A DNA stretch of 64,000 bases from an uncultured Gemmatimonadales bacterium (GTDB lineage: Bacteria > Gemmatimonadota > Gemmatimonadetes > Longimicrobiales > Gaopeijiaceae), in contig CAWELD010000003.1 in the NCBI GenBank assembly GCA_963809895.1, positions 2,464,001 through 2,528,000 of the forward strand, in the 5' to 3' direction. The notes under the pieces were generated by a model. That model saw only the letters and a list, made by a program, of their open reading frames with translations, was not told the DNA's origin and did no database searches. This document shows positions 1 through 64,000 of the stretch, piece by piece (position 1 is the first letter of the stretch; each line of letters begins with the position of its first letter). The position numbers and the translations under genes were made by a program.

Positions 1-1022
1 AGCCCGAGCTCCTTCTCCACCGCCACGTACTGGGGCGCGAAGGCCTCGTTCACCTCCACCAGGTCCATGTCGTCGAGCTCGAGTCCGGCGATGTCGAGCG
101 CCTGCCGAATGGCGGGCGCGGGTCCGATGCCCATGATGCGGGGATCCACCCCGACGAAGGCCCACGAGACGAGGCGCCCCAGGGGCGTGAGCCCGTGCTC
201 CTCCGCCCAGGCGGCGTCGGCCAGCACCGCGCTGGCGGACCCGTCGCCGATGCCGCTGGCGTTGCCCGCGGTGACCAGGCCGTCTTCGCGAAAATACGGG
301 CGCAGCCCGGCCAGTGTTTCCGGCGTGGTGTCGGGCCGCATGTGCTCGTCGCGGGCGTAGGTGGCCGGACCCTTGCGCGTCTTCACGGTCACGGGAACGA
401 TCTCCTGGTCGAAGCGCCCTTCCTCCCAGGCTCGCCTGGCCCGCTGCTGGGAACGGTAGGCCACCTCGTCGGCCTCGGCCCGGGTCACGCCGTAGCGCTC
501 GGCGAGCTCCTCGGCGGTCTGGGCCATGGTGAGGCCGCACTGCGAGTCCAACAGCGCCTGCCACAACAGGTCCTCGAAATACGGCCCGGCCTCGCCCAGC
601 CTGAGCTCGCCCCAACGAGCCCCCCGCACCACGTGCGGCGCCTGGCTCATGGATTCGGTGCCGCCGGTGAGCACGCAGCGGGCACCATCCAGGAGGATCT
701 CCTTGGCGCCCTGCACGATGGCCTCGAAGCCGGACCCGCACAGCCGATTGACGGTCAGCGCAGGCCGTTCCTGCGGCACGCCACAGCGGAGCGCCACGTG
801 GCGAGCGAGGTAGATGGCGTCGGACGAGGTCTGGAGCGCGTTGCCGAAGAAGGTGTGATCCACCTGCTCGGGCCCGACGCCGGCGGCCTCCAGCGCCCCT
901 TCGCTGCTGATCACGCCCAGATCCGTGGCCGACAATCCCTTGAGCGACCCGCCGAAGCTCCCGAAGCCCGTGCGCTTCCCCGACAGGAACACGATGTCCC
1001 GACTCTGACCCTGCGTCGCCAT
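1..1022 (-). CDS. Acetyl-CoA C-acyltransferase (thiolase), 3' end runs off the window
   Basis: Manual translation MATQGQSRDIVFLSGKRTGFGSFGGSL...VNRLCGSG...TESMSQAP...VTAGNASGIGDG...EVNEAFA gives the thiolase signatures; RBS AGGAGAGG upstream of the ATG. Not in the ORF track because it is partial. Confidence 0.95.
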   Translation of the reverse strand, partial: MATQGQSRDIVFLSGKRTGFGSFGGSLKGLSATDLGVISSEGALEAAGVGPEQVDHTFFGNALQTSSDAIYLARHVALRCGVPQERPALTVNRLCGSGFEAIVQGAKEILLDGARCVLTGGTESMSQAPHVVRGARWGELRLGEAGPYFEDLLWQALLDSQCGLTMAQTAEELAERYGVTRAEADEVAYRSQQRARRAWEEGRFDQEIVPVTVKTRKGPATYARDEHMRPDTTPETLAGLRPYFREDGLVTAGNASGIGDGSASAVLADAAWAEEHGLTPLGRLVSWAFVGVDPRIMGIGPAPAIRQALDIAGLELDDMDLVEVNEAFAPQYVAVEKELG

Positions 1023-1103
1023 TCGACCTCTCCTGTGATGCCCGCCCGCTCTCCCCCTAATCTACCCAGGATGCGCGGGCAGGGACCACCGCTACCGGGT
1101 CGC

Positions 1104-3191
1104 TCAGCGGGGAATCAACGGCAGCGTGACGTGCGAAGGATGCTCGGCGTCGTGCAGGATGCGCTGACGGGCCACCACCCAGGTCGTGTCCCGCTCGTTG
1201 TCTCCCCCGGTGTTCAGGTTGCGGTCGTACTTGGGAAACGCCGCCGACTCCACGGTGACGCGGAGCCGATGTCCCGGGGGCAGAACCAGCGACGTGAACC
1301 AGAGATCGATGTCGTAGCGATAGGCCCGGCCCGGCTCCGGAAGCTCGGGTCGGCCGAACCCGTTCCGGAAGCGGGCGCGCACGATCCCGTCCTGGATCCT
1401 GAGCGCCCGCCCGTCGGGATGCACGTCCAGGAGCATGACGTGCCAGTCGGTGTCACGGGCGTCGGTGACGGCCCACAGCGTGGCGGACATGGGTCCGGTG
1501 ATCTCCATGGGCTCATCGAGGACGGCCGAGGTGAAGACGAGCATGTCTCGCCGCTCCGCGTCCACGCGGGCGTAGTCCTCGTTGATGCTCAGCTCGAGCT
1601 CCCTGGCATCCACGAGATACGGCGTGGGGTCGGCGGGGTCGTAGCTGAAGGTGTCCGCGGGCTCGCCGACGGGGGGGACGGTGTCCAGGCGTCCGTCGCC
1701 CCCGGCAGTGTTGGCCGACCCGCCCGAGTGCAGGTAGAAGTCCGTCCAGCGGGTACGCGCCAGCGGCCAGCCGTCCTCCTTGCGCCAACGGTCGTCGCCC
1801 ATGACGAAGATGTCCACCGGGGGCTCGGCCTCCACCCCGTTGTCCACACCCTTGAGGTAGTGGTCGAACCAGCGGAGTTGAAGCGCGCGGGGATCGATGC
1901 GGGCCTCGGGTCCGAAATCCCCGTTCACGTAGTCCAGGCCTTTATGGGCACCCGCGTCCATGACGATGCGCTGAAAGGGATGGCCGGGGATGGTGTCCAG
2001 GCCCTGGAAGTTCCGGATCGTGCCCCGGGCATCGTCGTACCAGCCCGCGATTCCCAGGACCGGAACCTGCACGCGGTCCAATCGGTTCTCGATGCCCAGC
2101 CCCAGCCAGTAGGCGTCCTGGCGCTGATGGTCGAACCAGTCGTCCCAGAACCCGGGCCTGGGACACCCGGCCTCCTCGGCGCTCTCGATCACCGGCAGGT
2201 GCCGGAAGGCGGGAACCAGGTCCAGGTTGCTCATGTCCGAGAGCGTCTCCCGGACCGCGGTCAGGCAGAGCCACGGGATGATGGTCGGGGAGAAGACCAT
2301 GTCGATGTAGGGCACCAGCCGCACCGGGTCGGCGGTGGCCACCTGAGGGGCGATGGCGGCCAGGTGCGGAGGCGCGGCGATGGCGGCGTACCAGGCGTAC
2401 AGACCGGGATTGGAGCGTCCGATCATGCCCACCCGGCCATTGCTTCCGGGCAGCGACCCCGCCCATTCCACGGCGTCGTAGCCGTCCTGCTCCTGGCCCG
2501 CGTTCATGTCGAGCACGCCCCCCGACCCACCGCGGCCACGCACGTCCTGCTTGACGTAGATGTAGCCGCGCGACGCCCAGAAGACGCCCGCCGCCGTATC
2601 GGTGCGCAGATACGGGGTGCGCTCCATCACGACGCCGAAGGGCCCTTCGCCCACCGGGCGAGCGACGAAGTTCATGAGCACCGTGCCGTCGCGGGCCTTC
2701 ATGGGGACGGCGGAATCGATGGTCACGGCGAAGGCCGAATCGGAAACGGGCCCCCGCCAGAGCGGATGGACGCTCTCGAAGGCCGCGGGCGAGTCCCGGC
2801 GCACCAGCCACACGCGCTCCACCGCCTCGCCGTTCTGATATCGGCGGCCCGTCAGGGTGTCGCCGGCAAGGGCCGCTCGAATCGCGGCGTCCCCGGCGAG
2901 GGTCAGGTGGAGCGAGTCTCCGCGCACTTCCAACCCGAGGATGCTCGCCAGGGTCTCCCCGGTTCTCCGCTTCAACCAGCTCGCGTCCGCATCGCCGGGG
3001 ACCAGGTGGGCGAATCCGAAGCGGCGACGCGCCTCGAACCCTCCGCTGGGCTCCCCTCCCAGCATGCGGTAGTAGTCCCAGTCCCCGCTGAGATCCGCCG
3101 GGGATCCGCCGGAGTCGGCACAGCCCACCAGGGGAAGCACCGCCGCTCCGGCGCACAGGAGGACGGCGAGACGGTGCCGGAAGGGGATCAT
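1104..3191 (-). CDS. CocE/NonD family serine hydrolase (X-Pro dipeptidyl-peptidase S15-like), predicted lipoprotein
   Basis: VPMKARDGTVL, RTPY, QDVRGRGGSGG, DGYDAVEW, GWYDD and a C-terminal PepX_C-like domain (FPKYDRNLNTG); lipobox LVGC. Confidence 0.9.
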   Translation of the reverse strand: MIPFRHRLAVLLCAGAAVLPLVGCADSGGSPADLSGDWDYYRMLGGEPSGGFEARRRFGFAHLVPGDADASWLKRRTGETLASILGLEVRGDSLHLTLAGDAAIRAALAGDTLTGRRYQNGEAVERVWLVRRDSPAAFESVHPLWRGPVSDSAFAVTIDSAVPMKARDGTVLMNFVARPVGEGPFGVVMERTPYLRTDTAAGVFWASRGYIYVKQDVRGRGGSGGVLDMNAGQEQDGYDAVEWAGSLPGSNGRVGMIGRSNPGLYAWYAAIAAPPHLAAIAPQVATADPVRLVPYIDMVFSPTIIPWLCLTAVRETLSDMSNLDLVPAFRHLPVIESAEEAGCPRPGFWDDWFDHQRQDAYWLGLGIENRLDRVQVPVLGIAGWYDDARGTIRNFQGLDTIPGHPFQRIVMDAGAHKGLDYVNGDFGPEARIDPRALQLRWFDHYLKGVDNGVEAEPPVDIFVMGDDRWRKEDGWPLARTRWTDFYLHSGGSANTAGGDGRLDTVPPVGEPADTFSYDPADPTPYLVDARELELSINEDYARVDAERRDMLVFTSAVLDEPMEITGPMSATLWAVTDARDTDWHVMLLDVHPDGRALRIQDGIVRARFRNGFGRPELPEPGRAYRYDIDLWFTSLVLPPGHRLRVTVESAAFPKYDRNLNTGGDNERDTTWVVARQRILHDAEHPSHVTLPLIPR

Positions 3192-3198
3192 GACCCCG

Positions 3199-4281
3199 TC
3201 ACACGAATTCCGCGGCCGGCGGGGGCTCCTTCAGATGCTGGCGGAAGGCCTGCTTGTTGTTGGCGCGCATGTAGGCCTCGGTGGGGTCGATGACCCCGGC
3301 CATCAGGTATTCCAGGATGTGCTGATCCAGGAGCTGCATGCCGTCCTTCTTGCCCGTCTGGATGATGGACGGGATCTGGAAGACCTTGTTCTCCCGGATC
3401 AGGTTCGAGATGGCCGACGTGCCCACCATGATCTCCAGCGCCGCGGTGCGCCCGCTGCCGTCCTTCTTGCGCAGCAGCACCTGCGAGATCACGCCCTTGA
3501 GCGATTCCGCCACCATGGCCCGGATCTGCTCCTGCTGATCCGCCGGAAAGACGTCGATGATGCGGTCGACGGTCTTGGGGGCGGAGTTGGTGTGGAGCGT
3601 GCCGAAGACCAGGTGCCCCGTCTCCGCCGCGGTGATGCCGAGCTCGATGGTCTCCTTGTCGCGCATCTCCCCCACCAGGATGACGTCGGGATCCTCACGG
3701 AGAGCGGCCCGCAGCGCGTTGGAGAAGCTCTTGGTGTTGGTCCCCACCTCGCGCTGGTTCACGAGGCACTTCTTGTTGGGGTGGGTGAACTCGATGGGAT
3801 CCTCGATGGTGAGGATGTGCTCCGCCCGGGTCTCGTTGATGAGGTCGACCATGGCCGCCAGCGTCGTGGACTTGCCCGAACCCGTGGGTCCGGTGACCAG
3901 GACGAGCCCCTTGGTCATCATGCAGAACTTGCGCACCGGGTCCGGGAGGCCCAGGTCGTCGGCGGTGAGGATCTCCGAAGGGATCGTCCTGAAGACCGCC
4001 CCCAGGCCCTTACGCTGCCAGAACACGTTCACGCGAAAACGCGCCAGGCCCTCGATCTCGTAGGCGAAGTCGAAATCCTGCGTGTCGAGGAAGCGGATAC
4101 GCCACTCCTCGTCCATGATCTCGTAGACCAACGTCTCCATGTCCTTGGGCGTCAGCTCGCGGAACTTGATGCGCTGGATGTGCCCGTGCACCCGCATGAC
4201 CGGAGGCGACCCGGTGGTCAGGTGGAGATCCGAGCCGTTGTGCTGGACCAGGACTTTGAGGAATTGATCGATCTGGGCCAT
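3199..4281 (-). CDS. pilT: Type IV pilus twitching-motility ATPase PilT
   Basis: SDLHL, Walker A GPTGSGKSTT, TIEDPIE, ALREDPDVILVGEMRD, AETGHLVFGTLHT, AISNLIRE. Confidence 0.95.
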   Translation of the reverse strand: MAQIDQFLKVLVQHNGSDLHLTTGSPPVMRVHGHIQRIKFRELTPKDMETLVYEIMDEEWRIRFLDTQDFDFAYEIEGLARFRVNVFWQRKGLGAVFRTIPSEILTADDLGLPDPVRKFCMMTKGLVLVTGPTGSGKSTTLAAMVDLINETRAEHILTIEDPIEFTHPNKKCLVNQREVGTNTKSFSNALRAALREDPDVILVGEMRDKETIELGITAAETGHLVFGTLHTNSAPKTVDRIIDVFPADQQEQIRAMVAESLKGVISQVLLRKKDGSGRTAALEIMVGTSAISNLIRENKVFQIPSIIQTGKKDGMQLLDQHILEYLMAGVIDPTEAYMRANNKQAFRQHLKEPPPAAEFV

Positions 4282-4320
4282 CAGGCGTCCCGTATCGCGG
4301 GGGAACCAGTCATATCGAAG

Positions 4321-5577
4321 TTACGCACGCAGAGGCGCGAGGGACCATTCCAACGATGCAGCGCCCAGCGGCCGGATCTCCAGTTCCCACCGTATGCCGG
4401 CCTCGTGGGCGAGGCGCCGGTCGGCGCCGTCCGGCCAGCGCGCGAAGACGACGCCGGCTACGTCCGCCACCGCGTCCGTCAGGCCGACTCCGGTCTCCGA
4501 TAGATCCACGGTGACCACGTCGAAGCCGAAGTCGCGCAACCCCTCGAGCACCTCGGCACGGCCCTGGTCCTCGGACGGCAGACGGACCTGGAGCACATCG
4601 TCACGCGGCGGCGCGGTGGCCGAGCCCAGGTGCACGCTCCGCCACGACGGATCCAGTAGAAGGGCAGGCAGATGACACAGGATGTCCGGGCCGATGTCGT
4701 CTGGAGCCACCACGGCGAAGCGCGCGGACCCGGAGCGCGCGAGCAACCGAATCTCGCCGAGGAGCGCAGGCGGGGGAGGCGGAAAACGATCGTGCAGGAG
4801 GCTGCGCTCCTCCATGGGCCGGAACAGATACTCCCGCCCGCCGGGGCCGGACAGGAACTCCACTTCCACGGGGGTGACGATACCCTCGCGATTGAGGCTT
4901 CCGCGGTAGCGCGCACGATCACCCGACAGCTGCGAGGACGGAGGAGGCGACACCGCGCGGTCCAGGTCGGCTTCCCAGTTGCCCTCCAGGCGATGGCGGC
5001 GGGCCGTGCCGGCATCGTGATACCAGAACCAGGCACGGTGCTGGCGCACCGAGATGCCGAAGCGGGTCGCGGCCGCCTCCAGCGCCATCCCCAGACCCGC
5101 CCCCAGGGTGACGGGAGCCGGCCGACGGGCAACGTCTCCCGCGTGCACGCGGGTGTACACCTGTTGGATCAACTCGCGGATGCGCTCCCCGGATGCCAGC
5201 GCGAGCTCGATACGCCGGTCGGTGCGCGCCGAGAGCTCCTCCACGGCCTGCGTTCGAATGGGCGAATCCACCACCACGGTGAGCGCGTCGGCAGTCCGCA
5301 GGATCGGCATGGTGAGGTGGGCCAGCGCCCACTCCGGCGTGACCAGCGCGGCCGCATCGGGATCGATGGAGTCGGCGTCGGGAAAGATGTAGGGGAGGTC
5401 GAACTGCGAGGCGAGCCCCCATTCCAGTTCTTCCTTCGACACGAGCCCCAGAGCCAGGAGCGCTTCGCCGAAGTAGCCCCCCGTCTTGCGTTGGTGCTCC
5501 AGCGCCCGATCCACGTCGCTCTCGTCGATCCGACCCAGTCCCATGAGGATCTGGCCCAGGTTTGGTCGTTCGGTCAT
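4321..5577 (-). CDS. MshEN/GSPII-E N-terminal domain protein with degenerate PilB-like C-terminal region
   Basis: NLGQILMGLGRI...ALEHQ...FGEALLALGLVS..EL..GLASQFDLPY resembles the tandem MshEN repeat; no Walker A motif in the C-terminal part. Confidence 0.7.
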   Translation of the reverse strand: MTERPNLGQILMGLGRIDESDVDRALEHQRKTGGYFGEALLALGLVSKEELEWGLASQFDLPYIFPDADSIDPDAAALVTPEWALAHLTMPILRTADALTVVVDSPIRTQAVEELSARTDRRIELALASGERIRELIQQVYTRVHAGDVARRPAPVTLGAGLGMALEAAATRFGISVRQHRAWFWYHDAGTARRHRLEGNWEADLDRAVSPPPSSQLSGDRARYRGSLNREGIVTPVEVEFLSGPGGREYLFRPMEERSLLHDRFPPPPPALLGEIRLLARSGSARFAVVAPDDIGPDILCHLPALLLDPSWRSVHLGSATAPPRDDVLQVRLPSEDQGRAEVLEGLRDFGFDVVTVDLSETGVGLTDAVADVAGVVFARWPDGADRRLAHEAGIRWELEIRPLGAASLEWSLAPLRA

Positions 5578-5580
5578 GCC

Positions 5581-5691
5581 TCACCCCGCGGGTGGTGATC
5601 GATCACTCGGCATCGTGCTCTTCGGCCGACGCCCGTCCCCGTGGTCCGTGATGGCGACGCCATCCCCTGAGAGGACCGCAATCCGGGTCAT
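5581..5691 (-). pseudogene. Possible remnant of an isocitrate/isopropylmalate dehydrogenase family gene
   Basis: 36-codon ORF MTRIAVLSGDGV... resembles the family N-terminus (IAVxPGDGIG); stop codon lies 3 bp before the next ATG. Confidence 0.3.
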
Positions 5692-5808
5692 GGTGATGGG
5701 AGGGCGTGGCGTGAGCGGGATCCACCGGATGCGCGAAGCGTGGCGCTCTGAAGTGGACGGGCCTCGGGATAATAGAGCCGGCACGGACGGCGGCGCTACC
5801 TGCACGCG

Positions 5809-6294
5809 TCATCGAAAGAACCCTCGTGGCTCCTCGACGACGACCGCGCCGTTCCCGGGGTCTCCGTTGCCCTCCATGACGAAGGGGTAGCGGCCCGGGG
5901 GGGCGTCGTGGAAGTCCACCACCCACCGTGCACCCCGTGCCAGCAGCGGGGGGCTTGCGAGTTGACGTCCCGCCTCCAGCCAGCGCCGGGCGTCGGCGGA
6001 CAGGGAATCCCCCGGGAAGCGGACGAGGTGAACGAGGCCGTCGTCCACCCGGAAGCTGATCCGGTCGCCCACCCGTACCGTCGTGATCCTCGGCTGGACG
6101 GCCTCACGGCCCTCCCGAGCCTGGAGACTGACGGTGTGCACCCGGTCGCGAGAGGTGAGGCCGAGGGAGTCCCGCAGGACCCGGTCCGGCTGCAGCTCCG
6201 GCGGGGCGTCGCAGGAGGCGGCGAGCACGCACAGCAGCGCGCACAGGACCGCCTGGGACCCAGGGCGCGCCCGGCGGTCGCATCCCGCCGCCAC
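5809..6294 (-). CDS. Cupredoxin-like lipoprotein lacking type-1 copper ligands
   Basis: GTG start 1 bp after the upstream stop; lipobox LAASC; PRITTVRVGDRISF..DGLVHLVRF...F..APPGRYPF...GAVVV follows the plastocyanin pattern. Confidence 0.6.
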   Translation of the reverse strand: MAAGCDRRARPGSQAVLCALLCVLAASCDAPPELQPDRVLRDSLGLTSRDRVHTVSLQAREGREAVQPRITTVRVGDRISFRVDDGLVHLVRFPGDSLSADARRWLEAGRQLASPPLLARGARWVVDFHDAPPGRYPFVMEGNGDPGNGAVVVEEPRGFFR

Positions 6295-6295
6295 G

Positions 6296-6952
6296 TCAGC
6301 CTTCCCCGACCTCCTCGCCACAGGCGACGCAGAAGCGCCAATCCGGGTCCAGGGTCTCTCCACACGACGGGCACGGCCGCGTCCGGATATCGGTGCCGCA
6401 GTAGGGGCAGAAGCGCAGATTGGAGCGCTCCGGCAGCGCCTCGCCACACCAGCGGCAGTCTCCGGCCCCGGTGACCACGGCGCCTCCTCCCTGGACCACC
6501 TCTCCCACGTCGCCGCCTCCGCCCTCGGCCCCGTCGCCCGCCGAGGCGGTCACCGGATCACCCCCGCCGTCTTCCGCGGACCGTTCGGGCAGATCCAGCT
6601 CGAGTTCGTCGGGAATCCGGTCGGGCACCAGGCGGACGTCGGCTGCGGCATAGTCACGGTACACCCCGGTGTTGGGATTCGAGGACTCGAGCTCTTCCCG
6701 GATCTCTTCGATGGCGGCGTCCGACTCCAGCCGCACGAGCTCGCCTTCACCCACCAGCAGACGAAGGAGGACGTGCTCGTAGTCACCGTTCATGTCGAGG
6801 CCGAGACGGTCCCGGTACGTACGATACGGGACCAGGTTCTGATAGATCTCGGCCACGGTGAAGGGCTCTTCGACGGCCTTGGGATCCCGGCGTCGGAGTG
6901 ATTCGACCAGGAGGCGATGGAAGCGGAGGAGAGGGCTGTCGGTGGAAGTCAT
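6296..6952 (-). CDS. Double zinc-ribbon domain protein
   Basis: C-terminal CRWC, CPYC, CPSC, CVAC after an acidic Gly-rich linker. Confidence 0.8.
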   Translation of the reverse strand: MTSTDSPLLRFHRLLVESLRRRDPKAVEEPFTVAEIYQNLVPYRTYRDRLGLDMNGDYEHVLLRLLVGEGELVRLESDAAIEEIREELESSNPNTGVYRDYAAADVRLVPDRIPDELELDLPERSAEDGGGDPVTASAGDGAEGGGGDVGEVVQGGGAVVTGAGDCRWCGEALPERSNLRFCPYCGTDIRTRPCPSCGETLDPDWRFCVACGEEVGEG

Positions 6953-6965
6953 GACCGGAAGGGAA

Positions 6966-8075
6966 TCAGGGGCGAAGGAGGTCGTCTTCGAGGGTCAGCA
7001 GCCGTGCAGCGACGGCAGCCCGCAGGAACACCTCGGGATCCTGGAAGGGGATCCGCGTACCGCTCTGCTCGTGCCAGCGCTCGGCCATGCGACGCATGAA
7101 CTGGACCAGCGTCTCGTGGTTGAACCCGGCCTGGTCACGCATCTGGCGTACGATCTGGAGCCAGGTTCCCCGGAAGGCCTGGCCGTCGTGCTGGCGCACG
7201 CGATGCACGGAGTGGTCGCCCGTGCCAGCGCCGAAGAGCTCGAGCTGGCTCGGATCGGGGGGCTCGTGAGGGCGTCCACCGCCCGCCGCGGCCTCGATTT
7301 CCGCCAGGAGCCGATCGATGGGATCGTCCAGGATCTCCAACTCCCGCAGCCGAGCCTCCCATGGCGTCAGGCGCGCATCTCCGGCCTCCATCTGCCAGAG
7401 GGCCCGCTTCAGCTCCATGATGCGCCAGACCGCGAGGGCATCCCAGTGCTCGACGGGCGGCACGCGCTCGAACTCGCGCAGCGCCCCCTCCCAATCACCG
7501 CGATCGTACAGGAGGTGGCCGAGATAGATGCGAGCCTCGTGGAGATCGGGGTCGAGCCTGAGGGCGCGACGAATCTGGCGACCGGCGCCCACTTCGTCGC
7601 CCAGCCGATGCAGCGCGTATCCCAGCGACGCCGCGGACTCGGCGCTGTCCGGCCGCACGGCCGCCGCCCGCGCGAACAGATCCCGGGATTCGGCATAGAG
7701 CCCTTCCCTGTACAGCGCCCGGCCCATGGTGAGGAGGAGCTCTTCGTCCTCGTCGTAGCCCATGGCCTCCACCTGACGGAAGAGGGTCAGGGCGGGCTCG
7801 CGCTCACCGAAGCGCAGGAGGGTCTCGCCCATGCCCACCATGGCGTCCTCGTGCCCGGGGTCCAGCACGAGTGCCCGCTCGAAGGCGTGCCGTGCCCAGG
7901 CGAACTCCTCCCGGGCGAGGCGGGCGTATCCCATTCCCACGTAGAGCTCGACGGCGTTGGGATAAAGAGAAAGGCCCTCCTTGAGCATCTCGAGGGCCCC
8001 GTCGTAGTCGCCGTCGTTGTAGAGCCGGTGTGCCTGTTCGTCGTATTCCTCGGAACTGAGGAATCGGTCCGGCAT
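6966..8075 (-). CDS. Tetratricopeptide repeat protein
   Basis: Multiple TPR-type helical repeats (ALVLDPGHEDAMVGMG, ALRLDPDLHEARIYLG) plus a distinct C-terminal domain; RBS AGGAGG. Confidence 0.85.
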   Translation of the reverse strand: MPDRFLSSEEYDEQAHRLYNDGDYDGALEMLKEGLSLYPNAVELYVGMGYARLAREEFAWARHAFERALVLDPGHEDAMVGMGETLLRFGEREPALTLFRQVEAMGYDEDEELLLTMGRALYREGLYAESRDLFARAAAVRPDSAESAASLGYALHRLGDEVGAGRQIRRALRLDPDLHEARIYLGHLLYDRGDWEGALREFERVPPVEHWDALAVWRIMELKRALWQMEAGDARLTPWEARLRELEILDDPIDRLLAEIEAAAGGGRPHEPPDPSQLELFGAGTGDHSVHRVRQHDGQAFRGTWLQIVRQMRDQAGFNHETLVQFMRRMAERWHEQSGTRIPFQDPEVFLRAAVAARLLTLEDDLLRP

Positions 8076-8189
8076 GGAGCATGCCTCCTGGCAGGTTGGA
8101 CCGCGGTTCAGACCCGGCCTAAGTCTAATGGACGGTCCGGGCGCGGACCAGGCTCGAACGGGCGCCTTCGGCGACCCGGGGGCCGACCC

Positions 8190-8579
8190 TCACACCGGCC
8201 GCCCGTAGCGGACTCCACAGGCCGTGCAGATCAGGTATCCTCCGACGCGCTGCAGGCGACGTGGGGGATCCACGTGGCGCGGACAGTCCGGGTCGTCGCC
8301 GGCCTGCTGCTGCTCCTTCACCTTCTGTCGCTCGGTGCGGGTCGCCTTGGGCACGGCCAGGCTGAACCGGAGCGACGACGCCGAGCATTCGAAGAGCGCC
8401 ACCCCGGAGCCGTCGTCTTCCGGACGGACACGCAGGAGCTCCAGGAACCCCCCCATGGGCGAGGGCAGACGATTGCCCGCGTAGTACTGGCGGAGAAGCT
8501 CCTTGGACGCCTTGCCGCCCTTGCCCAGAGGGATGCCGTCGGAGGGTACGGGAGCCTGGGTGTGCCAGCCTGGTGCCAT
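8190..8579 (-). CDS. Hypothetical protein with C-terminal Zn-ribbon (CPRH...CTAC)
   Basis: ATG at 8579 preceded by GAGG; coding-like codon bias; CxxH/CxxC pair. Confidence 0.6.
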   Translation of the reverse strand: MAPGWHTQAPVPSDGIPLGKGGKASKELLRQYYAGNRLPSPMGGFLELLRVRPEDDGSGVALFECSASSLRFSLAVPKATRTERQKVKEQQQAGDDPDCPRHVDPPRRLQRVGGYLICTACGVRYGRPV

Positions 8580-8700
8580 GAGCCGCCTCGACGGAAAATT
8601 GAATGGCGCCGGTCCCGGCGGCGCCAGATCGGCGCCGAAGTATATGCTCCGACCCTCAGGGCCGCCACCGCCCCTCCGCGACCCGGGTTCCCACACGCGA

Positions 8701-8735
8701 AACGGGGCGGGACCCGTGTGAGTCCCCGCCCCGTT
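8701..8735 (-). terminator. Probable intrinsic terminator after the 86-aa gene
   Basis: AACGGGGCGGGAC...GTCCCCGCCCCGTT hairpin with one bulge, ending in TTT on the minus strand. Confidence 0.55.
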
Positions 8736-8787
8736 CTGTCCTCCCCTGTGGCCGCGCGCGGCGCGGCTCGAGGATCGCTCGCAAGCC

Positions 8788-9048
8788 TCAGGCGGCGTTT
8801 GCGCCATCCTTGGACTTGGCGGTATTCTCGGCGCCGTGCGGAATGGCCGGCTGGCAGAAACGCATTCCCACCTGATAGAGGCCTTCCAGATCGGTGTCGG
8901 TGAGATCTGGATAGCGTTCGGCGACGTAGTCGATCGTCTCGTCCATCCAGACCTTCTGGTCCTCGGGGGAGGCCTGCAGCACCCCACATCGGTTGATATG
9001 GCTGAAGAGCTCGTCACGAGCCCGATCCAGCAGTTTTTCTTTGGGCAC
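8788..9048 (-). CDS. Small hypothetical protein (86 aa)
   Basis: GTG start with GGAGGT RBS; own promoter and terminator; globular-looking helical sequence. Confidence 0.75.
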   Translation of the reverse strand: MPKEKLLDRARDELFSHINRCGVLQASPEDQKVWMDETIDYVAERYPDLTDTDLEGLYQVGMRFCQPAIPHGAENTAKSKDGANAA

Positions 9049-9126
9049 GAGGCACCTCCCTGTATCGGCGCGGGTGGAGACTACCCTTCACCACCCGTAG
9101 CGCATTGGTACATGCTTCAGCCCGGG

Positions 9127-9155
9127 ATTATAACGTAGCCGTCACCAACGGCCAA
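9127..9155 (-). promoter_or_regulatory. Sigma-70-type promoter for the 86-aa gene
   Basis: Minus strand TTGGCC-N17-TATAAT. Confidence 0.65.
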
Positions 9156-9167
9156 GCGGACTCCATC

Positions 9168-10784
9168 ATGCCCCCAACGCCGGACAGCCATCACCCCCAG
9201 GCCGTCACCCTGGAGGTCTTTCGTCATCTCTTCGCCGCCCTCGCGGAGGAGATGGGCGCAGCGCTGCGCCGCTCCGCCTTCTCCCCCAACATCAAGGAAC
9301 GCCGGGACTATTCCTGCGCCCTCTTCGACGCACGAGGACGGCCGGTGGCCCTGGGCGATCACATGCCGGTGCACCTCGGCGCCATGCCCATGAGCGTGGA
9401 GGCGGCGCTCGAGGTTCTGGGCACGCTCGCGCCCGGCGACGTCGCCCTCCTCAACGACCCGTTCCGGGGTGGCACCCACCTGCCGGACATCACCGCGGTC
9501 GCGCCGGTGTACGAGGAGGGCCGCGGCGGTCCGGACGCCCTGCTCGGCTACGTCGCCGCCCGGGCCCATCATTCGGATGTGGGCGGCATGACGCCCGGCT
9601 CCATGCCCCTGGCGCGGGAGATCGTCCAGGAAGGTCTGCGGATCCCTCCGATCCGCCTGGAAAGGGCCGGAGAGCGGGACGACGATGCCTGGCGCCTGAT
9701 CCTGGCCAATGTGCGCACCCCCGAGGAGCGCGCGGGTGACCTCGACGCCCAGATGGCGGCGCTGCACGCGGGCCGCGTCCGCCTCCTGGAGATGGTCCGC
9801 CGCCGTGGGGCCCTTGCCGTGCGCAACGCCATGGACGAGCTCATCGCCTACGCGGACCGCCTCATGGCCGCCGGGCTGGAGCGCATTCCCGACGGCCGCT
9901 ACACCGGCGCCGATGCCCTGGAGGACGACGGCTTCGGCACCGGCCCCATCCCCATCACCGTGGCGCTGACCGTGGACGGCGGCCGGGTGACGGTGGACTT
10001 CTCGGGCTCGTCGCCCCAGGTGCCGGGAGGCGTCAACGCGGTGGCAGCCATCACGGCGTCTGCGACCCGCTACGTGCTCCGGTGCGTGGTGGAGGACCTC
10101 CTGGGGGTCGCCCTCCCCGCCGGTGGCGGCTCGCTCCAGCACGTGCAGCTGGTGCTCCCCGAGCGTTCCGTGGTGAACGCCGCGCCCCCGGCCTCGGTGG
10201 CCGCCGGCAACGTGGAGACCAGCCAGCGCATCACCGACGTGCTCCTGCTGGCGTTCGGCGAGGCGCTCCCGGACCGCATGCCCGCCCTGTCCCAGGGGAC
10301 CATGAACAACACCACCGTGGGCGGCATCGATCCCCGTAGCGGGGCGCCGTTCGCCTACTACGAGACGGTGGGTGGCGGCATGGGGGCGGGACCGTCGGGA
10401 CCGGGCCTCTCGGGCGTGCACAGCCACATGTCCAACTCGCTCAACACACCGGTGGAGGCGTTGGAGCACGCCTATCCCTTCCGGATCGTCCGCTATGCCC
10501 TGCGCCACGGCTCGGGAGGCGCCGGCCTGCACCGGGGCGGCGACGGGCTCCGACGCGACCTGCGCCTCCTCACCGACGGACAGGTGACGCTCCTGAGCGA
10601 GCGCCGACGCACCGGACCCGCCGGGCGAGCCGGAGGCGAAGACGGCGCACCGGGTCGGAACGTGCACATCGTGGGTGGAGAGGAGAAATCCCTGCCCGCC
10701 AAGGTTACCTTTGACGCCCGCGCCGGCGAGGTGGTCAGCATCCGCTCGCCCGGTGGCGGCGGTTGGGGCGCACCCCCGGACTGA
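9168..10784 (+). CDS. Hydantoinase B / 5-oxoprolinase subunit B family protein
   Basis: [75 protein letters not shown]. Confidence 0.93.
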
Positions 10785-10826
10785 CCACATCGCACGCATC
10801 CGCTCCCCTCGCCCCCGCGACATCCC

Positions 10827-11261
10827 ATGAAGATCCTACTCTCGCTCGTATGCGACGAAGCCCATCAGGATCGCGAGGGACGCCTGCACGTTCGTGGGCA
10901 GTACCTGGACCTCTACGCCCCGGGCTTTCCGGCCAAGCACGACCTCACGCTGGTGGCCATCCTGGAGTGGACCCACGGCGAACAGGGGCGCTTCAACTTC
11001 ACGGTCGAGCTGGCCGGGCCTTCGGGAAAGCCCAGTCTGCGCGGGGACGGCTACACGGAGGTCGTCGCCACCGAGCCCAGGGGACCTCGTGCGCGCACGT
11101 ACTACATTCAGCCCCTCGAGGACGTGGTCTTCGCCGACCCGGGTGAATATCGCTTCCGGATCCGGGTGAAGGGGGAGTGGCACGACGGCCCCATCCTCTA
11201 TCTGTGGGAGACGCCCGACGAGTCCCGGGACTCCGGCGACGCCGGGCCGGGCGGCGCGTGA
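10827..11261 (+). CDS. DUF6941-like small beta-sandwich protein
   Basis: LVCDEA...GRLHVRG...APGFPAKH...F.DPGEY pattern; stop overlaps next start (GTGA). Confidence 0.6.
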
Positions 11262-12316
11262 CGCCAGCGGGTCTCCTCCACCCCCGGCGCAGCCGAAGGG
11301 TGGGCATCGTGCTCCTCACCGGCATCGGTGACGTGGTCCACGGGCTGCCTCTGGCCCGCGACCTCAAGCGAGAGGATCCCGGGCGTGAGGTCGTGTGGAT
11401 CGCCGAACCCGCGCCGGCACAGGTGGTCCTGCACCATCCCGACGTCGACCGGGTGGTGGTCTTCCGCAAAGACGAGGGGCTCCGGGGCGTCATGGCCGTG
11501 TTCGAGGCCTTTCGCGGCCGGAGCTGCGACCTGACCCTCAACCTCATGCGCTACGTCAAAGGGGTCTTCCCGGCCCTGGCCACCGGAGCGTCCGTGCGCC
11601 TCGGCCTCCCTCCCTCCAAGACCCGTGACGGCGTGCGCTTCTTCAACACGCATCACCTGGCGGAGACCCCCTGGTGCCACACGCAGGATCTCTTCCTGCG
11701 GTTCCGCGAGCCCCTGGGCCTCGATCCCGACGCCCCGGTGGAGTGGCGCATCACCTTCTCCGACCAGGAGCGCCGCGCGCGCGACGCCTTCTTCGAGTCG
11801 CTCCGTCGCCCGGGACGCCCGGTGGCGGGTGTGGTCCTGGCCACCGCCAACCCTTCGAAGGACTGGCCGGCGGCCCGCTATCCGGAGCTGGTGCGCCGCC
11901 TGCACGACGAAGCGGGGCTCACGCCGCTCCTGATCGGCGGCCCCTCACCGGTGGAGGCCCGGGTGGCCGAGCGCATCGTCCGTGAGTCCGGCGTCCCGGT
12001 CGAGAACGGCCTGGGAGATTCGGTGCGGGCCATGATGTGGATGGTGGACGGCGTCGACGTCCTGGTGAGCCCCGACACCGGGCCCCTCCACATCGCCCAC
12101 GCGCTGGAGACCCCGGTGGTGGGGCTGTTCGGCCACACCAACCCCTGGCGGGTGGGGCCCTGGCGCCGCTATCACGAGCTGATGGTCGATGCCTACACCG
12201 AGGCGGGCGACGCTCCGGACCCCTCGGCGTACGCCCCCAGGCACGGACGCATGGACGACATCCCCGTGGACCAGGTGATGGACAAGGTCGCCCTCGCCCG
12301 GAGGCGGTACCCGTGA
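11258..12316 (+). CDS. GT9 LPS heptosyltransferase (OpsX-like), paralog 1
   Basis: LTGIGDVVH, KDWP, SPDTGPLHIAHALETPVVGLFG; GTGA overlaps at both ends. Confidence 0.9.
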   Translation: MTPAGLLHPRRSRRVGIVLLTGIGDVVHGLPLARDLKREDPGREVVWIAEPAPAQVVLHHPDVDRVVVFRKDEGLRGVMAVFEAFRGRSCDLTLNLMRYVKGVFPALATGASVRLGLPPSKTRDGVRFFNTHHLAETPWCHTQDLFLRFREPLGLDPDAPVEWRITFSDQERRARDAFFESLRRPGRPVAGVVLATANPSKDWPAARYPELVRRLHDEAGLTPLLIGGPSPVEARVAERIVRESGVPVENGLGDSVRAMMWMVDGVDVLVSPDTGPLHIAHALETPVVGLFGHTNPWRVGPWRRYHELMVDAYTEAGDAPDPSAYAPRHGRMDDIPVDQVMDKVALARRRYP

Positions 12317-13095
12317 TCCCGCCGGATGGCTTCCGGGAGGTCCGCGCGGTGGGCGCCAGGGGATTCGCGCGCGCCGAGGCCGTGGAATGGATCACCTCGG
12401 CCCTGACGCGCTGGGGGAGCCTGGCGCGCGCCGGTGCCCACGCCGACGACGCGCTGGAGCTCCACGGCCGCAGCACCGTGCACGCGGTCCCGGCGCCGGA
12501 CGGCGGGCGCTGGGTCATCCGGCGCTATCGCCGCGGCGGATGGATCGCGTCGCTTCTGGACGACCGCTACCTCCGTCAGGGCACGCCGCGGCCGCTGCTG
12601 GAAACCCGCGCGAGCCAGGTCGCCCGGGGTCGCGGGGTGGCCACGCCCAAGATCATCGCCGGCGTCGTCTATCCGGGGGGACTCTTCTACCGGGCCGACC
12701 TCGTGAGCGAATACGTTCCGGACTCGCTGGACCTGGCGGAGATGCTCTTCGGAGGCGACGATGGCCGACCGGACGGAACCGATCCGGCGCTGCGCGCCGC
12801 CTGCCTGGAGGGTGCCGGGCAACTCGCGGTCCGGCTCGCGGCGGCAGGAGTGCGCCACCGCGATTTCAACGCCAAGAACGTGCTCGTGCAACTGGGAGAC
12901 GAGGCACCGCGGATGCTGGCTCTGGACCTGGACCGCGCCACCGTGCACCGTCGGGGGTCCGTGGATGCGGGGGGCATGGGGGCGAGGCTCGAACGCTCGC
13001 TGCGCAAGTTCGAGCGCCGGACCGACCGCTTCCTGCGCGAGCAGGAGTGGCAGGCCCTGGCGCGTGGCCTGGACATCAGCCCGGAGCAGCCGTGA
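12313..13095 (+). CDS. kdkA: Kdo kinase / LPS kinase (KdkA-like)
   Basis: GRSTV, WVIRRYRRGGW, YRADLV, HRDFNAKNVL, LDLDRA, RLERSLRK. Confidence 0.8.
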   Translation: MIPPDGFREVRAVGARGFARAEAVEWITSALTRWGSLARAGAHADDALELHGRSTVHAVPAPDGGRWVIRRYRRGGWIASLLDDRYLRQGTPRPLLETRASQVARGRGVATPKIIAGVVYPGGLFYRADLVSEYVPDSLDLAEMLFGGDDGRPDGTDPALRAACLEGAGQLAVRLAAAGVRHRDFNAKNVLVQLGDEAPRMLALDLDRATVHRRGSVDAGGMGARLERSLRKFERRTDRFLREQEWQALARGLDISPEQP

Positions 13096-14150
13096 GCGTC
13101 GAGGAGCGAGTCTTTCCCGAAGGGCCGCCCCGGGAGATCTGCATCATGATGCTGAGCGCCATCGGCGATGCGGTCCACGTGCTGCCGGTGGCCAACGCCC
13201 TCAAGCGCCATTGGCCGGAGACCCGCATCACCTGGGTCATCCAGCCCGTCCCCCACCTGCTCGTGCGGGGTCACCCCGCCATCGATCGCTTCCTGCTCTT
13301 CCGGCGCCGGCGCGGTCTGGACGCGTGGGAGGGATTCCGGGACCTGGCCCAGCAGTATCCGCAGCGGCCCTTCGACCTGCTCCTGGCACTGCAGGTCTAC
13401 TTCAAGGCCGGCATCCTCACGGGACTGGCGCCGGCCCGGGTGAAGCTGGGCTTCGACCGCGAGCGCGCCCGCGATCTGAACTGGCTCTTCACCAACGAGC
13501 GCATCCCCTTCCACGGCCAGCATCACGTGCAGGACCAGTACCTCGAGTTCCTGGAGCACCTGGGCGTGAACCCGCACCCGGTGACGTGGGATATCCGACT
13601 CACCCCCGACGAGCGCATGGCCCAGCGCCGGTTCCTGGACGAGATGGGACGGCCGGTGTGCGCGGTGGTGGTGGGCACGTCGAAGCGGGCGAAGAACTGG
13701 AGCCCGGAGGGCTACGCCAGGGTCCTCGAGGCCCTGGAGAGTGACTTCGGACTCCGCCCCGTGCTGGTGGGAGGGCCCTCTCCGGTGGAGCGCGAGCTGG
13801 CCGATCGCATTCTCGCCCTCACGCGCGCCACCACCGTGGTGGACACGCTCGGCAACGATCTGCGCCGGCTGGTGTGGATCGTGGACGGCAGTGCCCTGGT
13901 CATCAGCCCCGACACCGGCCCGTTGCACATCGCCCGGGCGCTGGAGACCCCGGTGGTGGGGCTCTACGGCTACACGAACCCGAAACGCACGGGCCCCTGG
14001 CGCCGCTTTCAGGACCTGGTGGTGGACGGCTACGCCGCCTTTCCCGGAGAAGCCTATCCCGTGTCGCCGGAATACCGGGACGGGATGAAGCGCGTCACCG
14101 TCGAAGCGGTGCTCGACAAGGTGCAACTCGCCACGGAACGATACCTGTAG
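13092..14150 (+). CDS. GT9 LPS heptosyltransferase (OpsX-like), paralog 2
   Basis: ICIMMLSAIGDAVH, WPETRITWVI, KNWSPEGY, SPDTGPLHIARALETPVVGLYGYTNPKRTGP. Confidence 0.92.
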   Translation: MSVEERVFPEGPPREICIMMLSAIGDAVHVLPVANALKRHWPETRITWVIQPVPHLLVRGHPAIDRFLLFRRRRGLDAWEGFRDLAQQYPQRPFDLLLALQVYFKAGILTGLAPARVKLGFDRERARDLNWLFTNERIPFHGQHHVQDQYLEFLEHLGVNPHPVTWDIRLTPDERMAQRRFLDEMGRPVCAVVVGTSKRAKNWSPEGYARVLEALESDFGLRPVLVGGPSPVERELADRILALTRATTVVDTLGNDLRRLVWIVDGSALVISPDTGPLHIARALETPVVGLYGYTNPKRTGPWRRFQDLVVDGYAAFPGEAYPVSPEYRDGMKRVTVEAVLDKVQLATERYL

Positions 14151-14154
14151 CCCC

Positions 14155-14703
14155 TCACCAGGGCAGATACATGCGCACCGCCAGGAAGGCGAATCCCGCC
14201 ACGGCTCCCAGCAGCGCCTCGTACTCCCGGTTGCGCCGGTAGCGCGCCAGCGAGAAGCCCGCGCCACCGTCGGCCCCCGGTGCGCGGTACCGGGTCAGGC
14301 GCGGAAGCAGGAGCGGGACGTGTCTCGCATAGTGACGGTACGCGTCGCCGAAGAGCTCCTCCAGCAGCTTGGCCTCGCCACGCATGGTGCGTCCGTAGAC
14401 TACCACGAAGAAGACCAGGAAGAGACCCACGAAGAGCCAGCGCCCCCCGGCGACCGTGACCCCCAGACCCAGGAACAGGGTCCCGAGATAGAGGGGGTTA
14501 CGGGTGCGGGCGTAGGGTCCGGTGGTGGTGAGGGCCTTGTCCTTGTGGATGTGCCCGGCGGACGCCGCCCGGATCAGGAGGCCCAGGACCGCCAATCCGA
14601 CTCCCACGGTGAAGGCGGCCGGGGTCGGCCGCGCGAACCACAGGAAGGGAACGATGAGGAGCCAGACCGCCCGCAGGCGGAGCGTGCGCATGCTGATCGA
14701 CAT
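14155..14703 (-). CDS. Isoprenylcysteine carboxyl methyltransferase (ICMT/PEMT) family membrane methyltransferase, LmtA-like
   Basis: LTTTGPYARTRNPLYLG and E...LEELFGDAYRHY...VP motifs. Confidence 0.85.
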   Translation of the reverse strand: MSISMRTLRLRAVWLLIVPFLWFARPTPAAFTVGVGLAVLGLLIRAASAGHIHKDKALTTTGPYARTRNPLYLGTLFLGLGVTVAGGRWLFVGLFLVFFVVVYGRTMRGEAKLLEELFGDAYRHYARHVPLLLPRLTRYRAPGADGGAGFSLARYRRNREYEALLGAVAGFAFLAVRMYLPW

Positions 14704-14718
14704 GGCACAAGATAGCCC

Positions 14719-15522
14719 TCAAGCGCCCGGCGTGTAGCCCTCTTCCACCTTCTTGAGGTGCAGCGAGATGGACCCGACCAGAGGAACCTCGGAGCGCATG
14801 TAGACGAGGCGGCGCTCGGCGTCGTCCGTGAAGTAGAGCTCGGCCTTGCCACCCTCGCCGAAGAGCCCGGTGGTCTTGATGATGGGCTGCACCACGATGC
14901 ACTGGAACTTCCCGGCCGGGACTTCCTTCTCTTCGCGCCGCAGGACCTTCACCACCACGGGATTGCCCTCTTCCTTGAAATAGGAGTCGAAGGTGTAGGT
15001 CTTGCCGACCTCCAGGGGAAGCGTGCGCACGAAATAGACGAAGGCGATCTCGTCCCGGGGGGCGTCTCCGGGGCTGACCCCGTCGTTGTCTTCCTCGTCG
15101 GTCCGCTCCCAGCGCTTCTCTTCGGGATAGATCGCGTATTCGCGCAGGCTCTTGTACTTGACCTCGTGGATGTCCTGCACGAACTGACGCGACGCCAGGG
15201 TGCGCACGTCCATCCAGGAATGGAGGCGATCGTGAACCTGCACGGCCCCGAAGAACGCGCTCCCGTCCAGGTCCATGCTCACGTGGTACGTGGGCAGGCC
15301 GCGGATGTCCTCGACGCCGTGAACCGTCATGTGGCCTTCACCCACGCTGAAGACGCCCAGCTTCACCTGATACGTCAGACGCTCGCCGACCTCGAAGGGC
15401 ATGGTGGGCGGAGCGGTGGGCTTCACGTCCGTGGGCAGCTGGACTCGCTGCATCTCCTGGGCCCCCGCCACGCCGTGGCCGGCGAGGGTCAGCAGGATCG
15501 CCAGCAGGGTCGTCCGGGTCAT
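14719..15522 (-). CDS. DUF3108 family secreted protein
   Basis: Signal peptide; PFEVGERLTY, RTLPLEVG, EVPAGKFQCIVVQP, YFTDDAERRLV. Confidence 0.75.
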   Translation of the reverse strand: MTRTTLLAILLTLAGHGVAGAQEMQRVQLPTDVKPTAPPTMPFEVGERLTYQVKLGVFSVGEGHMTVHGVEDIRGLPTYHVSMDLDGSAFFGAVQVHDRLHSWMDVRTLASRQFVQDIHEVKYKSLREYAIYPEEKRWERTDEEDNDGVSPGDAPRDEIAFVYFVRTLPLEVGKTYTFDSYFKEEGNPVVVKVLRREEKEVPAGKFQCIVVQPIIKTTGLFGEGGKAELYFTDDAERRLVYMRSEVPLVGSISLHLKKVEEGYTPGA

Positions 15523-16274
15523 GCCGCCTCCCCGTCTTCCGCGTCCCAGAGACGCCGGCTCCGCAGCCCCAGAAGCGCGCGCAGCGTCCGGAAGGCCTTG
15601 AAGCGCGAGGTGCGCGCGTGCAGGGGGTAGCGCAGCCCCAGCTCCACATCCTCGATGCGGCGGGCGTGCCGCGCCACGCTACCCAGCAGCTCCAGGCTGG
15701 CGGCCCAGGGCTCCGGCGACGCACACAGCGCCTCGTCTTCACGAAGCGCCTTCTTGAGAACCACGATGCGGTAGGCCCGGAACCCGCACAGGGGATCGGC
15801 CACCGGGGCACCTCCGTGGGTGCGTCCCAGAACCCACGGCGCCAGCCGGTGCGCCCAGTGCAGAGAGCGGTGGTCGCCGACGCCGGGCCGCTCGTGGGCA
15901 CCAGCGACGATGTCCGCCCCACCCTCCAGCGTCTTGACGAGGTCCACGACATGGCCGGGGTCTTCGGAGAAGTCGGCCTGCAGCACCACGGCGGCGTCTC
16001 GCTTCGGATAGGGCGCCACCCGCACCGCCTCCCGCAGGAGCCGGTCGACGGCCCGGCCGTATCCCAGCCGCTGCTCGGACCGGATTACGGTGAGGGGAAG
16101 GTGGTCGCGGTAGCGCCCCAGGACCTCCGGCGTGTCGTCACCGGAGGCGTCGTCCAGAACCAGGACGTGGAAGTCGCGCTGGAACTCCGGGTCCGTCAGG
16201 ACCTTGCGCAGCTTCCACAGGACCGGCCCCAGAGTGGATGCCTCGTCGTGGACGGGAAGACAGATATAGATCAC
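15519..16274 (-). CDS. GT2 glycosyltransferase (DPM/GtrB-like)
   Basis: ICLPVHDEA, VLDDASGDDT, QADFSEDP, GADIVAG, DPLCGFRAYR. Confidence 0.8.
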   Translation of the reverse strand: MIYICLPVHDEASTLGPVLWKLRKVLTDPEFQRDFHVLVLDDASGDDTPEVLGRYRDHLPLTVIRSEQRLGYGRAVDRLLREAVRVAPYPKRDAAVVLQADFSEDPGHVVDLVKTLEGGADIVAGAHERPGVGDHRSLHWAHRLAPWVLGRTHGGAPVADPLCGFRAYRIVVLKKALREDEALCASPEPWAASLELLGSVARHARRIEDVELGLRYPLHARTSRFKAFRTLRALLGLRSRRLWDAEDGEAA

Positions 16275-16388
16275 GGGGTTCGCTGACGTTCGGGGACGGG
16301 ACGCCGGACGTGGAGGCGCGGGCCGGCCTACTTCGATATATACGGAGAAGGCCAGCCCCCGGTTCCTGGCCCGGACCGGGTGCGAAGC

Positions 16389-17303
16389 CTACGCGCCCGC
16401 CGGTGCGGCGGGGGGCGGGCGCGTCTTCCAGCGCTTGTGCTGCCAGAAGTACTGTTCGGGAGCCGATCGCACCCAGCGCTCCAGGGCCCGGGTGTGGGCG
16501 GCCGTGAGGGCCTCCACGTCTCGCTCCAGGTCTCCGGTGGGCGTGATGGCCACCTCTTCCAGGACGACGCGGTACTGATGACGCTCGCCGTCCACGCGGA
16601 GCGCGATGCCCAGGAAGAGGGGGGCCCCGGTGCGCAGCGCGAAGAGCGCCGGCCCGCGATAGGTGGACGCCAGGCGGCCGAAGAACTCCACGAAGACGCC
16701 GGCGGCCCGGGCGTTCTGGTCGGCCACCAGGGCGGCCACGCGCCCGGCGTGGAGCGAGCGCAGCACTTCGCGTGGCGCGGCACCCCGTGCCACGACCCGC
16801 ATGCCCAGGCGGGCCCGGGCCTCCACCAGGTCCTGATCGAAGAGGCGGTTCCCCTGCACCAACGCCACCGCGTCGACGGGAATGCCCCGTACCGCCAGCG
16901 CGGCGCCGCCGATCTCCCAGTTTCCCAGGTGGCCGGTGACCACGATGGCGCCCCCGGCTTGGTCGAGAGATCGGCGCAGCGCATCCAGCCCCTCCACCCG
17001 GGTCACGCGCTCCACCCGCTCCCGGTCTCCACCGCCCAGGCGGAAGGTGGCCACCGCCTCGCGCCCCAGATGCCGGTAGCTGGCCCGGGCCACCCGACGA
17101 CGCCACCCCGGCGACCGGTCCGGAAACGCCGCGGCCAGGTTGTCGTCCACCACGGCGCGGCGGATCCTGAGCACGACCCCGGCCTTCCACCCGAGCAGGG
17201 CCCCGAAGCCCAGGGCGACCGACTCGGGGAGCAGTCGCAGCGTGCCACGCAGGAGCCGGAAGCCGGCGTACTCCAGCCGGTGCCGCAGGGTGGGGGGCTT
17301 CAG
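16389..17303 (-). CDS. lpxL: Lipid A late acyltransferase (LpxL/HtrB family), probable CTG start
   Basis: TGHLGNWE, LVADQN, FVEFFG, APEQYFWQHKRWKTRP; frame stays open upstream through (L)KPPTLRHRLEYAGFR to a CTGA overlap with the msbA stop. Confidence 0.85.
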   Translation of the reverse strand: MKPPTLRHRLEYAGFRLLRGTLRLLPESVALGFGALLGWKAGVVLRIRRAVVDDNLAAAFPDRSPGWRRRVARASYRHLGREAVATFRLGGGDRERVERVTRVEGLDALRRSLDQAGGAIVVTGHLGNWEIGGAALAVRGIPVDAVALVQGNRLFDQDLVEARARLGMRVVARGAAPREVLRSLHAGRVAALVADQNARAAGVFVEFFGRLASTYRGPALFALRTGAPLFLGIALRVDGERHQYRVVLEEVAITPTGDLERDVEALTAAHTRALERWVRSAPEQYFWQHKRWKTRPPPAAPAGA

Positions 17304-19129
17304 GACCGTTCCTCGAACTGGAGCTCGTAGAGCCGTCGGTAGACGCCGGCCTCGGCCAGCAGAGTCTCGTGGCGCCCCCGCTCCACGATGTGACCGTCGT
17401 CCAGCACCACGATCTGGTCGGCCCGTTGGATGGTGGACAGTCGGTGGGCGATCACGAACACGGTGCGTCCCTGGAGAAGGCGCTCGATGGCGTCCTGGAC
17501 CAGGCGCTCGGACTCGGTGTCCAGCGCGCTGGTGGCCTCGTCGAAGATGAGGATCGGCGGGTCGCGCAGCAGCGCCCGGGCGATGGCGATGCGCTGGCGC
17601 TGTCCGCCGGAAAGCTCGGTGCCGCGCTCGCCCACGACGGTGTCGTAGCCGGCGGGCAGCGCCGAGATGAACCCGTGGGCGTTGGCGGCCCGGGCGGCGC
17701 GCTCCACCGCGTCGGCGTCGGCGTCGGGCCGGCCGTAGGCGATGTTGGCGCGCACGGTGTCGTGGAAGAGGACCGTCTCCTGCGAAACGATGCCCAGCGC
17801 GGCCCGCAGCGATGCGATGGCGATGTCCCGGATGTCCACGCCGTCGACGGTGATCCGGCCCTCGCTCACCTCGTAGAAGCGCCCCAGGAGATCCACCATG
17901 GTGGTCTTGCCCGCGCCCGAAGGCCCCACGAGCGCCACCACGCTTCCCCGCGGCACCGTGAGGTCCACCCCGGCGAGGACCGGCTCGCCGGGACGGTAGG
18001 AGAAGGAGACGTCCTCGAATCGGATCTCCTCCTCCAGGCCGGGAAAGGACCGGGCGTGCTCCCGGTCGCGGATCTCCACCGGCGCGTCCAGGAACTCGAA
18101 GACCCGTTCCGCCCCCACCAGCCCCGGCTGCACCAGCGCCGGGAACTTGGCCACGTACTTCACGGGCGCGTAGAGCTTGAGGCTGAGCCCCAGGAAGCCC
18201 ACGAAGGCGGCGCTGCTCAGGACCTGGTCCACCAGCACCAGGCGGGCGCCGTACCAGAGGATCACCACCGTGCCCACCGCCGCCAACATCTCGGTGAGGG
18301 GCGCGGCCAGCGCCCTCAGGCGCTCGGTGCGGACGAAGGTCCGGAAATAGTCACCGGTGAGCCCGTGGAAGCGGCCTCGCTCCATGTCCTCGGCGCCCGA
18401 CGACTTCACCAGCCGGATGCCCGACAGCGTCTCCTGGATGTGCGCGTTCACCTCGCCCGCGAGGTTGAGGACCCGCCGGTCGCCCCGCCGCAGCCGCTTC
18501 ACCAGCGGACCCCAGATGGCCATGGTCCCGGGAATCACGACGAAGGCCGCCAGCGTGAGCTTCCACGACACGGCGACCATGAAGGTCACCGCCGCGGCGA
18601 ACTCGAACACCGACGACAGGATCTTGGCCAGCTCCTTGGTGAGGAGCGTGCGCAGCTGCTCCACGTCGTGGGTCAGCCGCGACACGATCTGGCCCATGCG
18701 GGTGCGGCCGAAGAAGGCCAGGTCCAGGTCCAGGAGGTGGTCGTAGACCTGATCGCGGAGGTCCCGGGTCACACCCTGCTCCACCCGGGCCACCAGATAG
18801 GCGCGGGCGAAGTCGAAGACGTTCTTGAGGGCGAAGACCACCACGATCATGAGGATGATCCCCTGAACCGCGTCCAGGGGATTGCCGGACAGATCGACCA
18901 CCTTGTAGACGGTGGCGTCCAGGAAGCGGTCCATGAGGCTCGCCCCGCCTGCGCCCCCGCCGGGCAGCGTGCTGGTCGAGCCGCCGTTGAAGAGGGCGGA
19001 CACGAAGGGGATGAGCAGCACGTACGAGAAGGCGTCCAGCGACGCGAAGGCGACCGTAGCCACCACCGATGCCAGAAAGACCGGCAGGTGGGGACCGAGA
19101 TAGCGCAGGATACGGCCGTAGAGCTTCAA
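17300..19129 (-). CDS. msbA: MsbA-like lipid A flippase ABC transporter
   Basis: TTG start (MKLYGRILRYL) with GGAG RBS; TMD plus GPSGAGKTT, LSGGQRQR, ILIFDEATSALD, IAHRLS; adjacent to lpxL. Confidence 0.85.
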   Translation of the reverse strand: MKLYGRILRYLGPHLPVFLASVVATVAFASLDAFSYVLLIPFVSALFNGGSTSTLPGGGAGGASLMDRFLDATVYKVVDLSGNPLDAVQGIILMIVVVFALKNVFDFARAYLVARVEQGVTRDLRDQVYDHLLDLDLAFFGRTRMGQIVSRLTHDVEQLRTLLTKELAKILSSVFEFAAAVTFMVAVSWKLTLAAFVVIPGTMAIWGPLVKRLRRGDRRVLNLAGEVNAHIQETLSGIRLVKSSGAEDMERGRFHGLTGDYFRTFVRTERLRALAAPLTEMLAAVGTVVILWYGARLVLVDQVLSSAAFVGFLGLSLKLYAPVKYVAKFPALVQPGLVGAERVFEFLDAPVEIRDREHARSFPGLEEEIRFEDVSFSYRPGEPVLAGVDLTVPRGSVVALVGPSGAGKTTMVDLLGRFYEVSEGRITVDGVDIRDIAIASLRAALGIVSQETVLFHDTVRANIAYGRPDADADAVERAARAANAHGFISALPAGYDTVVGERGTELSGGQRQRIAIARALLRDPPILIFDEATSALDTESERLVQDAIERLLQGRTVFVIAHRLSTIQRADQIVVLDDGHIVERGRHETLLAEAGVYRRLYELQFEERS

Positions 19130-19149
19130 GCAGTCTCCGGGTGCGACGA

Positions 19150-21747
19150 TCAGGGCAGGAGGGCCGCACGCAATCCCCCCGCCACGAGCGTGGAGATGTT
19201 GGTGAGGACGGTGGGCAGGGCCAACCCGCCCGGCGCGGCCAGATACCGTCCCTCCCAGCGGGGATCGAACTTCTCCTTGTAGGCCCGCAACCCCTGGAAG
19301 TTGTAGAAGTGCTCCCCGTAGCGGAACACCGCCGCGCCCAGGCGGTCCCAACGGGGCGCCATGGGCCTGTCTTCCAGACCCGACAGGGGAGCCATCCCCA
19401 GATTGAAGGTGGCGTAGCCCTGCTGCCGACCCCACAGCATGAGCTGGACGAACATGTACTCCATGCAGCTCCGTGGGGCCGTGGCGGGATCGTAGCGCAT
19501 GAGGTCCACGGAGAGCTCCTGGCCGGGAGCCGCCGGAAACAGATTGGCGAAGGCCACCGGCCGCTCCTCGACGGACACCAGGGCGACGGGCAGCCGTCGC
19601 AGGTAGTCCTCGGAAAAGGCACCCAGGCTGAAGGCCTTCTCGCGGGCGCCCTTGTCCGCCAGCCAGGCGTCGGAGATCTCGCGAAGCCTGGGAAGGTGGG
19701 GACCGACCTCGGTGGCGGGCAGCACCGAGAAGCGGCCGCCCTCCTGCTCCACCTTGCGCACCGTGCGCCGCAGCCCGCTGCGGGATCCCCCCTCGAGGCC
19801 GAACTCGGCCAGGGGCACCAGGGCTTCCTCACCGAGCTTCAGGAGCCGGAGGCCTGCGTCGGCGTAGAGGCCCAGATGACGCGGATGCGCCTGATAGAAG
19901 ACCGGCCAGCCTCCGTGGCGGAGGGCCATGCTCCGGAACTCCCACACGAGATCGGGAAGCGCGCCGTCCTCGCCCACGGGATCGCCCATGGACACCCAGC
20001 TGCGACCCTCGACGCCGAACATGACGAACCCCCGGCGCCCGGGATCGAGGAAGAAGGCCTTGTCACCCAGAAGGGCCAGATTGGCGTAGGAGCGGGGCGA
20101 CCGGGCCACCAGCTCCACGACGGCGTCGGGAATCACGCCCCGCGGCTCGGCTTCCGGCGGCACCGAAGGCCGCAGGAGCCGCGTCGCGCCGAAGAGGAGG
20201 AGCACGAGAGAAGCCCCCACCGCCCCCCGGAGAAACCGCGGCGCGTCGGCGCTGGCCGCGAAGCGCCACCAGACGTCGTGGGTGTAGCCCACGTTCCGGA
20301 AGGCGAAGAACCCGATCCAGAGGGCGGCCAGGAGCGTGGCTACGATCCCCATGGCCCAGCCCGGGCTGAAGGGCTCGGCGGTGAGTGACGAGGACCGGAA
20401 GAACTCCCGGTGCGAGGGCAGGAGCGCCGTCAACACCAGGAGCTGCGTCAGCGCCGAGATACCGATCCCCCCCCGGGTCACGGTGAGGACCAGCCCCACG
20501 CCCAGCAGCATGAGCGTCAGGTGATAGGCCCCGTCGAGCCGGCGAGCCAGGCCCCAGGCCAGGACCAGGAGTCCCGCTCCCACCACGCTGCCGAGAAAGT
20601 GGGAGACCTCCAGGACCGGGAGCGGGACCGCCTCGGCGAGCCAGCTGAGGCGAGCGGCCGGCAGCGGGAGCGAGCCGGTGACGAGCAGCAGCGCTCCCGC
20701 GATGAAGACGGCCGCGGACAGCGCCAGAGGCACCACGCCCGAGACCCCTTCGCCGACGCGCCCCATGGTGCGGCCCACCACACCACGCCTCACCCACAGC
20801 TCGTAGACCCCCAGCATGAGCGTGGCCAGCAGCAGGGGCAGGAGGTAGTAGACGGCCCGGTAGACCAGGAGCGAGGCCACCAGCGCGTCGTCGGCCACCC
20901 GATCCGGGAGTACCACGAGCAGGACCGCCTCGAACACCCCCAGTCCTCCGGGAACGTGGCTGATGAAGCCCACGATCTGCGCCAGGAGGAACGCGCTCAG
21001 GAAGAGGGGAAAGGACAGGCCGTGGTCCGAGGGCAGAAGCACGTAGAGGACGGCGGCGGCCACGGTCCAGTCGGCGAGGCCCGCCAGCACCTGCTTTACC
21101 GCCAGCCCCGGTCGGGGCAGGGTGACGCTCCAGCGTCCCAGGCGCAGCGGACGGCGGACCCGGGCCGCGGCGACCAGGTATCCCCCGGCCAGAATCAACA
21201 GCAGAACGCCCAGCGGAAGGGTCGTGAGACCGTGCCCGGTGCCCGGCAACGGCAGGGGCTCCAGGCTGAACGCCATGCCACCCACCACCACGAAGCCCAG
21301 CCAGAAGGTCCCGGAGTAGAAGGCGACGATGCGCGCGAACGCACCGGCCTCGACGCCCCAGGAGGCGTACAGGCGATAGCGGATGGGGGCCCCCGTGAGT
21401 AACGGGAACCCCAGCGCGTTGCTGAAGGCGTATCCGAGGAAGGAGGCGAAGGCGGCCTGCCGATAGGGCACGTCGGCGGTGACATAGCGCAACGCCAGCG
21501 CGTCGTAACTCGTGAGGATGGCGTAGCTGGCCGCCGTGAAGAGGAGGGCCAGTCCCACGCGGTAGGGCGCCAGCGCCTCCAGCTCCTCCATGACCTCGGC
21601 CAGGGCGTGCGCGCCCAGCTCCCTCTGCAGCACGACGAAGGCGCCGACGAGGAGGGCCACCGCCAGGAGCGGCGCCATCCACCGGCGCCAACCCGCGTGG
21701 GTGGCTCCAGCGTCACCGGGCCCCTCCACGCCTTCTTCGGGCCTCAC
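19150..21747 (-). CDS. mprF: Bifunctional lysylphosphatidylglycerol flippase/synthetase MprF
   Basis: Multi-TM N-terminus (RYRLYASWG, SHVPGGLGVFE, YRAVYYLLP) and DUF2156 domain (KLGEEA, EKAFSLG, VDLMRY, NLGMAPLSG, YNFQGLRAYKEKFDP). Confidence 0.95.
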   Translation of the reverse strand: MRPEEGVEGPGDAGATHAGWRRWMAPLLAVALLVGAFVVLQRELGAHALAEVMEELEALAPYRVGLALLFTAASYAILTSYDALALRYVTADVPYRQAAFASFLGYAFSNALGFPLLTGAPIRYRLYASWGVEAGAFARIVAFYSGTFWLGFVVVGGMAFSLEPLPLPGTGHGLTTLPLGVLLLILAGGYLVAAARVRRPLRLGRWSVTLPRPGLAVKQVLAGLADWTVAAAVLYVLLPSDHGLSFPLFLSAFLLAQIVGFISHVPGGLGVFEAVLLVVLPDRVADDALVASLLVYRAVYYLLPLLLATLMLGVYELWVRRGVVGRTMGRVGEGVSGVVPLALSAAVFIAGALLLVTGSLPLPAARLSWLAEAVPLPVLEVSHFLGSVVGAGLLVLAWGLARRLDGAYHLTLMLLGVGLVLTVTRGGIGISALTQLLVLTALLPSHREFFRSSSLTAEPFSPGWAMGIVATLLAALWIGFFAFRNVGYTHDVWWRFAASADAPRFLRGAVGASLVLLLFGATRLLRPSVPPEAEPRGVIPDAVVELVARSPRSYANLALLGDKAFFLDPGRRGFVMFGVEGRSWVSMGDPVGEDGALPDLVWEFRSMALRHGGWPVFYQAHPRHLGLYADAGLRLLKLGEEALVPLAEFGLEGGSRSGLRRTVRKVEQEGGRFSVLPATEVGPHLPRLREISDAWLADKGAREKAFSLGAFSEDYLRRLPVALVSVEERPVAFANLFPAAPGQELSVDLMRYDPATAPRSCMEYMFVQLMLWGRQQGYATFNLGMAPLSGLEDRPMAPRWDRLGAAVFRYGEHFYNFQGLRAYKEKFDPRWEGRYLAAPGGLALPTVLTNISTLVAGGLRAALLP

Positions 21748-22457
21748 GGGACCTCCGCCACCCGCTCGAGGATGATCCTCGCCACCCCGGCCGGGTCGGC
21801 GATGCGATGTCCGCCCGGACGCTCCACCGCCTCCATCAGGCCAGGAGGCGCGTGGGGACACAGCGCTTGGGACTCGTCCTCACCATAGACGCACACAACC
21901 CTCAGATCCCTCATCTTCTCCAACTCGGGCATGACCGGCCGATCGGAATCCCGGTGCACGTTCCGCACGAGATCCACCCAGTGGAAGGTGAAGCTCGCGT
22001 TGGCCGTGGGCCCGAGCAGCGCCACGAGCTCCACCCGCTCCCGAAGGTCTGTGGGAAGCCGGGTCACCGCAAAGGGCATCAGGTCGGCGCCCCGCGAATA
22101 TCCGATCAGGATCACCCGCTCGTGGTCACCGCCGGCCAGGTGCTCGCGAAGCACACGCGTCACGTCGGCCGCCAGACCCTCCGGATCGCGAGGCGCCGAG
22201 GTGAGGTAGGTGCGCGCGCGCAGTCCCACGACCGGGATCCCCGCCGCCGCCAGACTGTCCGCCACGACCCGGTCGGCGCCCGCCCAGTCGCCGTCGCCGG
22301 AGATGAACATGGCCACGGGTCGCCCCGGGGGGGCCGCGACCCGGCCCGACGCCGGGACATCCACCAGCGGCAGCTCGCCGGGGGGAGCCCCGGTGCACGC
22401 CGACGAGGCCGCGAGGAGCCCGGCCAGCATGGATGGGAGAACGGGGAAGCGGCGCAT
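21744..22457 (-). CDS. acvB: AcvB/VirJ family lysyl-PG hydrolase (single VirJ domain, lipoprotein signal)
   Basis: SGDGDW, GIPVVG, LIGYSRGAD, VCVYGEDE..LCP, PGGH. Confidence 0.88.
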   Translation of the reverse strand: MRRFPVLPSMLAGLLAASSACTGAPPGELPLVDVPASGRVAAPPGRPVAMFISGDGDWAGADRVVADSLAAAGIPVVGLRARTYLTSAPRDPEGLAADVTRVLREHLAGGDHERVILIGYSRGADLMPFAVTRLPTDLRERVELVALLGPTANASFTFHWVDLVRNVHRDSDRPVMPELEKMRDLRVVCVYGEDESQALCPHAPPGLMEAVERPGGHRIADPAGVARIILERVAEVP

Positions 22458-22519
22458 GGCGTCAGCCCGCCGACCGGGACCCCCCTTGCCCGCCGGCGGG
22501 GGCCCTTCCGGTCCGCCGC

Positions 22520-24094
22520 TCAGCGCGGCCTGGGGGTGAGGCGGGCCACAGGGACGACCATCTCCTCGGGTGAAATGCCCCCGTGCAGGAAGGAGTTCTT
22601 GTACTTGGCCTGGTACTCCCGGAGCTTCGTGGGATAGACGAAGAAGTGATCGTCCAGCGCCAACAGGTACGTGGTGCCCAGGCGGCCGGAGGGGAAGCGG
22701 ATGTCCCCCTGGTCGCGCGTGCTGAACACGTCGTCGGGCACCTCCGCCCTCAGGTCGACCCCGAACTTGTAGCGCAGGTTGGAGGTGGCGTCACGGCGGG
22801 CAAACACCGTGGTGGGGTGCTGGCACAGGATGGATCCGTGGTCCGTGGTGAGGACCACCCGGTGTCCCCCCGCCGCGGCCTCCTTGAGCACCTGGAAGGC
22901 AGTGGAGCGTTCGAACCAGGACCGGGTGAGGTCGCGAAGCGCCGCCTCGTCCTTGGCCACCTCCATGAGGATGGGGGACTCGGAGCGGCCGTGGGTCATG
23001 AGGTCCACGAAGTTGAAGACCAGCGCCACCACGGAGCCCGGCGTGCGCAGCGCCGAGCGGATGCGCGCGCGTACCTGCTCCGCCTCACGATCGGTGAAGA
23101 TCTTGTCGTAGTGGATGGGGACGTCACGCCCCGTCAGACGCCGGAGCTGCTCCGCCAGGAGCTCGTCCTCGAAAGCGTTGAGCGAGCCCTCGTCGTCGGA
23201 CTGATCCCACCACTCGGGCCGGGCACGGGCGATCTCGTCGGGGAACTGACCGCTGAAGATGGCGTTGCGGGCGTAGGGGGTCGCGGTGGGCAGGATCGAG
23301 TAGTGCAGCGACTCCTCGATCTCGAAGAAGGGGGCCAGCAGCGGCGCGATCACCCGCCACTGGTCCAGCCGCATGCAGTCCAGCACCACGAAGAAGACCG
23401 GCTCGTGGCCCAGCAGCGGCACCAGGTGACGCTTCACCAGGTCCACGGACAGATCCGGGCGGCCGTCGGCCGAGCGCATCCAGCGCGGATAGGTCTTCAC
23501 CATCCACTGCCCGAAGTCCCTGCGCAGGTCCACCATCATGGCCAGGATGCTGTCCAGGAGCCCCTCTTCGCCGGCCTGTTCCAGGCGAATGTGCCAGTCC
23601 ACGAGCTCCTGGAAGAGATCGGCGTAGTCCTGGGCGCTGTGGGCCTCGTGGCGCTTCACCGAGAGGCGCGAGAAGCGCGCGGCGAAGTCCTGGGCCACCT
23701 GCTGCTGCCGGATGGTGGAGCCCTCGAGGATGCGCGTGACCACGCTCAGCACCTGGCGGGGCGAGGTCGGCTTGACCAGGTAGTCGTCCACCCGGCGTCC
23801 GATGGCCTCGGTCATGGTCCGGTCTTCTTCCGACTTGGTGACCATCACCACCCGGGCGTGGGGGTCCTCGCGACGGAGCGCCTCCAGCACCTCCAGCCCC
23901 CGCCGGCCCGGCATCTGCTCGTCCAGGAGCACCAGGTCGTAGGGATTCTCGCGCAGAAGTGCCAGAGCGTCGTCGCCGTTGGAGATGGCGTCGACGTGAT
24001 AGCCCCGTGCCTGCAGGAAGAGAACGTGGGGGCGCAGGAGCTCCACCTCGTCGTCCACCCACAGGATGCGCTTGCCGCGGCTCACCTGGTTCAT
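22520..24094 (-). CDS. PorX-like response regulator (REC + PglZ/alkaline-phosphatase-like domain)
   Basis: ILWVDDE, LLDEQMPG, MVTKSEE, YLVKP; LDCMRLDQW, SILPTATPYARNAIFSG, FVDLMTH, TTDHG, HGGISPEEM. Confidence 0.9.
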   Translation of the reverse strand: MNQVSRGKRILWVDDEVELLRPHVLFLQARGYHVDAISNGDDALALLRENPYDLVLLDEQMPGRRGLEVLEALRREDPHARVVMVTKSEEDRTMTEAIGRRVDDYLVKPTSPRQVLSVVTRILEGSTIRQQQVAQDFAARFSRLSVKRHEAHSAQDYADLFQELVDWHIRLEQAGEEGLLDSILAMMVDLRRDFGQWMVKTYPRWMRSADGRPDLSVDLVKRHLVPLLGHEPVFFVVLDCMRLDQWRVIAPLLAPFFEIEESLHYSILPTATPYARNAIFSGQFPDEIARARPEWWDQSDDEGSLNAFEDELLAEQLRRLTGRDVPIHYDKIFTDREAEQVRARIRSALRTPGSVVALVFNFVDLMTHGRSESPILMEVAKDEAALRDLTRSWFERSTAFQVLKEAAAGGHRVVLTTDHGSILCQHPTTVFARRDATSNLRYKFGVDLRAEVPDDVFSTRDQGDIRFPSGRLGTTYLLALDDHFFVYPTKLREYQAKYKNSFLHGGISPEEMVVPVARLTPRPR

Positions 24095-24247
24095 GCTGGC
24101 CGGAAGTTGGCGGAGGAGGAGCGCCGGGAGAGCGCGTGAGGATCGTCTGAAGGTAGGAACCGGGCGAGTCCGGCGCGACCCGTGCCACCGCGTCGGGACG
24201 CCGCCCGGCCCGGCCGGTGCAACGCTTTCGGATCCCATGACGTCCAC

Positions 24248-24265
24248 TATAATGAGCATCATGAT
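24248..24265 (+). promoter_or_regulatory. -10 box and palindrome upstream of padR
   Basis: TATAAT at 24248-24253 followed by ATCATGAT palindrome in an AT-rich patch. Confidence 0.45.
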
Positions 24266-24298
24266 ATCTGCGCTCTCCGCCTTCGGACGCTCCACGCC

Positions 24299-24649
24299 AT
24301 GACTGCCGATCCCGACTCGTTCCTGCCGCTGACCACCCCCGAGTACCACGTGCTGCTGGCGCTGGGGGACCGGGCGCTGCACGGCTACGCCATGATGCAG
24401 TCGCTGGACGACAAGACCGGCGGCCGCGAGGCGCTCCTGCCGGGCACGCTCTACGCCACGGTGGCGCGCATGCTCACCCGGGGCCTGCTGACGGAGCTCG
24501 AGCACCCGCCGGAGAGCGACGCCGACCCCCGCCGGCGCTACTACCGGGTCACGCCGCTGGGGCGCGCGGTGGCCCGGGCCGAATCGGCGAGGCTGCGGCG
24601 ACTTCTGGAGGTCGCGGAACGCGAGAACCTGGCGCCGGAGCGTCCGTGA
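24299..24649 (+). CDS. PadR family transcriptional regulator (ADOP-associated type)
   Basis: HVLLAL...HGYAMM...PGTLY...RRRYYRVTPLGR. Confidence 0.92.
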   Translation: MTADPDSFLPLTTPEYHVLLALGDRALHGYAMMQSLDDKTGGREALLPGTLYATVARMLTRGLLTELEHPPESDADPRRRYYRVTPLGRAVARAESARLRRLLEVAERENLAPERP

Positions 24650-27402
24650 CAGGGCCCGGCCGGCTCGTCGAGGGTCTCTTCGCCCTGGCGACCCGATGCT
24701 ATCCGCGCTGGATCCGGCACTCCATGGGCGCGCAGATGCGGGAGGCGTTCCGGGCCGGCTACCGGGAGCACCGGGCGCGAGGTGGCCGAGGGGCGGCACT
24801 GCGATACGCACTACGGGCCATCGCCGATGCGGTGGTCAACGGACTCGAGGAACGAACGCGAGGAGGCCCGGGCGACGTCCCGCGCACCTCGAACACGGGA
24901 GGAGGCATGCGGCGCTTGGCGGAGTGGCTTGCCGATCTGAAGCTGGCGGGACGGACGCTGCGCCGGTCCCCGGGATTCACCGGGGCGGCGATCCTGGTGC
25001 TGGCGCTGGGCATCGGCGCCAATGCGGCCATCTTCAGCGCGGTGAAGGCCACGCTGCTGGCGCCGCCCCCCTTCCCGGACCCCCAGCGCCTCGTGGTGTT
25101 GAACCTCACGGACTCGTCCACCACGGACCCCGGCCCGGCCCGGAGCTTCATCTGGTCCTATCCGAAGTATCGCGTGATGGCGGAGACCGAGGGCCGGCTG
25201 GCCGACCCGGTGGCCGCCTACGCCCGGCGCACCCTGACCCTCACGGGCCAGGGCGACGCCACGGTGGTCACGACGGAGCTGGTGACGCCGGACTACCTGG
25301 ACGTGCTGGGGATCACGCCGATGCTGGGACGGGATTTCGCGGCCTCGGACGACGTGGACGGCGCACCGCCCACCGTGCTGCTCTCGCACGGGATCTGGCA
25401 GGATCGCTTCGGCGCGGACCCCGGGGTCGTGGGCCGCTCCGTGACCCTCAACGGGCGCGCCGCCACCGTGATCGGCGTGGCGCCCGCCGGCTTCCGGGGC
25501 CTCACCGGACAGGCCCGCATGTGGGCGCCCATTCACACCGGTGCGCAGCTCATCACCCCCATCCTCGTCAGGGGAGCGCAGGCCCACTGGCTGCTGGCCA
25601 TCGGCCGGCTCCGGCCCGGCGCGACGGCCACGGCCATGGACGAGCAGATGCACGCCATCGGCCGCACCATCGCCGAGACCTACCCCGATTCCGATCCAAC
25701 CGTGATCCGGGGAGGCAACGCCGAATCGCTCATGGAAGCGCGCGTCAATCCACAGGCGCGCCGTTCCTTGCTCGTGTTGAGCGCCGCCGCGGCCCTCCTC
25801 CTTCTGGTTGCGTGCGGCAACCTCGCCGGCCTGCTGGTGGCCCGGGCCAGTGCCCGCGTGCGCGAAACGGCCGTACGCGTCGCCTTGGGTGCGGGGCGCT
25901 GGCGGGTCGCGCGCACATTGCTGACCGAGAGCGTCCTGCTGGCCGCCCTCGGAGGAGCCGCGGCCATGCTGGTGGCGCGCTTCGGCACCGACGCGCTGGT
26001 GGCCGCCTGGCCGGCGCGCTTCCTGGACGGGGGTTGGAATCTGCGCTTCGCCGATCTGGACCGGATTCGGGTCGATGGGTGGGTGCTGGCCTTCACCGGT
26101 GCTCTGGCGCTGGCCGCCGGGATCCTGTTCGGGGCCGTGCCCGCCCTGTCGGCGCTGCGGGTGCGCCCCGGGCGGGCTCTACGCGAAGGTGCGGCAGGGG
26201 CCGTGGGAGGTCGCAGCACGTGGGACGTGCGGAGCGCCCTCGTCGCCGGCGAGATGGCGCTGGCCCTGGTCCTTCTCGTGGGCGCGGGCCTGCTGCTCCG
26301 CTCGCTGGGGCAGCTCAACGCCGTGGACCGGGGCTACACGCCCGGGAACCTGGTGACCTTCGACGTGAGCCTGCCCAGCACCAGTCGCTGGGCCGACGAT
26401 CGCGCGGGTTTCTACGAGGACTACCTGAATCGGCTGCGGGGGATTCCCGGGGTGGAGAGCGCGGCCATGGGCTGCGTGGCGCCGGTGTCCGGCCACTGCA
26501 TGATCACGGGCGTGCGTGAAGCCGGGGACCGGAGCTGGCCCGAGGGGTCGCGGCCGGCCATCGGCGTGCACTACGTGAGCGACGGCTTCTTCTCGACGCT
26601 GGGCATTCCGGTCCTGGAGGGGCGCGACTTCGGCCCACAGGATCAGCGCGACTCGCCCCCGGTGATCGTGTTGAGCCAGGAGGCCGCCCGTCAGCTCTTT
26701 CCCGATGGCGGCGCGCTGGGCCGCCGCGTCGCCATGGGCACCGAGCTCACCTCCGACGAGGGCAGCTACGCCCAGGTCGTGGGCATCGTGGGCGACGTTC
26801 TCTTCGACCGCCCGGAGAACGGCATCATGCCCGAGGCCTTCATCAGCCATCGACAGGAGGACGGCTACGGGACCTTCTTCCTGCGGACCCGCGGCGAGCC
26901 CATGGCGGCTGTGCCGGCCGCCCGAGCGGCGCTGGCCGAGATCGATCCCGACGTGCCCCTGGCCAGCGTCGAGACGCTGGATCAGGTCGAGGCGGGAGCG
27001 TCGGCGGAGACGCGCTCCCTGGGTGGTCTGCTCGCGGTGTTCGCCGCGCTGGCCCTGATCATGGCGTGCACCGGCGTCTGGGCGGTGGTGGCCTACGCGG
27101 TCAGCCGCCGGACCCGGGAGCTCGGGTTGCGGGTCGCCCTCGGCGCCGAACCGGGGCAGGTGGTGGGTCTGGTCATGCGTAAGGGGCTGACGCTGGCGTT
27201 GGCGGGGGCGGCCCTGGGAGGGCTGGGCGCCTGGGCGGCCACTCGTCTCCTCCGGAGCCTGCTGTACGACGTGGCGCCATCGGACCCCACGGCCTTCGTG
27301 GGAGGCGTCGCCGCGCTACTGCTGGTGGCGGGGCTGGCCGCCTGGATCCCGGCGCGCCGGGCTACGAGACTCGACCCCATGGAGGCGCTCAGGGCCGACT
27401 GA
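24646..27402 (+). CDS. ADOP-type duplicated MacB/FtsX ABC permease
   Basis: RSPGFT..LALGIGANAAIFS, LLVACGNLAGLL, RVALGAGR, RRTRELGLRVALGA, IPARRATRLDPMEALRAD; GTGA overlap with padR. Confidence 0.92.
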   Translation: MTGPGRLVEGLFALATRCYPRWIRHSMGAQMREAFRAGYREHRARGGRGAALRYALRAIADAVVNGLEERTRGGPGDVPRTSNTGGGMRRLAEWLADLKLAGRTLRRSPGFTGAAILVLALGIGANAAIFSAVKATLLAPPPFPDPQRLVVLNLTDSSTTDPGPARSFIWSYPKYRVMAETEGRLADPVAAYARRTLTLTGQGDATVVTTELVTPDYLDVLGITPMLGRDFAASDDVDGAPPTVLLSHGIWQDRFGADPGVVGRSVTLNGRAATVIGVAPAGFRGLTGQARMWAPIHTGAQLITPILVRGAQAHWLLAIGRLRPGATATAMDEQMHAIGRTIAETYPDSDPTVIRGGNAESLMEARVNPQARRSLLVLSAAAALLLLVACGNLAGLLVARASARVRETAVRVALGAGRWRVARTLLTESVLLAALGGAAAMLVARFGTDALVAAWPARFLDGGWNLRFADLDRIRVDGWVLAFTGALALAAGILFGAVPALSALRVRPGRALREGAAGAVGGRSTWDVRSALVAGEMALALVLLVGAGLLLRSLGQLNAVDRGYTPGNLVTFDVSLPSTSRWADDRAGFYEDYLNRLRGIPGVESAAMGCVAPVSGHCMITGVREAGDRSWPEGSRPAIGVHYVSDGFFSTLGIPVLEGRDFGPQDQRDSPPVIVLSQEAARQLFPDGGALGRRVAMGTELTSDEGSYAQVVGIVGDVLFDRPENGIMPEAFISHRQEDGYGTFFLRTRGEPMAAVPAARAALAEIDPDVPLASVETLDQVEAGASAETRSLGGLLAVFAALALIMACTGVWAVVAYAVSRRTRELGLRVALGAEPGQVVGLVMRKGLTLALAGAALGGLGAWAATRLLRSLLYDVAPSDPTAFVGGVAALLLVAGLAAWIPARRATRLDPMEALRAD

Positions 27403-27440
27403 CGCCCTCCGGCGCACGGCGTGCGCGAGATCGCTCAGCC

Positions 27441-27477
27441 ACCGACCCCCGCCACTTGATAAACGGCGGGGGTCGGT
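27441..27477. terminator. 13-bp perfect inverted repeat (terminator and/or operator) before the mrp operon
   Basis: ACCGACCCCCGCC-N11-GGCGGGGGTCGGT followed by TTC. Confidence 0.55.
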
Positions 27478-27559
27478 TTCAATATAGGCGGCGCTTTTCT
27501 CCGGGGGACCGCGCCCCGACTCACCCCGCCACAACGCTGACGCCTGCGAAGGAGGACCC

Positions 27560-28042
27560 GTGAGGGGATATCTCGGCTTGGCCCTGCTCCTGGGGGCGGC
27601 CTGGGTCTTGTGGTCCTTCTACTTCACGCCACTCCTCCTCTCTCTCGGCGCTGCCTCGGTCCTCCTGGTCCTGTTCGTCGTCCACCGCATGAAGGTCGTG
27701 GACGATGAGGCCAATCAGGTGGATCTGGTGAACATCCGCACGATCCTCTACGTGCCCTGGCTGCTCTGGGAAGTCGTCAAGGCGAACCTGGACGTGGCCA
27801 AGCTGATCCTGGACCCGAAGGTCCCGATCTCGCCGCGCATGATCCGGGTTCCGGCCAGCCAACGCACGGCGCTGGGCAAGGTGGTCTACGCCAACTCCAT
27901 CACGCTCACGCCGGGCACCATCAGCGTGGACGTGGACGAGGAGGAGAGCACGATCCTGGTGCACGCCCTCACGAAGGGCGCCGCCGACGGCCTGGAGACC
28001 GGTGAGATGGATCGCCGGGTCAGCGCGCTGGAGGGCAACTGA
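27560..28042 (+). CDS. mrpE: Mrp Na+/H+ antiporter subunit E
   Basis: KANLDVAKLIL, ISP, YANSITLTPGTISVD, ILVHAL; RBS AGGAGG. Confidence 0.93.
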   Translation: MRGYLGLALLLGAAWVLWSFYFTPLLLSLGAASVLLVLFVVHRMKVVDDEANQVDLVNIRTILYVPWLLWEVVKANLDVAKLILDPKVPISPRMIRVPASQRTALGKVVYANSITLTPGTISVDVDEEESTILVHALTKGAADGLETGEMDRRVSALEGN

Positions 28043-28043
28043 C

Positions 28044-28313
28044 GTGTTCACCATGGCCCTCCTGGCGATCCTGGGTACCATGCTCCTGGCCCTGACCCGG
28101 GCCTGGCGCGGACCCACCGTCTACGACCGCATCCTCGCGGTCAACTCCTTCGGCACCGTGACGGTGCTCTTCATCGCGGTGCTGGGCTTCTTCAACGGCC
28201 GGCCCGACTTCCTGGACCTGGCGCTGCTCTACGCGCTCCTGAACTTCATCGGCACCTTCGCCATCCTGCGGTACTTCCTGTACGGCAACTTCCACGAGCC
28301 GGGACGGGACTGA
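28044..28313 (+). CDS. mrpF: Mrp antiporter subunit F
   Basis: GPTVYDRILAVN, DLALLYALLNFIGT. Confidence 0.92.
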   Translation: MFTMALLAILGTMLLALTRAWRGPTVYDRILAVNSFGTVTVLFIAVLGFFNGRPDFLDLALLYALLNFIGTFAILRYFLYGNFHEPGRD

Positions 28314-28315
28314 GG

Positions 28316-28639
28316 ATGGCCTGGGCACTGGACGCGCTGAGCTGGCTCTTCCTGGCCGTGGGATCGGTGTTCTGCCTCATCGGCGGACTCGGACTCCTGC
28401 GCATGCCCGGCTTCTACTCGCGCGCACACGCCTCGGGCATCACCGACACGCTGGGTGCCGGTTCGATCCTCATCGGCCTGACCTTCCAGGCCGGGTGGTC
28501 GCCCAACACCATCAAGCTGCTTCTCATCCTCTACTTCCTGCTGTTGACCAGCCCCACCGCGGCCCACGCCCTGCTCAACGGCGCGTACACCCGCGGGCTG
28601 AAGCCCAGGACGGAGAGCGATGCCGGAGGTGAGCCGTGA
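28316..28639 (+). CDS. mrpG: Mrp antiporter subunit G
   Basis: GLLRMPGFYSRAHASGITDTLG, LTSPTAAHAL. Confidence 0.92.
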   Translation: MAWALDALSWLFLAVGSVFCLIGGLGLLRMPGFYSRAHASGITDTLGAGSILIGLTFQAGWSPNTIKLLLILYFLLLTSPTAAHALLNGAYTRGLKPRTESDAGGEP

Positions 28640-29355
28640 GCCTGCTCATCATCTTCGTGCTCCTGGCCATGCTGGCCGGTACCGCCATCACCGTGGCCCG
28701 GGTGCGGGGCGTCTTCGTGTCGGCCATGCTCACCGGCATCTACAGCCTGCTCAGCGCCGGATGGATGCTGGTGCTGGACGCCCCCGACGTGGCCTTCACC
28801 GAAGCGGCGGTGGGCGCGGGGATCTCCACGGTCCTCATGCTGAGCGCCCTGGCCCTCACCACCAATCGGGAGCACCGCACCGAGCACGTCGCGGCGCTGC
28901 CGCTGGCGGTGGCGATCTTCACCGGTGCGGTCCTGGTCTACGGCACGCTGGATCTGCCCATCATCGGTGACCCCGACGCACCCATCCACCACCACGTCGC
29001 CCCGCGTTATCTCGAGGATTCTCCCGAAGAGATCGAGGTACCGAACGTGGTCACCGCCGTGCTCGCTTCGTATCGGGGCTACGACACCCTGGGCGAGACC
29101 ACGGTGATCTTCACCGCCGGGCTCGGCGTGATCATCATCCTGGGCGGCGCCCGGCGGGTGCTGTCGTGGCAGCAGGACCGCAGCGCGGAGGACGCCGAGG
29201 GGACGGTGGAGCCGAGCGACTTCACCCAGGTCCCCGTGCCCGAGCCCACGCCGCCTCCCGAGCCCACCCGGGGCTGGGACGTGCGCGGCGAGGCCGCGCC
29301 CGAGGAGCCGCCACCGCCCGACGTAGACGAGGAAGACGAGGAGGACGAGTCGTGA
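28636..29355 (+). CDS. Mrp subunit B-related (DUF4040 + MnhB N-part) with acidic tail
   Basis: LDAPDVAFTEAAVGAG, PNVVTAVLASYRGYDTLGE. Confidence 0.88.
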   Translation: MSLLIIFVLLAMLAGTAITVARVRGVFVSAMLTGIYSLLSAGWMLVLDAPDVAFTEAAVGAGISTVLMLSALALTTNREHRTEHVAALPLAVAIFTGAVLVYGTLDLPIIGDPDAPIHHHVAPRYLEDSPEEIEVPNVVTAVLASYRGYDTLGETTVIFTAGLGVIIILGGARRVLSWQQDRSAEDAEGTVEPSDFTQVPVPEPTPPPEPTRGWDVRGEAAPEEPPPPDVDEEDEEDES

Positions 29356-29774
29356 ACCACCTCCTGGTCCCCAGGGTCATGACCAAGCTCATGATCCCCT
29401 ACATCCTGCTGTACGCCCTGTACGTGCAGTTCCACGGGGACTACTCGCCCGGCGGGGGATTCCAGGCGGGCGTCATCTTCGCCTCGGCCGTGGTCCTCTA
29501 CACGCTCATCTTCCGGGTGGCGGAAGCCGAGCGGGCCGTGCCGCCCCGGGTGGTCCGCGTGCTGGCCGCCATCGGCCTCCTCACGTACGCCGGCGTGGGC
29601 TACGCGGCCATGTTCATGGGCGGGAACTTCCTCGATTACAACCAGCTGAGCCACGATCCGGTGCACGGGCAGCACCTGGGGATCATGCTGGTCGAGCTCG
29701 GTGTGGGCCTGGGCGTCGCGTCTGTGATGATCGCGATCTTCTATTCCTTCGTGGATCTGCTCAGGGGCAAATGA
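29352..29774 (+). CDS. mrpB: Mrp antiporter subunit B
   Basis: HGDYSPGGGFQAG, ELGVGLGV; GTGA overlap. Confidence 0.9.
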   Translation: MNHLLVPRVMTKLMIPYILLYALYVQFHGDYSPGGGFQAGVIFASAVVLYTLIFRVAEAERAVPPRVVRVLAAIGLLTYAGVGYAAMFMGGNFLDYNQLSHDPVHGQHLGIMLVELGVGLGVASVMIAIFYSFVDLLRGK

Positions 29775-30163
29775 CCTTCTCCGAATTCGCCACGCGGCAC
29801 CCGGAGCTCCTGGAGATCCTGGGCCACTACAACTACTGGATCGTCATCGTCCTGATGATGACCGGCTTCTACATCGTGGTGGCCCGCGACAACCTGGTGA
29901 AGAAGATCATCGGCCTGAACATCTTCCAGACCTCGGTCTTCCTGCTCTACATCTCCTTCGGCAAGGTGGCCGGAGGCACGGCGCCCATCCTCAAGGAGGG
30001 CATCGAGGTCTACACCAACCCCCTCCCCAGCGTCCTGATTCTCACCGCCATCGTCGTGGGTGTGGCCACGACGGCGGTGGGCCTCAGCCTCACGGTGCGC
30101 ATCTACGAGGAATACGGAACGCTGGAAGCCGACGACATCGCCCGACAGGACGAAGAGCCGTGA
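29771..30163 (+). CDS. mrpC: Mrp antiporter subunit C
   Basis: NLVKKIIGL, NPLPSVLILTAIVVG, YGTLE. Confidence 0.93.
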   Translation: MTFSEFATRHPELLEILGHYNYWIVIVLMMTGFYIVVARDNLVKKIIGLNIFQTSVFLLYISFGKVAGGTAPILKEGIEVYTNPLPSVLILTAIVVGVATTAVGLSLTVRIYEEYGTLEADDIARQDEEP

Positions 30164-31641
30164 TCGAGGCCAACCTCCCGGTCCTCCAGATCGTGGTTCC
30201 GCTGGTGGCGGCACCGCTGTGCCTCCTCCTGCCGCGGCGCCAGTTGGTGACCGGCTTCGCCATCGCCGTCACCTGGGTGGCGTTCTTCATCTCGCTGAAG
30301 CTGTTGTCCACGGTGCTGGCCACGGGCCCCATCTCGTACCACCTGGGCGGTTGGGCCCCGCCGTGGGGCATCGAATACCGGGTGGACACGCTCAACGCGT
30401 TCGTGCTGGTCCTGGTGTCGGGGATCGGCGCCCTGGTGCTGACCTATTCTCCGCCCAGCGTCTCGGTGGAGATCCGGTACCGCGCGTACAGCATGTTCCA
30501 CTCCATGTACCTGCTGTGCCTGACGGGGCTGCTGGGCATCACCATCACCGGCGATCTCTTCAACGTCTTCGTGTTCCTGGAGATCTCGGCGCTGTCCTCG
30601 TACGTGCTCATCAGCATGGGCACCGATCGGCGCGCGCTGCCTGGAGCGTACGCCTACCTGATCATGGGAACCATCGGGGCGACCTTCATCCTCATCGGCA
30701 TCGGCCTGCTCTACGCCATGACGGGCACGCTCAACATGGCCGACATGCACGCGCGTCTGGCCGACGTGGAGCAGACCCGGGCCGTGATCGCCGCCTTCGG
30801 CTTCCTGACCGTGGGCATCAGCCTCAAGATCGCCCTCTTTCCGCTACACCTGTGGCTGCCCAACGCCTACGCCTACGCACCCTCCGTGGTCACCGCCTTC
30901 ATCGCGGCGACCTCCACCAAGGTCTCGGTCTACGTCCTGATCCGGGTCTTCCTGACCGTCTTCGGCATCGACTTCTCCTTCCACCAGATGCCGTTGGCGT
31001 ACGTGCTCATGCCGCTGGCGCTGGTGGGGATCGTGAGTGCGTCGCTGGTGGCGGTCTTCCAGAACAACATCAAGCGCATGCTGGCCTATTCGTCGGTGGC
31101 CCAGATCGGCTACATGGTGCTGGGCGTGAGCCTGGCCTCGGTCACGGGCCTCACCGGCGGCATCGTCCACCTGTTCAACCACGGCCTCATGAAGGGCGCC
31201 CTCTTCATGTGCATGGGAGCCATCGCGCTGCGGGTGGGGTCGGTGCACATCGACGACCTGCGCGGCCTCGGGCGGAAGATGCCCGTGACCATGGCGGCCT
31301 TCGTGGTCAGTGGCCTGAGTCTCATCGGCGTGCCCATGACCGTGGGCTTCATCTCCAAGTGGTACCTGGTGGCGGCCGCCCTGGAGCAGGGGCTGTGGTG
31401 GGTGGCGGTCATCATCCTGATCAGCTCGCTCATCGCCCTGGTCTACGTGTGGCGCGTGGTGGAGGTGGCCTACTTCGAACCTCCCAGGGAAGGACGTGAA
31501 GGTGTCCGGGAAGCCCCGCTCGTGATGCTCGTCCCCATGGTGATCCTGGCCGGGGCCACCATCTACTTCGGCATCACCACGACCTTCACGGCCAGCGTGG
31601 CCAGTGCCGCCGCGCGCTCGCTGCTGGGACTCGCCCCGTGA
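30160..31641 (+). CDS. mrpD: Mrp antiporter subunit D
   Basis: GGWAPPWGIE, DLFNVFVFLEI, KIALFPLHLWLPNAY, KRMLAYSSVAQIGY, GFISKW. Confidence 0.92.
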   Translation: MIEANLPVLQIVVPLVAAPLCLLLPRRQLVTGFAIAVTWVAFFISLKLLSTVLATGPISYHLGGWAPPWGIEYRVDTLNAFVLVLVSGIGALVLTYSPPSVSVEIRYRAYSMFHSMYLLCLTGLLGITITGDLFNVFVFLEISALSSYVLISMGTDRRALPGAYAYLIMGTIGATFILIGIGLLYAMTGTLNMADMHARLADVEQTRAVIAAFGFLTVGISLKIALFPLHLWLPNAYAYAPSVVTAFIAATSTKVSVYVLIRVFLTVFGIDFSFHQMPLAYVLMPLALVGIVSASLVAVFQNNIKRMLAYSSVAQIGYMVLGVSLASVTGLTGGIVHLFNHGLMKGALFMCMGAIALRVGSVHIDDLRGLGRKMPVTMAAFVVSGLSLIGVPMTVGFISKWYLVAAALEQGLWWVAVIILISSLIALVYVWRVVEVAYFEPPREGREGVREAPLVMLVPMVILAGATIYFGITTTFTASVASAAARSLLGLAP

Positions 31642-33101
31642 GCCCGGAGACGGCCATCGTCCTGGCCCTCGTCCTGCCCCTGGCGGGCGGGCTGCTGGTG
31701 TCCCGGCTGGGACGCGCTCCCAACGTGCGGGAGGCGGCGAGCCTCCTCACCGGGGGACTCCTGTTCGGCGTGGTGGTGACGCTGATTCCGGTGGTCTCCG
31801 GGGGAGCACGGCCCCGGGTCGACGTGCTTCAGGTGATGCCTGGCTTGTCCCTGGCCTTCGAGGTGGAGCCCCTGGGGCTCCTCTTCGCCCTGGTGGCCTC
31901 GGGACTGTGGATCGTCACCACCGCGTACGCCATCGGCTACATGCGCGGGCATCACGAAATCAACCAGACCCGCTTCTACACCTTCTTCGCGGTGGCCATC
32001 TCGGCGGCCATGGCGGTGGCCTTCGCGGCGAACCTGTTCACGCTGTTCGCCGCCTACGAGGTGCTGACGCTCTCCACGTACCCTCTGGTGACGCACCACC
32101 AGAACGAGGAGGCGCGGGCCGCGGGCCGGGTGTATCTGGGCATCCTGCTGAGCACCTCCATCGGTCTCCTGCTGCTGGCCATCGTGTGGACCTGGCTGGC
32201 CGCGGGCACCCTGGAGTTCCGGCCCGGCGGCATCCTCACCGGACACGTCCAGGGCTGGCACGTGGGGCTGCTGCTGGGGCTGTTCGCCTTCGGCATCGGC
32301 AAGGCGGCGCTCATGCCCATGCACCGCTGGCTGCCGGCGGCCATGGTGGCGCCCACGCCGGTGAGCGCCCTGCTGCACGCGGTGGCCGTGGTGAAGGCCG
32401 GTGTGTTCGCCATCACCAAGGTGGTGGTCTACGTCTTCGGGCTGGAGCTCCTCACCAGCTCCGGAATGAACGTCTGGCTCATGTACGCCGCGGCGTTCAC
32501 CATCATCGCGGCCTCGGTGAGCGCCATCCTGAAGGACAACCTGAAGGCGCGGCTGGCCTACTCCACCATCAGCCAGCTCTCCTACATCATCCTGGGAGCG
32601 GCGCTGGCCAACGCCTCGGGGGTCATGGGCGGCGCCATGCACATCGCCATGCACGCCTTCGGCAAGATCACGCTGTTCTTCTGTGCCGGCGCCATCATGG
32701 TGGCGGCCCACAAGACGAAGGTTAGCGAGCTGGACGGCCTGGGGCGACGCATGCCGGTGACCATGTTCGCCTTCTTCATCGCATCGCTGAGCATCATCGG
32801 CCTGCCGCCCATGGGCGGCTCGTGGAGCAAGTGGTTTCTGGCCCTGGGCGCCGTGCAGGCGCACCAGCCGATCCTGGTGGCCGTGCTCATGATCAGTTCG
32901 CTGCTGAGCATCGGCTACCTCATGCCCATCGTGGCACGGGCCTTCTTCCTGAGCCCACCGGACGGCGACGCGGAGGACGGCATCCACGAGGCTCCGCTCT
33001 TCATGCTGGTGCCGATCTGCATCACGGCGGCGGGCACCGTCGTGCTCTTCTTCCTGGCCGATGACCTGTACCGGCTCCTGAGCCCCATCGTGGGAGGGTA
33101 G
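31638..33101 (+). CDS. Second MrpD-like antiporter subunit
   Basis: KAALMPMHRWLPAAMVAPTPVSALLHAVAVVKAG, NLKARLAYSTISQL. Confidence 0.9.
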   Translation: MSPETAIVLALVLPLAGGLLVSRLGRAPNVREAASLLTGGLLFGVVVTLIPVVSGGARPRVDVLQVMPGLSLAFEVEPLGLLFALVASGLWIVTTAYAIGYMRGHHEINQTRFYTFFAVAISAAMAVAFAANLFTLFAAYEVLTLSTYPLVTHHQNEEARAAGRVYLGILLSTSIGLLLLAIVWTWLAAGTLEFRPGGILTGHVQGWHVGLLLGLFAFGIGKAALMPMHRWLPAAMVAPTPVSALLHAVAVVKAGVFAITKVVVYVFGLELLTSSGMNVWLMYAAAFTIIAASVSAILKDNLKARLAYSTISQLSYIILGAALANASGVMGGAMHIAMHAFGKITLFFCAGAIMVAAHKTKVSELDGLGRRMPVTMFAFFIASLSIIGLPPMGGSWSKWFLALGAVQAHQPILVAVLMISSLLSIGYLMPIVARAFFLSPPDGDAEDGIHEAPLFMLVPICITAAGTVVLFFLADDLYRLLSPIVGG

Positions 33102-33105
33102 AGGC

Positions 33106-33354
33106 GTGGAGAACGAGAAACGCTACTGGCTCGACGACCCGGCCAACGTCCGCAAGGTCTACATCGGCCTGTGGGTGGTCTGCATCGTGGTGGCGCTGCT
33201 GGATCTCTTCTACACGAAACACGCCCACTACCCCAGCGAGGAGTTCTTCGCCTTCCACGCGGCCTTCGGGTTCGTGGGATTCGCGGGGCTGGTCTTCGCC
33301 GGGAAGCTCCTGAGGAAAGTGGTGATGCGCGACGAGGACTACTATGACGAGTAG
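33106..33354 (+). CDS. Small membrane protein of the mrp operon
   Basis: Two TM segments, ends LRKVVMRDEDYYDE; overlaps next gene. Confidence 0.75.
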   Translation: MENEKRYWLDDPANVRKVYIGLWVVCIVVALLDLFYTKHAHYPSEEFFAFHAAFGFVGFAGLVFAGKLLRKVVMRDEDYYDE

Positions 33355-35050
33355 CCCGCTGCTCACCATGCTTCCGCCGGGCGCGATCCTCATCCTGGGA
33401 TCCCTCCTGGTGCCCCTCATGAAGGGGAGGGTGCGGGCGGCGTACATGCTGTTGCTGCCGGTGCTCAGCCTGGGCCAGCTCCTGATGATGCCCCAGGGCG
33501 AGCCCTACCACATCCGCTTCTTCGACTACGAGCTCACGCCGATCCGCGTGGATCGGCTTGCCATGGTGTGGGGCTACGTCTTCCACCTGGCTGCCTTCAT
33601 CAGCGTGCTCTTCGCTCTCAAGGTGAAGAAGTCCGGCGAGCACGTGGCCGGCCTCATGTACGCGGGCGCCGCCATCGCCGCGGTGTTCAGCGGCGATCTG
33701 ATCTCGCTGTTCGTCTTCTGGGAAGCCACCTCCTTCACCTCGGTCTTCCTCATCTGGGCTCGGCGCAAGGAGCGCTCGTACCGGGCGGGGATGCGTTACC
33801 TGGTGATCCAGGTGGGCTCGGGGGTGCTGCTGCTGGCCGGCGCGCTGGTGCACGTGGCGGCCACCGACTCCCTGGCGTTCGGCCATCTGGGCCTGGAAGC
33901 CGCCGGCGGCACCCTGATCTTCCTGGCCTTCGGCATCAAGGCGGCCTTCCCCCTGCTGCACAACTGGCTGCAGGACGCCTACCCGGAGGCCACGGTATCG
34001 GGCACGGTGTGGCTCAGCGCCTTCACCACCAAGCTGGCCATCTACGCGCTGGCTCGGGGCTTCGCCGGAACGGAGATCCTGGTGCCCATCGGCACCATCA
34101 TGACCGTGTTCCCCATTTTCTTCGCCGTCATCGAAAACGACTTCCGGCGGGTGCTGGCCTTCAGTCTGAACAACCAGCTGGGCTTCATGGTGGTGGGGAT
34201 CGGCATCGGCACGGAGCTGTCCCTGAACGGGACCGCGGCCCACGCCTTCGCGCACATCATCTACAAGGCGCTCCTCTTCATGTCCATGGGCGCCGTGCTC
34301 TACCGCACCGGCACCATCAAGGGCTCGGAGCTGGGTGGGCTCTACAAGTCCATGCCGCTGACGGCGGTCTTCTGCATCGTGGGGGCCGCCTCCATCTCGG
34401 CGTTCCCGCTGTTCAGCGGCTTCGTCAGCAAGTCCATGATCATCTCGGCCACCGCCGAGAACCACTACCGGCTCTACTACTTCCTGCTGTTGCTGGCGTC
34501 GGCTGGCGTAGTGGAGCACTCGGGCATCAAGATCCCCTACTTCACCTTCTTCGGGCACGACTCGGGGATCCGGGTGAAGGAGGCGCCGCTGAACATGCTG
34601 CTGGCCATGGGGATCGCCGCCTTCCTGTGCATCGGCATCGGCGTGTACCCGGCGCCCCTGTACCACATTCTGCCGTACGCCGTCGACTACGCGCCCTACA
34701 CCGCCACGCACGTGATCACCACGCTGCAGCTCCTGCTGTGGGCGGGCCTGGCCTTCGCGGTGCTCAACTGGTACAAGCTCTATCCCGCGGAGCTGGCGGC
34801 CATCAACCTCAACAGCGACTGGGTGTACCGGAAGGCGCTCCCTGCCGCCTGGACCTTCTCGCTGCGCGTGGGCACGCGCCTCTGGAATGGCTTCAAGCGC
34901 CTGTTCATGCGGCCGCTCACGCGGAGCATCGAGAACATTCATCGTTCCCACGGCCCGCAGGGCATCCTGGCCCGAACCTGGCCCGCCGGGAGCATGGCAC
35001 TGTGGGCGGTGATCCTCCTGTGTGCCGTGCTGTTGGTGTACTTCGTCTGA
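33344..35050 (+). CDS. Third MrpD/MrpA-like antiporter subunit
   Basis: FVFWE, KAAFPLLHNWLQDAYPEAT, AFTTK, HAFAHIIYKALLFM, GFVSKSM. Confidence 0.9.
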   Translation: MTSSPLLTMLPPGAILILGSLLVPLMKGRVRAAYMLLLPVLSLGQLLMMPQGEPYHIRFFDYELTPIRVDRLAMVWGYVFHLAAFISVLFALKVKKSGEHVAGLMYAGAAIAAVFSGDLISLFVFWEATSFTSVFLIWARRKERSYRAGMRYLVIQVGSGVLLLAGALVHVAATDSLAFGHLGLEAAGGTLIFLAFGIKAAFPLLHNWLQDAYPEATVSGTVWLSAFTTKLAIYALARGFAGTEILVPIGTIMTVFPIFFAVIENDFRRVLAFSLNNQLGFMVVGIGIGTELSLNGTAAHAFAHIIYKALLFMSMGAVLYRTGTIKGSELGGLYKSMPLTAVFCIVGAASISAFPLFSGFVSKSMIISATAENHYRLYYFLLLLASAGVVEHSGIKIPYFTFFGHDSGIRVKEAPLNMLLAMGIAAFLCIGIGVYPAPLYHILPYAVDYAPYTATHVITTLQLLLWAGLAFAVLNWYKLYPAELAAINLNSDWVYRKALPAAWTFSLRVGTRLWNGFKRLFMRPLTRSIENIHRSHGPQGILARTWPAGSMALWAVILLCAVLLVYFV

Positions 35051-35061
35051 GGGGAGTCGTC

Positions 35062-36441
35062 ATGAAGGTCTGCAAGCGCTTCGTCGCGGCCGCTTCGGTG
35101 GCCACCGCCCTCCTCGCCACCGCGAGCACGGCGGCGGCCCAGACTCCGGACCTGTCGTCGTACCGCGCCGATGTGCAGCGCATCATCGAGGCGGCCACGG
35201 GCAGCCACGATGCCTACGGGCGGCTCGGCGAGCTGGTGGACGGGTTCGGACCTCGCTTCTCCGGCACGGTGAACCTGGAGCGTGCCATCGACTGGATCCT
35301 GGAGGAGATGAAGGCCGACGGGCTCCAGAACGTCCACGGCGAGGGCGTCATGGTGCCTCATTGGGTGCGGGGAGACGAATCGCTGGAGCTGATCACGCCC
35401 TATGCCCGCCGCATGCCCATGTTGGGCCTGGGAGGGAGCATCGGCACGCCCGCCGGCGGCATCCGCGCCGAGGTCATGGTGGTGGGTTCGTACGACGAGC
35501 TCGAAGCCCGGGCCGACGAGGCCCGCGGCCGCATCGTGCTCTTCAACGTGCCCTTCACCAACTACGGCGAGACGGTGCAGTACCGCACCGGCGGCGCCGT
35601 GGCCGCGGCCCGGGCCGGCGCCGTGGCGAGCCTGATCCGCTCGGTGGGCCCCTTCGGCATCCAGACGCCACACACCGGCGGCATGAGCTACGAGGATGGG
35701 GTCCGCAAGATCCCCCACGCCGCCATCACCATGGAGGACGCCGACCGCATCCAGCGCATGAGCGACCGGGGTCAGCGGGTGGAGGTGCTCCTGAAGATGG
35801 AGGCCGAGACCCAGCCCGACGCCCCGTCACGCAACGTGGTGGCGGAGCTGGTGGGGAGCGAGCACCCGGAGCAGGTGGTCGTGCTCGGCGGCCACATCGA
35901 CTCCTGGGACGTGGGCCAGGGAGCCATGGACGACGGCGGCGGCGCGGTGGCGGCCTGGGAGGCCGTGCGCCTCATCAAGGAGCTGGGCCTGACCCCGCGG
36001 CGCACGCTGCGGGTGGTCCTGTGGACCAACGAGGAGAACGGACTCCGGGGCGGCAACGGCTACCGGGATCAGCACATGGACGAGCTCGACGACCACGTGC
36101 TCGCCATGGAGTCCGACGGTGGCGTGTTCAGCCCCCAGGGCTTCGGCTTCACCGGCTCCGACGATGCCTGGGCGGTCATCCAGGCCATCGGCCGCATGCT
36201 GGAGCCCATCGGCGCCGGCACCATGACCCGCGGCGGGGGTGAGGCCGACATCGGCCCCATCATGCGCGAGGGGGTGCCGGGCATGGGCCTCCAGGTGGAT
36301 GGCACGAAGTACTTCTGGTACCACCACACCGAGGGCGACACGCTGGACAAGCTCGACCCCGACGAGGTGGCCCGCTGCGTGGCGGCCATGGCGGTGGTGG
36401 CCTACGTGGTGGCGGACATGCCGGAGCGGCTTCCGCGGTAG
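35062..36441 (+). CDS. M28 family metallopeptidase (carboxypeptidase Q-like), secreted
   Basis: Signal peptide; GGHIDSWD, GAMDDGGG, TNEENG, ESDGG, YHHTEGDT; ATG at 35062 with GGGGAG RBS. Confidence 0.92.
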   Translation: MKVCKRFVAAASVATALLATASTAAAQTPDLSSYRADVQRIIEAATGSHDAYGRLGELVDGFGPRFSGTVNLERAIDWILEEMKADGLQNVHGEGVMVPHWVRGDESLELITPYARRMPMLGLGGSIGTPAGGIRAEVMVVGSYDELEARADEARGRIVLFNVPFTNYGETVQYRTGGAVAAARAGAVASLIRSVGPFGIQTPHTGGMSYEDGVRKIPHAAITMEDADRIQRMSDRGQRVEVLLKMEAETQPDAPSRNVVAELVGSEHPEQVVVLGGHIDSWDVGQGAMDDGGGAVAAWEAVRLIKELGLTPRRTLRVVLWTNEENGLRGGNGYRDQHMDELDDHVLAMESDGGVFSPQGFGFTGSDDAWAVIQAIGRMLEPIGAGTMTRGGGEADIGPIMREGVPGMGLQVDGTKYFWYHHTEGDTLDKLDPDEVARCVAAMAVVAYVVADMPERLPR

Positions 36442-36486
36442 CGATCCGCTACCCCCCGTCGTCGAGTCCGCATCTCGACAGGTGGA

Positions 36487-36513
36487 TAAAACAATCCGCC
36501 CGCCCCTTCCGTA
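36487..36513 (+). promoter_or_regulatory. Putative ECF sigma factor promoter
   Basis: TAAAAC-N17-CGTA resembles the AAC/CGT ECF (SigW-type) consensus, 45 bp before the next CDS. Confidence 0.45.
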
Positions 36514-36557
36514 AGAAGAAGACGAGGGCTCGGAAGCCACCCGCAGGAGGACGTACC

Positions 36558-37406
36558 GTGTACGACGAATACGAACGCGCGATGACCGGGCGGACCCGTT
36601 CGGGCATGGGACTCATGGGCTGGATCGGAGTGGGACTCGCCACTTCGGCACTGATCATGGTCGGCGTCGGAGTCGCCGGCGCGATCTTCGTCAAGCACCG
36701 CATGGCGGACCTGCAGGAGGCCTGGAGGGCCAGCCCCGCGGTGACCGTGGCCGACATGCTGGCGCGCCTGGACCCGGCGCTGGAGTCGGTGGACCGGGCG
36801 AACGGCGGTAGGGTGGCGACCCTGCGGGACGCGCGCTCGGGCGAGACCGCCAGCTTCGACTTCCAGGATCTCGTCCGCGGTGACCTCCGCATCCAGGACC
36901 GCGACGGACGCGACGTCTCGGTGCAGCTGCGCGGTGACGAGAACGGTGGCTCGCTGGTGGTGAACGCCGACGGAGAGCGTGTCCGATTCGACCTGGTGCG
37001 TCAGGGCGACGGTGCCCACCTCGTGATCCGCAGCAGCGACGGAGACGTGGTGCGGCTGGGTGCCGGCGACGGCGCCGAGCCCGTGGACGTGCCGGCGTGG
37101 CTCCCCAGGACGGGATCCATGCCTTCGGCGCCACGCCCCGTGTTCTCCGCCCGCTCGGGCGACGGCACCGCCGGTGCCGTGACGTGGACGTCCGGCGACG
37201 AGCCCCGGACCATCGTGGCTTCCTGGGCTCGAGAACTGCGGGACCGTGGCTTCGACGTGGTGCGCCAATCGGCGAGCCGAAACGGCCGTGAAGACCAGGC
37301 GTCGGTCTGGGCCAGCGACGAGGATCAGGGCCGCTCGGCATTCCTGGTCGCGGCGCGCGAAGACGGCGAGACCAACGTCGTGGCGGGCTTCCGCATCCGG
37401 CACTGA
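36558..37406 (+). CDS. Hypothetical membrane-anchored protein
   Basis: GTG start with AGGAGG RBS; single N-terminal TM helix followed by a beta-rich region. Confidence 0.75.
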   Translation: MYDEYERAMTGRTRSGMGLMGWIGVGLATSALIMVGVGVAGAIFVKHRMADLQEAWRASPAVTVADMLARLDPALESVDRANGGRVATLRDARSGETASFDFQDLVRGDLRIQDRDGRDVSVQLRGDENGGSLVVNADGERVRFDLVRQGDGAHLVIRSSDGDVVRLGAGDGAEPVDVPAWLPRTGSMPSAPRPVFSARSGDGTAGAVTWTSGDEPRTIVASWARELRDRGFDVVRQSASRNGREDQASVWASDEDQGRSAFLVAAREDGETNVVAGFRIRH

Positions 37407-37409
37407 CGT

Positions 37410-37435
37410 CCCGCCGGCGGCCGTCCGCCGGCGGG
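37410..37435 (+). terminator. Hairpin after the 36558-37406 CDS
   Basis: CCCGCCGGCGG-CCGT-CCGCCGGCGGG perfect 11-bp stem; weak U tract. Confidence 0.5.
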
Positions 37436-37603
37436 GTTCCAGGGAATACGCGGGACCACAGCACTTGCATTTCGAAGGGTTTTCGGAGCAAGATTCTCGT
37501 CCTGCACCAGCCCTCGTGTGTGTGAGCGCCTCGCGGATCCCTTCAGGCGCTGCGACATCGAGCGCCATCCGCGTCCCTCGCCCCGCCTCGGAAGCCGCCG
37601 CGC

Positions 37604-39454
37604 GTGAAGCTGTTCAAGGACCTCCTGGAACGCCATGTCGCCCGCTACTTCGTGGCCTATTGCGCGGCGGGTTGGGCGGCGCTGGAGGCGGTGGACCAGC
37701 TCCGTGAGAACGGCGTCGTGCCCGGTTGGGTGTGGCGTGCCGCCTTCGCGCTGTTCCTGTCCGGCCTGCCCGGCGCCGTCATCGTCTCCTGGTTCCATGG
37801 CGCCAAGGGCAAGCAGGTCATGCCCACCATCGAGAAATGGCTGCTGGCGGGGGTAGGCGTCTTCGCCGTGGCCGTGACCGTGTCCGTGGCACGCAGCGGG
37901 ATGGAGCCCACCACGGGAGCGACGGCCGAACTGGAACCTTGGCAGGACCCGAGCCACGTGGCCGTCCTCTACTTCGACGCCCGCGGAGGCGGCGACGCCG
38001 ACTTCCTGGCCTCGGGTCTCACCGAGGGCCTCATCGACGAGCTGAGCGCCGTCGAGGGCATCCACGTCGTGTCCAAGAACGGCTCCCAGCTCTTCCGGAA
38101 CTCGACGGCCCCACCGGACAGCATCGGCAAGACCCTCGAGGTGGGAACGCTTGTGGGGGGCACCGTCGCCCAGGCCGGCGACCGCGTGCAGGTAGACGTC
38201 AACGTCACCAACGCGGCCACCGGCAAACAATACGCGACGACCCGCCTGCAGAGGCCACGCACGGAGATCTTCGAGCTCACCGATACCCTGGCGAAGACCG
38301 TGGCGCTCTTCCTGCGTCAGCAGATCGGCGTCGAGGTCGGTGACGTTCGGCTGCGCGCCGGGACCAATGTTCCGGGAGCCTGGGAACTGGTGCAGCAAGC
38401 GGCCAATGCGGAGCGCGAGGCCAAGGAGCTCACCACGTCCAATGACCTGCAAGGCGCGGCGCGGGCCTACACGCGCGCCGATTCCACGCTGGCCCAGGCC
38501 GAGGCCACGGATCCTTCGTGGATCGAACCCGTGGTACGCCGCGGGTGGCTCGCCTACCAGCAGGCGCGGCTGGGAGGCCTGGACCGCTCCCAGTATCAAC
38601 GCTGGATCGACGCCGGTCTGGGTCACGCCGAGCAGGCCCTGGCCATGGACTCCACCAACGCCGGAGCGCTGGACCTGAAGGCGACGCTCCAGTACTGGCG
38701 CTACCTCCTCAACCTGGCAGGAGGCGCGGAAGAATCGCAGCGGCTCTTCCAGGAAGCGGAAGCGGGCTTCCGGGCCGCGACGCTGCACGACCGTAATCGC
38801 GCATCGGCGTATACGTCGCTCAGCCACCTGCTCCTCAACAAGGGAGAGGTGGCGCAGGCCAAGCTGGCCGCGGAGAGCGCGTACGAAGCGGACCCGTTCC
38901 TGGAGAACGCCAATCTGACGCTCTGGCGCCTGGTGAGCGCCTCCTGGGACCTGAACGACGCCGTGGAAGCGGAGCGATACTGCAACGAAGGGCTGCGGCG
39001 CTTTCCCGACGACTACCGCTTTCACCAGTGCCGCCTCATGCTGCAGGGCTTGCCCGAGCGCACCCCGGATATCGACGAGGCGTGGCAGAGGCTGGCCGAG
39101 TTCGCAGAGCTGAGCCCGCCTCAGGTCCGCGAGGTGAACCGGCACAAGGGCATGATGTACGTTGCCATGGCCCTGGCCCGGGCCAATCAGCCGGACTCGG
39201 CCCGCGCCGTGGCGCTGAACGGGCGCGTGCCGGCGGAAGAGGACCCGATCCGGGAGGTCAGCTACTTCGAGGCCTTCGTCCGGACCTGGCTGGGCGACTA
39301 CGACGAGGCCACACGCCTCATGGGCCTCTACCTGGCGGCGAACCCGGGCCTGCGTGATTCCTACCGCGACGCCGTGGAGCAGAAGGAAGTGCCCTGGTAC
39401 CTCGCGGATCTGGCGGACTTCCCCGCCTTTCGCTCACTATTGGGCGCGCGCTGA
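37604..39454 (+). CDS. Membrane protein with TolB-like/FlgO-like domain and TPR repeats
   Basis: Three N-terminal TMs; AVLYFD...FLASGLTEGLIDELSAVEGIHVVS; helical TPR-like C-terminus. Confidence 0.8.
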   Translation: MKLFKDLLERHVARYFVAYCAAGWAALEAVDQLRENGVVPGWVWRAAFALFLSGLPGAVIVSWFHGAKGKQVMPTIEKWLLAGVGVFAVAVTVSVARSGMEPTTGATAELEPWQDPSHVAVLYFDARGGGDADFLASGLTEGLIDELSAVEGIHVVSKNGSQLFRNSTAPPDSIGKTLEVGTLVGGTVAQAGDRVQVDVNVTNAATGKQYATTRLQRPRTEIFELTDTLAKTVALFLRQQIGVEVGDVRLRAGTNVPGAWELVQQAANAEREAKELTTSNDLQGAARAYTRADSTLAQAEATDPSWIEPVVRRGWLAYQQARLGGLDRSQYQRWIDAGLGHAEQALAMDSTNAGALDLKATLQYWRYLLNLAGGAEESQRLFQEAEAGFRAATLHDRNRASAYTSLSHLLLNKGEVAQAKLAAESAYEADPFLENANLTLWRLVSASWDLNDAVEAERYCNEGLRRFPDDYRFHQCRLMLQGLPERTPDIDEAWQRLAEFAELSPPQVREVNRHKGMMYVAMALARANQPDSARAVALNGRVPAEEDPIREVSYFEAFVRTWLGDYDEATRLMGLYLAANPGLRDSYRDAVEQKEVPWYLADLADFPAFRSLLGAR

Positions 39455-39494
39455 AACGCACGGCGACGCGCTTCCATCCCCGTTGGAGACCCCC

Positions 39495-40874
39495 ATGCAC
39501 AGCAAGACCCTCCCCTTCACACTTGCGGCCGGCCTCGCCGTAGTCGTGGCGTGGAGCTGCTCGGATTCCTCCCAGCCACTCACTGAAGCCGTGCCGGCGC
39601 CCTCCCGGTCTCCGACGTTCGCGCCCGGCACCTGCACGAACCTGGGAGACGTCACAAGCAACGCCCAGAGCTATTTCTCGGGCGACGACGAGACGACGGT
39701 GCTCAACCGGCTGGACCACCTCTCCAGCGCCTGCGCGAACGGAAACCAGCCCGCCACCGCTTCGCTCGCCTGGGGCATCCTCGACGTCCTGGAGGACGTG
39801 CTGCAGAACGGAAAGGGCGGTGACCCCGGGATCGGCGCCGACTTCGTAAATGGCATTCTCGATTGCATCGAGGATCTGTGCGCTCCGGGAGCCGGTGAGG
39901 AGAGCGGCCTGGACTTCCTGGCCGCGCTGGGCCCACAAGGGATCTTCGCGGTGCGCTACGGGGGATCGACCCCGGCGATCGCCAGAGGCCCGATCAGCTT
40001 CGTCGACTTCGACGGAAAGCAGAATCAAGGACTGTGGGGAATCGAGGTCCAGGGCGATTGGGAAACCGTGACCGGTGCCGATCCGCTCCTCCTCTACGGC
40101 GGACCGCTGATGCAGAACCCGACCACCATCCTGGATCAGAGCCTCGGAGACGTGCAGGCCAACATCAAGCGATATCCCATCGTCGGGAAGTTCGTCGACG
40201 GGGGACTCCACGTGGGCCTGTGCCTGAAGTATGAGACCACGCTGCCACACCCGAACGACGACCCGTCGCTGCCGCCGCTGGAGCCTCGCATCCAGAGGGA
40301 GTCCGTGCTCCTGGAAGACTACAGCCCGGGATTCTGCGGTGGCTTCTCCATGCCGGCCTCGGCCAGCATCCAGAGCGCGTCGGTGGTGGGATCGGCCCTG
40401 GCGGGCCTCCGGAGCCTCCTCCTGTCCCCGCCGCCGCCGGCCTTCGCCGAGCGCAGGATCGTGGCCGTGGGCGGAACGCCGCTGGATTTCTCCCGCTTCG
40501 CGCCAGTGGGCGCCGCCACGGACGGCTTCCTGGAGTTCGTGTCGGGTCCCGACAGCCGCGCCGTCGAAGGCGAGTCCGTCGGCGACATCCAGGTGCGCGC
40601 CAGGTCCGGCGGTGGCACGCCCATCGAAAAGGTGGAAGTCACCCTGTCCATCAAGAACAACAAGGGTGAGCCCGCCGGAGCCTTCCTCACCGGCGACGTC
40701 GTCTCGGTCACCGACGAGGACCGGGGCATCGCGGTTTTCGGCGACCTGGGCGCCGACCCGCCGGCGGCCAACAAGCCCGGTGGCTATCTGTTGTGCGCCA
40801 CAGGCACAGTGAACGGCTTCACCTTCGCCGAGGTGTGTTCGGAGCGGTTCCACGTGAACAAGGCCAAGAAGTAG
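39495..40874 (+). CDS. Hypothetical lipoprotein with C-terminal Ig-like domain
   Basis: MHSKTLP...VVAWSC lipobox; C-terminal IQVRARSGGGTP..VEVTLSI...TDEDRGIAVFGDL...GYLLCAT Ig-like pattern; GGAG RBS. Confidence 0.7.
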   Translation: MHSKTLPFTLAAGLAVVVAWSCSDSSQPLTEAVPAPSRSPTFAPGTCTNLGDVTSNAQSYFSGDDETTVLNRLDHLSSACANGNQPATASLAWGILDVLEDVLQNGKGGDPGIGADFVNGILDCIEDLCAPGAGEESGLDFLAALGPQGIFAVRYGGSTPAIARGPISFVDFDGKQNQGLWGIEVQGDWETVTGADPLLLYGGPLMQNPTTILDQSLGDVQANIKRYPIVGKFVDGGLHVGLCLKYETTLPHPNDDPSLPPLEPRIQRESVLLEDYSPGFCGGFSMPASASIQSASVVGSALAGLRSLLLSPPPPAFAERRIVAVGGTPLDFSRFAPVGAATDGFLEFVSGPDSRAVEGESVGDIQVRARSGGGTPIEKVEVTLSIKNNKGEPAGAFLTGDVVSVTDEDRGIAVFGDLGADPPAANKPGGYLLCATGTVNGFTFAEVCSERFHVNKAKK

Positions 40875-40946
40875 TGGTCCGACCCGGTGGCTTGCGTCGT
40901 TTCGGACAAGCCCCTGGGGTGATTCGACCCACCCCGAATGCAAGAA

Positions 40947-40973
40947 TCCCCCGCCGGCGAGGCCGGCGGGGGA
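40947..40973. terminator. Hairpin between convergent genes
   Basis: TCCCCCGCCGGC-GAG-GCCGGCGGGGGA perfect stem; TTCTTG follows on the minus strand. Confidence 0.6.
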
Positions 40974-40995
40974 CGAAGGCGTTGCGATCCAGCGG

Positions 40996-41439
40996 TCAGA
41001 AGGAGCCGTCGCCGGTGACGGTGAGATGCGCCACGCAGGACCCGTTCTCGCCGGTGAGGCTCACCTCATGGGTTCCCGGAACGGCGGCGTTGGTGTTGAG
41101 CCAGAGAACCGCCACGTTGGCATCCTCTCGCGACATCTCGATGGGCTTCGGCGGCGTGTCCGGATTGGCCATGTCCTGCCTCGGCAGATCCTCGGGCGCC
41201 GCGATCAGGATGCCGGTGTCCTCGGGCGCCTGGATGGCGCTGATGGTTCCGACGTCCTCCGACAGGGTGAACGCCACTCGCACAGCCGGCTGACCGGCGG
41301 CGACCTCCAGCGGGAGCACCTCGGCGGTGCACTGCTGGGGCTCGGCCTGCTCCTGGGCCGTGAGGGCCTGGGGTGACGCGGCGAAAGGAAGCGCCAGCAC
41401 CAGGGCGGGCAGGAGCGCATTCGAGAGGGACTTACGCAT
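40996..41439 (-). CDS. Small secreted hypothetical protein
   Basis: ATG with GGAGGT RBS; signal peptide; beta-sandwich-like with two Cys. Confidence 0.75.
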   Translation of the reverse strand: MRKSLSNALLPALVLALPFAASPQALTAQEQAEPQQCTAEVLPLEVAAGQPAVRVAFTLSEDVGTISAIQAPEDTGILIAAPEDLPRQDMANPDTPPKPIEMSREDANVAVLWLNTNAAVPGTHEVSLTGENGSCVAHLTVTGDGSF

Positions 41440-41507
41440 GGTACACCTCCAGCGGTACTGCATGAACCGTCCGTCGCCGGAGAAGCCCGACGACTGCCCT
41501 GGAGGAT

Positions 41508-41523
41508 TGCAATCGGCGTGCCA
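41508..41523 (-). promoter_or_regulatory. Sigma-54 (-24/-12) promoter
   Basis: Minus strand TGGCACG-CCGA-TTGCA, an exact match to TGGCACG-N4-TTGCW, about 70 bp upstream of the ATG at 41439. Confidence 0.8.
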
Positions 41524-41544
41524 GCCGCTGCCGGGAAAGCCGCG

Positions 41545-43047
41545 CTACCGCCCACGCTCGAGAAATTGCAGCCCCGTGATCTCCTCGACGCCGCCCTCGT
41601 CGCTCTCGTTGCGCTGGCGCAAAAGCACCCGGGGGCGTCCAACCCGGAAGTAGGACACGGTGTTGGACAGGCCGCTGGCCACGTTCACCCGGAGCGCGTC
41701 GTAGTCGTCTCCGGCGATCTGGATCGTCTCGGCGCCCATGACGTCGAAGCGGTCGTGCACCAGCTCGCCCGTGCGCGGGTCGAAGGTCACCAATTCCACG
41801 CTCCGGCCCACGAGGCTGTCGGCGGCCAGGGTGGCGAAGGCCAGGTTGCGCATGCCGCGAGCCACCACGCCCTCGGGCAGCTCCCGGTCGAGCTCCCGGG
41901 CAGGTCCGGCCGTATCCCTGATGATGCCGCGCACGCGGCCGTCCTCGAAGCTGAGGTCGTAGTCGGCGCTCTTCCAGGTATCGCCGGTCCACCACGCCGT
42001 CTCGCCCCGCGCCGAGATGGGCACCAGACCGTCGAGGTGGGAAAGGGTGCGACTGCGTTCCCGCTTCACCGTCTGCTCGGTGCCGAATGGCTCGGTCCGT
42101 CGCGTGGTCTCGCTCTCCATGTAGCGCTCGACGCGGGGCTCCTCCGAGCCCACGGTCTCGATGATCCGGTAGGTGATGCGCGTGCGACGCCAGCGGTCGG
42201 CGCCCACGTGCACGCTCATCTCGGCCTGGTAGCCTCCGAAGCCCTGGAGGTCGAAGCGAAGGCCCCGATTCACCGAGCTCCGCGCAGTCGACGCCCGGGG
42301 AGCATCGGGCTGATCGTCGTTGGCGGTGGGGCTCAGCACCGCCACGGGCGTTCCGCCGATGTGCGCGAGCAGGCCCCGGGCGTAGTTGATGGGCACCGCG
42401 AAGTTCAGATTCTGGCCTGCCTGCATCTGTGACGAGGCGATCCCCACTACCTCTCCGCTCAGCGACATGACCGGCCCACCGCTGGAGCCCTGCGATGCCG
42501 GCGCACTGATCTGCAGAAGCTGGAAGCCTTCCGGCTCCTGCCTTCGGCCGCTGATGATCCCGGTGGTTACCGTGTTCTCGAGCCCCAGCGGGCTGCCGAT
42601 CAGCACCACCGGACTCCCGATGCGAACCGAGTCGGAATTGCCCATGGGGAGGGCCGGAAGATCGAACCCGGGGATCTGCAACACCGCGATGTCCCGACGC
42701 TCGTCGACAGCGAGCACGGTGGCGGCGTCGTAGACATCGCCCGAGGCCAGCTTCAAGCGTACCGAGCGCGCATCGCGGATGACGTGGTTGTTCGTGATGA
42801 TCCGGCCGGAAGAGTCCACCAGGAATCCACTTCCCTGTCGGCTCCCCGACGGGGTCACGGCATCGATGAGGACGACCGAGCGGATCGCCTGTGCGGCCAG
42901 CTCCTCGAGCGAATCGGCCTGCACGAGCCGCACGGCGGACGCCTCCGCCGCCGGAGGACAGACCAGCATGAAGGTGGCGATGGCCGCGAGGGGCGCGGCG
43001 CGGGCCCGAAGGAGCCGGAGCGTATGGCGTTGGAGGGTGCGGCTCAT
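41545..43047 (-). CDS. Trypsin-like S1C serine protease without PDZ, fused to a DUF3108-like C-terminal domain
   Basis: GSGF, ITNNHV, RDIAVL, GSPLGLENTVTTGIISG, SQGSSGGP, NLNFAVPI. Confidence 0.85.
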   Translation of the reverse strand: MSRTLQRHTLRLLRARAAPLAAIATFMLVCPPAAEASAVRLVQADSLEELAAQAIRSVVLIDAVTPSGSRQGSGFLVDSSGRIITNNHVIRDARSVRLKLASGDVYDAATVLAVDERRDIAVLQIPGFDLPALPMGNSDSVRIGSPVVLIGSPLGLENTVTTGIISGRRQEPEGFQLLQISAPASQGSSGGPVMSLSGEVVGIASSQMQAGQNLNFAVPINYARGLLAHIGGTPVAVLSPTANDDQPDAPRASTARSSVNRGLRFDLQGFGGYQAEMSVHVGADRWRRTRITYRIIETVGSEEPRVERYMESETTRRTEPFGTEQTVKRERSRTLSHLDGLVPISARGETAWWTGDTWKSADYDLSFEDGRVRGIIRDTAGPARELDRELPEGVVARGMRNLAFATLAADSLVGRSVELVTFDPRTGELVHDRFDVMGAETIQIAGDDYDALRVNVASGLSNTVSYFRVGRPRVLLRQRNESDEGGVEEITGLQFLERGR

Positions 43048-43151
43048 GTCATGGACTCCTGCGACAATGGCGGGGGGTGGTCGCCCCCCGCGACGAACTT
43101 CCACCTGCATGGACTACCGACGACCGCTCTGCAGGTTCGTCCTGGAACGAC

Positions 43152-45788
43152 TCACCCCGGGGTGAGTAGCACGCTGACCTTGGCCACCAGAATGTCCTGG
43201 CCCGGATCCCGGAGAGCGTCCAGGAAGGCGTCGGTGCCGACGCCCTCCATGCGGTCGCCGAAGCGCCAGCGGTTCTTCTGCCAGATGAGGAAGAGCGAGC
43301 TTCCCCGCCTCCATTCCCACCGGAAGACCGCCGTGGCGCGGAAGGACCGCACCCAGAAATCGTAGTTCTCCAGTCTGAAAACCGCATCCCCGTCGCTGAC
43401 CTCCCATGCCCCGTCGTCCAGGCGCGTCAGCGTGGACGAGCCCTCGCCGTAGAGCCGGAGCCGGCGCGAGCGGGGCGCCACCAGCTCGCCGGGCTCGTGG
43501 ACTCCTCCCGTGGAGATGAAGGGCTCGGCGTACAGGGTCAGGACCGCGTCGGGCGCGAAGGCGATGCGGCTTCGACCCTGGAGGAAGTACTCCTTCCGTT
43601 CCATCCTCGAGAAGACGTAGCGCGTGCCGAAGGTGGCTTCGGGGCCTCCGTCGACCGCGGCGAGAAAGAGCCGGGAGTCGTCGCCCAGTGATCCCCCCGC
43701 CAACAGCGAGAGCTCCACACGACGCCCGCTCTGGACCGTCACGCCTCCGCTGAGGCCCGAGCTCCATCCGTGGAACTCGTCCAGGAACCCGTCGGCCTGC
43801 AGGCTCCACCAGAATCCCCCGGTGTGGGCGCTTCCCATCTCGGCGTCGACCCACCAGGAGCGGGCCGTGCCCATGAGCGGGCCTCCACGAGTGAGATCGT
43901 CGGAGAGGGCGCGCAGGTTCATCCCCGCCTCGAGATAGGTCGTCCACAGGTTGGCCCAGGTGGCTGAGAAGAACGCTGACGGTGACGCCTGACGGCGCAG
44001 TCCCGCGAAGTTCCAACCGCCGGTGAAGCCCAGGCCCATGCCGTGGTTCCGGAGCAGGCCCCGGGAGTCCCGGATGTCCTTGCGGACCCCGACGCGGGCC
44101 TCGATGCGGTCGGCCCGGGTCTGACTGCCGGCATCACGGATGTCGAATCCGGGCGACGATGCCGTGGCCTGGAGGTCCCAGCGCCACTCCCCACCGCCCA
44201 CGCGGCCCGCCGTGAATCCGGCTGCCCAGCCCGACAGGTCGGTACGGGTGGAATCCAGCCGGACGTGATCCTGGTCCGGCCGTTGGAAGAAGTGGGTGGA
44301 GGACAGCTGGAGCCGGGTCATGGCGTCGGCGCTTCCCGTAACTCGACTGCCGCCCAGGAAGCCGGTCACTTCATAGCGACCGTCGGCGGCCCGGAGCACG
44401 AAGTCGGCTCCGCCGGCGAGGGCACGCCGGGGGATCAGCTGCTGCAGCCCGCCGCCATCGGCGAGAAAGCGCTCGACGCCGGTGGCCATGAGTCCGATCG
44501 CGGAACCCGACGGTCCGAGCTCCTGCTGCACGCGCCCCACCGCGAAGAGCGTGCTGGGAGCGACCTCGCTGCGGGCGCCCGCGCCAGGCTCAGGAACGGA
44601 CTCCTGGCCCGTCAGCGCGCTCAGGGCACCCACCGACAGCCCGTCGGGCATCCGTCCCGTGAGCTTGGCCCCGCCGATGATGCGCGCCGACTCCACTTCT
44701 TCGAAGACACCCTGACCACCCACATTCGGCACGGAGCCGATACGGCGCGAATAGAAGTAGTTGGGGCCTCGGGTGCGGAACAGCTCGCGGCCCTCGGTGA
44801 AGAAGGGCCTGCGCTCGGGAAAGAAGGTTTCGAAGGCGGTGAGGTTCACCCTCGCGGGGTCGGCCTCGACCTGTCCGAAGTCCGGATTGACCGTGGCCTC
44901 CAGCGTCAGGTTGGGCCCCAGACCCGCCTTCATGTCGCCGCCGAGCCGCGTGCTGTGGTCCGTGGTACCCGCCACCCCGTCCGCCGGATCGAGACGTGTG
45001 CCCCGTTCCAGGAGGTAGGGGACCAGCTCGATCCGGGACCCGGTCCGGATGTCGCGCAACCCGCGAAGGGCGCCGAAACGCGACACCCACCCGGTCTCCT
45101 CGTACGGCACGGCGACCCAGTACAGGTTGAGGAAGGTCGCCGGGTTCCAGCGCCGGACGTTCAAGCCCCACAGTTGCTGATCACCGGGCGAGAAGCGGAG
45201 CTGGCTGAAGGGGATGCGCATCTCGGCCGTCCACCCCTGGTCGTCGTGGGTCACCCGGGCGTCCCACACCGGGTTCCAGGAGTCGTCGCGCCAGCCCTCG
45301 TTGTCGCGGGCGTCCACGTAGTCGACGCGCACTCCCCCCACCGTCACGCCGAAGGTGAAGGCCGTGCGCCGGTCGCGGTACGTGTCCAGGGAGACGAGGA
45401 TGCGCTCGGTGTTGCCGGCCTCGTCGCGCCCGGCGAGCACCTGCCGGGGCCCCCCGTCCCGATCGGAGAGCATGCGAGCTCCCACGTAGAGGGCCTCGCC
45501 GTCATAGGCGAAGGCCACGGAGGTCTCGACGCGCGGTGCGAAGCTCCGGTCCTTGCCCTTCTGACGGAAGTCGTCGCGGAACTCCGCCCGACTCCATGCC
45601 TCTTCATCCAGCCTCCCGTCCACGGCGATGCTGCCCACCTGGACCCGCAGGACGGTCATCTCCTTCGCAGGAGCCACGCCGTCGACCGATCCCGACTCCT
45701 GCACAGCGGCCTGGGCCGGCGAGGACACACCGAGCACGCCCACGGCGACCCAGGACAGGACACCCAGGAACCGTCTCCGGATCGCCAT
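43152..45788 (-). CDS. CBM9-like + DUF5916 outer-membrane beta-barrel protein
   Basis: Signal peptide; IAVDGRLDEEAW, GWTAEMRIPFSQLRF, TVNPDFGQVEADP, FETFFPERRPFFTEG, FYSRRIG, TRGGP, RWEWRRGS. Confidence 0.85.
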   Translation of the reverse strand: MAIRRRFLGVLSWVAVGVLGVSSPAQAAVQESGSVDGVAPAKEMTVLRVQVGSIAVDGRLDEEAWSRAEFRDDFRQKGKDRSFAPRVETSVAFAYDGEALYVGARMLSDRDGGPRQVLAGRDEAGNTERILVSLDTYRDRRTAFTFGVTVGGVRVDYVDARDNEGWRDDSWNPVWDARVTHDDQGWTAEMRIPFSQLRFSPGDQQLWGLNVRRWNPATFLNLYWVAVPYEETGWVSRFGALRGLRDIRTGSRIELVPYLLERGTRLDPADGVAGTTDHSTRLGGDMKAGLGPNLTLEATVNPDFGQVEADPARVNLTAFETFFPERRPFFTEGRELFRTRGPNYFYSRRIGSVPNVGGQGVFEEVESARIIGGAKLTGRMPDGLSVGALSALTGQESVPEPGAGARSEVAPSTLFAVGRVQQELGPSGSAIGLMATGVERFLADGGGLQQLIPRRALAGGADFVLRAADGRYEVTGFLGGSRVTGSADAMTRLQLSSTHFFQRPDQDHVRLDSTRTDLSGWAAGFTAGRVGGGEWRWDLQATASSPGFDIRDAGSQTRADRIEARVGVRKDIRDSRGLLRNHGMGLGFTGGWNFAGLRRQASPSAFFSATWANLWTTYLEAGMNLRALSDDLTRGGPLMGTARSWWVDAEMGSAHTGGFWWSLQADGFLDEFHGWSSGLSGGVTVQSGRRVELSLLAGGSLGDDSRLFLAAVDGGPEATFGTRYVFSRMERKEYFLQGRSRIAFAPDAVLTLYAEPFISTGGVHEPGELVAPRSRRLRLYGEGSSTLTRLDDGAWEVSDGDAVFRLENYDFWVRSFRATAVFRWEWRRGSSLFLIWQKNRWRFGDRMEGVGTDAFLDALRDPGQDILVAKVSVLLTPG

Positions 45789-45790
45789 CG

Positions 45791-46843
45791 TCACGCTGCC
45801 AGCTCGTGTGCACATCGTCGGGCCTCCAGCAGCCAGTCGTTCTGGTGTTCACGCGGCGGAGTCCAATCCTTCGCCCAGCCGAGCCACTGCACCGCCTGCA
45901 ACAGCCGGCACATGGTGAGCTCGCGGTAGAACCCGATCCTGGAACGCCAGGTCATGCCCGCGGCTCGGGCCTCGGCGCGATATGCTTCCACCAGATCGGC
46001 GCGCGCCTCGGCGCCGAGCTCACCGGCGGTGAGCGCGGCCAGATCCAGGAGCCTGGGCCCGAAGCCGGCCATCTCCCAGTCCACGGGCCGGATGCATCCC
46101 CCCTCCCCTTCCACGAGGACGTTGGAGGGATAGAACTCGCCGTGGACGAAGACGGGATCGAGCTCCAGGACGGACTCGGCGGCGGCACGGTGCGCGTCGG
46201 CGATCTCGGCCAGGGCTTCGAGACGCTCGCGGGCCACGGCCGCCAGGGGCCCATCGACCTGCGTGCCGCCTCTGGCCAGCTGCACCGCCCTCCGAAACCA
46301 CCACCGGTGGAAGCGCCGATCGTGGGCGATGAGGGGCCCTCCGACGGCCGGCAGGCGCGCCATGTGGGCGTGGAAGCGAGCCAGCCACCGGGCCGCCTCC
46401 CTCCAGGCCCCGTGATCCCCCACCTCGGCGAGAGGCTCTCCGTGCACGGGCTCCAGAAAGAGCCAGTGGCGACCCCGGGCGCGATCCGAGACGATACCCA
46501 GGCAGCGGGGGGCACCCAGGGCGCGCGGCTGCAGGATGGTGCGATAGACCCAGGGCTCGCGGCCCGGATCCAGGATCCTCGAGGGCTTGGCTCGCAGGGC
46601 CAGGCTCCCCGGCACTTCCCGCGCCAGGTTCTTGAAGATCACCTGCAACGTGCGGCCGTCGTCCAGGGTCACCACGAGCTCCTCGATCCACCAGCTCGAA
46701 GCCCGGGCCACTGGTCGCCGGTCCACGCGATGGACCCGGGCGCCCGTGCGCACTTTCGCCACGATCCCGTCCAGGGCGCGCTCCAACGCCTCGGCATCGC
46801 TCATGACGCCCCGAATCGGGTCGGGCCGGCGCTCGCCGCTCAT
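45791..46843 (-). CDS. APH/choline-kinase-fold phosphotransferase
   Basis: VIFK, WLFLEPVHG, WLARFH, FVHGEFYPSNVLV, VDWEMAGFG; ATGA overlap with upstream gene. Confidence 0.85.
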   Translation of the reverse strand: MSGERRPDPIRGVMSDAEALERALDGIVAKVRTGARVHRVDRRPVARASSWWIEELVVTLDDGRTLQVIFKNLAREVPGSLALRAKPSRILDPGREPWVYRTILQPRALGAPRCLGIVSDRARGRHWLFLEPVHGEPLAEVGDHGAWREAARWLARFHAHMARLPAVGGPLIAHDRRFHRWWFRRAVQLARGGTQVDGPLAAVARERLEALAEIADAHRAAAESVLELDPVFVHGEFYPSNVLVEGEGGCIRPVDWEMAGFGPRLLDLAALTAGELGAEARADLVEAYRAEARAAGMTWRSRIGFYRELTMCRLLQAVQWLGWAKDWTPPREHQNDWLLEARRCAHELAA

Positions 46844-49269
46844 CCGCCCAGCTCGCCCATGAGCCTCTCCAGCACACGGTCCGCCGCCAGGTGCTCTTCG
46901 GCGACGCCCCGGGCGGCACGGGCGTGGCGCTCGTAGTCGGCCCGCACCCTGTGGACGCCGTCCACGGCCTCCTCCAGCGAGGTGAAGGGTACCAGGCCCC
47001 AGCCCGTGGGCAGATGGTCCGAGAACCCCGTGTCCTGCGCGAGCACGGGCCGGCCCGAGGCCAGATAGCAGGCGCTCCGGTCGCTGAACCACCCGGACCG
47101 CGACTGGACGTAGCCCGTCTTGGCCACACCGAGCTCGGCCGCCGAGCCCTGTACGAAGCGCCGATAGCGGACCGGATCCCCCGCGACCCGCCCCGGGTCC
47201 ACCAGGGACCAGCGGTTCTCCCGCAGTGCCCTGAGATCCTTCGTCTCCTCGGGGTGGATGGACAGGGCGAGCTCGAACCGGTCGCCGCTCTCACGCGGCA
47301 GGTCGACCAGACGGCGGAAGGCATGGGCTTTCTGGCCCAGCGTGCTCCCATTCCAGCGGATGGACCCGTATCCACGCCAGTTGGCCACCGTGGTCCACGC
47401 ATCCCGTGCGGGCTGCGCCCGGGCCGCCGGCCACTCCTCCAGCACGACCGGAGGAGCCGTCCGGATCCACTGCCGTCCCAGGGTCGGCACCGAGCACGCC
47501 GAAGTGCCCAGTGCCAGGCCCACGGTGACGAAGTGGGTGTGGCCGTCCAGACCCATGTCGACGCCTTCGACGTCCTGCCAGAGTTGGGTGAAGGCAGGGT
47601 CGAGGTCCACGTAGGCGCGCACCGGAATCCGACTCGCCAGCCTCGGCGACAGGACGCCCGACAGGTTCAGCAACAGCTCGGCCCGGTCGGCGACGCGCTC
47701 CAGGTCCGCACAGGAGAGCCCGACGGTCTGGCGGCTGTTCTCGAGAAGGAGCGTGGCCCGGCCTTCGAGCCCGAAGCGCTGCACCAGTCGTCGGAAGTAC
47801 CGGGCGTTCTCGGACCGCTCCAGGCGAGCGCCAGGGGGGCGGATCCGGTCCGTGCCGAGCTCCTCCACCAGGTGAACGTCGTGGCCCATGCGCAGCAGGC
47901 CCAGGACGTACTGGAGCACCGCCCAGGTCGCCCCGCCCTGTCCGGGCACACCGGCGACCATGCCACTCACGATCACCCTGCGACGGCCCGAGACGGTGCC
48001 GTTGCCGGGCGCGCGCCGGGCCTGCTCCGGCCCCTTGGGGTCATGGGACGGAGCACCGTTTCCGGAGTGCACGTCGCCGCCGGCTCCGGAGGGTGCCGCC
48101 GGCGCGGCGTGCGTGCCGGTGACGAGGGCCCGCTCGAGGAACCCGCTCAGCACCTTGCGCGCGTCGAAGTACTCCTGGGCGATGTGGCGAGCCGCCATCC
48201 GGTGGCGCTCGTAGTCGCGCACCACGTCTTCGGCTGCGCGCGCGGCGCTGCGCACGTCCTGGAAGGACAGGAGCCCCTCGCCCACGGGGATGCGGCGGCC
48301 GAAGCCCGTGTCCTGCACCACCACCGGGCGCCCGGTGGCCAGGTAACGGGCGGAACGGTCGCTGAACCACCCGCTGCGGGTATCCACGTAGATCCCTTGC
48401 GCCACAGACAACTCCGCCCCGGAGCCGCGCACGTAGTCCCGGAATTCCTCGGGGGTCGCCGCCACTCTCTTGGGATCGACGAGCTTCCAGCCGTGCCCCT
48501 GCAACATGCGCCTGTCCCGGTCGTCGTCGGGGTGGATGTCCAGCGCCACCTCGACGAGAACACCCACCTCTTCGGCCAGCCGAGCGAAGCGTCGAAACTC
48601 GTGGACCTTGAGTCCGAAGACGTGTCCGTCCGCTTCAACGGGCCCGTAGGACCCACGCCAACTGGCCAGCGTCGTGAAGCGCAGCTGCTCCGGGGGCTCG
48701 ACGGCCGGCCAGTCCTCCAGAACCACCGGTTGGCGTAGCGGGAGCCAACGGATGCCGCTGGTGGGGATGGGACACCCCGGCGTCCCCACGTTCTCCCCCA
48801 CGGTGAAGTGCACCTCGTGCTGATGGAGGCGCAGTCCCGTCTCACCGGCGGCGTGCCAGTATTGGGTGAACCCCGGATCGAGGTCCACGTAGGCCCGGCG
48901 GCGCACTCCTCGGAACACGGGGCGGTAGGACAGGTGTCCGCTGATGTTCACCAACAGGTCGGCCCCGGCGGCGAAGTCCATTACCGCGCCCAGGGGCAGT
49001 CCGGCGAGGTGCTCGCCTTGCGGAGTGATCAGGCTCGCCCCTTCGGCGAGCCCCCACCGCCGGGACACGGCGTCGAAGAAGGCGACGTGGGGACTCGAGG
49101 AGAGAGCGGCCGGATCATCGCCCACGCCCGTGACGGCCGGATCGAGCTCCTCGACGAAGAGCACCTCTGCGCCCAGGGACCGCAGTCCACGGACCCACGC
49201 CAGCCGGACCCATGCCTCTCCGCCGTAGGACGGCTTGTTCGCCAGCGCTCCCGCCACGACGATCTTCAT
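46840..49269 (-). CDS. Tandem two-domain atypical GT-B glycosyltransferase-like protein
   Basis: Two ~380-aa homologous domains (each GG..W, DLDP.FTQ, GWFSDRSA.YLA.GRPV..QDTGF) joined by a Gly/Pro/Ala linker. Confidence 0.8.
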   Translation of the reverse strand: MKIVVAGALANKPSYGGEAWVRLAWVRGLRSLGAEVLFVEELDPAVTGVGDDPAALSSSPHVAFFDAVSRRWGLAEGASLITPQGEHLAGLPLGAVMDFAAGADLLVNISGHLSYRPVFRGVRRRAYVDLDPGFTQYWHAAGETGLRLHQHEVHFTVGENVGTPGCPIPTSGIRWLPLRQPVVLEDWPAVEPPEQLRFTTLASWRGSYGPVEADGHVFGLKVHEFRRFARLAEEVGVLVEVALDIHPDDDRDRRMLQGHGWKLVDPKRVAATPEEFRDYVRGSGAELSVAQGIYVDTRSGWFSDRSARYLATGRPVVVQDTGFGRRIPVGEGLLSFQDVRSAARAAEDVVRDYERHRMAARHIAQEYFDARKVLSGFLERALVTGTHAAPAAPSGAGGDVHSGNGAPSHDPKGPEQARRAPGNGTVSGRRRVIVSGMVAGVPGQGGATWAVLQYVLGLLRMGHDVHLVEELGTDRIRPPGARLERSENARYFRRLVQRFGLEGRATLLLENSRQTVGLSCADLERVADRAELLLNLSGVLSPRLASRIPVRAYVDLDPAFTQLWQDVEGVDMGLDGHTHFVTVGLALGTSACSVPTLGRQWIRTAPPVVLEEWPAARAQPARDAWTTVANWRGYGSIRWNGSTLGQKAHAFRRLVDLPRESGDRFELALSIHPEETKDLRALRENRWSLVDPGRVAGDPVRYRRFVQGSAAELGVAKTGYVQSRSGWFSDRSACYLASGRPVLAQDTGFSDHLPTGWGLVPFTSLEEAVDGVHRVRADYERHARAARGVAEEHLAADRVLERLMGELGG

Positions 49270-50405
49270 GCCGACGCCTCCGTGGTGACGGCTTCGGCGA
49301 CCCGCGTGACGACGCGGTTCGCGTCCAGATGGCGCGCCGCCCAATCGCGCGCGGCCCGGGCGTGGCGACTCCAGTCGGCGTCCACGGTCCGCACCGCATC
49401 CACCGCTTCGTCCATGCCGGTGTAGGTCAGGAGGCCCAGACCGGTGTCCAGCCAGCCTGCCAGCCCCGTATCCTGCACCACCGCCGGGCGGCCGGCGGCC
49501 AGATAACAGGCGGTCCGGTCACTGAACCATCCGCTCCCGGTCTGCACGTACATGCCCTTGGCCACCGTGAACTCGGCGCGAGACAGACGCACATAGTCAC
49601 GGTAGTCGTCGGGCGTGGACGCCACGCGCTCGGGGGATTCCAGGTGCCAGCCGCCCTGAAGCAGCCTGAAGGCGTCCCGATCGTCCGGCTCGCCGATGTC
49701 CAGGGCGACTTCGAAGGAGAGGCCACTCTGTCTCGGAAGCGTGGCGAACCGCCGAAATTCGTGGACCCGCAGGCCGTAGGTGGTGCCCTCGTACACCACC
49801 GGGTCCCAGGGCCCGCGCCACGAGCCCACGCTGGTGAAGCGGGTGCCGGCATCGGGCGTCGGGCGCCACAGGTCCATGACCACCGGGGGCAGCGTGGGAA
49901 TCCAGCGCAGCCCGCAGTCGGGAATGCGACACGACGGCCGACCCACGTTGCCCCCGACGGTCAGGAAGGCGTCGTGGCCGACGAAGAGGTCGCACAGGCC
50001 CAGCGCCTTCCACATCTGCCCGAAGCCGGGGTCGATGTCCAGGAACACCCGTCGCCGGGCCCGGCCGAGGAGGTCCTCGTCCTCCAGATACCCCATGACG
50101 TTGAGCAGGAAGTCCGACGCGGCGAGACGCTCCCGGACGGCGGTGCGTCCGAGGCCCACCGGCTCCTCGTCCGGGCCCAGGTCCAGCGAATAGGAGTCCC
50201 CGAGTCCGAAGCCCTCCAGGATGTCCACGAAGCGCCGTACCGCGAGTGTGCCGCGCACCTCGGGACCGGGCTCCAGCCGATCCAGGAAGAGGACCTCCCA
50301 CCCGGCGTACCTGAAACCGAGTACCCACTGCAGGAGCGCCCAGGTGTGCCCGCCCCGGTCCGAGCGGCGGGCCAGGCCGCCCGCCACGACGACGGAGCCC
50401 CTCAT
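49266..50405 (-). CDS. Single-domain atypical GT-B glycosyltransferase-like protein
   Basis: GGHTWALLQW, DIDPGFGQ, GWFSDRTACYLAAGRPAVVQDTG; ATGA overlaps. Confidence 0.8.
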   Translation of the reverse strand: MRGSVVVAGGLARRSDRGGHTWALLQWVLGFRYAGWEVLFLDRLEPGPEVRGTLAVRRFVDILEGFGLGDSYSLDLGPDEEPVGLGRTAVRERLAASDFLLNVMGYLEDEDLLGRARRRVFLDIDPGFGQMWKALGLCDLFVGHDAFLTVGGNVGRPSCRIPDCGLRWIPTLPPVVMDLWRPTPDAGTRFTSVGSWRGPWDPVVYEGTTYGLRVHEFRRFATLPRQSGLSFEVALDIGEPDDRDAFRLLQGGWHLESPERVASTPDDYRDYVRLSRAEFTVAKGMYVQTGSGWFSDRTACYLAAGRPAVVQDTGLAGWLDTGLGLLTYTGMDEAVDAVRTVDADWSRHARAARDWAARHLDANRVVTRVAEAVTTEASA

Positions 50406-52075
50406 CGCGTCACGCCCCGGCCGAGCCGGTCGGTGCGTCCGGTCCTGTGATTGGGCCGCAGGCGATCGCCGGAGCGCGCGCCTTGCCGACGTCGGCCCGG
50501 CGCCCCGGCGCTGGAAGCCACCTCGCGCCCGGGCGTGCCTCCGTTGCGGCCAAGGCGGTAGATGAGGCACGTCTCGTCGGACCAGACGCGCTCGTGCGCT
50601 TCGTCCAGATGGCTGGCGAAGCCCCGGTAGTACTCCATCCACCAGAAGCTCGGCGCAGGCACCAGCAGGTAGTCCGCCAGGGGCCGGAGGCGCTCGAGGT
50701 GCTCGATGGCGTCGCGGCTGTCCCTGGGGTGATAGCCCGCCCAACGCCCGTCCTCGCTCTGGGGAAAATGGCGACCCGTGCGCTTGGGGAGCCGGACCAG
50801 CTCCGGATCGCCCTTGCTCACCACCAACACCGACGCGGTCTCGGGAAGGGCCGCAGCCACGGCCTCCTGGACGCCATGCAGGACCCGGCTCGCCGGCAGG
50901 TCGTTCCCGACGTCACGCCACGCGAGCCGGGCCTTTGCCGGCCGGTCCAGAATGCGCCCGACGGCCTCCTGTAGCCGCGCCCGCGACGCACGGTGCCCGT
51001 GGGCCCTCAGCATGCGACGACGACCCTTCGAGGCCAACGCTTCCCACAGTTCGCGGTCTCCGATCACACGCTCGACGGCCCGGGCGAAGGCCTCGGCGTC
51101 GGATGCGACCAACAGGTGCTCTCCGTCTCGAACGTCCATGCCTTCGACGCCCACCGGCGTGGCGACGCTGGGCGTGCGGGCCAGCAGGGCCTGCATCAGC
51201 TTGCGCTTGGTGCCGGCTCCGTAGCGAAGGGGGATCACGGAGAGCCGCGCACGGTGGAGGTAGGGCACCAGCGACGGCACCCATCCCACCAGGCGCACGT
51301 GCTCCAGCTCTTCGGCCACCTCGCGCACGCGTCCGTCGAGCCCGTTGCCCACGATCGTGAGCGGATGCTCACGCAACAGCGAACTCGGCACGAGAGGGAG
51401 GATGTCGCGGCACAGATACGCCACGGCGTCCACATTGGGAGGATGGCGGAAGTTCCCGACGAAGAGCACGCCCCGGCGCTCCTCGAAGGAAAGCTCGGAA
51501 GGGGGCACGTCGTCGCTGTCCGGCACCGGGTGGGCCAGGCCCGGATCGCCGGCGATATCGTTCACCAGGCCGGCTTCCTTGGCCGACACGGTGAGGACGC
51601 CGTCGGCGCCGGCGTAGGCGTTGAGCTCATCGACCAGCTCGCTGCCGTAGGCGGCATCGAGCCGGCCGGCGCCACCGTTCGCCGCACCCAGGAGCCGGCG
51701 GGCGTTGCGCAGCCAGTGGAGGTCCACGGTCTCGACGACGATGCGCGTCTCCGGCGACAGGCGACGCACCAGATCGGCGTAGCGGTCCGCCAGATACCAG
51801 AAGGCGAAGATCGCGACCTGGAATCCTCCCGCCGCGATGAGGTCCGCGGCCTGCCCGTCGAACCCGACGTGGGTGAGGACCCCCCGTTGACGCAGATGCG
51901 CAACGTGACGCGAGTCGTCGGGGGCGTTCTCACACACGAAGCACACGGTCCACCCCGCCTCGAGAAAGAACTCGATCAGGTGATAGATCCTCCTGGAGCC
52001 ACTCTCGCGGTCGTACTCGGGTGGCAGCGGCGCGCACACGAGCACGCGGCGTGTCGAGCTCGCTGCGGTCGTCAC
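50402..52075 (-). CDS. GT4 glycosyltransferase + unnamed C-terminal domain
   Basis: YDRESGSRR, ETVDLHW, LFVGNFRHPPNVDAV, PLRYGAGTKRKL, VATPVGVEG; GTG start overlapping upstream stop. Confidence 0.85.
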   Translation of the reverse strand: MTTAASSTRRVLVCAPLPPEYDRESGSRRIYHLIEFFLEAGWTVCFVCENAPDDSRHVAHLRQRGVLTHVGFDGQAADLIAAGGFQVAIFAFWYLADRYADLVRRLSPETRIVVETVDLHWLRNARRLLGAANGGAGRLDAAYGSELVDELNAYAGADGVLTVSAKEAGLVNDIAGDPGLAHPVPDSDDVPPSELSFEERRGVLFVGNFRHPPNVDAVAYLCRDILPLVPSSLLREHPLTIVGNGLDGRVREVAEELEHVRLVGWVPSLVPYLHRARLSVIPLRYGAGTKRKLMQALLARTPSVATPVGVEGMDVRDGEHLLVASDAEAFARAVERVIGDRELWEALASKGRRRMLRAHGHRASRARLQEAVGRILDRPAKARLAWRDVGNDLPASRVLHGVQEAVAAALPETASVLVVSKGDPELVRLPKRTGRHFPQSEDGRWAGYHPRDSRDAIEHLERLRPLADYLLVPAPSFWWMEYYRGFASHLDEAHERVWSDETCLIYRLGRNGGTPGREVASSAGAPGRRRQGARSGDRLRPNHRTGRTDRLGRGVTR

Positions 52076-53808
52076 GAGGTCCTCCCCGCCAGCGCCAGGC
52101 GCGCCCAGGTGCGGCCGTCGTAGCTGGCCGGCGGCTCCGGGAATCCCTCCAGCACGTGCGCCCATTTCTGGCGGAAGGTCTTCTGATTACGGAGCTGGTG
52201 CCGCTTGACCCCACTCCCGGTGTCGGTGCCCGAAGTGGCGCCCTCGGTGTGCACCACCGTGGCCTCCGGCTGGTAGTAGACCCCCAGGCCCTCGGCCCTT
52301 ACCTGGAAGCAGTAGTCGGTGTCCTCGTAGTAGGCGGGCCGGTAGCGCCGGTCGAACCCGCCGAGCTCGTTGAAGAGGCTGCGTGGCGTGGCGAGCAGCG
52401 CACCGGAGCAGTAGTCCACCCGGCGCAGGTGGCGGTAGACCGAGGCGTCCACCTGGTAGTCGCCCCGGCCGAAGTTGGCTCCGGACCCGTCGCGGTAGAT
52501 GATGCCCCCCGCCTCCTGGAGGCTCCCGTCGGGATAGACCAGCCGTCCGCCCACCGCCCCGGCGTCGCACCGCCCCACGAAGGTCCTGAGCAGCGCGCCG
52601 AGCCACCCGGGAAGGGGCACCGTGTCGTCGTTGAGGAAGACCAGGTACTCGCCCTGGGCTTCGCGGGCACCCCGGTTGCACGAGGCGATGAAGCCTCCGT
52701 TGCGGGCGCTGCGCACCACGCGCAGCCAGGGATGGCGGGCTTCCAGGCGCTCGAGCCCCGCGGTGGTCTCGGGCCCCGAACCGTCGTCCACGATCAGCAC
52801 CTCGCCGTTGAAGTCCCGCGAGAGGGTAGAGGCGAGGCCCCGAACGCACGGCGCCAGGTGCGCGATCCCGTTGTACGTGGGGATGATGACCGAGACCGAA
52901 GGGAGCGTGGGCGGCGGACCGTCCACGTGCTCGATCCCGGGGGTGATCTCCAGTCCATCGCCGTTCCCAGTCCACGACTCCGGGAAGCGCACCACGGTGT
53001 GGGCGGCGACCCGCCTTGCCTCCGCCATGCGTCGGGGATCCTCCCCGCTCAGGGCCACCACATCGACGCTGGCGTCCAGATAGGGCAGGGACCGATCGTC
53101 GGAGGGAGGAGAGAACACGCTGCGGCCGGGCAGGCGAGAGGCGAGCTCCCGGCCCGTGCCCCAGTCCAGGAGCGCGGGCGCGCGCCCCAGGTGGCCCTCC
53201 CAGGCGTCCAGGAGATCGGCCAGTGGCTCCCCGTGCCCCACCCCATCCGCGCCGGTCTCGGCCAATCCGTACACGACGCCCACGTCGTCTTCCCGCGCCA
53301 CGACCCGGTAGCGGCGCCGCAGGTGCCGAGCCAGCCTGGGAAACGCCTCGAGCCACCACGTGGCCGTGGCGGGAAAGAGCAGGTAGTCGGCCCCGTTGGC
53401 TCTGGCCCACTCGAGATTCGCCACCGCGGCGGTGCCGTCGGCCGGATAGAAGCCGGCGTATCCTCCCGCTGGGTCTCGCGGGTAGTGCCCGGCGACGACT
53501 CCCGGCAGGTCCAGGAGTTGCTCGTCACCCCGGGTCAGGACGGCCACCTGCGCGCCCTCGGGCAGTGCCTCTGCCGCGAAACGTCGCAGTCTGCGCTTGA
53601 GGCGACGGTATTCCGACGGCGTCAGTCGATGGGAGTCACTGTTGTCGCGCGATTCCGTTTCCGCTCCGAGCCCGCCGTCGGAGTGCCGCAGCATCTGCCG
53701 AATCTCGTCCACGGCGTCCCAGAGCTCCTCTTCGCTGCGTGCCGTGTCGCGGCGGATGTGACGGAGCTCGTCGAGCACCTGTCCCAGGGCGTCTTCGGAC
53801 GTCGTCAT
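52072..53808 (-). CDS. Coiled coil + unnamed domain + degenerate methyltransferase + GT2 fusion
   Basis: ATG at 53808 (MTTSEDALG); SVIIPTYNG, VDDGS, FLNDDT, LQEAGG, VDYCSGA, YYEDTDYCF. Confidence 0.85.
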   Translation of the reverse strand: MTTSEDALGQVLDELRHIRRDTARSEEELWDAVDEIRQMLRHSDGGLGAETESRDNSDSHRLTPSEYRRLKRRLRRFAAEALPEGAQVAVLTRGDEQLLDLPGVVAGHYPRDPAGGYAGFYPADGTAAVANLEWARANGADYLLFPATATWWLEAFPRLARHLRRRYRVVAREDDVGVVYGLAETGADGVGHGEPLADLLDAWEGHLGRAPALLDWGTGRELASRLPGRSVFSPPSDDRSLPYLDASVDVVALSGEDPRRMAEARRVAAHTVVRFPESWTGNGDGLEITPGIEHVDGPPPTLPSVSVIIPTYNGIAHLAPCVRGLASTLSRDFNGEVLIVDDGSGPETTAGLERLEARHPWLRVVRSARNGGFIASCNRGAREAQGEYLVFLNDDTVPLPGWLGALLRTFVGRCDAGAVGGRLVYPDGSLQEAGGIIYRDGSGANFGRGDYQVDASVYRHLRRVDYCSGALLATPRSLFNELGGFDRRYRPAYYEDTDYCFQVRAEGLGVYYQPEATVVHTEGATSGTDTGSGVKRHQLRNQKTFRQKWAHVLEGFPEPPASYDGRTWARLALAGRTS

Positions 53809-56800
53809 TTCGGCCCTCGCTCGGGCGTGGGGTTGATGCAGGACAGAGCGCCGAACAGCTCGGCCTCCAGGGCTTCGGCTTCGGCGACGACCTCCGGATC
53901 CGGCAGGTCGTGGCCCGGTGGCTCCGGCCTCGATCCGGAGCTGTTGATCCTCCGGCGCAGCGGAAGGAGGCAGTCCTCCGACCACGGTTCGCCGACGAAC
54001 TCCAGGCAACTCCTCACCACGGAGGCGGGCGAGGACACCAGGTCCCGGTGCAGCACCCGCAGGATGCGCGCCGGCCCCAGTGTCTCCTCGGCCTGAAGGC
54101 ACGCCCTCACGTGACGGACCCAGCGCACCCACGCCTCGGTGGCGGTGTGCGGCCGGCCGCCGATGTGATGGAAGGCTCGCAAGGAACGGACCACCGGCGC
54201 CGGCTCCCGCAGGAGATGGATGAAGCGAGCCTCGGGGAACAGCTCGGCGAGACCGTCGACGAAGAAGGAGTTCTCCGGAGTGCCGTCGACCCAGCGAGAC
54301 TTGGGATCGTCGGGAGAACGGGCCCGGGCGAAGACATTGTCCTGGGCCACCCGTCGCTCGGGCCAATCCCGGTGCGCCAGGACCAGGCCGTCCACCGTGC
54401 GGCCGAAGGAGCGCATGAAGGTGTCGCGATCGATGCCCTGTGCGCTGATCTGGGAGCGCTCGTCGCGAGACGTGCCCAGCTCGAACGCCTCTCGCAGTCC
54501 CTTGTGGAGGCGCCCGAACCACACGGTCTCCTCGAGGGGGTAGAGGTTCGGGTGCTGTCCCAGCGCCCAGGTGAGCACGCTGGTGCCGGAGCGGGGCGAG
54601 CCGATGATGAGCACCGGGCGCGGCTCCGGAGCCGGATCCCGGCCGTTCAGACGAAACAGACGAAGATCCTCGGTACGCATGATCTCCTCTCCCTCGCGGT
54701 CCAGGTGGACCCGAAGCCCGTCGTAGTGGTCCAGCCACCAGAAGGCGGGCTCGGGCAGCAGGAGGTAGTCGGCACCCCGGCGGCGGAGCGCCCGCAGATG
54801 AGAGACGGCTTCGGCATCGGTACCCGGGTAGAAGCCGGCCCACACGCCGTCGCCACGGTTCGGGAAGTGCCAGCCGGTCCGGCCGGACAGCCGCACGAGC
54901 TCCTCGTCGCCCCGACTGACCACCGCCACAGTGGACCCCGACGGGAGGCGCTGCTCGACGGTCTCCCGCACGCGCTCCACCAGCCTCCGGTAACGAGCGT
55001 CGGGACCCCGGCGCTCCCGCGTCCAGGTGCACCCCCACTTGGCTTCGAAGCGGCGGCGGTTCGCCTCGAAGAGCCGGCCGTAGCTTCCGTCGGCCACCAA
55101 CTCGCCGAACGAGGCCTCGCCCAGATGGTGGACCAGCACGTCCTCGGCGCACAGCAGACGGTAGCCCGCCGAGGTCAGGCGGCGGGAGTAGTCGTCGTCT
55201 TCGAAGAGCCCCCGGCCGAACTCCTCGTCCAGGGGGCCCACGCGTCGCCATGTCTCCCGGCGCAGCGCCAGACAGAAGAGGGCGAGCATGGCCGCCTCTC
55301 GTGCCTCACCCACCCGCTCCACCCGGCGCCGGCGTGCCAGCCTGAGGTACTCGCCGTAGGTGTCCGGCCGGTCGGCCACCTCCGCCTCGGTGCCGATGCG
55401 GTTGGTCACCGGGTTCACGGCCCCCACCTCGTCGTCGCGCAGGTGGACGAGGAGACCGTCGAGCCAACCCGGAGCGACGGCCGTGTCGTTGTTGAGGAAG
55501 ACCAGCACGTCGCCGAGGGCCGCCGCGGCGCCGACGTTGCAAGCGCGAGCGAACCCCTCGTTGGCGGGATTCAGGATCGGCCTCACCCGCCGGTCGTGCG
55601 CCGCCAACGCCCGCAGGTAGCCCGGCGTGCCGTCGCTGGATCCGTTGTCCACCACCACGACTTCGAAGGGCACGTCGGCCCCGTGCTCGAGAAGGCTCTC
55701 GAGACAGAGACGAGTCAGGGCCAGGTTGTCCCAGGTGACCACCACCACGCTGGCCGACGGTGTCACCGAGGCACCGTTTCGTGTGGTCGCCGCCGGGTCG
55801 CCACGCAACGCGGGCATCGCGCCGACGGCCGGCAGCGGTCGGTCCAGCAGCAACCGCTCGGTGGCGCCGTCCAGCCGCAGCGGTCGCCGGGAGCGTGGCT
55901 CGATGGCCAGGTCCAGGGGGACGGGCGGCAGGCCACCGAGCTCGGGGGCCGGCGACGGATGCGAGCGGCCCGGTCCCTCGACCCCCACGTCGGCCAGGAG
56001 CCGCGGCAGCACCACACGGTAGTCGAAGCACGCCCGTGCCACCTCGTGGGCGGCCCGGGACGCTGCCGCGTGGTCCGATTCGATGACCTCCAGCGCCGAC
56101 AGGATGTCGTCCATGTCCTGGAAGCCGAAGAGCCCCTGGCCCGTGGGCAGGACATGGCTGAAGCCGGTCTCCTGGGTGACCACGGGCCTGCCAGCGGCCA
56201 GATAGGTGGCGCTGCGGTCGCTGAACCAGCCGCTACGCAGGCGCACGTTCTGGTCCTTGGCCACGGTGAATTCACCCCTGGACCCGCGCAGGTACTCGCG
56301 GTAGGGCTCGAGCTCCAGCGAGAATTCCGACGCCTCCCGCACACGCCAGCCGTGGGACTCCAGCAGCGCGCGATCCGCGGGCTTGAAGCTGCTGAGCGCC
56401 AGCTCGAACTCGCGCCCGCAGCGCCCGGGAAGATCCAGGAACTTCCTGAACTCCCGGTCCTTGCTCCAGTGGTAGGTCTCGTGTCGGTAGCGGATCTCAC
56501 GGAACGGCTGGTGCCAATTCGCCACCGTCGTGTAGGCCGATCCCACCTCTGCCGTGGGCTCCCAGAAGTCCAGCACCACCGGCTGGCGGGTCGGACGCAG
56601 CTCGAAGCGATCCGAGACGGGGAGCCCGCAGTCGGCTCCCCCGTAGTTCTCGCCGAAGGTGAGCCATGCCCGGTGCGCCTCGAGGAACTCGTGCGTCTCC
56701 TGGCGATCCTGCCAGAGCTCGATCTCCAGCTGCACGGGATCGGTGCCGAGGAACACCAGCCGGTCGGTGGCGGCGTGCTCGGGCCGGGGCCGGGTGCCGC

Positions 56801-57149
56801 CGTGCAGGTTGAGCAGGAGGTCGGCAGTCCGATACGCCTCCAGGAGTCGGTCCAGGCTCATGCCGTAGCACGCGCCGTCGTCGTGCAGCGCGTGGTAGGC
56901 CCAGGCATCGCCCAGATCGAATGGTTCCAGGAGGCGGCGCAGGAACGCCGCGGCCCGGCGGGATCCGGGATCTCCGTCGCGGCGTGTGAACATGGAGGGC
57001 GTGCGCGCGTGGGCCTCCACGTACAGCACGTCCCAGCCCAGGCGCCGAAAGCCCACCAGGTAGTGCAGCGTCTGCCACAGCACCCCGGGCACGGGCATCT
57101 TGGTGATCATCCCCAGAAGAACGATCCGCCGGCCGCCACGGCGGTTCAT
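53805..57149 (-). CDS. Multidomain atypical GT-B + GT2 + unnamed domain + sulfotransferase
   Basis: N-terminal GWFSDRSATYLAAGRP domain; GT2 (VDNGSSD, FLNNDT, FEDDD); sulfotransferase 5'-PSB IIGSPRSGTS and FIHLLREP..VVRS. Confidence 0.88.
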   Translation of the reverse strand: MNRRGGRRIVLLGMITKMPVPGVLWQTLHYLVGFRRLGWDVLYVEAHARTPSMFTRRDGDPGSRRAAAFLRRLLEPFDLGDAWAYHALHDDGACYGMSLDRLLEAYRTADLLLNLHGGTRPRPEHAATDRLVFLGTDPVQLEIELWQDRQETHEFLEAHRAWLTFGENYGGADCGLPVSDRFELRPTRQPVVLDFWEPTAEVGSAYTTVANWHQPFREIRYRHETYHWSKDREFRKFLDLPGRCGREFELALSSFKPADRALLESHGWRVREASEFSLELEPYREYLRGSRGEFTVAKDQNVRLRSGWFSDRSATYLAAGRPVVTQETGFSHVLPTGQGLFGFQDMDDILSALEVIESDHAAASRAAHEVARACFDYRVVLPRLLADVGVEGPGRSHPSPAPELGGLPPVPLDLAIEPRSRRPLRLDGATERLLLDRPLPAVGAMPALRGDPAATTRNGASVTPSASVVVVTWDNLALTRLCLESLLEHGADVPFEVVVVDNGSSDGTPGYLRALAAHDRRVRPILNPANEGFARACNVGAAAALGDVLVFLNNDTAVAPGWLDGLLVHLRDDEVGAVNPVTNRIGTEAEVADRPDTYGEYLRLARRRRVERVGEAREAAMLALFCLALRRETWRRVGPLDEEFGRGLFEDDDYSRRLTSAGYRLLCAEDVLVHHLGEASFGELVADGSYGRLFEANRRRFEAKWGCTWTRERRGPDARYRRLVERVRETVEQRLPSGSTVAVVSRGDEELVRLSGRTGWHFPNRGDGVWAGFYPGTDAEAVSHLRALRRRGADYLLLPEPAFWWLDHYDGLRVHLDREGEEIMRTEDLRLFRLNGRDPAPEPRPVLIIGSPRSGTSVLTWALGQHPNLYPLEETVWFGRLHKGLREAFELGTSRDERSQISAQGIDRDTFMRSFGRTVDGLVLAHRDWPERRVAQDNVFARARSPDDPKSRWVDGTPENSFFVDGLAELFPEARFIHLLREPAPVVRSLRAFHHIGGRPHTATEAWVRWVRHVRACLQAEETLGPARILRVLHRDLVSSPASVVRSCLEFVGEPWSEDCLLPLRRRINSSGSRPEPPGHDLPDPEVVAEAEALEAELFGALSCINPTPERGPK

Positions 57150-58987
57150 GCGCCCCCCTGGCCCGAAACGCGCAGCAGCGGCGTGGCCTCCGCCCGCGGG
57201 CCATCGTCACCGTTCTCGGCTGGGCCGGCGGTCTGCGCCTCCCACAGCCGCCGGAAGAGCCCGTCGCGGGCCAGCAGCTCCTCGGGCAGACCCTGCTCCA
57301 CGATGCGACCCTCGTCCACGACCAGGATGCGGTCGGGATTGCGGATAGTGGACAGGCGGTGGGCGATCATGAAGGTGGTGCGGCCCACCATGAGCCGGTC
57401 CAACGCGTCGAGGATGACGCCCTCGGTGCGGGAGTCGATGGACGACGTGGGCTCGTCGAGGATCAGGATGGGGGCGTCCTTGAGGAACGCCCGGGCCACC
57501 GCGATGCGTTGGCGCTCACCGCCGGACAGCCCTACGCCCTTCTCGCCGATGTCCGTGTCGTAGCCGTCGGGGAGCGCCACGATGAAGTCGTGGGCGTTGG
57601 CCGCCCGCGCCGCAGCCTCCACCGCGTCCATATCCGCGTCCAGCCGCCCGTAACGGATGTTCTCGGCGATGGTCCCGGAGAAGAGCAGCGAATCCTGCAG
57701 CACGATGCTGATCTGGGCCCTGAGGGACTCCACCTCGAGTTCCCGCAGGTCGACGCCGTCGAGCAGCACGCGCCCGGCCCCCGGGTCGTAGAAGCGCGGC
57801 AGGAGGCTCACCAGGGTGCTCTTGCCCGCGCCGGTGGGCCCCACGATACCGACCACCTCGCCGGGCGCCACGTGGAAGGACACTCCCCGCAGCGTGTGAT
57901 CACGCCCGTCGTACGTGAAGGCGACGTCTTCGAAGGCGATGCCACCTTCCACCCGATCCAGGACGGTGGCCCCGGGGAGCGATCGGATCTGGGGCTCCGT
58001 GTCCAGCAGCTCGAAGGCCATCTCCAGGGCGATGAAACGCTCCTGCAGAGAGCCCACCGTGCTGGTGATGGTCTCCAGAGGCTTGTAGATGGAGGCGATG
58101 TAGCTGAGGACCACCAGAAGATCACCGCCGGTGAGCCGACCCTGGAGGATCTGGTAGACCCCGACGCCCAGCACCAACGCCGTGCCCGCGGCGGTGGCGG
58201 TGTTGACCACGAGAGAGAACGCGGTCTGACGCACGGTCACGCCCACGCGGGCCGTCACTGCACGTTCGCCCTGGTCCCTGAAGCGCCGGTACTCGTGATC
58301 CTCCCGCCCAAAGGCGAGGATCACCCGGATCATGGACACGGCCTCGTGGATGATGGAGAGGGACTCCCCCTCCATGTTCCGCACCTCGCGCAGGCGGGGT
58401 TGGATCCGCGACACGTAGTTCCCCACGGCCAGGTAGAGGAAGGGCACGACCGTGAGGGATAGGAGCGCCAGCAGGGGGTCGATGGTGTAGGTGATCCAGA
58501 ACATCCCCACCAACGTCAGCGCGCTCTGGACCATGGGGAGGATCGCCATGACCAGGCCCGCCGCCGAGTTCGCCTGGAAGTTGATGGCGTAGATGAGGGT
58601 GCCCGACCGCTTGCGATCGTGGTATGCGAGTGACAGCCGTTGGGCGTGGCGGAACAGGTCGCTACGCAGGTCCAGGACCATGCCCTGCGAAAGGCGGGTC
58701 TCCACGTAGCTGTTCACGACCTTGAGCCCGTTTCCCACCAGCGTGAGCCCGAATCCCCCGGCCACAACGGCGATCATGAGAAGCACACGGTCGTCGGCCA
58801 GGGGCCCGAGAACCGGCTGGAGGGGGCCCGGGAGAGGATGCGTGCTCAGCACGCTGTCGAAGAGGATCTTCAGCGGCCAGGGCTGCACGAGCGCCATGAG
58901 CGAAAGGGCGACCGTGATGGTCACCGTGATGGCGGCAGACACCCAGTAGGGCTTCAGGTAGACCAGTACGCGAGGCAGATAGCGCAT
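57146..58987 (-). CDS. ABC exporter (fused TMD-NBD, MsbA/PglK-like)
   Basis: QPWPLK, GPTGAGKST, LSGGERQR, LILDEPTSSID, IAHRLS. Confidence 0.92.
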   Translation of the reverse strand: MRYLPRVLVYLKPYWVSAAITVTITVALSLMALVQPWPLKILFDSVLSTHPLPGPLQPVLGPLADDRVLLMIAVVAGGFGLTLVGNGLKVVNSYVETRLSQGMVLDLRSDLFRHAQRLSLAYHDRKRSGTLIYAINFQANSAAGLVMAILPMVQSALTLVGMFWITYTIDPLLALLSLTVVPFLYLAVGNYVSRIQPRLREVRNMEGESLSIIHEAVSMIRVILAFGREDHEYRRFRDQGERAVTARVGVTVRQTAFSLVVNTATAAGTALVLGVGVYQILQGRLTGGDLLVVLSYIASIYKPLETITSTVGSLQERFIALEMAFELLDTEPQIRSLPGATVLDRVEGGIAFEDVAFTYDGRDHTLRGVSFHVAPGEVVGIVGPTGAGKSTLVSLLPRFYDPGAGRVLLDGVDLRELEVESLRAQISIVLQDSLLFSGTIAENIRYGRLDADMDAVEAAARAANAHDFIVALPDGYDTDIGEKGVGLSGGERQRIAVARAFLKDAPILILDEPTSSIDSRTEGVILDALDRLMVGRTTFMIAHRLSTIRNPDRILVVDEGRIVEQGLPEELLARDGLFRRLWEAQTAGPAENGDDGPRAEATPLLRVSGQGGA

Positions 58988-58988
58988 G

Positions 58989-61583
58989 TCAGCCCGCTGC
59001 CTGTAGCCAGGTGCGGCGCTGGACGGGAGCCGCGGGCGTCGGCTCCTCTCCCGACGGTCGCGCGTCCGCTTCGGCGGGATCGGCGAGCACGTCGTCCACG
59101 GCCCCGTGGACGGCCGCGCTCAGGGCGGCGGCGGCGGTCCCGGTCTCCCAGATCGCGCGCACCGCGCCGACCAGGGCGGTTCCACCGAGCAGGACCGCGA
59201 CTCCGGTGGCGCCATCGGCCAGCCCCCATAGTCCCAGCCCCCCGCCCAACACGACCAACGCCCAGGTCACGCCCCTGAGACGTGGCTCCAGCGCGAAGCG
59301 CAACACCTGTTGGCCCTGCTCGTGCCACTCGGCACAGCTCCGCAAGCGGACGGCGCCCATGGCGCCGCCCTCCACCTCCAGGTCCCAGCGATCCCAACCG
59401 TCGTCGCGGCGCACCACGCACCCCCAATCGGTGAGGGTCCGCTCCACCTGAGCCAGAAGACGCGGCAACGCCACCCCGTCGTCACGCCAGAATCTGAGCC
59501 GCATGGCACGGGGCCACAGGAAGCGCGTCGTCCGCGCCCGGGCACGCCACGGCACGAGCCCACGCAGCCAACGACCCTTGAGACGGGCCAGGGGCTGCAT
59601 CAGGTGAAGAAGTGCCGTCAGCCGCCGGTGGCGGATCTCATCCCGGGCGTCGGGGAACGGGCGTTGGAAGCGCGCTCGCGAGGCCCCCACCCAGGCCCGC
59701 ACAACCGTGGTGCCCGCGCCGACGACGAGGAGGGGTGCCGCTGCCAACAGCGGCGGCCAGGAGAGCCCGATGACCGACAGGACCGCCAGCACCGCGAGAA
59801 CCAGATACCATTCGGGCATGGCGGCGGCCTGCCACAACAGGCTGGGTCCCGGATCCTCGCGGTGCTGGAAGGGAGCCTGCCCCCAGGTGCCGCCGTAGAC
59901 CCTCGCTCGCTTGAACGGAAGCACGAGCGGGCCCTGCCCGTACACGCGGCCGCCCCAGGTCACGTGACCGACGACGTTGTATTTCTCGGGCCACTTGGCC
60001 TCCAGCAGGGCCTCGGCTGCGCCGTACCCGCACTGCTGCCGCCAGTAACCTCGCACGGTGCCCCTGGGCTGGTGCCACACCACGGCGCCGGGATTGAAGC
60101 CGATGCGCCACCCCCGCGCTTCGATGCGCCAGCACAGATCCACGTCGTCGCCCGCGACCCGGAAACGCGGGTCGAAGCCGCCGAGCTCCAGGAGCGCCGA
60201 ACGCCGAAAGGCCATGTTGCACCCTGGAATGTGCTCCGCCTCGCGATCCGTCCTCAGCACGTGGATGGGGCCGCCCGGGGCGTTGGCCACACACGCGCCC
60301 ACCATGTCCTGCCCGGGCGGGGGGATGTTGGGTCCGCCCACACCGACCACGTCCGACGACTCGAAGGTGCGCGCCAGGTGGGTCAGCCAGTCGGGATCCG
60401 GCCAGGCGTCGGCGTCGATGAACGCCACGATGTCACCGCGGGCCTCCTGGATGCCGGTGTTGCGCGCGCGGCTGAGCCCTCGGTTGCGCGTTCGGATGAG
60501 CCGCACGGGGTGGCGGACGGCGATGGACGCCGTGTCGTCGCTGGAACCGTCGTCGACGACGATGACCTCGAAGTCCGGATAGTCCAGGCGCGCGATCCCC
60601 CGGAGGCAGGCATCCAGCGTGTCGGCAGCATCGTAGGCGCACACGACCACGGAGATCCGCGGCCAGTCCACACCCTCCAGCGGATCCGGCTCCGCGAACG
60701 TGCGACTCACCGCGTGCAGCGCGGGCTTGGGGCTCCGATCCCGTCGCGTCAGGCCGAACTCCCAGTCCTCCACGTCGCGGCCACCGCGGTGCCACTCGTC
60801 GGTCCAAGCGAAGGCGAACGAACCGGCACACCCCGCCGTCTCCACGGCTCTCAGGTGACTCGACAGGATGCGAGCCTGCTCGGAGAGCCCGTTGCGCCGG
60901 CTGTCCAGGCCGAGCTCCGCCACCAGCAGGGGACGATCCGCCGCCAGGTTCTGAAGGCGGGCCAGATACGCGCTCAGTCGGGGCGTCGATTCCAGATAGA
61001 CGTTGAAGGACAGGAAATCCAGGAACGGAAGGTCCAGGTATTCCGTGGACGGGTAGTTGGCGTAGGTGACCAGCGCTTCCGGGTCGACCTCCTTCGCCGC
61101 TTCGAACAGCATGTGGATGTGACGCTCCACCCTGCGGCGGCCGGACCAGCGCACGATGGGCGCCGGCACCTCGTTCCCCACGGCGTACGCCAGGACCGCC
61201 TGATGCCCGCGGCAGCGGAGCACCCCGTCACGGATGCGGGCCTGGATGGTACGCCCCAGTCCCGGCTCGTCCAGGAAGGAGACGTGCTGCTCCCAGGGAA
61301 TCCCCACCAGGAGCCGGAGCCCTGCCTCGGCCGCTTGGTCCAGGAGCCACTCCGGCGGCACGGTGTAGGTGCGCACCGCGTTGAAGCCCGCGCGGACCAT
61401 GGCGTCGAAGTCCGAGGCGACCGTCGCCGGCTCAGGGAACGGCTCCCCGAAGCGTCCGGGCCGGAAGGTGCCGTAGGTGACCCCCCGAACGAGGAGCTTC
61501 CGCCCTCCGACGTAGATGAACTTGCCGTGGGCCCGTGGGCGGGCGTCGCCCTGCGCCGGGGCCCCCATGACGGCTACCGCCAT
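58989..61583 (-). CDS. Clan GH-A (GH2-like) TIM barrel fused to GT2 and membrane helices
   Basis: VRGVTYG, NAVRTY, YAVGNEVP (acid/base), LVAELGLDS (nucleophile), FAWTDEW; GT2 VVDDGSSD, FIDAD, GCNMAFR, GDDVD, QQCGYG; C-terminal TMs. Confidence 0.85.
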   Translation of the reverse strand: MAVAVMGAPAQGDARPRAHGKFIYVGGRKLLVRGVTYGTFRPGRFGEPFPEPATVASDFDAMVRAGFNAVRTYTVPPEWLLDQAAEAGLRLLVGIPWEQHVSFLDEPGLGRTIQARIRDGVLRCRGHQAVLAYAVGNEVPAPIVRWSGRRRVERHIHMLFEAAKEVDPEALVTYANYPSTEYLDLPFLDFLSFNVYLESTPRLSAYLARLQNLAADRPLLVAELGLDSRRNGLSEQARILSSHLRAVETAGCAGSFAFAWTDEWHRGGRDVEDWEFGLTRRDRSPKPALHAVSRTFAEPDPLEGVDWPRISVVVCAYDAADTLDACLRGIARLDYPDFEVIVVDDGSSDDTASIAVRHPVRLIRTRNRGLSRARNTGIQEARGDIVAFIDADAWPDPDWLTHLARTFESSDVVGVGGPNIPPPGQDMVGACVANAPGGPIHVLRTDREAEHIPGCNMAFRRSALLELGGFDPRFRVAGDDVDLCWRIEARGWRIGFNPGAVVWHQPRGTVRGYWRQQCGYGAAEALLEAKWPEKYNVVGHVTWGGRVYGQGPLVLPFKRARVYGGTWGQAPFQHREDPGPSLLWQAAAMPEWYLVLAVLAVLSVIGLSWPPLLAAAPLLVVGAGTTVVRAWVGASRARFQRPFPDARDEIRHRRLTALLHLMQPLARLKGRWLRGLVPWRARARTTRFLWPRAMRLRFWRDDGVALPRLLAQVERTLTDWGCVVRRDDGWDRWDLEVEGGAMGAVRLRSCAEWHEQGQQVLRFALEPRLRGVTWALVVLGGGLGLWGLADGATGVAVLLGGTALVGAVRAIWETGTAAAALSAAVHGAVDDVLADPAEADARPSGEEPTPAAPVQRRTWLQAAG

Positions 61584-61651
61584 GTCCGGCTCGCCAACCT
61601 GATCGACAACGTCTCCTCCCCTGCTTCGGTCCCACGAGGCACCTCAGCGGG

Positions 61652-61667
61652 CGCAAGCCATGTGCCA
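61652..61667 (-). promoter_or_regulatory. Sigma-54 promoter of the glyco-operon
   Basis: Minus strand TGGCAC-ATGGC-TTGCG, about 70 bp upstream of the ATG at 61583. Confidence 0.75.
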
Positions 61668-61849
61668 CCGCGGCTCGCGACGGCATGACCGGGACGCCAC
61701 CGCTCTCGGGACACGAGTGACGGCGGTGGACTCCGCTGAGGCTGTCGTTCGGGATCGCTCGGGGGTGGGACCGGCTGGGGAGACATCCTCCCCTACGCTG
61801 CCACCGATGGGCCGGCGCCTTGGGCGCCGCTGCCGACCGGGCGAGCCGG

Positions 61850-61865
61850 TGGCACCGCTCCTGCA
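61850..61865 (+). promoter_or_regulatory. Sigma-54-like promoter of the rml operon
   Basis: Plus strand TGGCAC-CGCTC-CTGCA with correct GG-N10-GC spacing. Confidence 0.6.
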
Positions 61866-62071
61866 GCCGTTCCCTCACGAGCGCCGAGAGACCGGCCTGC
61901 GGTGCCGGAGGCACATGGCCTCCGAACCTCAACGCTAGGGTCGCTACGCGCTCCTCGGCAAGAGCCTTCTGGAAACGAGTTCGTGGCGAAGACGAGTCGA
62001 TGTGCTTCATCGTTTCACAGGACGTGCATCGATTCGAGTCACCCCTTTCAGCCCTCGGGAGCCCTGCACGC

Positions 62072-62947
62072 ATGAAGGTCCTGGTCACCGGCGCCGCCGG
62101 CCTCTTGGGCCGCGCGGTGGTGCGTGAAGCCAGCCGCCGCAGACACACGGTGGTGGCCGCCACTCGAGACGTCCTGGACGTGACCGATGGCGAGGCCTGC
62201 ACCTGGACGATGATAGCGCACCGACCCGACGTGGTGGTGCACTGCGCGGCCTACACGGCCGTGGACCGCGCCGAATCGGAGCCCGACGAGGCGACGGCCG
62301 TGAACCGTGACGGCACGCGCAACGTAGTGGACGCCGCCGATGCCGTGGGTGCGCGCGTCGTGTATCCCAGTACCGACTACGTGTTCGATGGCGCTGCCCG
62401 GACCCCGTACAGACCCCACGCCCCCACCGCACCGCTGAGCGTGTACGGGGCCTCGAAGCTGGCTGGAGAGGAGGAGGTACGCCGGTCCGCGGACGCAGAA
62501 CATCATCTGATCGTGCGCACGAGCTGGCTCTACGGTGACGGGGGACCGAACTTCGTCGACACCGTTCGCGGCCTCGCCGCCCGCGGGCGGGAGCTGCGGG
62601 TGGTCGCGGATCAACGGGGCCGGCCCACCTGGTCCGCCACCCTGGCCGAAACCGTGCTCGACCTGCTGGACCGCGGGGCGTCGGGGACGCTGCACGCCTG
62701 CGATGCGGGCACGGCGAGCTGGTTCGAGCTGGCCGAGGCTGTGACCCGTCTGGCCGGCACGCCCGCGACGCTGGTTCCGGTCTCGGCCGAGGACTACGGC
62801 GCCCCCGCTCCACGCCCCTCCTACTCGGTTCTGGACCTGGCCGACACCGAGGCCGTGCTGGGACGGCCTCTTCCCGATTGGACCCGCTCGTTGGAACGCT
62901 ATCTGGACGAGCCGAACGACCGCACCGACCCGAGAGGTTCCCCATGA
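62072..62947 (+). CDS. rmlD: dTDP-4-dehydrorhamnose reductase
   Basis: MKVLVTGAAGLLG, HCAAYTAVDRAE, STDYVFDG, YGASKLAGE, VRTSWLY, DQRGRPT, PAPRPSYSVL. Confidence 0.95.
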   Translation: MKVLVTGAAGLLGRAVVREASRRRHTVVAATRDVLDVTDGEACTWTMIAHRPDVVVHCAAYTAVDRAESEPDEATAVNRDGTRNVVDAADAVGARVVYPSTDYVFDGAARTPYRPHAPTAPLSVYGASKLAGEEEVRRSADAEHHLIVRTSWLYGDGGPNFVDTVRGLAARGRELRVVADQRGRPTWSATLAETVLDLLDRGASGTLHACDAGTASWFELAEAVTRLAGTPATLVPVSAEDYGAPAPRPSYSVLDLADTEAVLGRPLPDWTRSLERYLDEPNDRTDPRGSP

Positions 62948-63714
62948 AAGGCGTTATCCTGGCCGGAGGCCTGGGCACACGGCTGCACCCCATGACCCGG
63001 GTCACCAACAAGCACCTGCTGCCGGTCTACGACCGACCCATGGTCTACTATCCCATCCAGCAGCTGGTGCACGCCGGGGTGGAGCGGATCCTCGTGGTCA
63101 CGGGCGGAGACGGTGCCGGCGATTTCTTGAGGCTCCTGGGCAACGGCGCCTGCTTCGGTCTCCGCCACATGGACTACACGTACCAGGAAGGGGAAGGCGG
63201 CATCGCCGAGGCGCTGGGTCTGGCCGAGCACTTCGCCGACGGCGAGCCCATCGTGGTGATCCTCGGAGACAACGTCTTCCAGGATCCCATCGCGCCGGCG
63301 ATCCGCGCCTACGAACGCCACAAGGGCGGCGGCATGATCCTGCTGAAGGAGGTGGAGGACCCCGAACGCTTCGGCGTGGCGCGCCTCGACGGCGACCGCA
63401 TCGTCGAAATCGTCGAGAAGCCGTCGCGTCCGCCCAGCCGACTGGCGGTGACGGGATGCTACATCTACGACTCGCGTGTCTTCGACATCATTCGCACGCT
63501 GGCGCCGTCGGAGCGGGGAGAGCTGGAGATCACCGACGTGAACAATCGCTACCTGGGATGGGGCGAACTTCACCATCACGTGCTGGAAGGATGGTGGACC
63601 GACGCCGGCACCATCCGCTCGCTGTATCGCGCCACACGACTGGTGGCCGAGGACGAGGGCAATCCGGTGCTCCGCTCGGAGCGCGCGGTGGACGCCTCGG
63701 TGGCGGCGGACTGA
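62944..63714 (+). CDS. rmlA: Glucose-1-phosphate thymidylyltransferase (short form)
   Basis: GVILAGGLGTRLHPMT, NKHLLPVYD, ILGDN, RFGVA, EKP, RGELEITD, WTDAGT. Confidence 0.9.
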   Translation: MKGVILAGGLGTRLHPMTRVTNKHLLPVYDRPMVYYPIQQLVHAGVERILVVTGGDGAGDFLRLLGNGACFGLRHMDYTYQEGEGGIAEALGLAEHFADGEPIVVILGDNVFQDPIAPAIRAYERHKGGGMILLKEVEDPERFGVARLDGDRIVEIVEKPSRPPSRLAVTGCYIYDSRVFDIIRTLAPSERGELEITDVNNRYLGWGELHHHVLEGWWTDAGTIRSLYRATRLVAEDEGNPVLRSERAVDASVAAD

Positions 63715-64000
63715 TGGCGGTCTCCGACGGTGTTGTTGGCGGGGTCGAGGGACTCGACGTGAGGGAGGCCGCGCTACCGGGGGTGATGGTGCTCGAGCCC
63801 AGGCGATACCGGGACGGGCGCGGGTTCTTCTCCGAGACGTTCTCGGTCTCCCGACTTCGATCGCTCGGCGTGGAGCTGGACTTCATCCAGGACAATCATT
63901 CGGTGTCGGCGACTCCGTGGACGCTCAGGGGCTTCCACTTCCAGGCTCCACCCCACGATCAGGCGAAACTGGTCCGGGTGGTCCGTGGCGCGATCCTGGA
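63714..64000 (+). CDS. rmlC: dTDP-4-dehydrorhamnose 3,5-epimerase, partial
   Basis: Manual translation from the TGATG overlap: ...LEPRRYRDGRGFFSETF...QDNHSVS..TLRGFHFQAPPHDQAKLVRVVRGAIL. Confidence 0.93.
   Translation, partial: MAVSDGVVGGVEGLDVREAALPGVMVLEPRRYRDGRGFFSETFSVSRLRSLGVELDFIQDNHSVSATPWTLRGFHFQAPPHDQAKLVRVVRGAIL

Follow-up and report, generated by a model that had tools for sequence, protein, structure and literature searches.

Organisation of the gene cluster

The window analysed here, a stretch of 64,000 nucleotides from an uncultured Gemmatimonadales bacterium, carries a run of nine open reading frames on its minus strand (g1 to g9, Table 1). A gap of 1 bp separates g1 from g2, and the seven other junctions are consecutive 4-bp ATGA/GTGA start/stop overlaps. 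GC3 values lie between 0.78 and 0.90 in all nine frames. The nine coupled genes of the original prediction were thus found, and they are predicted to constitute one operon that assembles, decorates and exports a glycan; the claim of a single operon dedicated to these three tasks is supported. RNA-level matches to the operon were confined to short contigs of one RNA library that possibly contained DNA. Nearly all of the domain order read from the sequence could be reproduced, including eight glycosyltransferase-like domains (one each in g1, g4, g5 and g6, two each in g3 and g7) identified by Pfam, paralogy and one AF2 model. Only the methyltransferase-like region of g4 found no support, residues 1-300 of this protein matching no Pfam family at E ≤ 5.

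Table 1 Features of the gene cluster and its surroundings (window coordinates).
Feature	Positions	Strand	Length (aa)	Assignment
g1-g9 run	43152-61583	minus		Nine ORFs, starts taken nearest each upstream stop
g1	58989-61583	minus	864	Core component; GH-A (GH157/158-like) TIM barrel (aa ~15-300), GT2 (aa ~305-540), two TM hairpins (aa 586-630, 771-813)
g2	57146-58987	minus	613	Core component; fused TMD-NBD type IV half-transporter, MsbA/NdvA-like
g3	53805-57149	minus	1114	GT-B* (aa 1-410), GT2 (aa 464-684), X (aa 715-842), PAPS-type sulfotransferase (aa 845-1058)
Sulfotransfer_3 domain of g3	53976-54617	minus		PF13469, 101.8 bits (cut-off 27)
X domain of g3	54624-55007	minus		BLASTP
g4	52072-53808	minus	578	N-terminal helical stretch, X (aa 65-186), region without family match (aa 187-300), GT2 (aa 303-525; Pfam Glycos_transf_2)
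X domain of g4	53251-53616	minus		BLASTP
g5	50402-52075	minus	557	GTG start; GT4-type GT-B (aa ~1-385; Pfam Glyco_trans_1_4, 81.8 bits), X (aa 390-518)
X domain of g5	50522-50908	minus		BLASTP
g6	49266-50405	minus	379	Core family; single GT-B*, CgeB-like, divergent GT4-like fold
g7	46840-49269	minus	809	Tandem GT-B* + GT-B*
g8	45791-46843	minus	350	APH-fold (eukaryotic-like) small-molecule or sugar kinase
g9	43152-45815	minus	887	ATG at 45815 (alternative GTG at 45794 gives 4-bp overlap); signal-peptide-like N-terminus, CBM9-like region, DUF5916
g10	41545-43110	minus	521	HtrA-like trypsin_2 protease, weak DUF3108 (Pfam, NCBIfam); 41 bp downstream of g9
g11	40996-41463	minus	155	Small protein, hydrophobic N-terminus, no family matched
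rmlD, rmlA, rmlC	61820-64000	plus		Divergent dTDP-L-rhamnose genes (Pfam); rmlB just past the window
MsbA candidate	17300-19828			ABC gene, 521 bits; paralogue of g2 (38% identity)

Downstream of g9, g10 is possibly co-transcribed with the operon; it was not found in five congeners at E ≤ 1e-30, and the membership of g10 and g11 in the operon is uncertain. Upstream, the divergent rml genes were located as predicted, with rmlB just beyond the window. Neither the cluster with its neighbours nor the rml genes (RmlD) were found in the five congeners, and DNA homology to these resumes just after rmlB, marking the end of an island. Since all of these genes are absent from the congeners, they seem to make up a single strain-specific island of ~30 kb. 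The suggested link between operon and rhamnose supply is somewhat strengthened by the co-absence of RmlD and the cluster and by the end of the island after rmlB, but rml genes are not a conserved partner, with three weak matches in 80 related loci.

The fusion protein g1

Pfam recognised Glyco_hydro_2_C (39.7 bits) and Glycos_transf_2 (120.7 bits) in g1. An AF2 model (pLDDT 80) gave LaGH157, GH158, PcManGT and BcsA as best Foldseek matches, BcsA with TM-scores of only 0.23-0.27, and DPMS and ArnC were among the PDB matches. Hydropathy and the model place four membrane helices, arranged as two hairpins, C-terminal to the GT2 domain; by hydropathy, neither a signal peptide or N-terminal hydrophobic segment nor a transmembrane segment between GH and GT2 domains is present. 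This arrangement places both catalytic domains in the cytoplasm, and a BcsA-like channel is not evident. A basic motif beside the membrane (aa 660-680) is strongly conserved.

GH157 and GH158 endo-β-1,3-glucanases are secreted degradative enzymes. They are the nearest relatives of the g1 hydrolase domain, GH158 by sequence (E 1.2e-11) and LaGH157 by Foldseek (E 4.5e-15), and the solved representatives of GH157 (PDB 9fz9/9g4n/9g5g) and GH158 (9oro/9p25) are, by their PDB titles, stand-alone proteins crystallised with laminari- or mixed-linkage oligosaccharides. The g1 domain shares with them the (β/α)8 barrel and both glutamates: N137-E138, the NE acid/base motif, and E223, aligned with the nucleophile E224 of LaGH157, are invariant across 16 g1 homologues, so that by alignment the catalytic glutamates appear intact. 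It differs in being cytoplasmic, fused to a GT2 and just 18-21% identical, and at this identity a β-1,3 specificity is a guess.

Further matches of g1 were weak, with NodC at E 2.9e-11, far under the family cut-off, and the lipid glycosyltransferases HpnI and CruG at 28-35 bits. The latter would suit a complex glycolipid as product: g1 would transfer sugar to a lipid in the membrane, be it diacylglycerol, polyprenol or a different isoprenoid, soluble glycosyltransferases would build a sulfated and phosphorylated oligosaccharide head group, g2 would flip it and g9 would help its placement in the outer membrane. An MsbA-like exporter, a membrane-anchored g1 surrounded by tailoring enzymes that are all soluble and cytoplasmic, and the occurrence of the module in diderm and monoderm phyla alike are consistent with such a route. 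However, the HpnI and CruG scores are far below their cut-offs of 310-600, the operon contains no acyltransferase or lipid-synthesis gene, the fused endo-glycanase is left unexplained and eight glycosyltransferase domains are a large set for a head group, all of which makes a glycolipid improbable.

Glycosyltransferases, domain X and tailoring enzymes

GT-B* occurs four times in the operon, at the N-terminus of g3, in g6 and in each half of g7, and these copies are paralogous to one another. Pfam Glyco_trans_1_2 matched weakly, with 23.7 bits for g6 (under the cut-off of 25) and 36.2 bits for the second half of g7, and the family profile found no PDB chain under E 0.01. An AF2 model of g6 from a 42-sequence family alignment (pLDDT 96) has a GT4-like GT-B fold, for which Foldseek returned the retaining GT4-like GT-B enzymes tll1591, PglA, MshA and BshA (E 5e-12 to 1e-8, TM-scores ~0.6). 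By its modelled fold, GT-B* is classed as a GT4-like GT-B glycosyltransferase.

In g3, Pfam identified Glycos_transf_2 and Sulfotransfer_3. The latter domain contains a P-loop-like SPRSGTS motif, presumably the 5'-phosphosulfate-binding loop; its PDB relatives are CurM/OLS ST and TPST, NoeE matching only weakly (E 5e-4, far under the family cut-off), and an APS kinase encoded in the genome would provide for PAPS supply. The kinase g8 belongs to the APH family (Pfam, 63.8 bits, cut-off 23.2) and reached no NCBIfam equivalog cut-off.

A unit of ~110 aa, here called X, is triplicated in g3, g4 and g5 (BLASTP E 1e-17 to 1e-27). In an alignment of 18 copies, the positions H-F-P, P, P, WW and L do not vary. 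X has no Pfam match and no meaningful PDB match, and in 39 of 40 relatives the same protein also contains a GT4, GT2, methyltransferase or sulfotransferase domain. We regard X as a new domain.

The exporter g2 and the protein g9

Pfam assigned ABC_membrane (PF00664) and ABC_tran to g2. The NCBIfam models for MsbA (457.8 bits, cut-off 602) and PglK (159 bits, cut-off 1000) and two glucan ABC models (406.7 bits, cut-off 733, E 1.5e-121; 310.9 bits, cut-off 585.4) all matched below their cut-offs. An identity as MsbA lipid A flippase equivalog was rejected on this score, and the window contains a better candidate for MsbA (Table 1).

In g9, DUF5916 is clearly recognised (128 bits, cut-off 22.6), CBM9_1 stays below its cut-off (16.9 against 23.4 bits), and the hydrophobic N-terminus ends in AQA. 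DUF5916 occurs in 100% and CBM9_1 in 43-51% of the members of the nearest Atlas clusters. The genome encodes ~11 DUF5916 paralogues, six others of which (five loci examined) lie beside Lpt, TRAP or ABC-F genes in unrelated contexts; the export-barrel role foreseen for g9 is therefore weak, the more so as DUF5916 was found in just 7 of the 80 related loci.

A conserved three-gene core

The g1 family comprises at least 594 matching stretches from more than 15 phyla on contigs of one genome per species. Some homologues carry the JGI label 'O-antigen biosynthesis protein'. For synteny, 80 loci spread over more than 15 phyla were fetched, 62 of them informative for the ABC gene and 42 for GT-B*. 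In 46 of the 62 loci the ABC gene directly follows g1 (within 1 kb downstream); counting any position in the locus raises this number to 54. GT-B* is present in 40 of 42. Accessory genes are far more variable (sulfotransferase 3/80, DUF5916 7/80, X 10/80, APH family 28/80). Synteny is thus conserved in other genomes as expected, but what is conserved is not the whole cluster: it is a core of g1, ABC exporter and GT-B*, to which sulfotransferase, APH kinase, DUF5916 and X are variable add-ons. One protein of 1467 aa, a single case among the 120 matches listed, fuses g1 to the ABC exporter.

The variable accessory content, together with a g1 tree that indicates reassortment and transfer between phyla, could be taken to mean that unrelated glycosyltransferase and transporter genes merely came to lie on one strand by chance. 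Seven successive 4-bp overlaps, the recurrence of the g1-ABC-GT-B* order in most of the 80 loci and a second genome (G029) that keeps nearly the full order from g1 to g9 speak against this already disfavoured explanation, to which we give almost no credence.

Sister loci contain tailoring genes in Nod-factor-like sets (YdjC or PIG-L deacetylases, hexapeptide acetyltransferases, methyltransferases, sulfotransferases, APH kinases); further genes in related loci encode DegT, pyruvyl transferases, acetyltransferases and, once, a PMT_2 GT-C.

Comparison with known pathways

None of the Wzx/Wzy, Wzm/Wzt, Wza/Wzc or priming phosphoglycosyltransferase (PGT) families was detected by Pfam in the scanned window ORFs, comprising all that pass the GC3 filter except 6296-6994 (minus strand), in agreement with the original prediction, nor in the 19 kb past position 64000, where partner genes such as wzx/wzy or wzm/wzt might have lain. 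Ligase, oligosaccharyltransferase and polymerase families were likewise absent from the scanned ORFs of the window, the 19 kb beyond and 25 of the related loci. The predicted mismatch to the three canonical pathway types holds. A Wzx/Wzy-dependent pathway was rejected on the lack of Wzx, Wzy, PGT and PCP/OPX (Wzc/Wza) in the nine genes, the scanned window ORFs and the 19 kb beyond, and a Wzm/Wzt- or KpsMT-type pathway on the fused half-transporter g2 and the absence of an ABC-2 permease in or near the operon. A synthase-dependent pathway (BcsA, Alg8, PgaC, HAS) was dismissed on the two hairpins of g1, its lack of QxxRW and its low PgaC score (103.8 bits, cut-off 422).

In the Wzk/PglK pathways of Helicobacter O-antigen and Campylobacter N-glycan, several glycosyltransferases finish the glycan in the cytoplasm and a fused ABC half-transporter flips it; these pathways depend on priming by a PGT and on a ligase or an oligosaccharyltransferase. 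Like them, the operon lacks Wzx/Wzy and Wzm/Wzt and combines several glycosyltransferases with a single fused ABC half-transporter. It could produce a heteroglycan linked to polyprenyl-(pyro)phosphate, an oligo- or polysaccharide resembling O-antigen, capsule or wall glycan. Priming would be due to g1 acting on polyprenyl phosphate or to a PGT encoded elsewhere, the eight glycosyltransferase domains would complete the chain in the cytoplasm, sulfate and phosphate would be added, and g2 would flip the product before its transfer to an acceptor. MsbA-type lipid flippases are nearest to g2, the layout of g1 is shared with DPMS, ArnC and PcManGT and includes the conserved basic motif at the membrane, and four Bac_transf PGT matches occur in the genome, all on another contig (C10). 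The O-antigen and capsule tailoring genes of related loci (from DegT to PMT_2), the adjacent rml genes and the JGI labels point in the same direction. Against such a heteroglycan, no PGT homologue was found in the window, the 19 kb beyond, the 80 related loci or 59 extra ORFs from 25 of them, the scanned ORFs hold no ligase, oligosaccharyltransferase or polymerase family, the PglK score is far under its cut-off, and an intact cytoplasmic endo-glycanase fused to GT2 would have no role. Identities of 45-59% between g1 sequences of different phyla are also unusually high for enzymes of serotype-type glycans. We therefore consider a lipid-linked heteroglycan rather unlikely.

Cyclic glucan synthase (Cgs; ChvB/NdvB) of Agrobacterium, Brucella and Sinorhizobium is a membrane enzyme that polymerises β-glucan in the cytoplasm and releases or cyclises it by its own GH-type transglycosylase, and the fused TMD-NBD ABC exporter ChvA/NdvA/Cgt transports the cyclic β-1,2-glucan to the periplasm. 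Cytoplasmic assembly followed by MsbA-type export thus has precedents in Cgs/NdvA and PglK/Wzk. The logic proposed below is shared with Cgs/NdvA, as is the match of g2 to the glucan ABC model, but assignment to that system was rejected: GT2 and GH157/158-like domains take the place of GT84/GH94, g2 is under both glucan ABC cut-offs and no NdvA equivalog, and the operon adds seven glycosyltransferase domains, a sulfotransferase, a kinase and an obligatory GT-B* partner that has no Cgs counterpart. Nod-factor (lipochitooligosaccharide) synthesis starts with the membrane GT2 NodC, which polymerises a short β-glycan on the cytoplasmic side; NodB, NodH/NoeE, NodL and NodS then tailor it by deacetylation, PAPS-dependent sulfation, acetylation and methylation, and NodIJ exports it. 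A membrane GT2, cytoplasmic tailoring and ABC export are likewise predicted for our operon, and deacetylase, acetyl-, methyl- and sulfotransferases recur in its sister loci, but a NodA-type acyltransferase is not present, the exporter is type IV rather than a NodIJ ABC-2 and the GT2 is fused to a GH and accompanied by several GT-B enzymes.

The fusion of a GH-A domain to GT2 itself has a precedent in NdvB of pseudomonads and Bradyrhizobium, which PMC10237404 describes as a GH17 + GT2 cyclic β-1,3-glucan synthase whose GT2 is proposed to make the glucan and whose GH is proposed to cut or cyclise it; a signal peptide precedes GH17, for which modelling suggests a periplasmic position above a BcsA-like multi-TM channel. 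Both proteins combine a clan GH-A TIM barrel, GT2 and membrane helices in one polypeptide. We nevertheless rejected an NdvB-type synthase, as g1 has no GH17 Pfam match and no N-terminal hydrophobic segment, its GH157/158-like domain is cytoplasmic and it has two C-terminal hairpins only. Moreover, an ABC exporter is the near-constant neighbour of g1, whereas a search of the PMC10237404 text, as far as consulted, returned neither 'ABC transporter' nor 'NdvA'. In its logic the operon resembles Cgs/NdvA and Nod-factor synthesis and is a member of neither. Our literature search found no paper describing the operon or its core and no characterised member, in line with the earlier claim of an undescribed system, and the operon probably encodes an as yet undescribed way in which a decorated sugar chain is made and exported.

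Mechanistic model

The reading that we tentatively prefer, with somewhat more doubt than confidence, is that the core-built operon assembles a β-glycan inside the cell, cuts or cyclises it, decorates it and pumps it out. The GT2 of g1 would polymerise a β-linked backbone, likely β-1,3-glucan-like, at the inner membrane face, and the fused retaining GH157/158-like domain would cut, release or cyclise the chain. The product would thereby be carrier-free, following Cgs/NdvB logic. Four GT-B*, two further GT2 and one GT4 domain may add branches, possibly of rhamnose through the co-inherited rml genes, and the PAPS-type sulfotransferase and the APH-fold kinase would add sulfate and phosphate in the cytoplasm, while domain X on g3, g4 and g5 may recruit these tailoring enzymes to a common scaffold or machinery. 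A g2 dimer would export the finished glycan over the inner membrane, and at the outer membrane g9 may bind the glycan or pass it on. The sulfated and phosphorylated oligosaccharide or glycolipid of the original prediction remains a putative product.

Several points count against this preferred reading. The evidence fits a free and a lipid-linked glycan alike. MsbA/PglK-type pumps usually carry lipid-linked cargo, and polyprenyl-phosphate glycosyltransferases likewise combine a GT2 with C-terminal TM hairpins. X does not cluster on the g1 tree, and the YdjC and PIG-L genes of sister loci suggest GlcNAc instead of glucose. Finally, g1 has the consensus YWRQQxGYG (RQQxGY) where processive synthases have Q(Q/R)xRW, a motif also quoted in PMC10237404.

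The more specific proposal, a carrier-free export route in which a soluble, possibly cyclic β-glycan decorated by X-tagged enzymes leaves the cytoplasm through a synthase-coupled pump of the MsbA type, is unlikely on present evidence. If true, it would represent a further unrecognised lipid-carrier-independent route of glycan export, its core spread over more than 15 monoderm and diderm phyla, and the exported oligosaccharide may serve as a signalling or as a periplasmic or osmo-protective molecule.

Operon organisation and genomic setting

The nine minus-strand genes g1–g9 (g1 first; Table) form a single operon in a window of about 70% G+C. Seven of their junctions are 4-bp ATGA/GTGA overlaps and the remaining one, between g1 and g2, is a +1-bp junction; GC3 is high in all nine frames, as expected for real genes of this genome. 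Gene starts were set, for each listed ORF, at the start codon closest to the stop of the upstream gene. These junctions and the coding-like GC3 bear out the layout seen originally, so that a chance run of genes is hardly credible.

Upstream of g1 lie the divergent dTDP-L-rhamnose (rml) genes, beyond rmlB a γ-glutamyltranspeptidase gene and then MacAB-type genes, and 3' of g9 follow g10 and g11. A search for promoters and terminators between 40500 and 46000 gave no more sites than shuffled sequence. An Mrp/Mnh-type antiporter operon has only weak DNA matches in five congeners. Elsewhere in the window a gene fusing a response-regulator receiver domain to a PglZ domain adjoins a large duplicated MacB/FtsX permease gene. 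The pairing of PadR with MacB/FtsX is seen repeatedly around the window (L009, L119, L120).

Table. Coordinates of operon genes, neighbouring features and related genes in other loci (locus numbers precede the positions)
Feature	Position	Strand	Remarks
g1	58989-61583	-	864 aa
g2	57146-58987	-	613 aa
g3	53805-57149	-	1114 aa
g4	52072-53808	-	578 aa
g5	50402-52075	-	557 aa, GTG start
g6	49266-50405	-	379 aa
g7	46840-49269	-	809 aa
g8	45791-46843	-	350 aa
g9	43152-45794/45815	-	880/887 aa
g10			HtrA-like protease, weak DUF3108 match; 41-bp gap 3' of g9
g11			small protein, hydrophobic N-terminus; 81-bp gap 3' of g10
rmlD, rmlA, rmlC			upstream, divergent; rmlB just past window end
ORF	36243-37406	+	coding-like GC3, no Pfam or NCBIfam family
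ORF	37604-39454	+	coding-like GC3, no Pfam or NCBIfam family
ORF	39354-40874	+	coding-like GC3, no Pfam or NCBIfam family
Mrp/Mnh-type operon	27488-35050	+	multisubunit cation/proton antiporter
MacB/FtsX permease gene	24265-27402		large, duplicated
Receiver-PglZ gene	22520-24835	-
MprF-like gene	19150-21879	-	lysyl-PG synthase
Second MsbA-like gene	17300-19828	-	longest ORF
GT9 gene	11147-12316		heptosyltransferase
Tandem g1 pair	L088:18-2420 + 3793-6267		Thermoplasmata, archaeal MAG
Tandem g1 pair	G244:C165:18306-22102		Gemmatimonadota-sample genome
Barrel gene	L048:12405-15176		CarboxypepD_reg + OMP β-barrel
Barrel gene	L055:12602-15217		CarboxypepD_reg + OMP β-barrel
DUF5916 paralogue	L119:6252-8942		example
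DUF5916 paralogue	L120:6327-8906		example
DUF5916 paralogue	L121:7205-9961		example

A glycosidase-glycosyltransferase fusion and its exporter

The product of g1 is a membrane-anchored, predicted bifunctional enzyme with intact GH-A catalytic glutamates. Pfam assigns a GH2_C-type TIM barrel to aa 21-233 and a GT2 domain to aa 308-571, and hydrophobic segments follow at aa 586-630 and 771-813. In the AlphaFold model (pLDDT 80) the barrel is eight-stranded, interface helices accompany the GT-A domain, and a small α/β domain separates two helical hairpins. As there are no more than two hairpins, no BcsA-type channel is apparent. In Foldseek searches the nearest matches of the barrel were endo-β-1,3-glucanases of families GH157 (LaGH157, E 4.5e-15) and GH158, ahead of GH2 and GH5_18; those of the GT2 part were PcManGT and soluble GT2s, BcsA being distant. 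By sequence the top PDB match of the barrel is likewise a GH158 enzyme (E 1.2e-11). N137-E138 aligns with the NE motif of GH157 and GH158 and E223 with LaGH157 E224, the residue mutated in 9g4n, and both glutamates (E138, E223) are invariant in 16/16 diverse homologues. Because g1 has neither a signal peptide nor a membrane segment from barrel to GT2, and because GT2 enzymes require the nucleotide sugars of the cytoplasm, the glycanase-like domain must, judged from the sequence, face the cytoplasm as the GT2 domain does.

Proteins that share the GH, GT2 and TM layout of g1 are abundant. The 120 g1 homologues among the matches listed, drawn from up to 8000 candidates, are all at least 53% identical and all carry GT2 families; PF02836 (the GH2_C barrel) is present in their precomputed Pfam lists except for P0018, P0026 and P0027. 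One single database protein, P0088 (1467 aa), combines g1 and an ABC exporter in one chain and, unless it is an assembly artefact, supports direct coupling of synthase and pump. No fused g1-ABC gene was found among the 80 best g1-bearing stretches (the 80 loci below), where the high G+C content had given rise to long shared frames that merely overlap as alternative readings.

The exporter g2 fuses ABC_membrane and ABC_tran domains in one chain. Since the second MsbA-like gene of the window scores higher with the MsbA model (521 bits versus 458) and is only 38% identical to g2, g2 is a dedicated paralogue and not the housekeeping flippase, for which the second gene is the better candidate. The longest ORF of that gene overlaps the MprF-like gene by about 680 nt, and its N-terminal extension of about 230 aa is therefore probably not real.

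Absence of lipid-carrier genes from the operon and its surroundings

As in the original reading, no Wzx, Wzy, Wzm/Wzt, Wza/Wzc or priming phosphoglycosyltransferase (PGT) is encoded by the window ORFs that pass the GC3 filter, all but 6296-6994 (-), and the next 19 kb past the window contain none either. Genes for lipid-carrier priming, a polymerase, a ligase or an ABC-2 transporter are absent from the scanned ORFs. All four Bac_transf matches in the genome lie on a different contig, the genome has one Glycos_transf_4 (MraY-like) gene, and homologues of its PGT domains occur in 0/80 loci. These results bear on the main rival explanation, in which a lipid-linked glycan is flipped in the manner of Wzk or PglK. 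In its favour are the layout of g1, which resembles that of DPMS and ArnC, and the kind of cargo that MsbA-type pumps usually carry, but no PGT, ligase or polymerase was found and a cytoplasmic glycanase would be left unexplained; we therefore regard it as rather unlikely. That the operon is a glycolipid head-group pathway seems improbable.

A widespread core with variable accessory genes

Relatives of g1 were sought with two conserved peptide patterns in contigs from one genome per species. At least 600 stretches match and at least 594 encode a relative; the best 80 of these come from Gemmatimonadota, Acidobacteriota, Chloroflexota, Actinomycetota, Bacteroidota, Planctomycetota, Nitrospirota, Pseudomonadota, Myxococcota, Chlorobiota, one Thermoplasmata MAG and others. 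All operon domains were searched in the 80 loci and counted only where enough downstream sequence was available. Of 62 such loci, 46 have an ABC exporter gene on the strand of g1 and no more than 1 kb downstream of it (54/62 anywhere in the locus). Where 8 kb or more of downstream sequence is available (42 loci), 40 loci contain genes for GT-B*, the CgeB-like GT-B paralogues of g3, g6 and g7, and two to four of these genes per locus are common. The core of g1, ABC exporter and GT-B* is real, testable and widespread; its carriers belong to lineages of soil, sediment and freshwater that range from Actinomycetota to Bacteroidota. Two tandem g1 pairs were also seen (Table); the archaeal one could reflect inter-domain transfer or a binning error.

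Around this core the accessory genes vary. Custom profiles detected APH kinases in 28, YdjC deacetylases in 16, paired hexapeptide acetyltransferases in 15, the X domain in 10, RimK-like ATP-grasp proteins in 7 and sulfotransferases in 3 of all 80 loci, a set with many truncated members. Among 59 otherwise unassigned downstream ORFs from 25 loci, Pfam recognised methyltransferases, pyruvyl transferases, DegT, PIG-L and an acyltransferase.

Transferases, kinase and the X domain

Nearly all earlier domain calls were reproduced by Pfam and NCBIfam: g3 carries GT2 and Sulfotransfer_3 domains, g4 a GT2, g5 a GT4-type enzyme, and g8 belongs to the APH family. The exception is the supposedly methyltransferase-like stretch of g4, which has no Pfam match at E<=5. 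GT-B* comprises the N-terminal 410 aa of g3, g6 and both halves of g7. Its Pfam support is marginal (Glyco_trans_1_2), its family profile has no match below E 0.01 among PDB sequences, and g6 fell in the Atlas only into unnamed or generic 'glycosyltransferase' clusters. The AlphaFold model built from 42 family members is nonetheless very confident (pLDDT 96) and matches GT4-like retaining GT-B enzymes such as tll1591, PglA, MshA and BshA, which confirms the original count of eight GT-like domains.

Each of g3, g4 and g5 contains one copy of X, a genuine unit of about 110 aa. It has no Pfam match at E<=5, and its profile matches PDB entries at chance level only. A search with X alone returned 40 relatives, 39 of them fused to GT4, GT2, methyltransferase or sulfotransferase domains, and 18 aligned copies share an invariant H-F-P, two prolines, a WW pair and a leucine. 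We infer that X may be a portable adaptor through which tailoring enzymes are recruited to the common glycan scaffold or the core machinery. Since the genome encodes an APS kinase, PAPS should be available.

The outer-membrane step

The last gene, g9, is translationally coupled to g8 and encodes a DUF5916 protein whose N-terminus resembles a signal peptide and whose CBM9 match stays below threshold; the Atlas gave DUF5916/CBM9 and nothing further. DUF5916 recurs in 7/80 loci (Gemmatimonadota, Acidobacteriota, Myxococcota). The genome itself holds about 11 scattered paralogues of 780-920 aa, often CBM9-like, and this set looks like a large envelope protein family of the lineage. Because the neighbours of six other paralogues, in five loci, are unrelated genes (LptF/G, ABC-F, a TRAP transporter and others), g9 is a member of a general envelope family that was recruited to the operon. 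In two diderm loci, one of Acidobacteriota and one of Bacteroidota, OMP_b-brl_3 or OMP_b-brl_4 barrel genes sit between g1 and the ABC gene (Table), a hint that diderms may differ in the outer-membrane barrel that works with the module.

Distribution and origin

A g7 query matched 0/19 genomes of the same genus and 3/40 relatives searched. The g1 barrel was detected at E<=1e-30 in 28 of 401 genomes of the phylum sample (own genome included) and 16 of 147 genera, with 0/5 in the window's own genus. One genome of another family (G029, apparently the same locus as L101 and counted once) keeps nearly the whole order, namely g1, ABC, GT-B*, sulfotransferase, X-bearing genes, three GT-B*, APH and DUF5916, within which the contig ends. 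The g1 tree is star-like with mixed phyla, an Acidobacteriota row pairing with a Chloroflexota row at 100% support. A suspected 'X-type clade' was rejected, the label being unclustered (9 changes, a number as low in 192/500 shuffles). The shape of this tree and the scattered label point to frequent transfer and reassortment of g1 loci. No match to g1 was obtained by tblastn in a plasmid collection.

Neither RmlD nor g10 has a match at E<=1e-30 in five congeners. Their DNA likewise shows no match to the rml genes or to window positions 36.5-44 kb and becomes similar again about 20 bp past the rmlB stop. The operon, g10, g11, the ORFs between 36243 and 40874 and the rml operon therefore appear to be one strain-specific island of about 30 kb. 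For the proposed use of dTDP-rhamnose this co-inheritance is the sole support; rml-like matches are weak and occur in just 3/80 loci. Four public metagenome runs each contain 7-13% of the sampled words of the region. One RNA-library run gave short contigs, 99-100% identical, on g1, g4, g5 and g6, one spanning the g4/g5 junction, which are not counted as evidence of transcription or habitat since the library may contain DNA.

A model for glycan assembly and export

We tentatively favour, at a little under even odds, a carrier-free pathway for the assembly and export of a decorated β-glycan. In this model g1 would synthesise a β-linked backbone, at best guess β-1,3-glucan-like in view of the nearest GH families of its barrel, and its hydrolase domain would cut, release or cyclise the chain. 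The soluble glycosyltransferases (seven further cytoplasmic GT domains beside g1) would branch the backbone, the PAPS-type sulfotransferase and the APH-fold kinase would decorate it, a g2 dimer would export the finished carrier-free glycan, and g9 would handle it at the outer membrane.

Among the closest working analogies are Cgs with NdvA/ChvA and Nod-factor synthesis. Pseudomonad NdvB (PMC10237404) is another. Since a defining feature of each is lacking in the g1–g9 system, it belongs to none of them. No paper describing the g1 family, GT-B*, X, DUF5916 or the core triad was found in openly readable full text, and nothing that describes the module was found in literature on 9FZ9, CgeB plus MsbA, PF13524, Gemmatimonadetes sulfotransferases and PcManGT; no core member appears to have been studied so far. 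Cytoplasmic assembly followed by ABC export is a known logic, and what is new are the parts and their combination.

Two cultured bacteria carry the core, Nibrella saemangeumensis JCM 17927 and Segetibacter aerophilus NBRC 106135, so that the question is open to direct test. If the product is a carrier-free tailored oligosaccharide, the module would extend the Wzy, ABC-2 and synthase pathways by a new logic of assembly and would provide a function for three large families without a characterised member, the g1 fusion, GT-B* and X. Bacterial sulfated glycans are represented by cyanobacterial and rhizobial examples, beyond which the sulfotransferase-bearing version would point.
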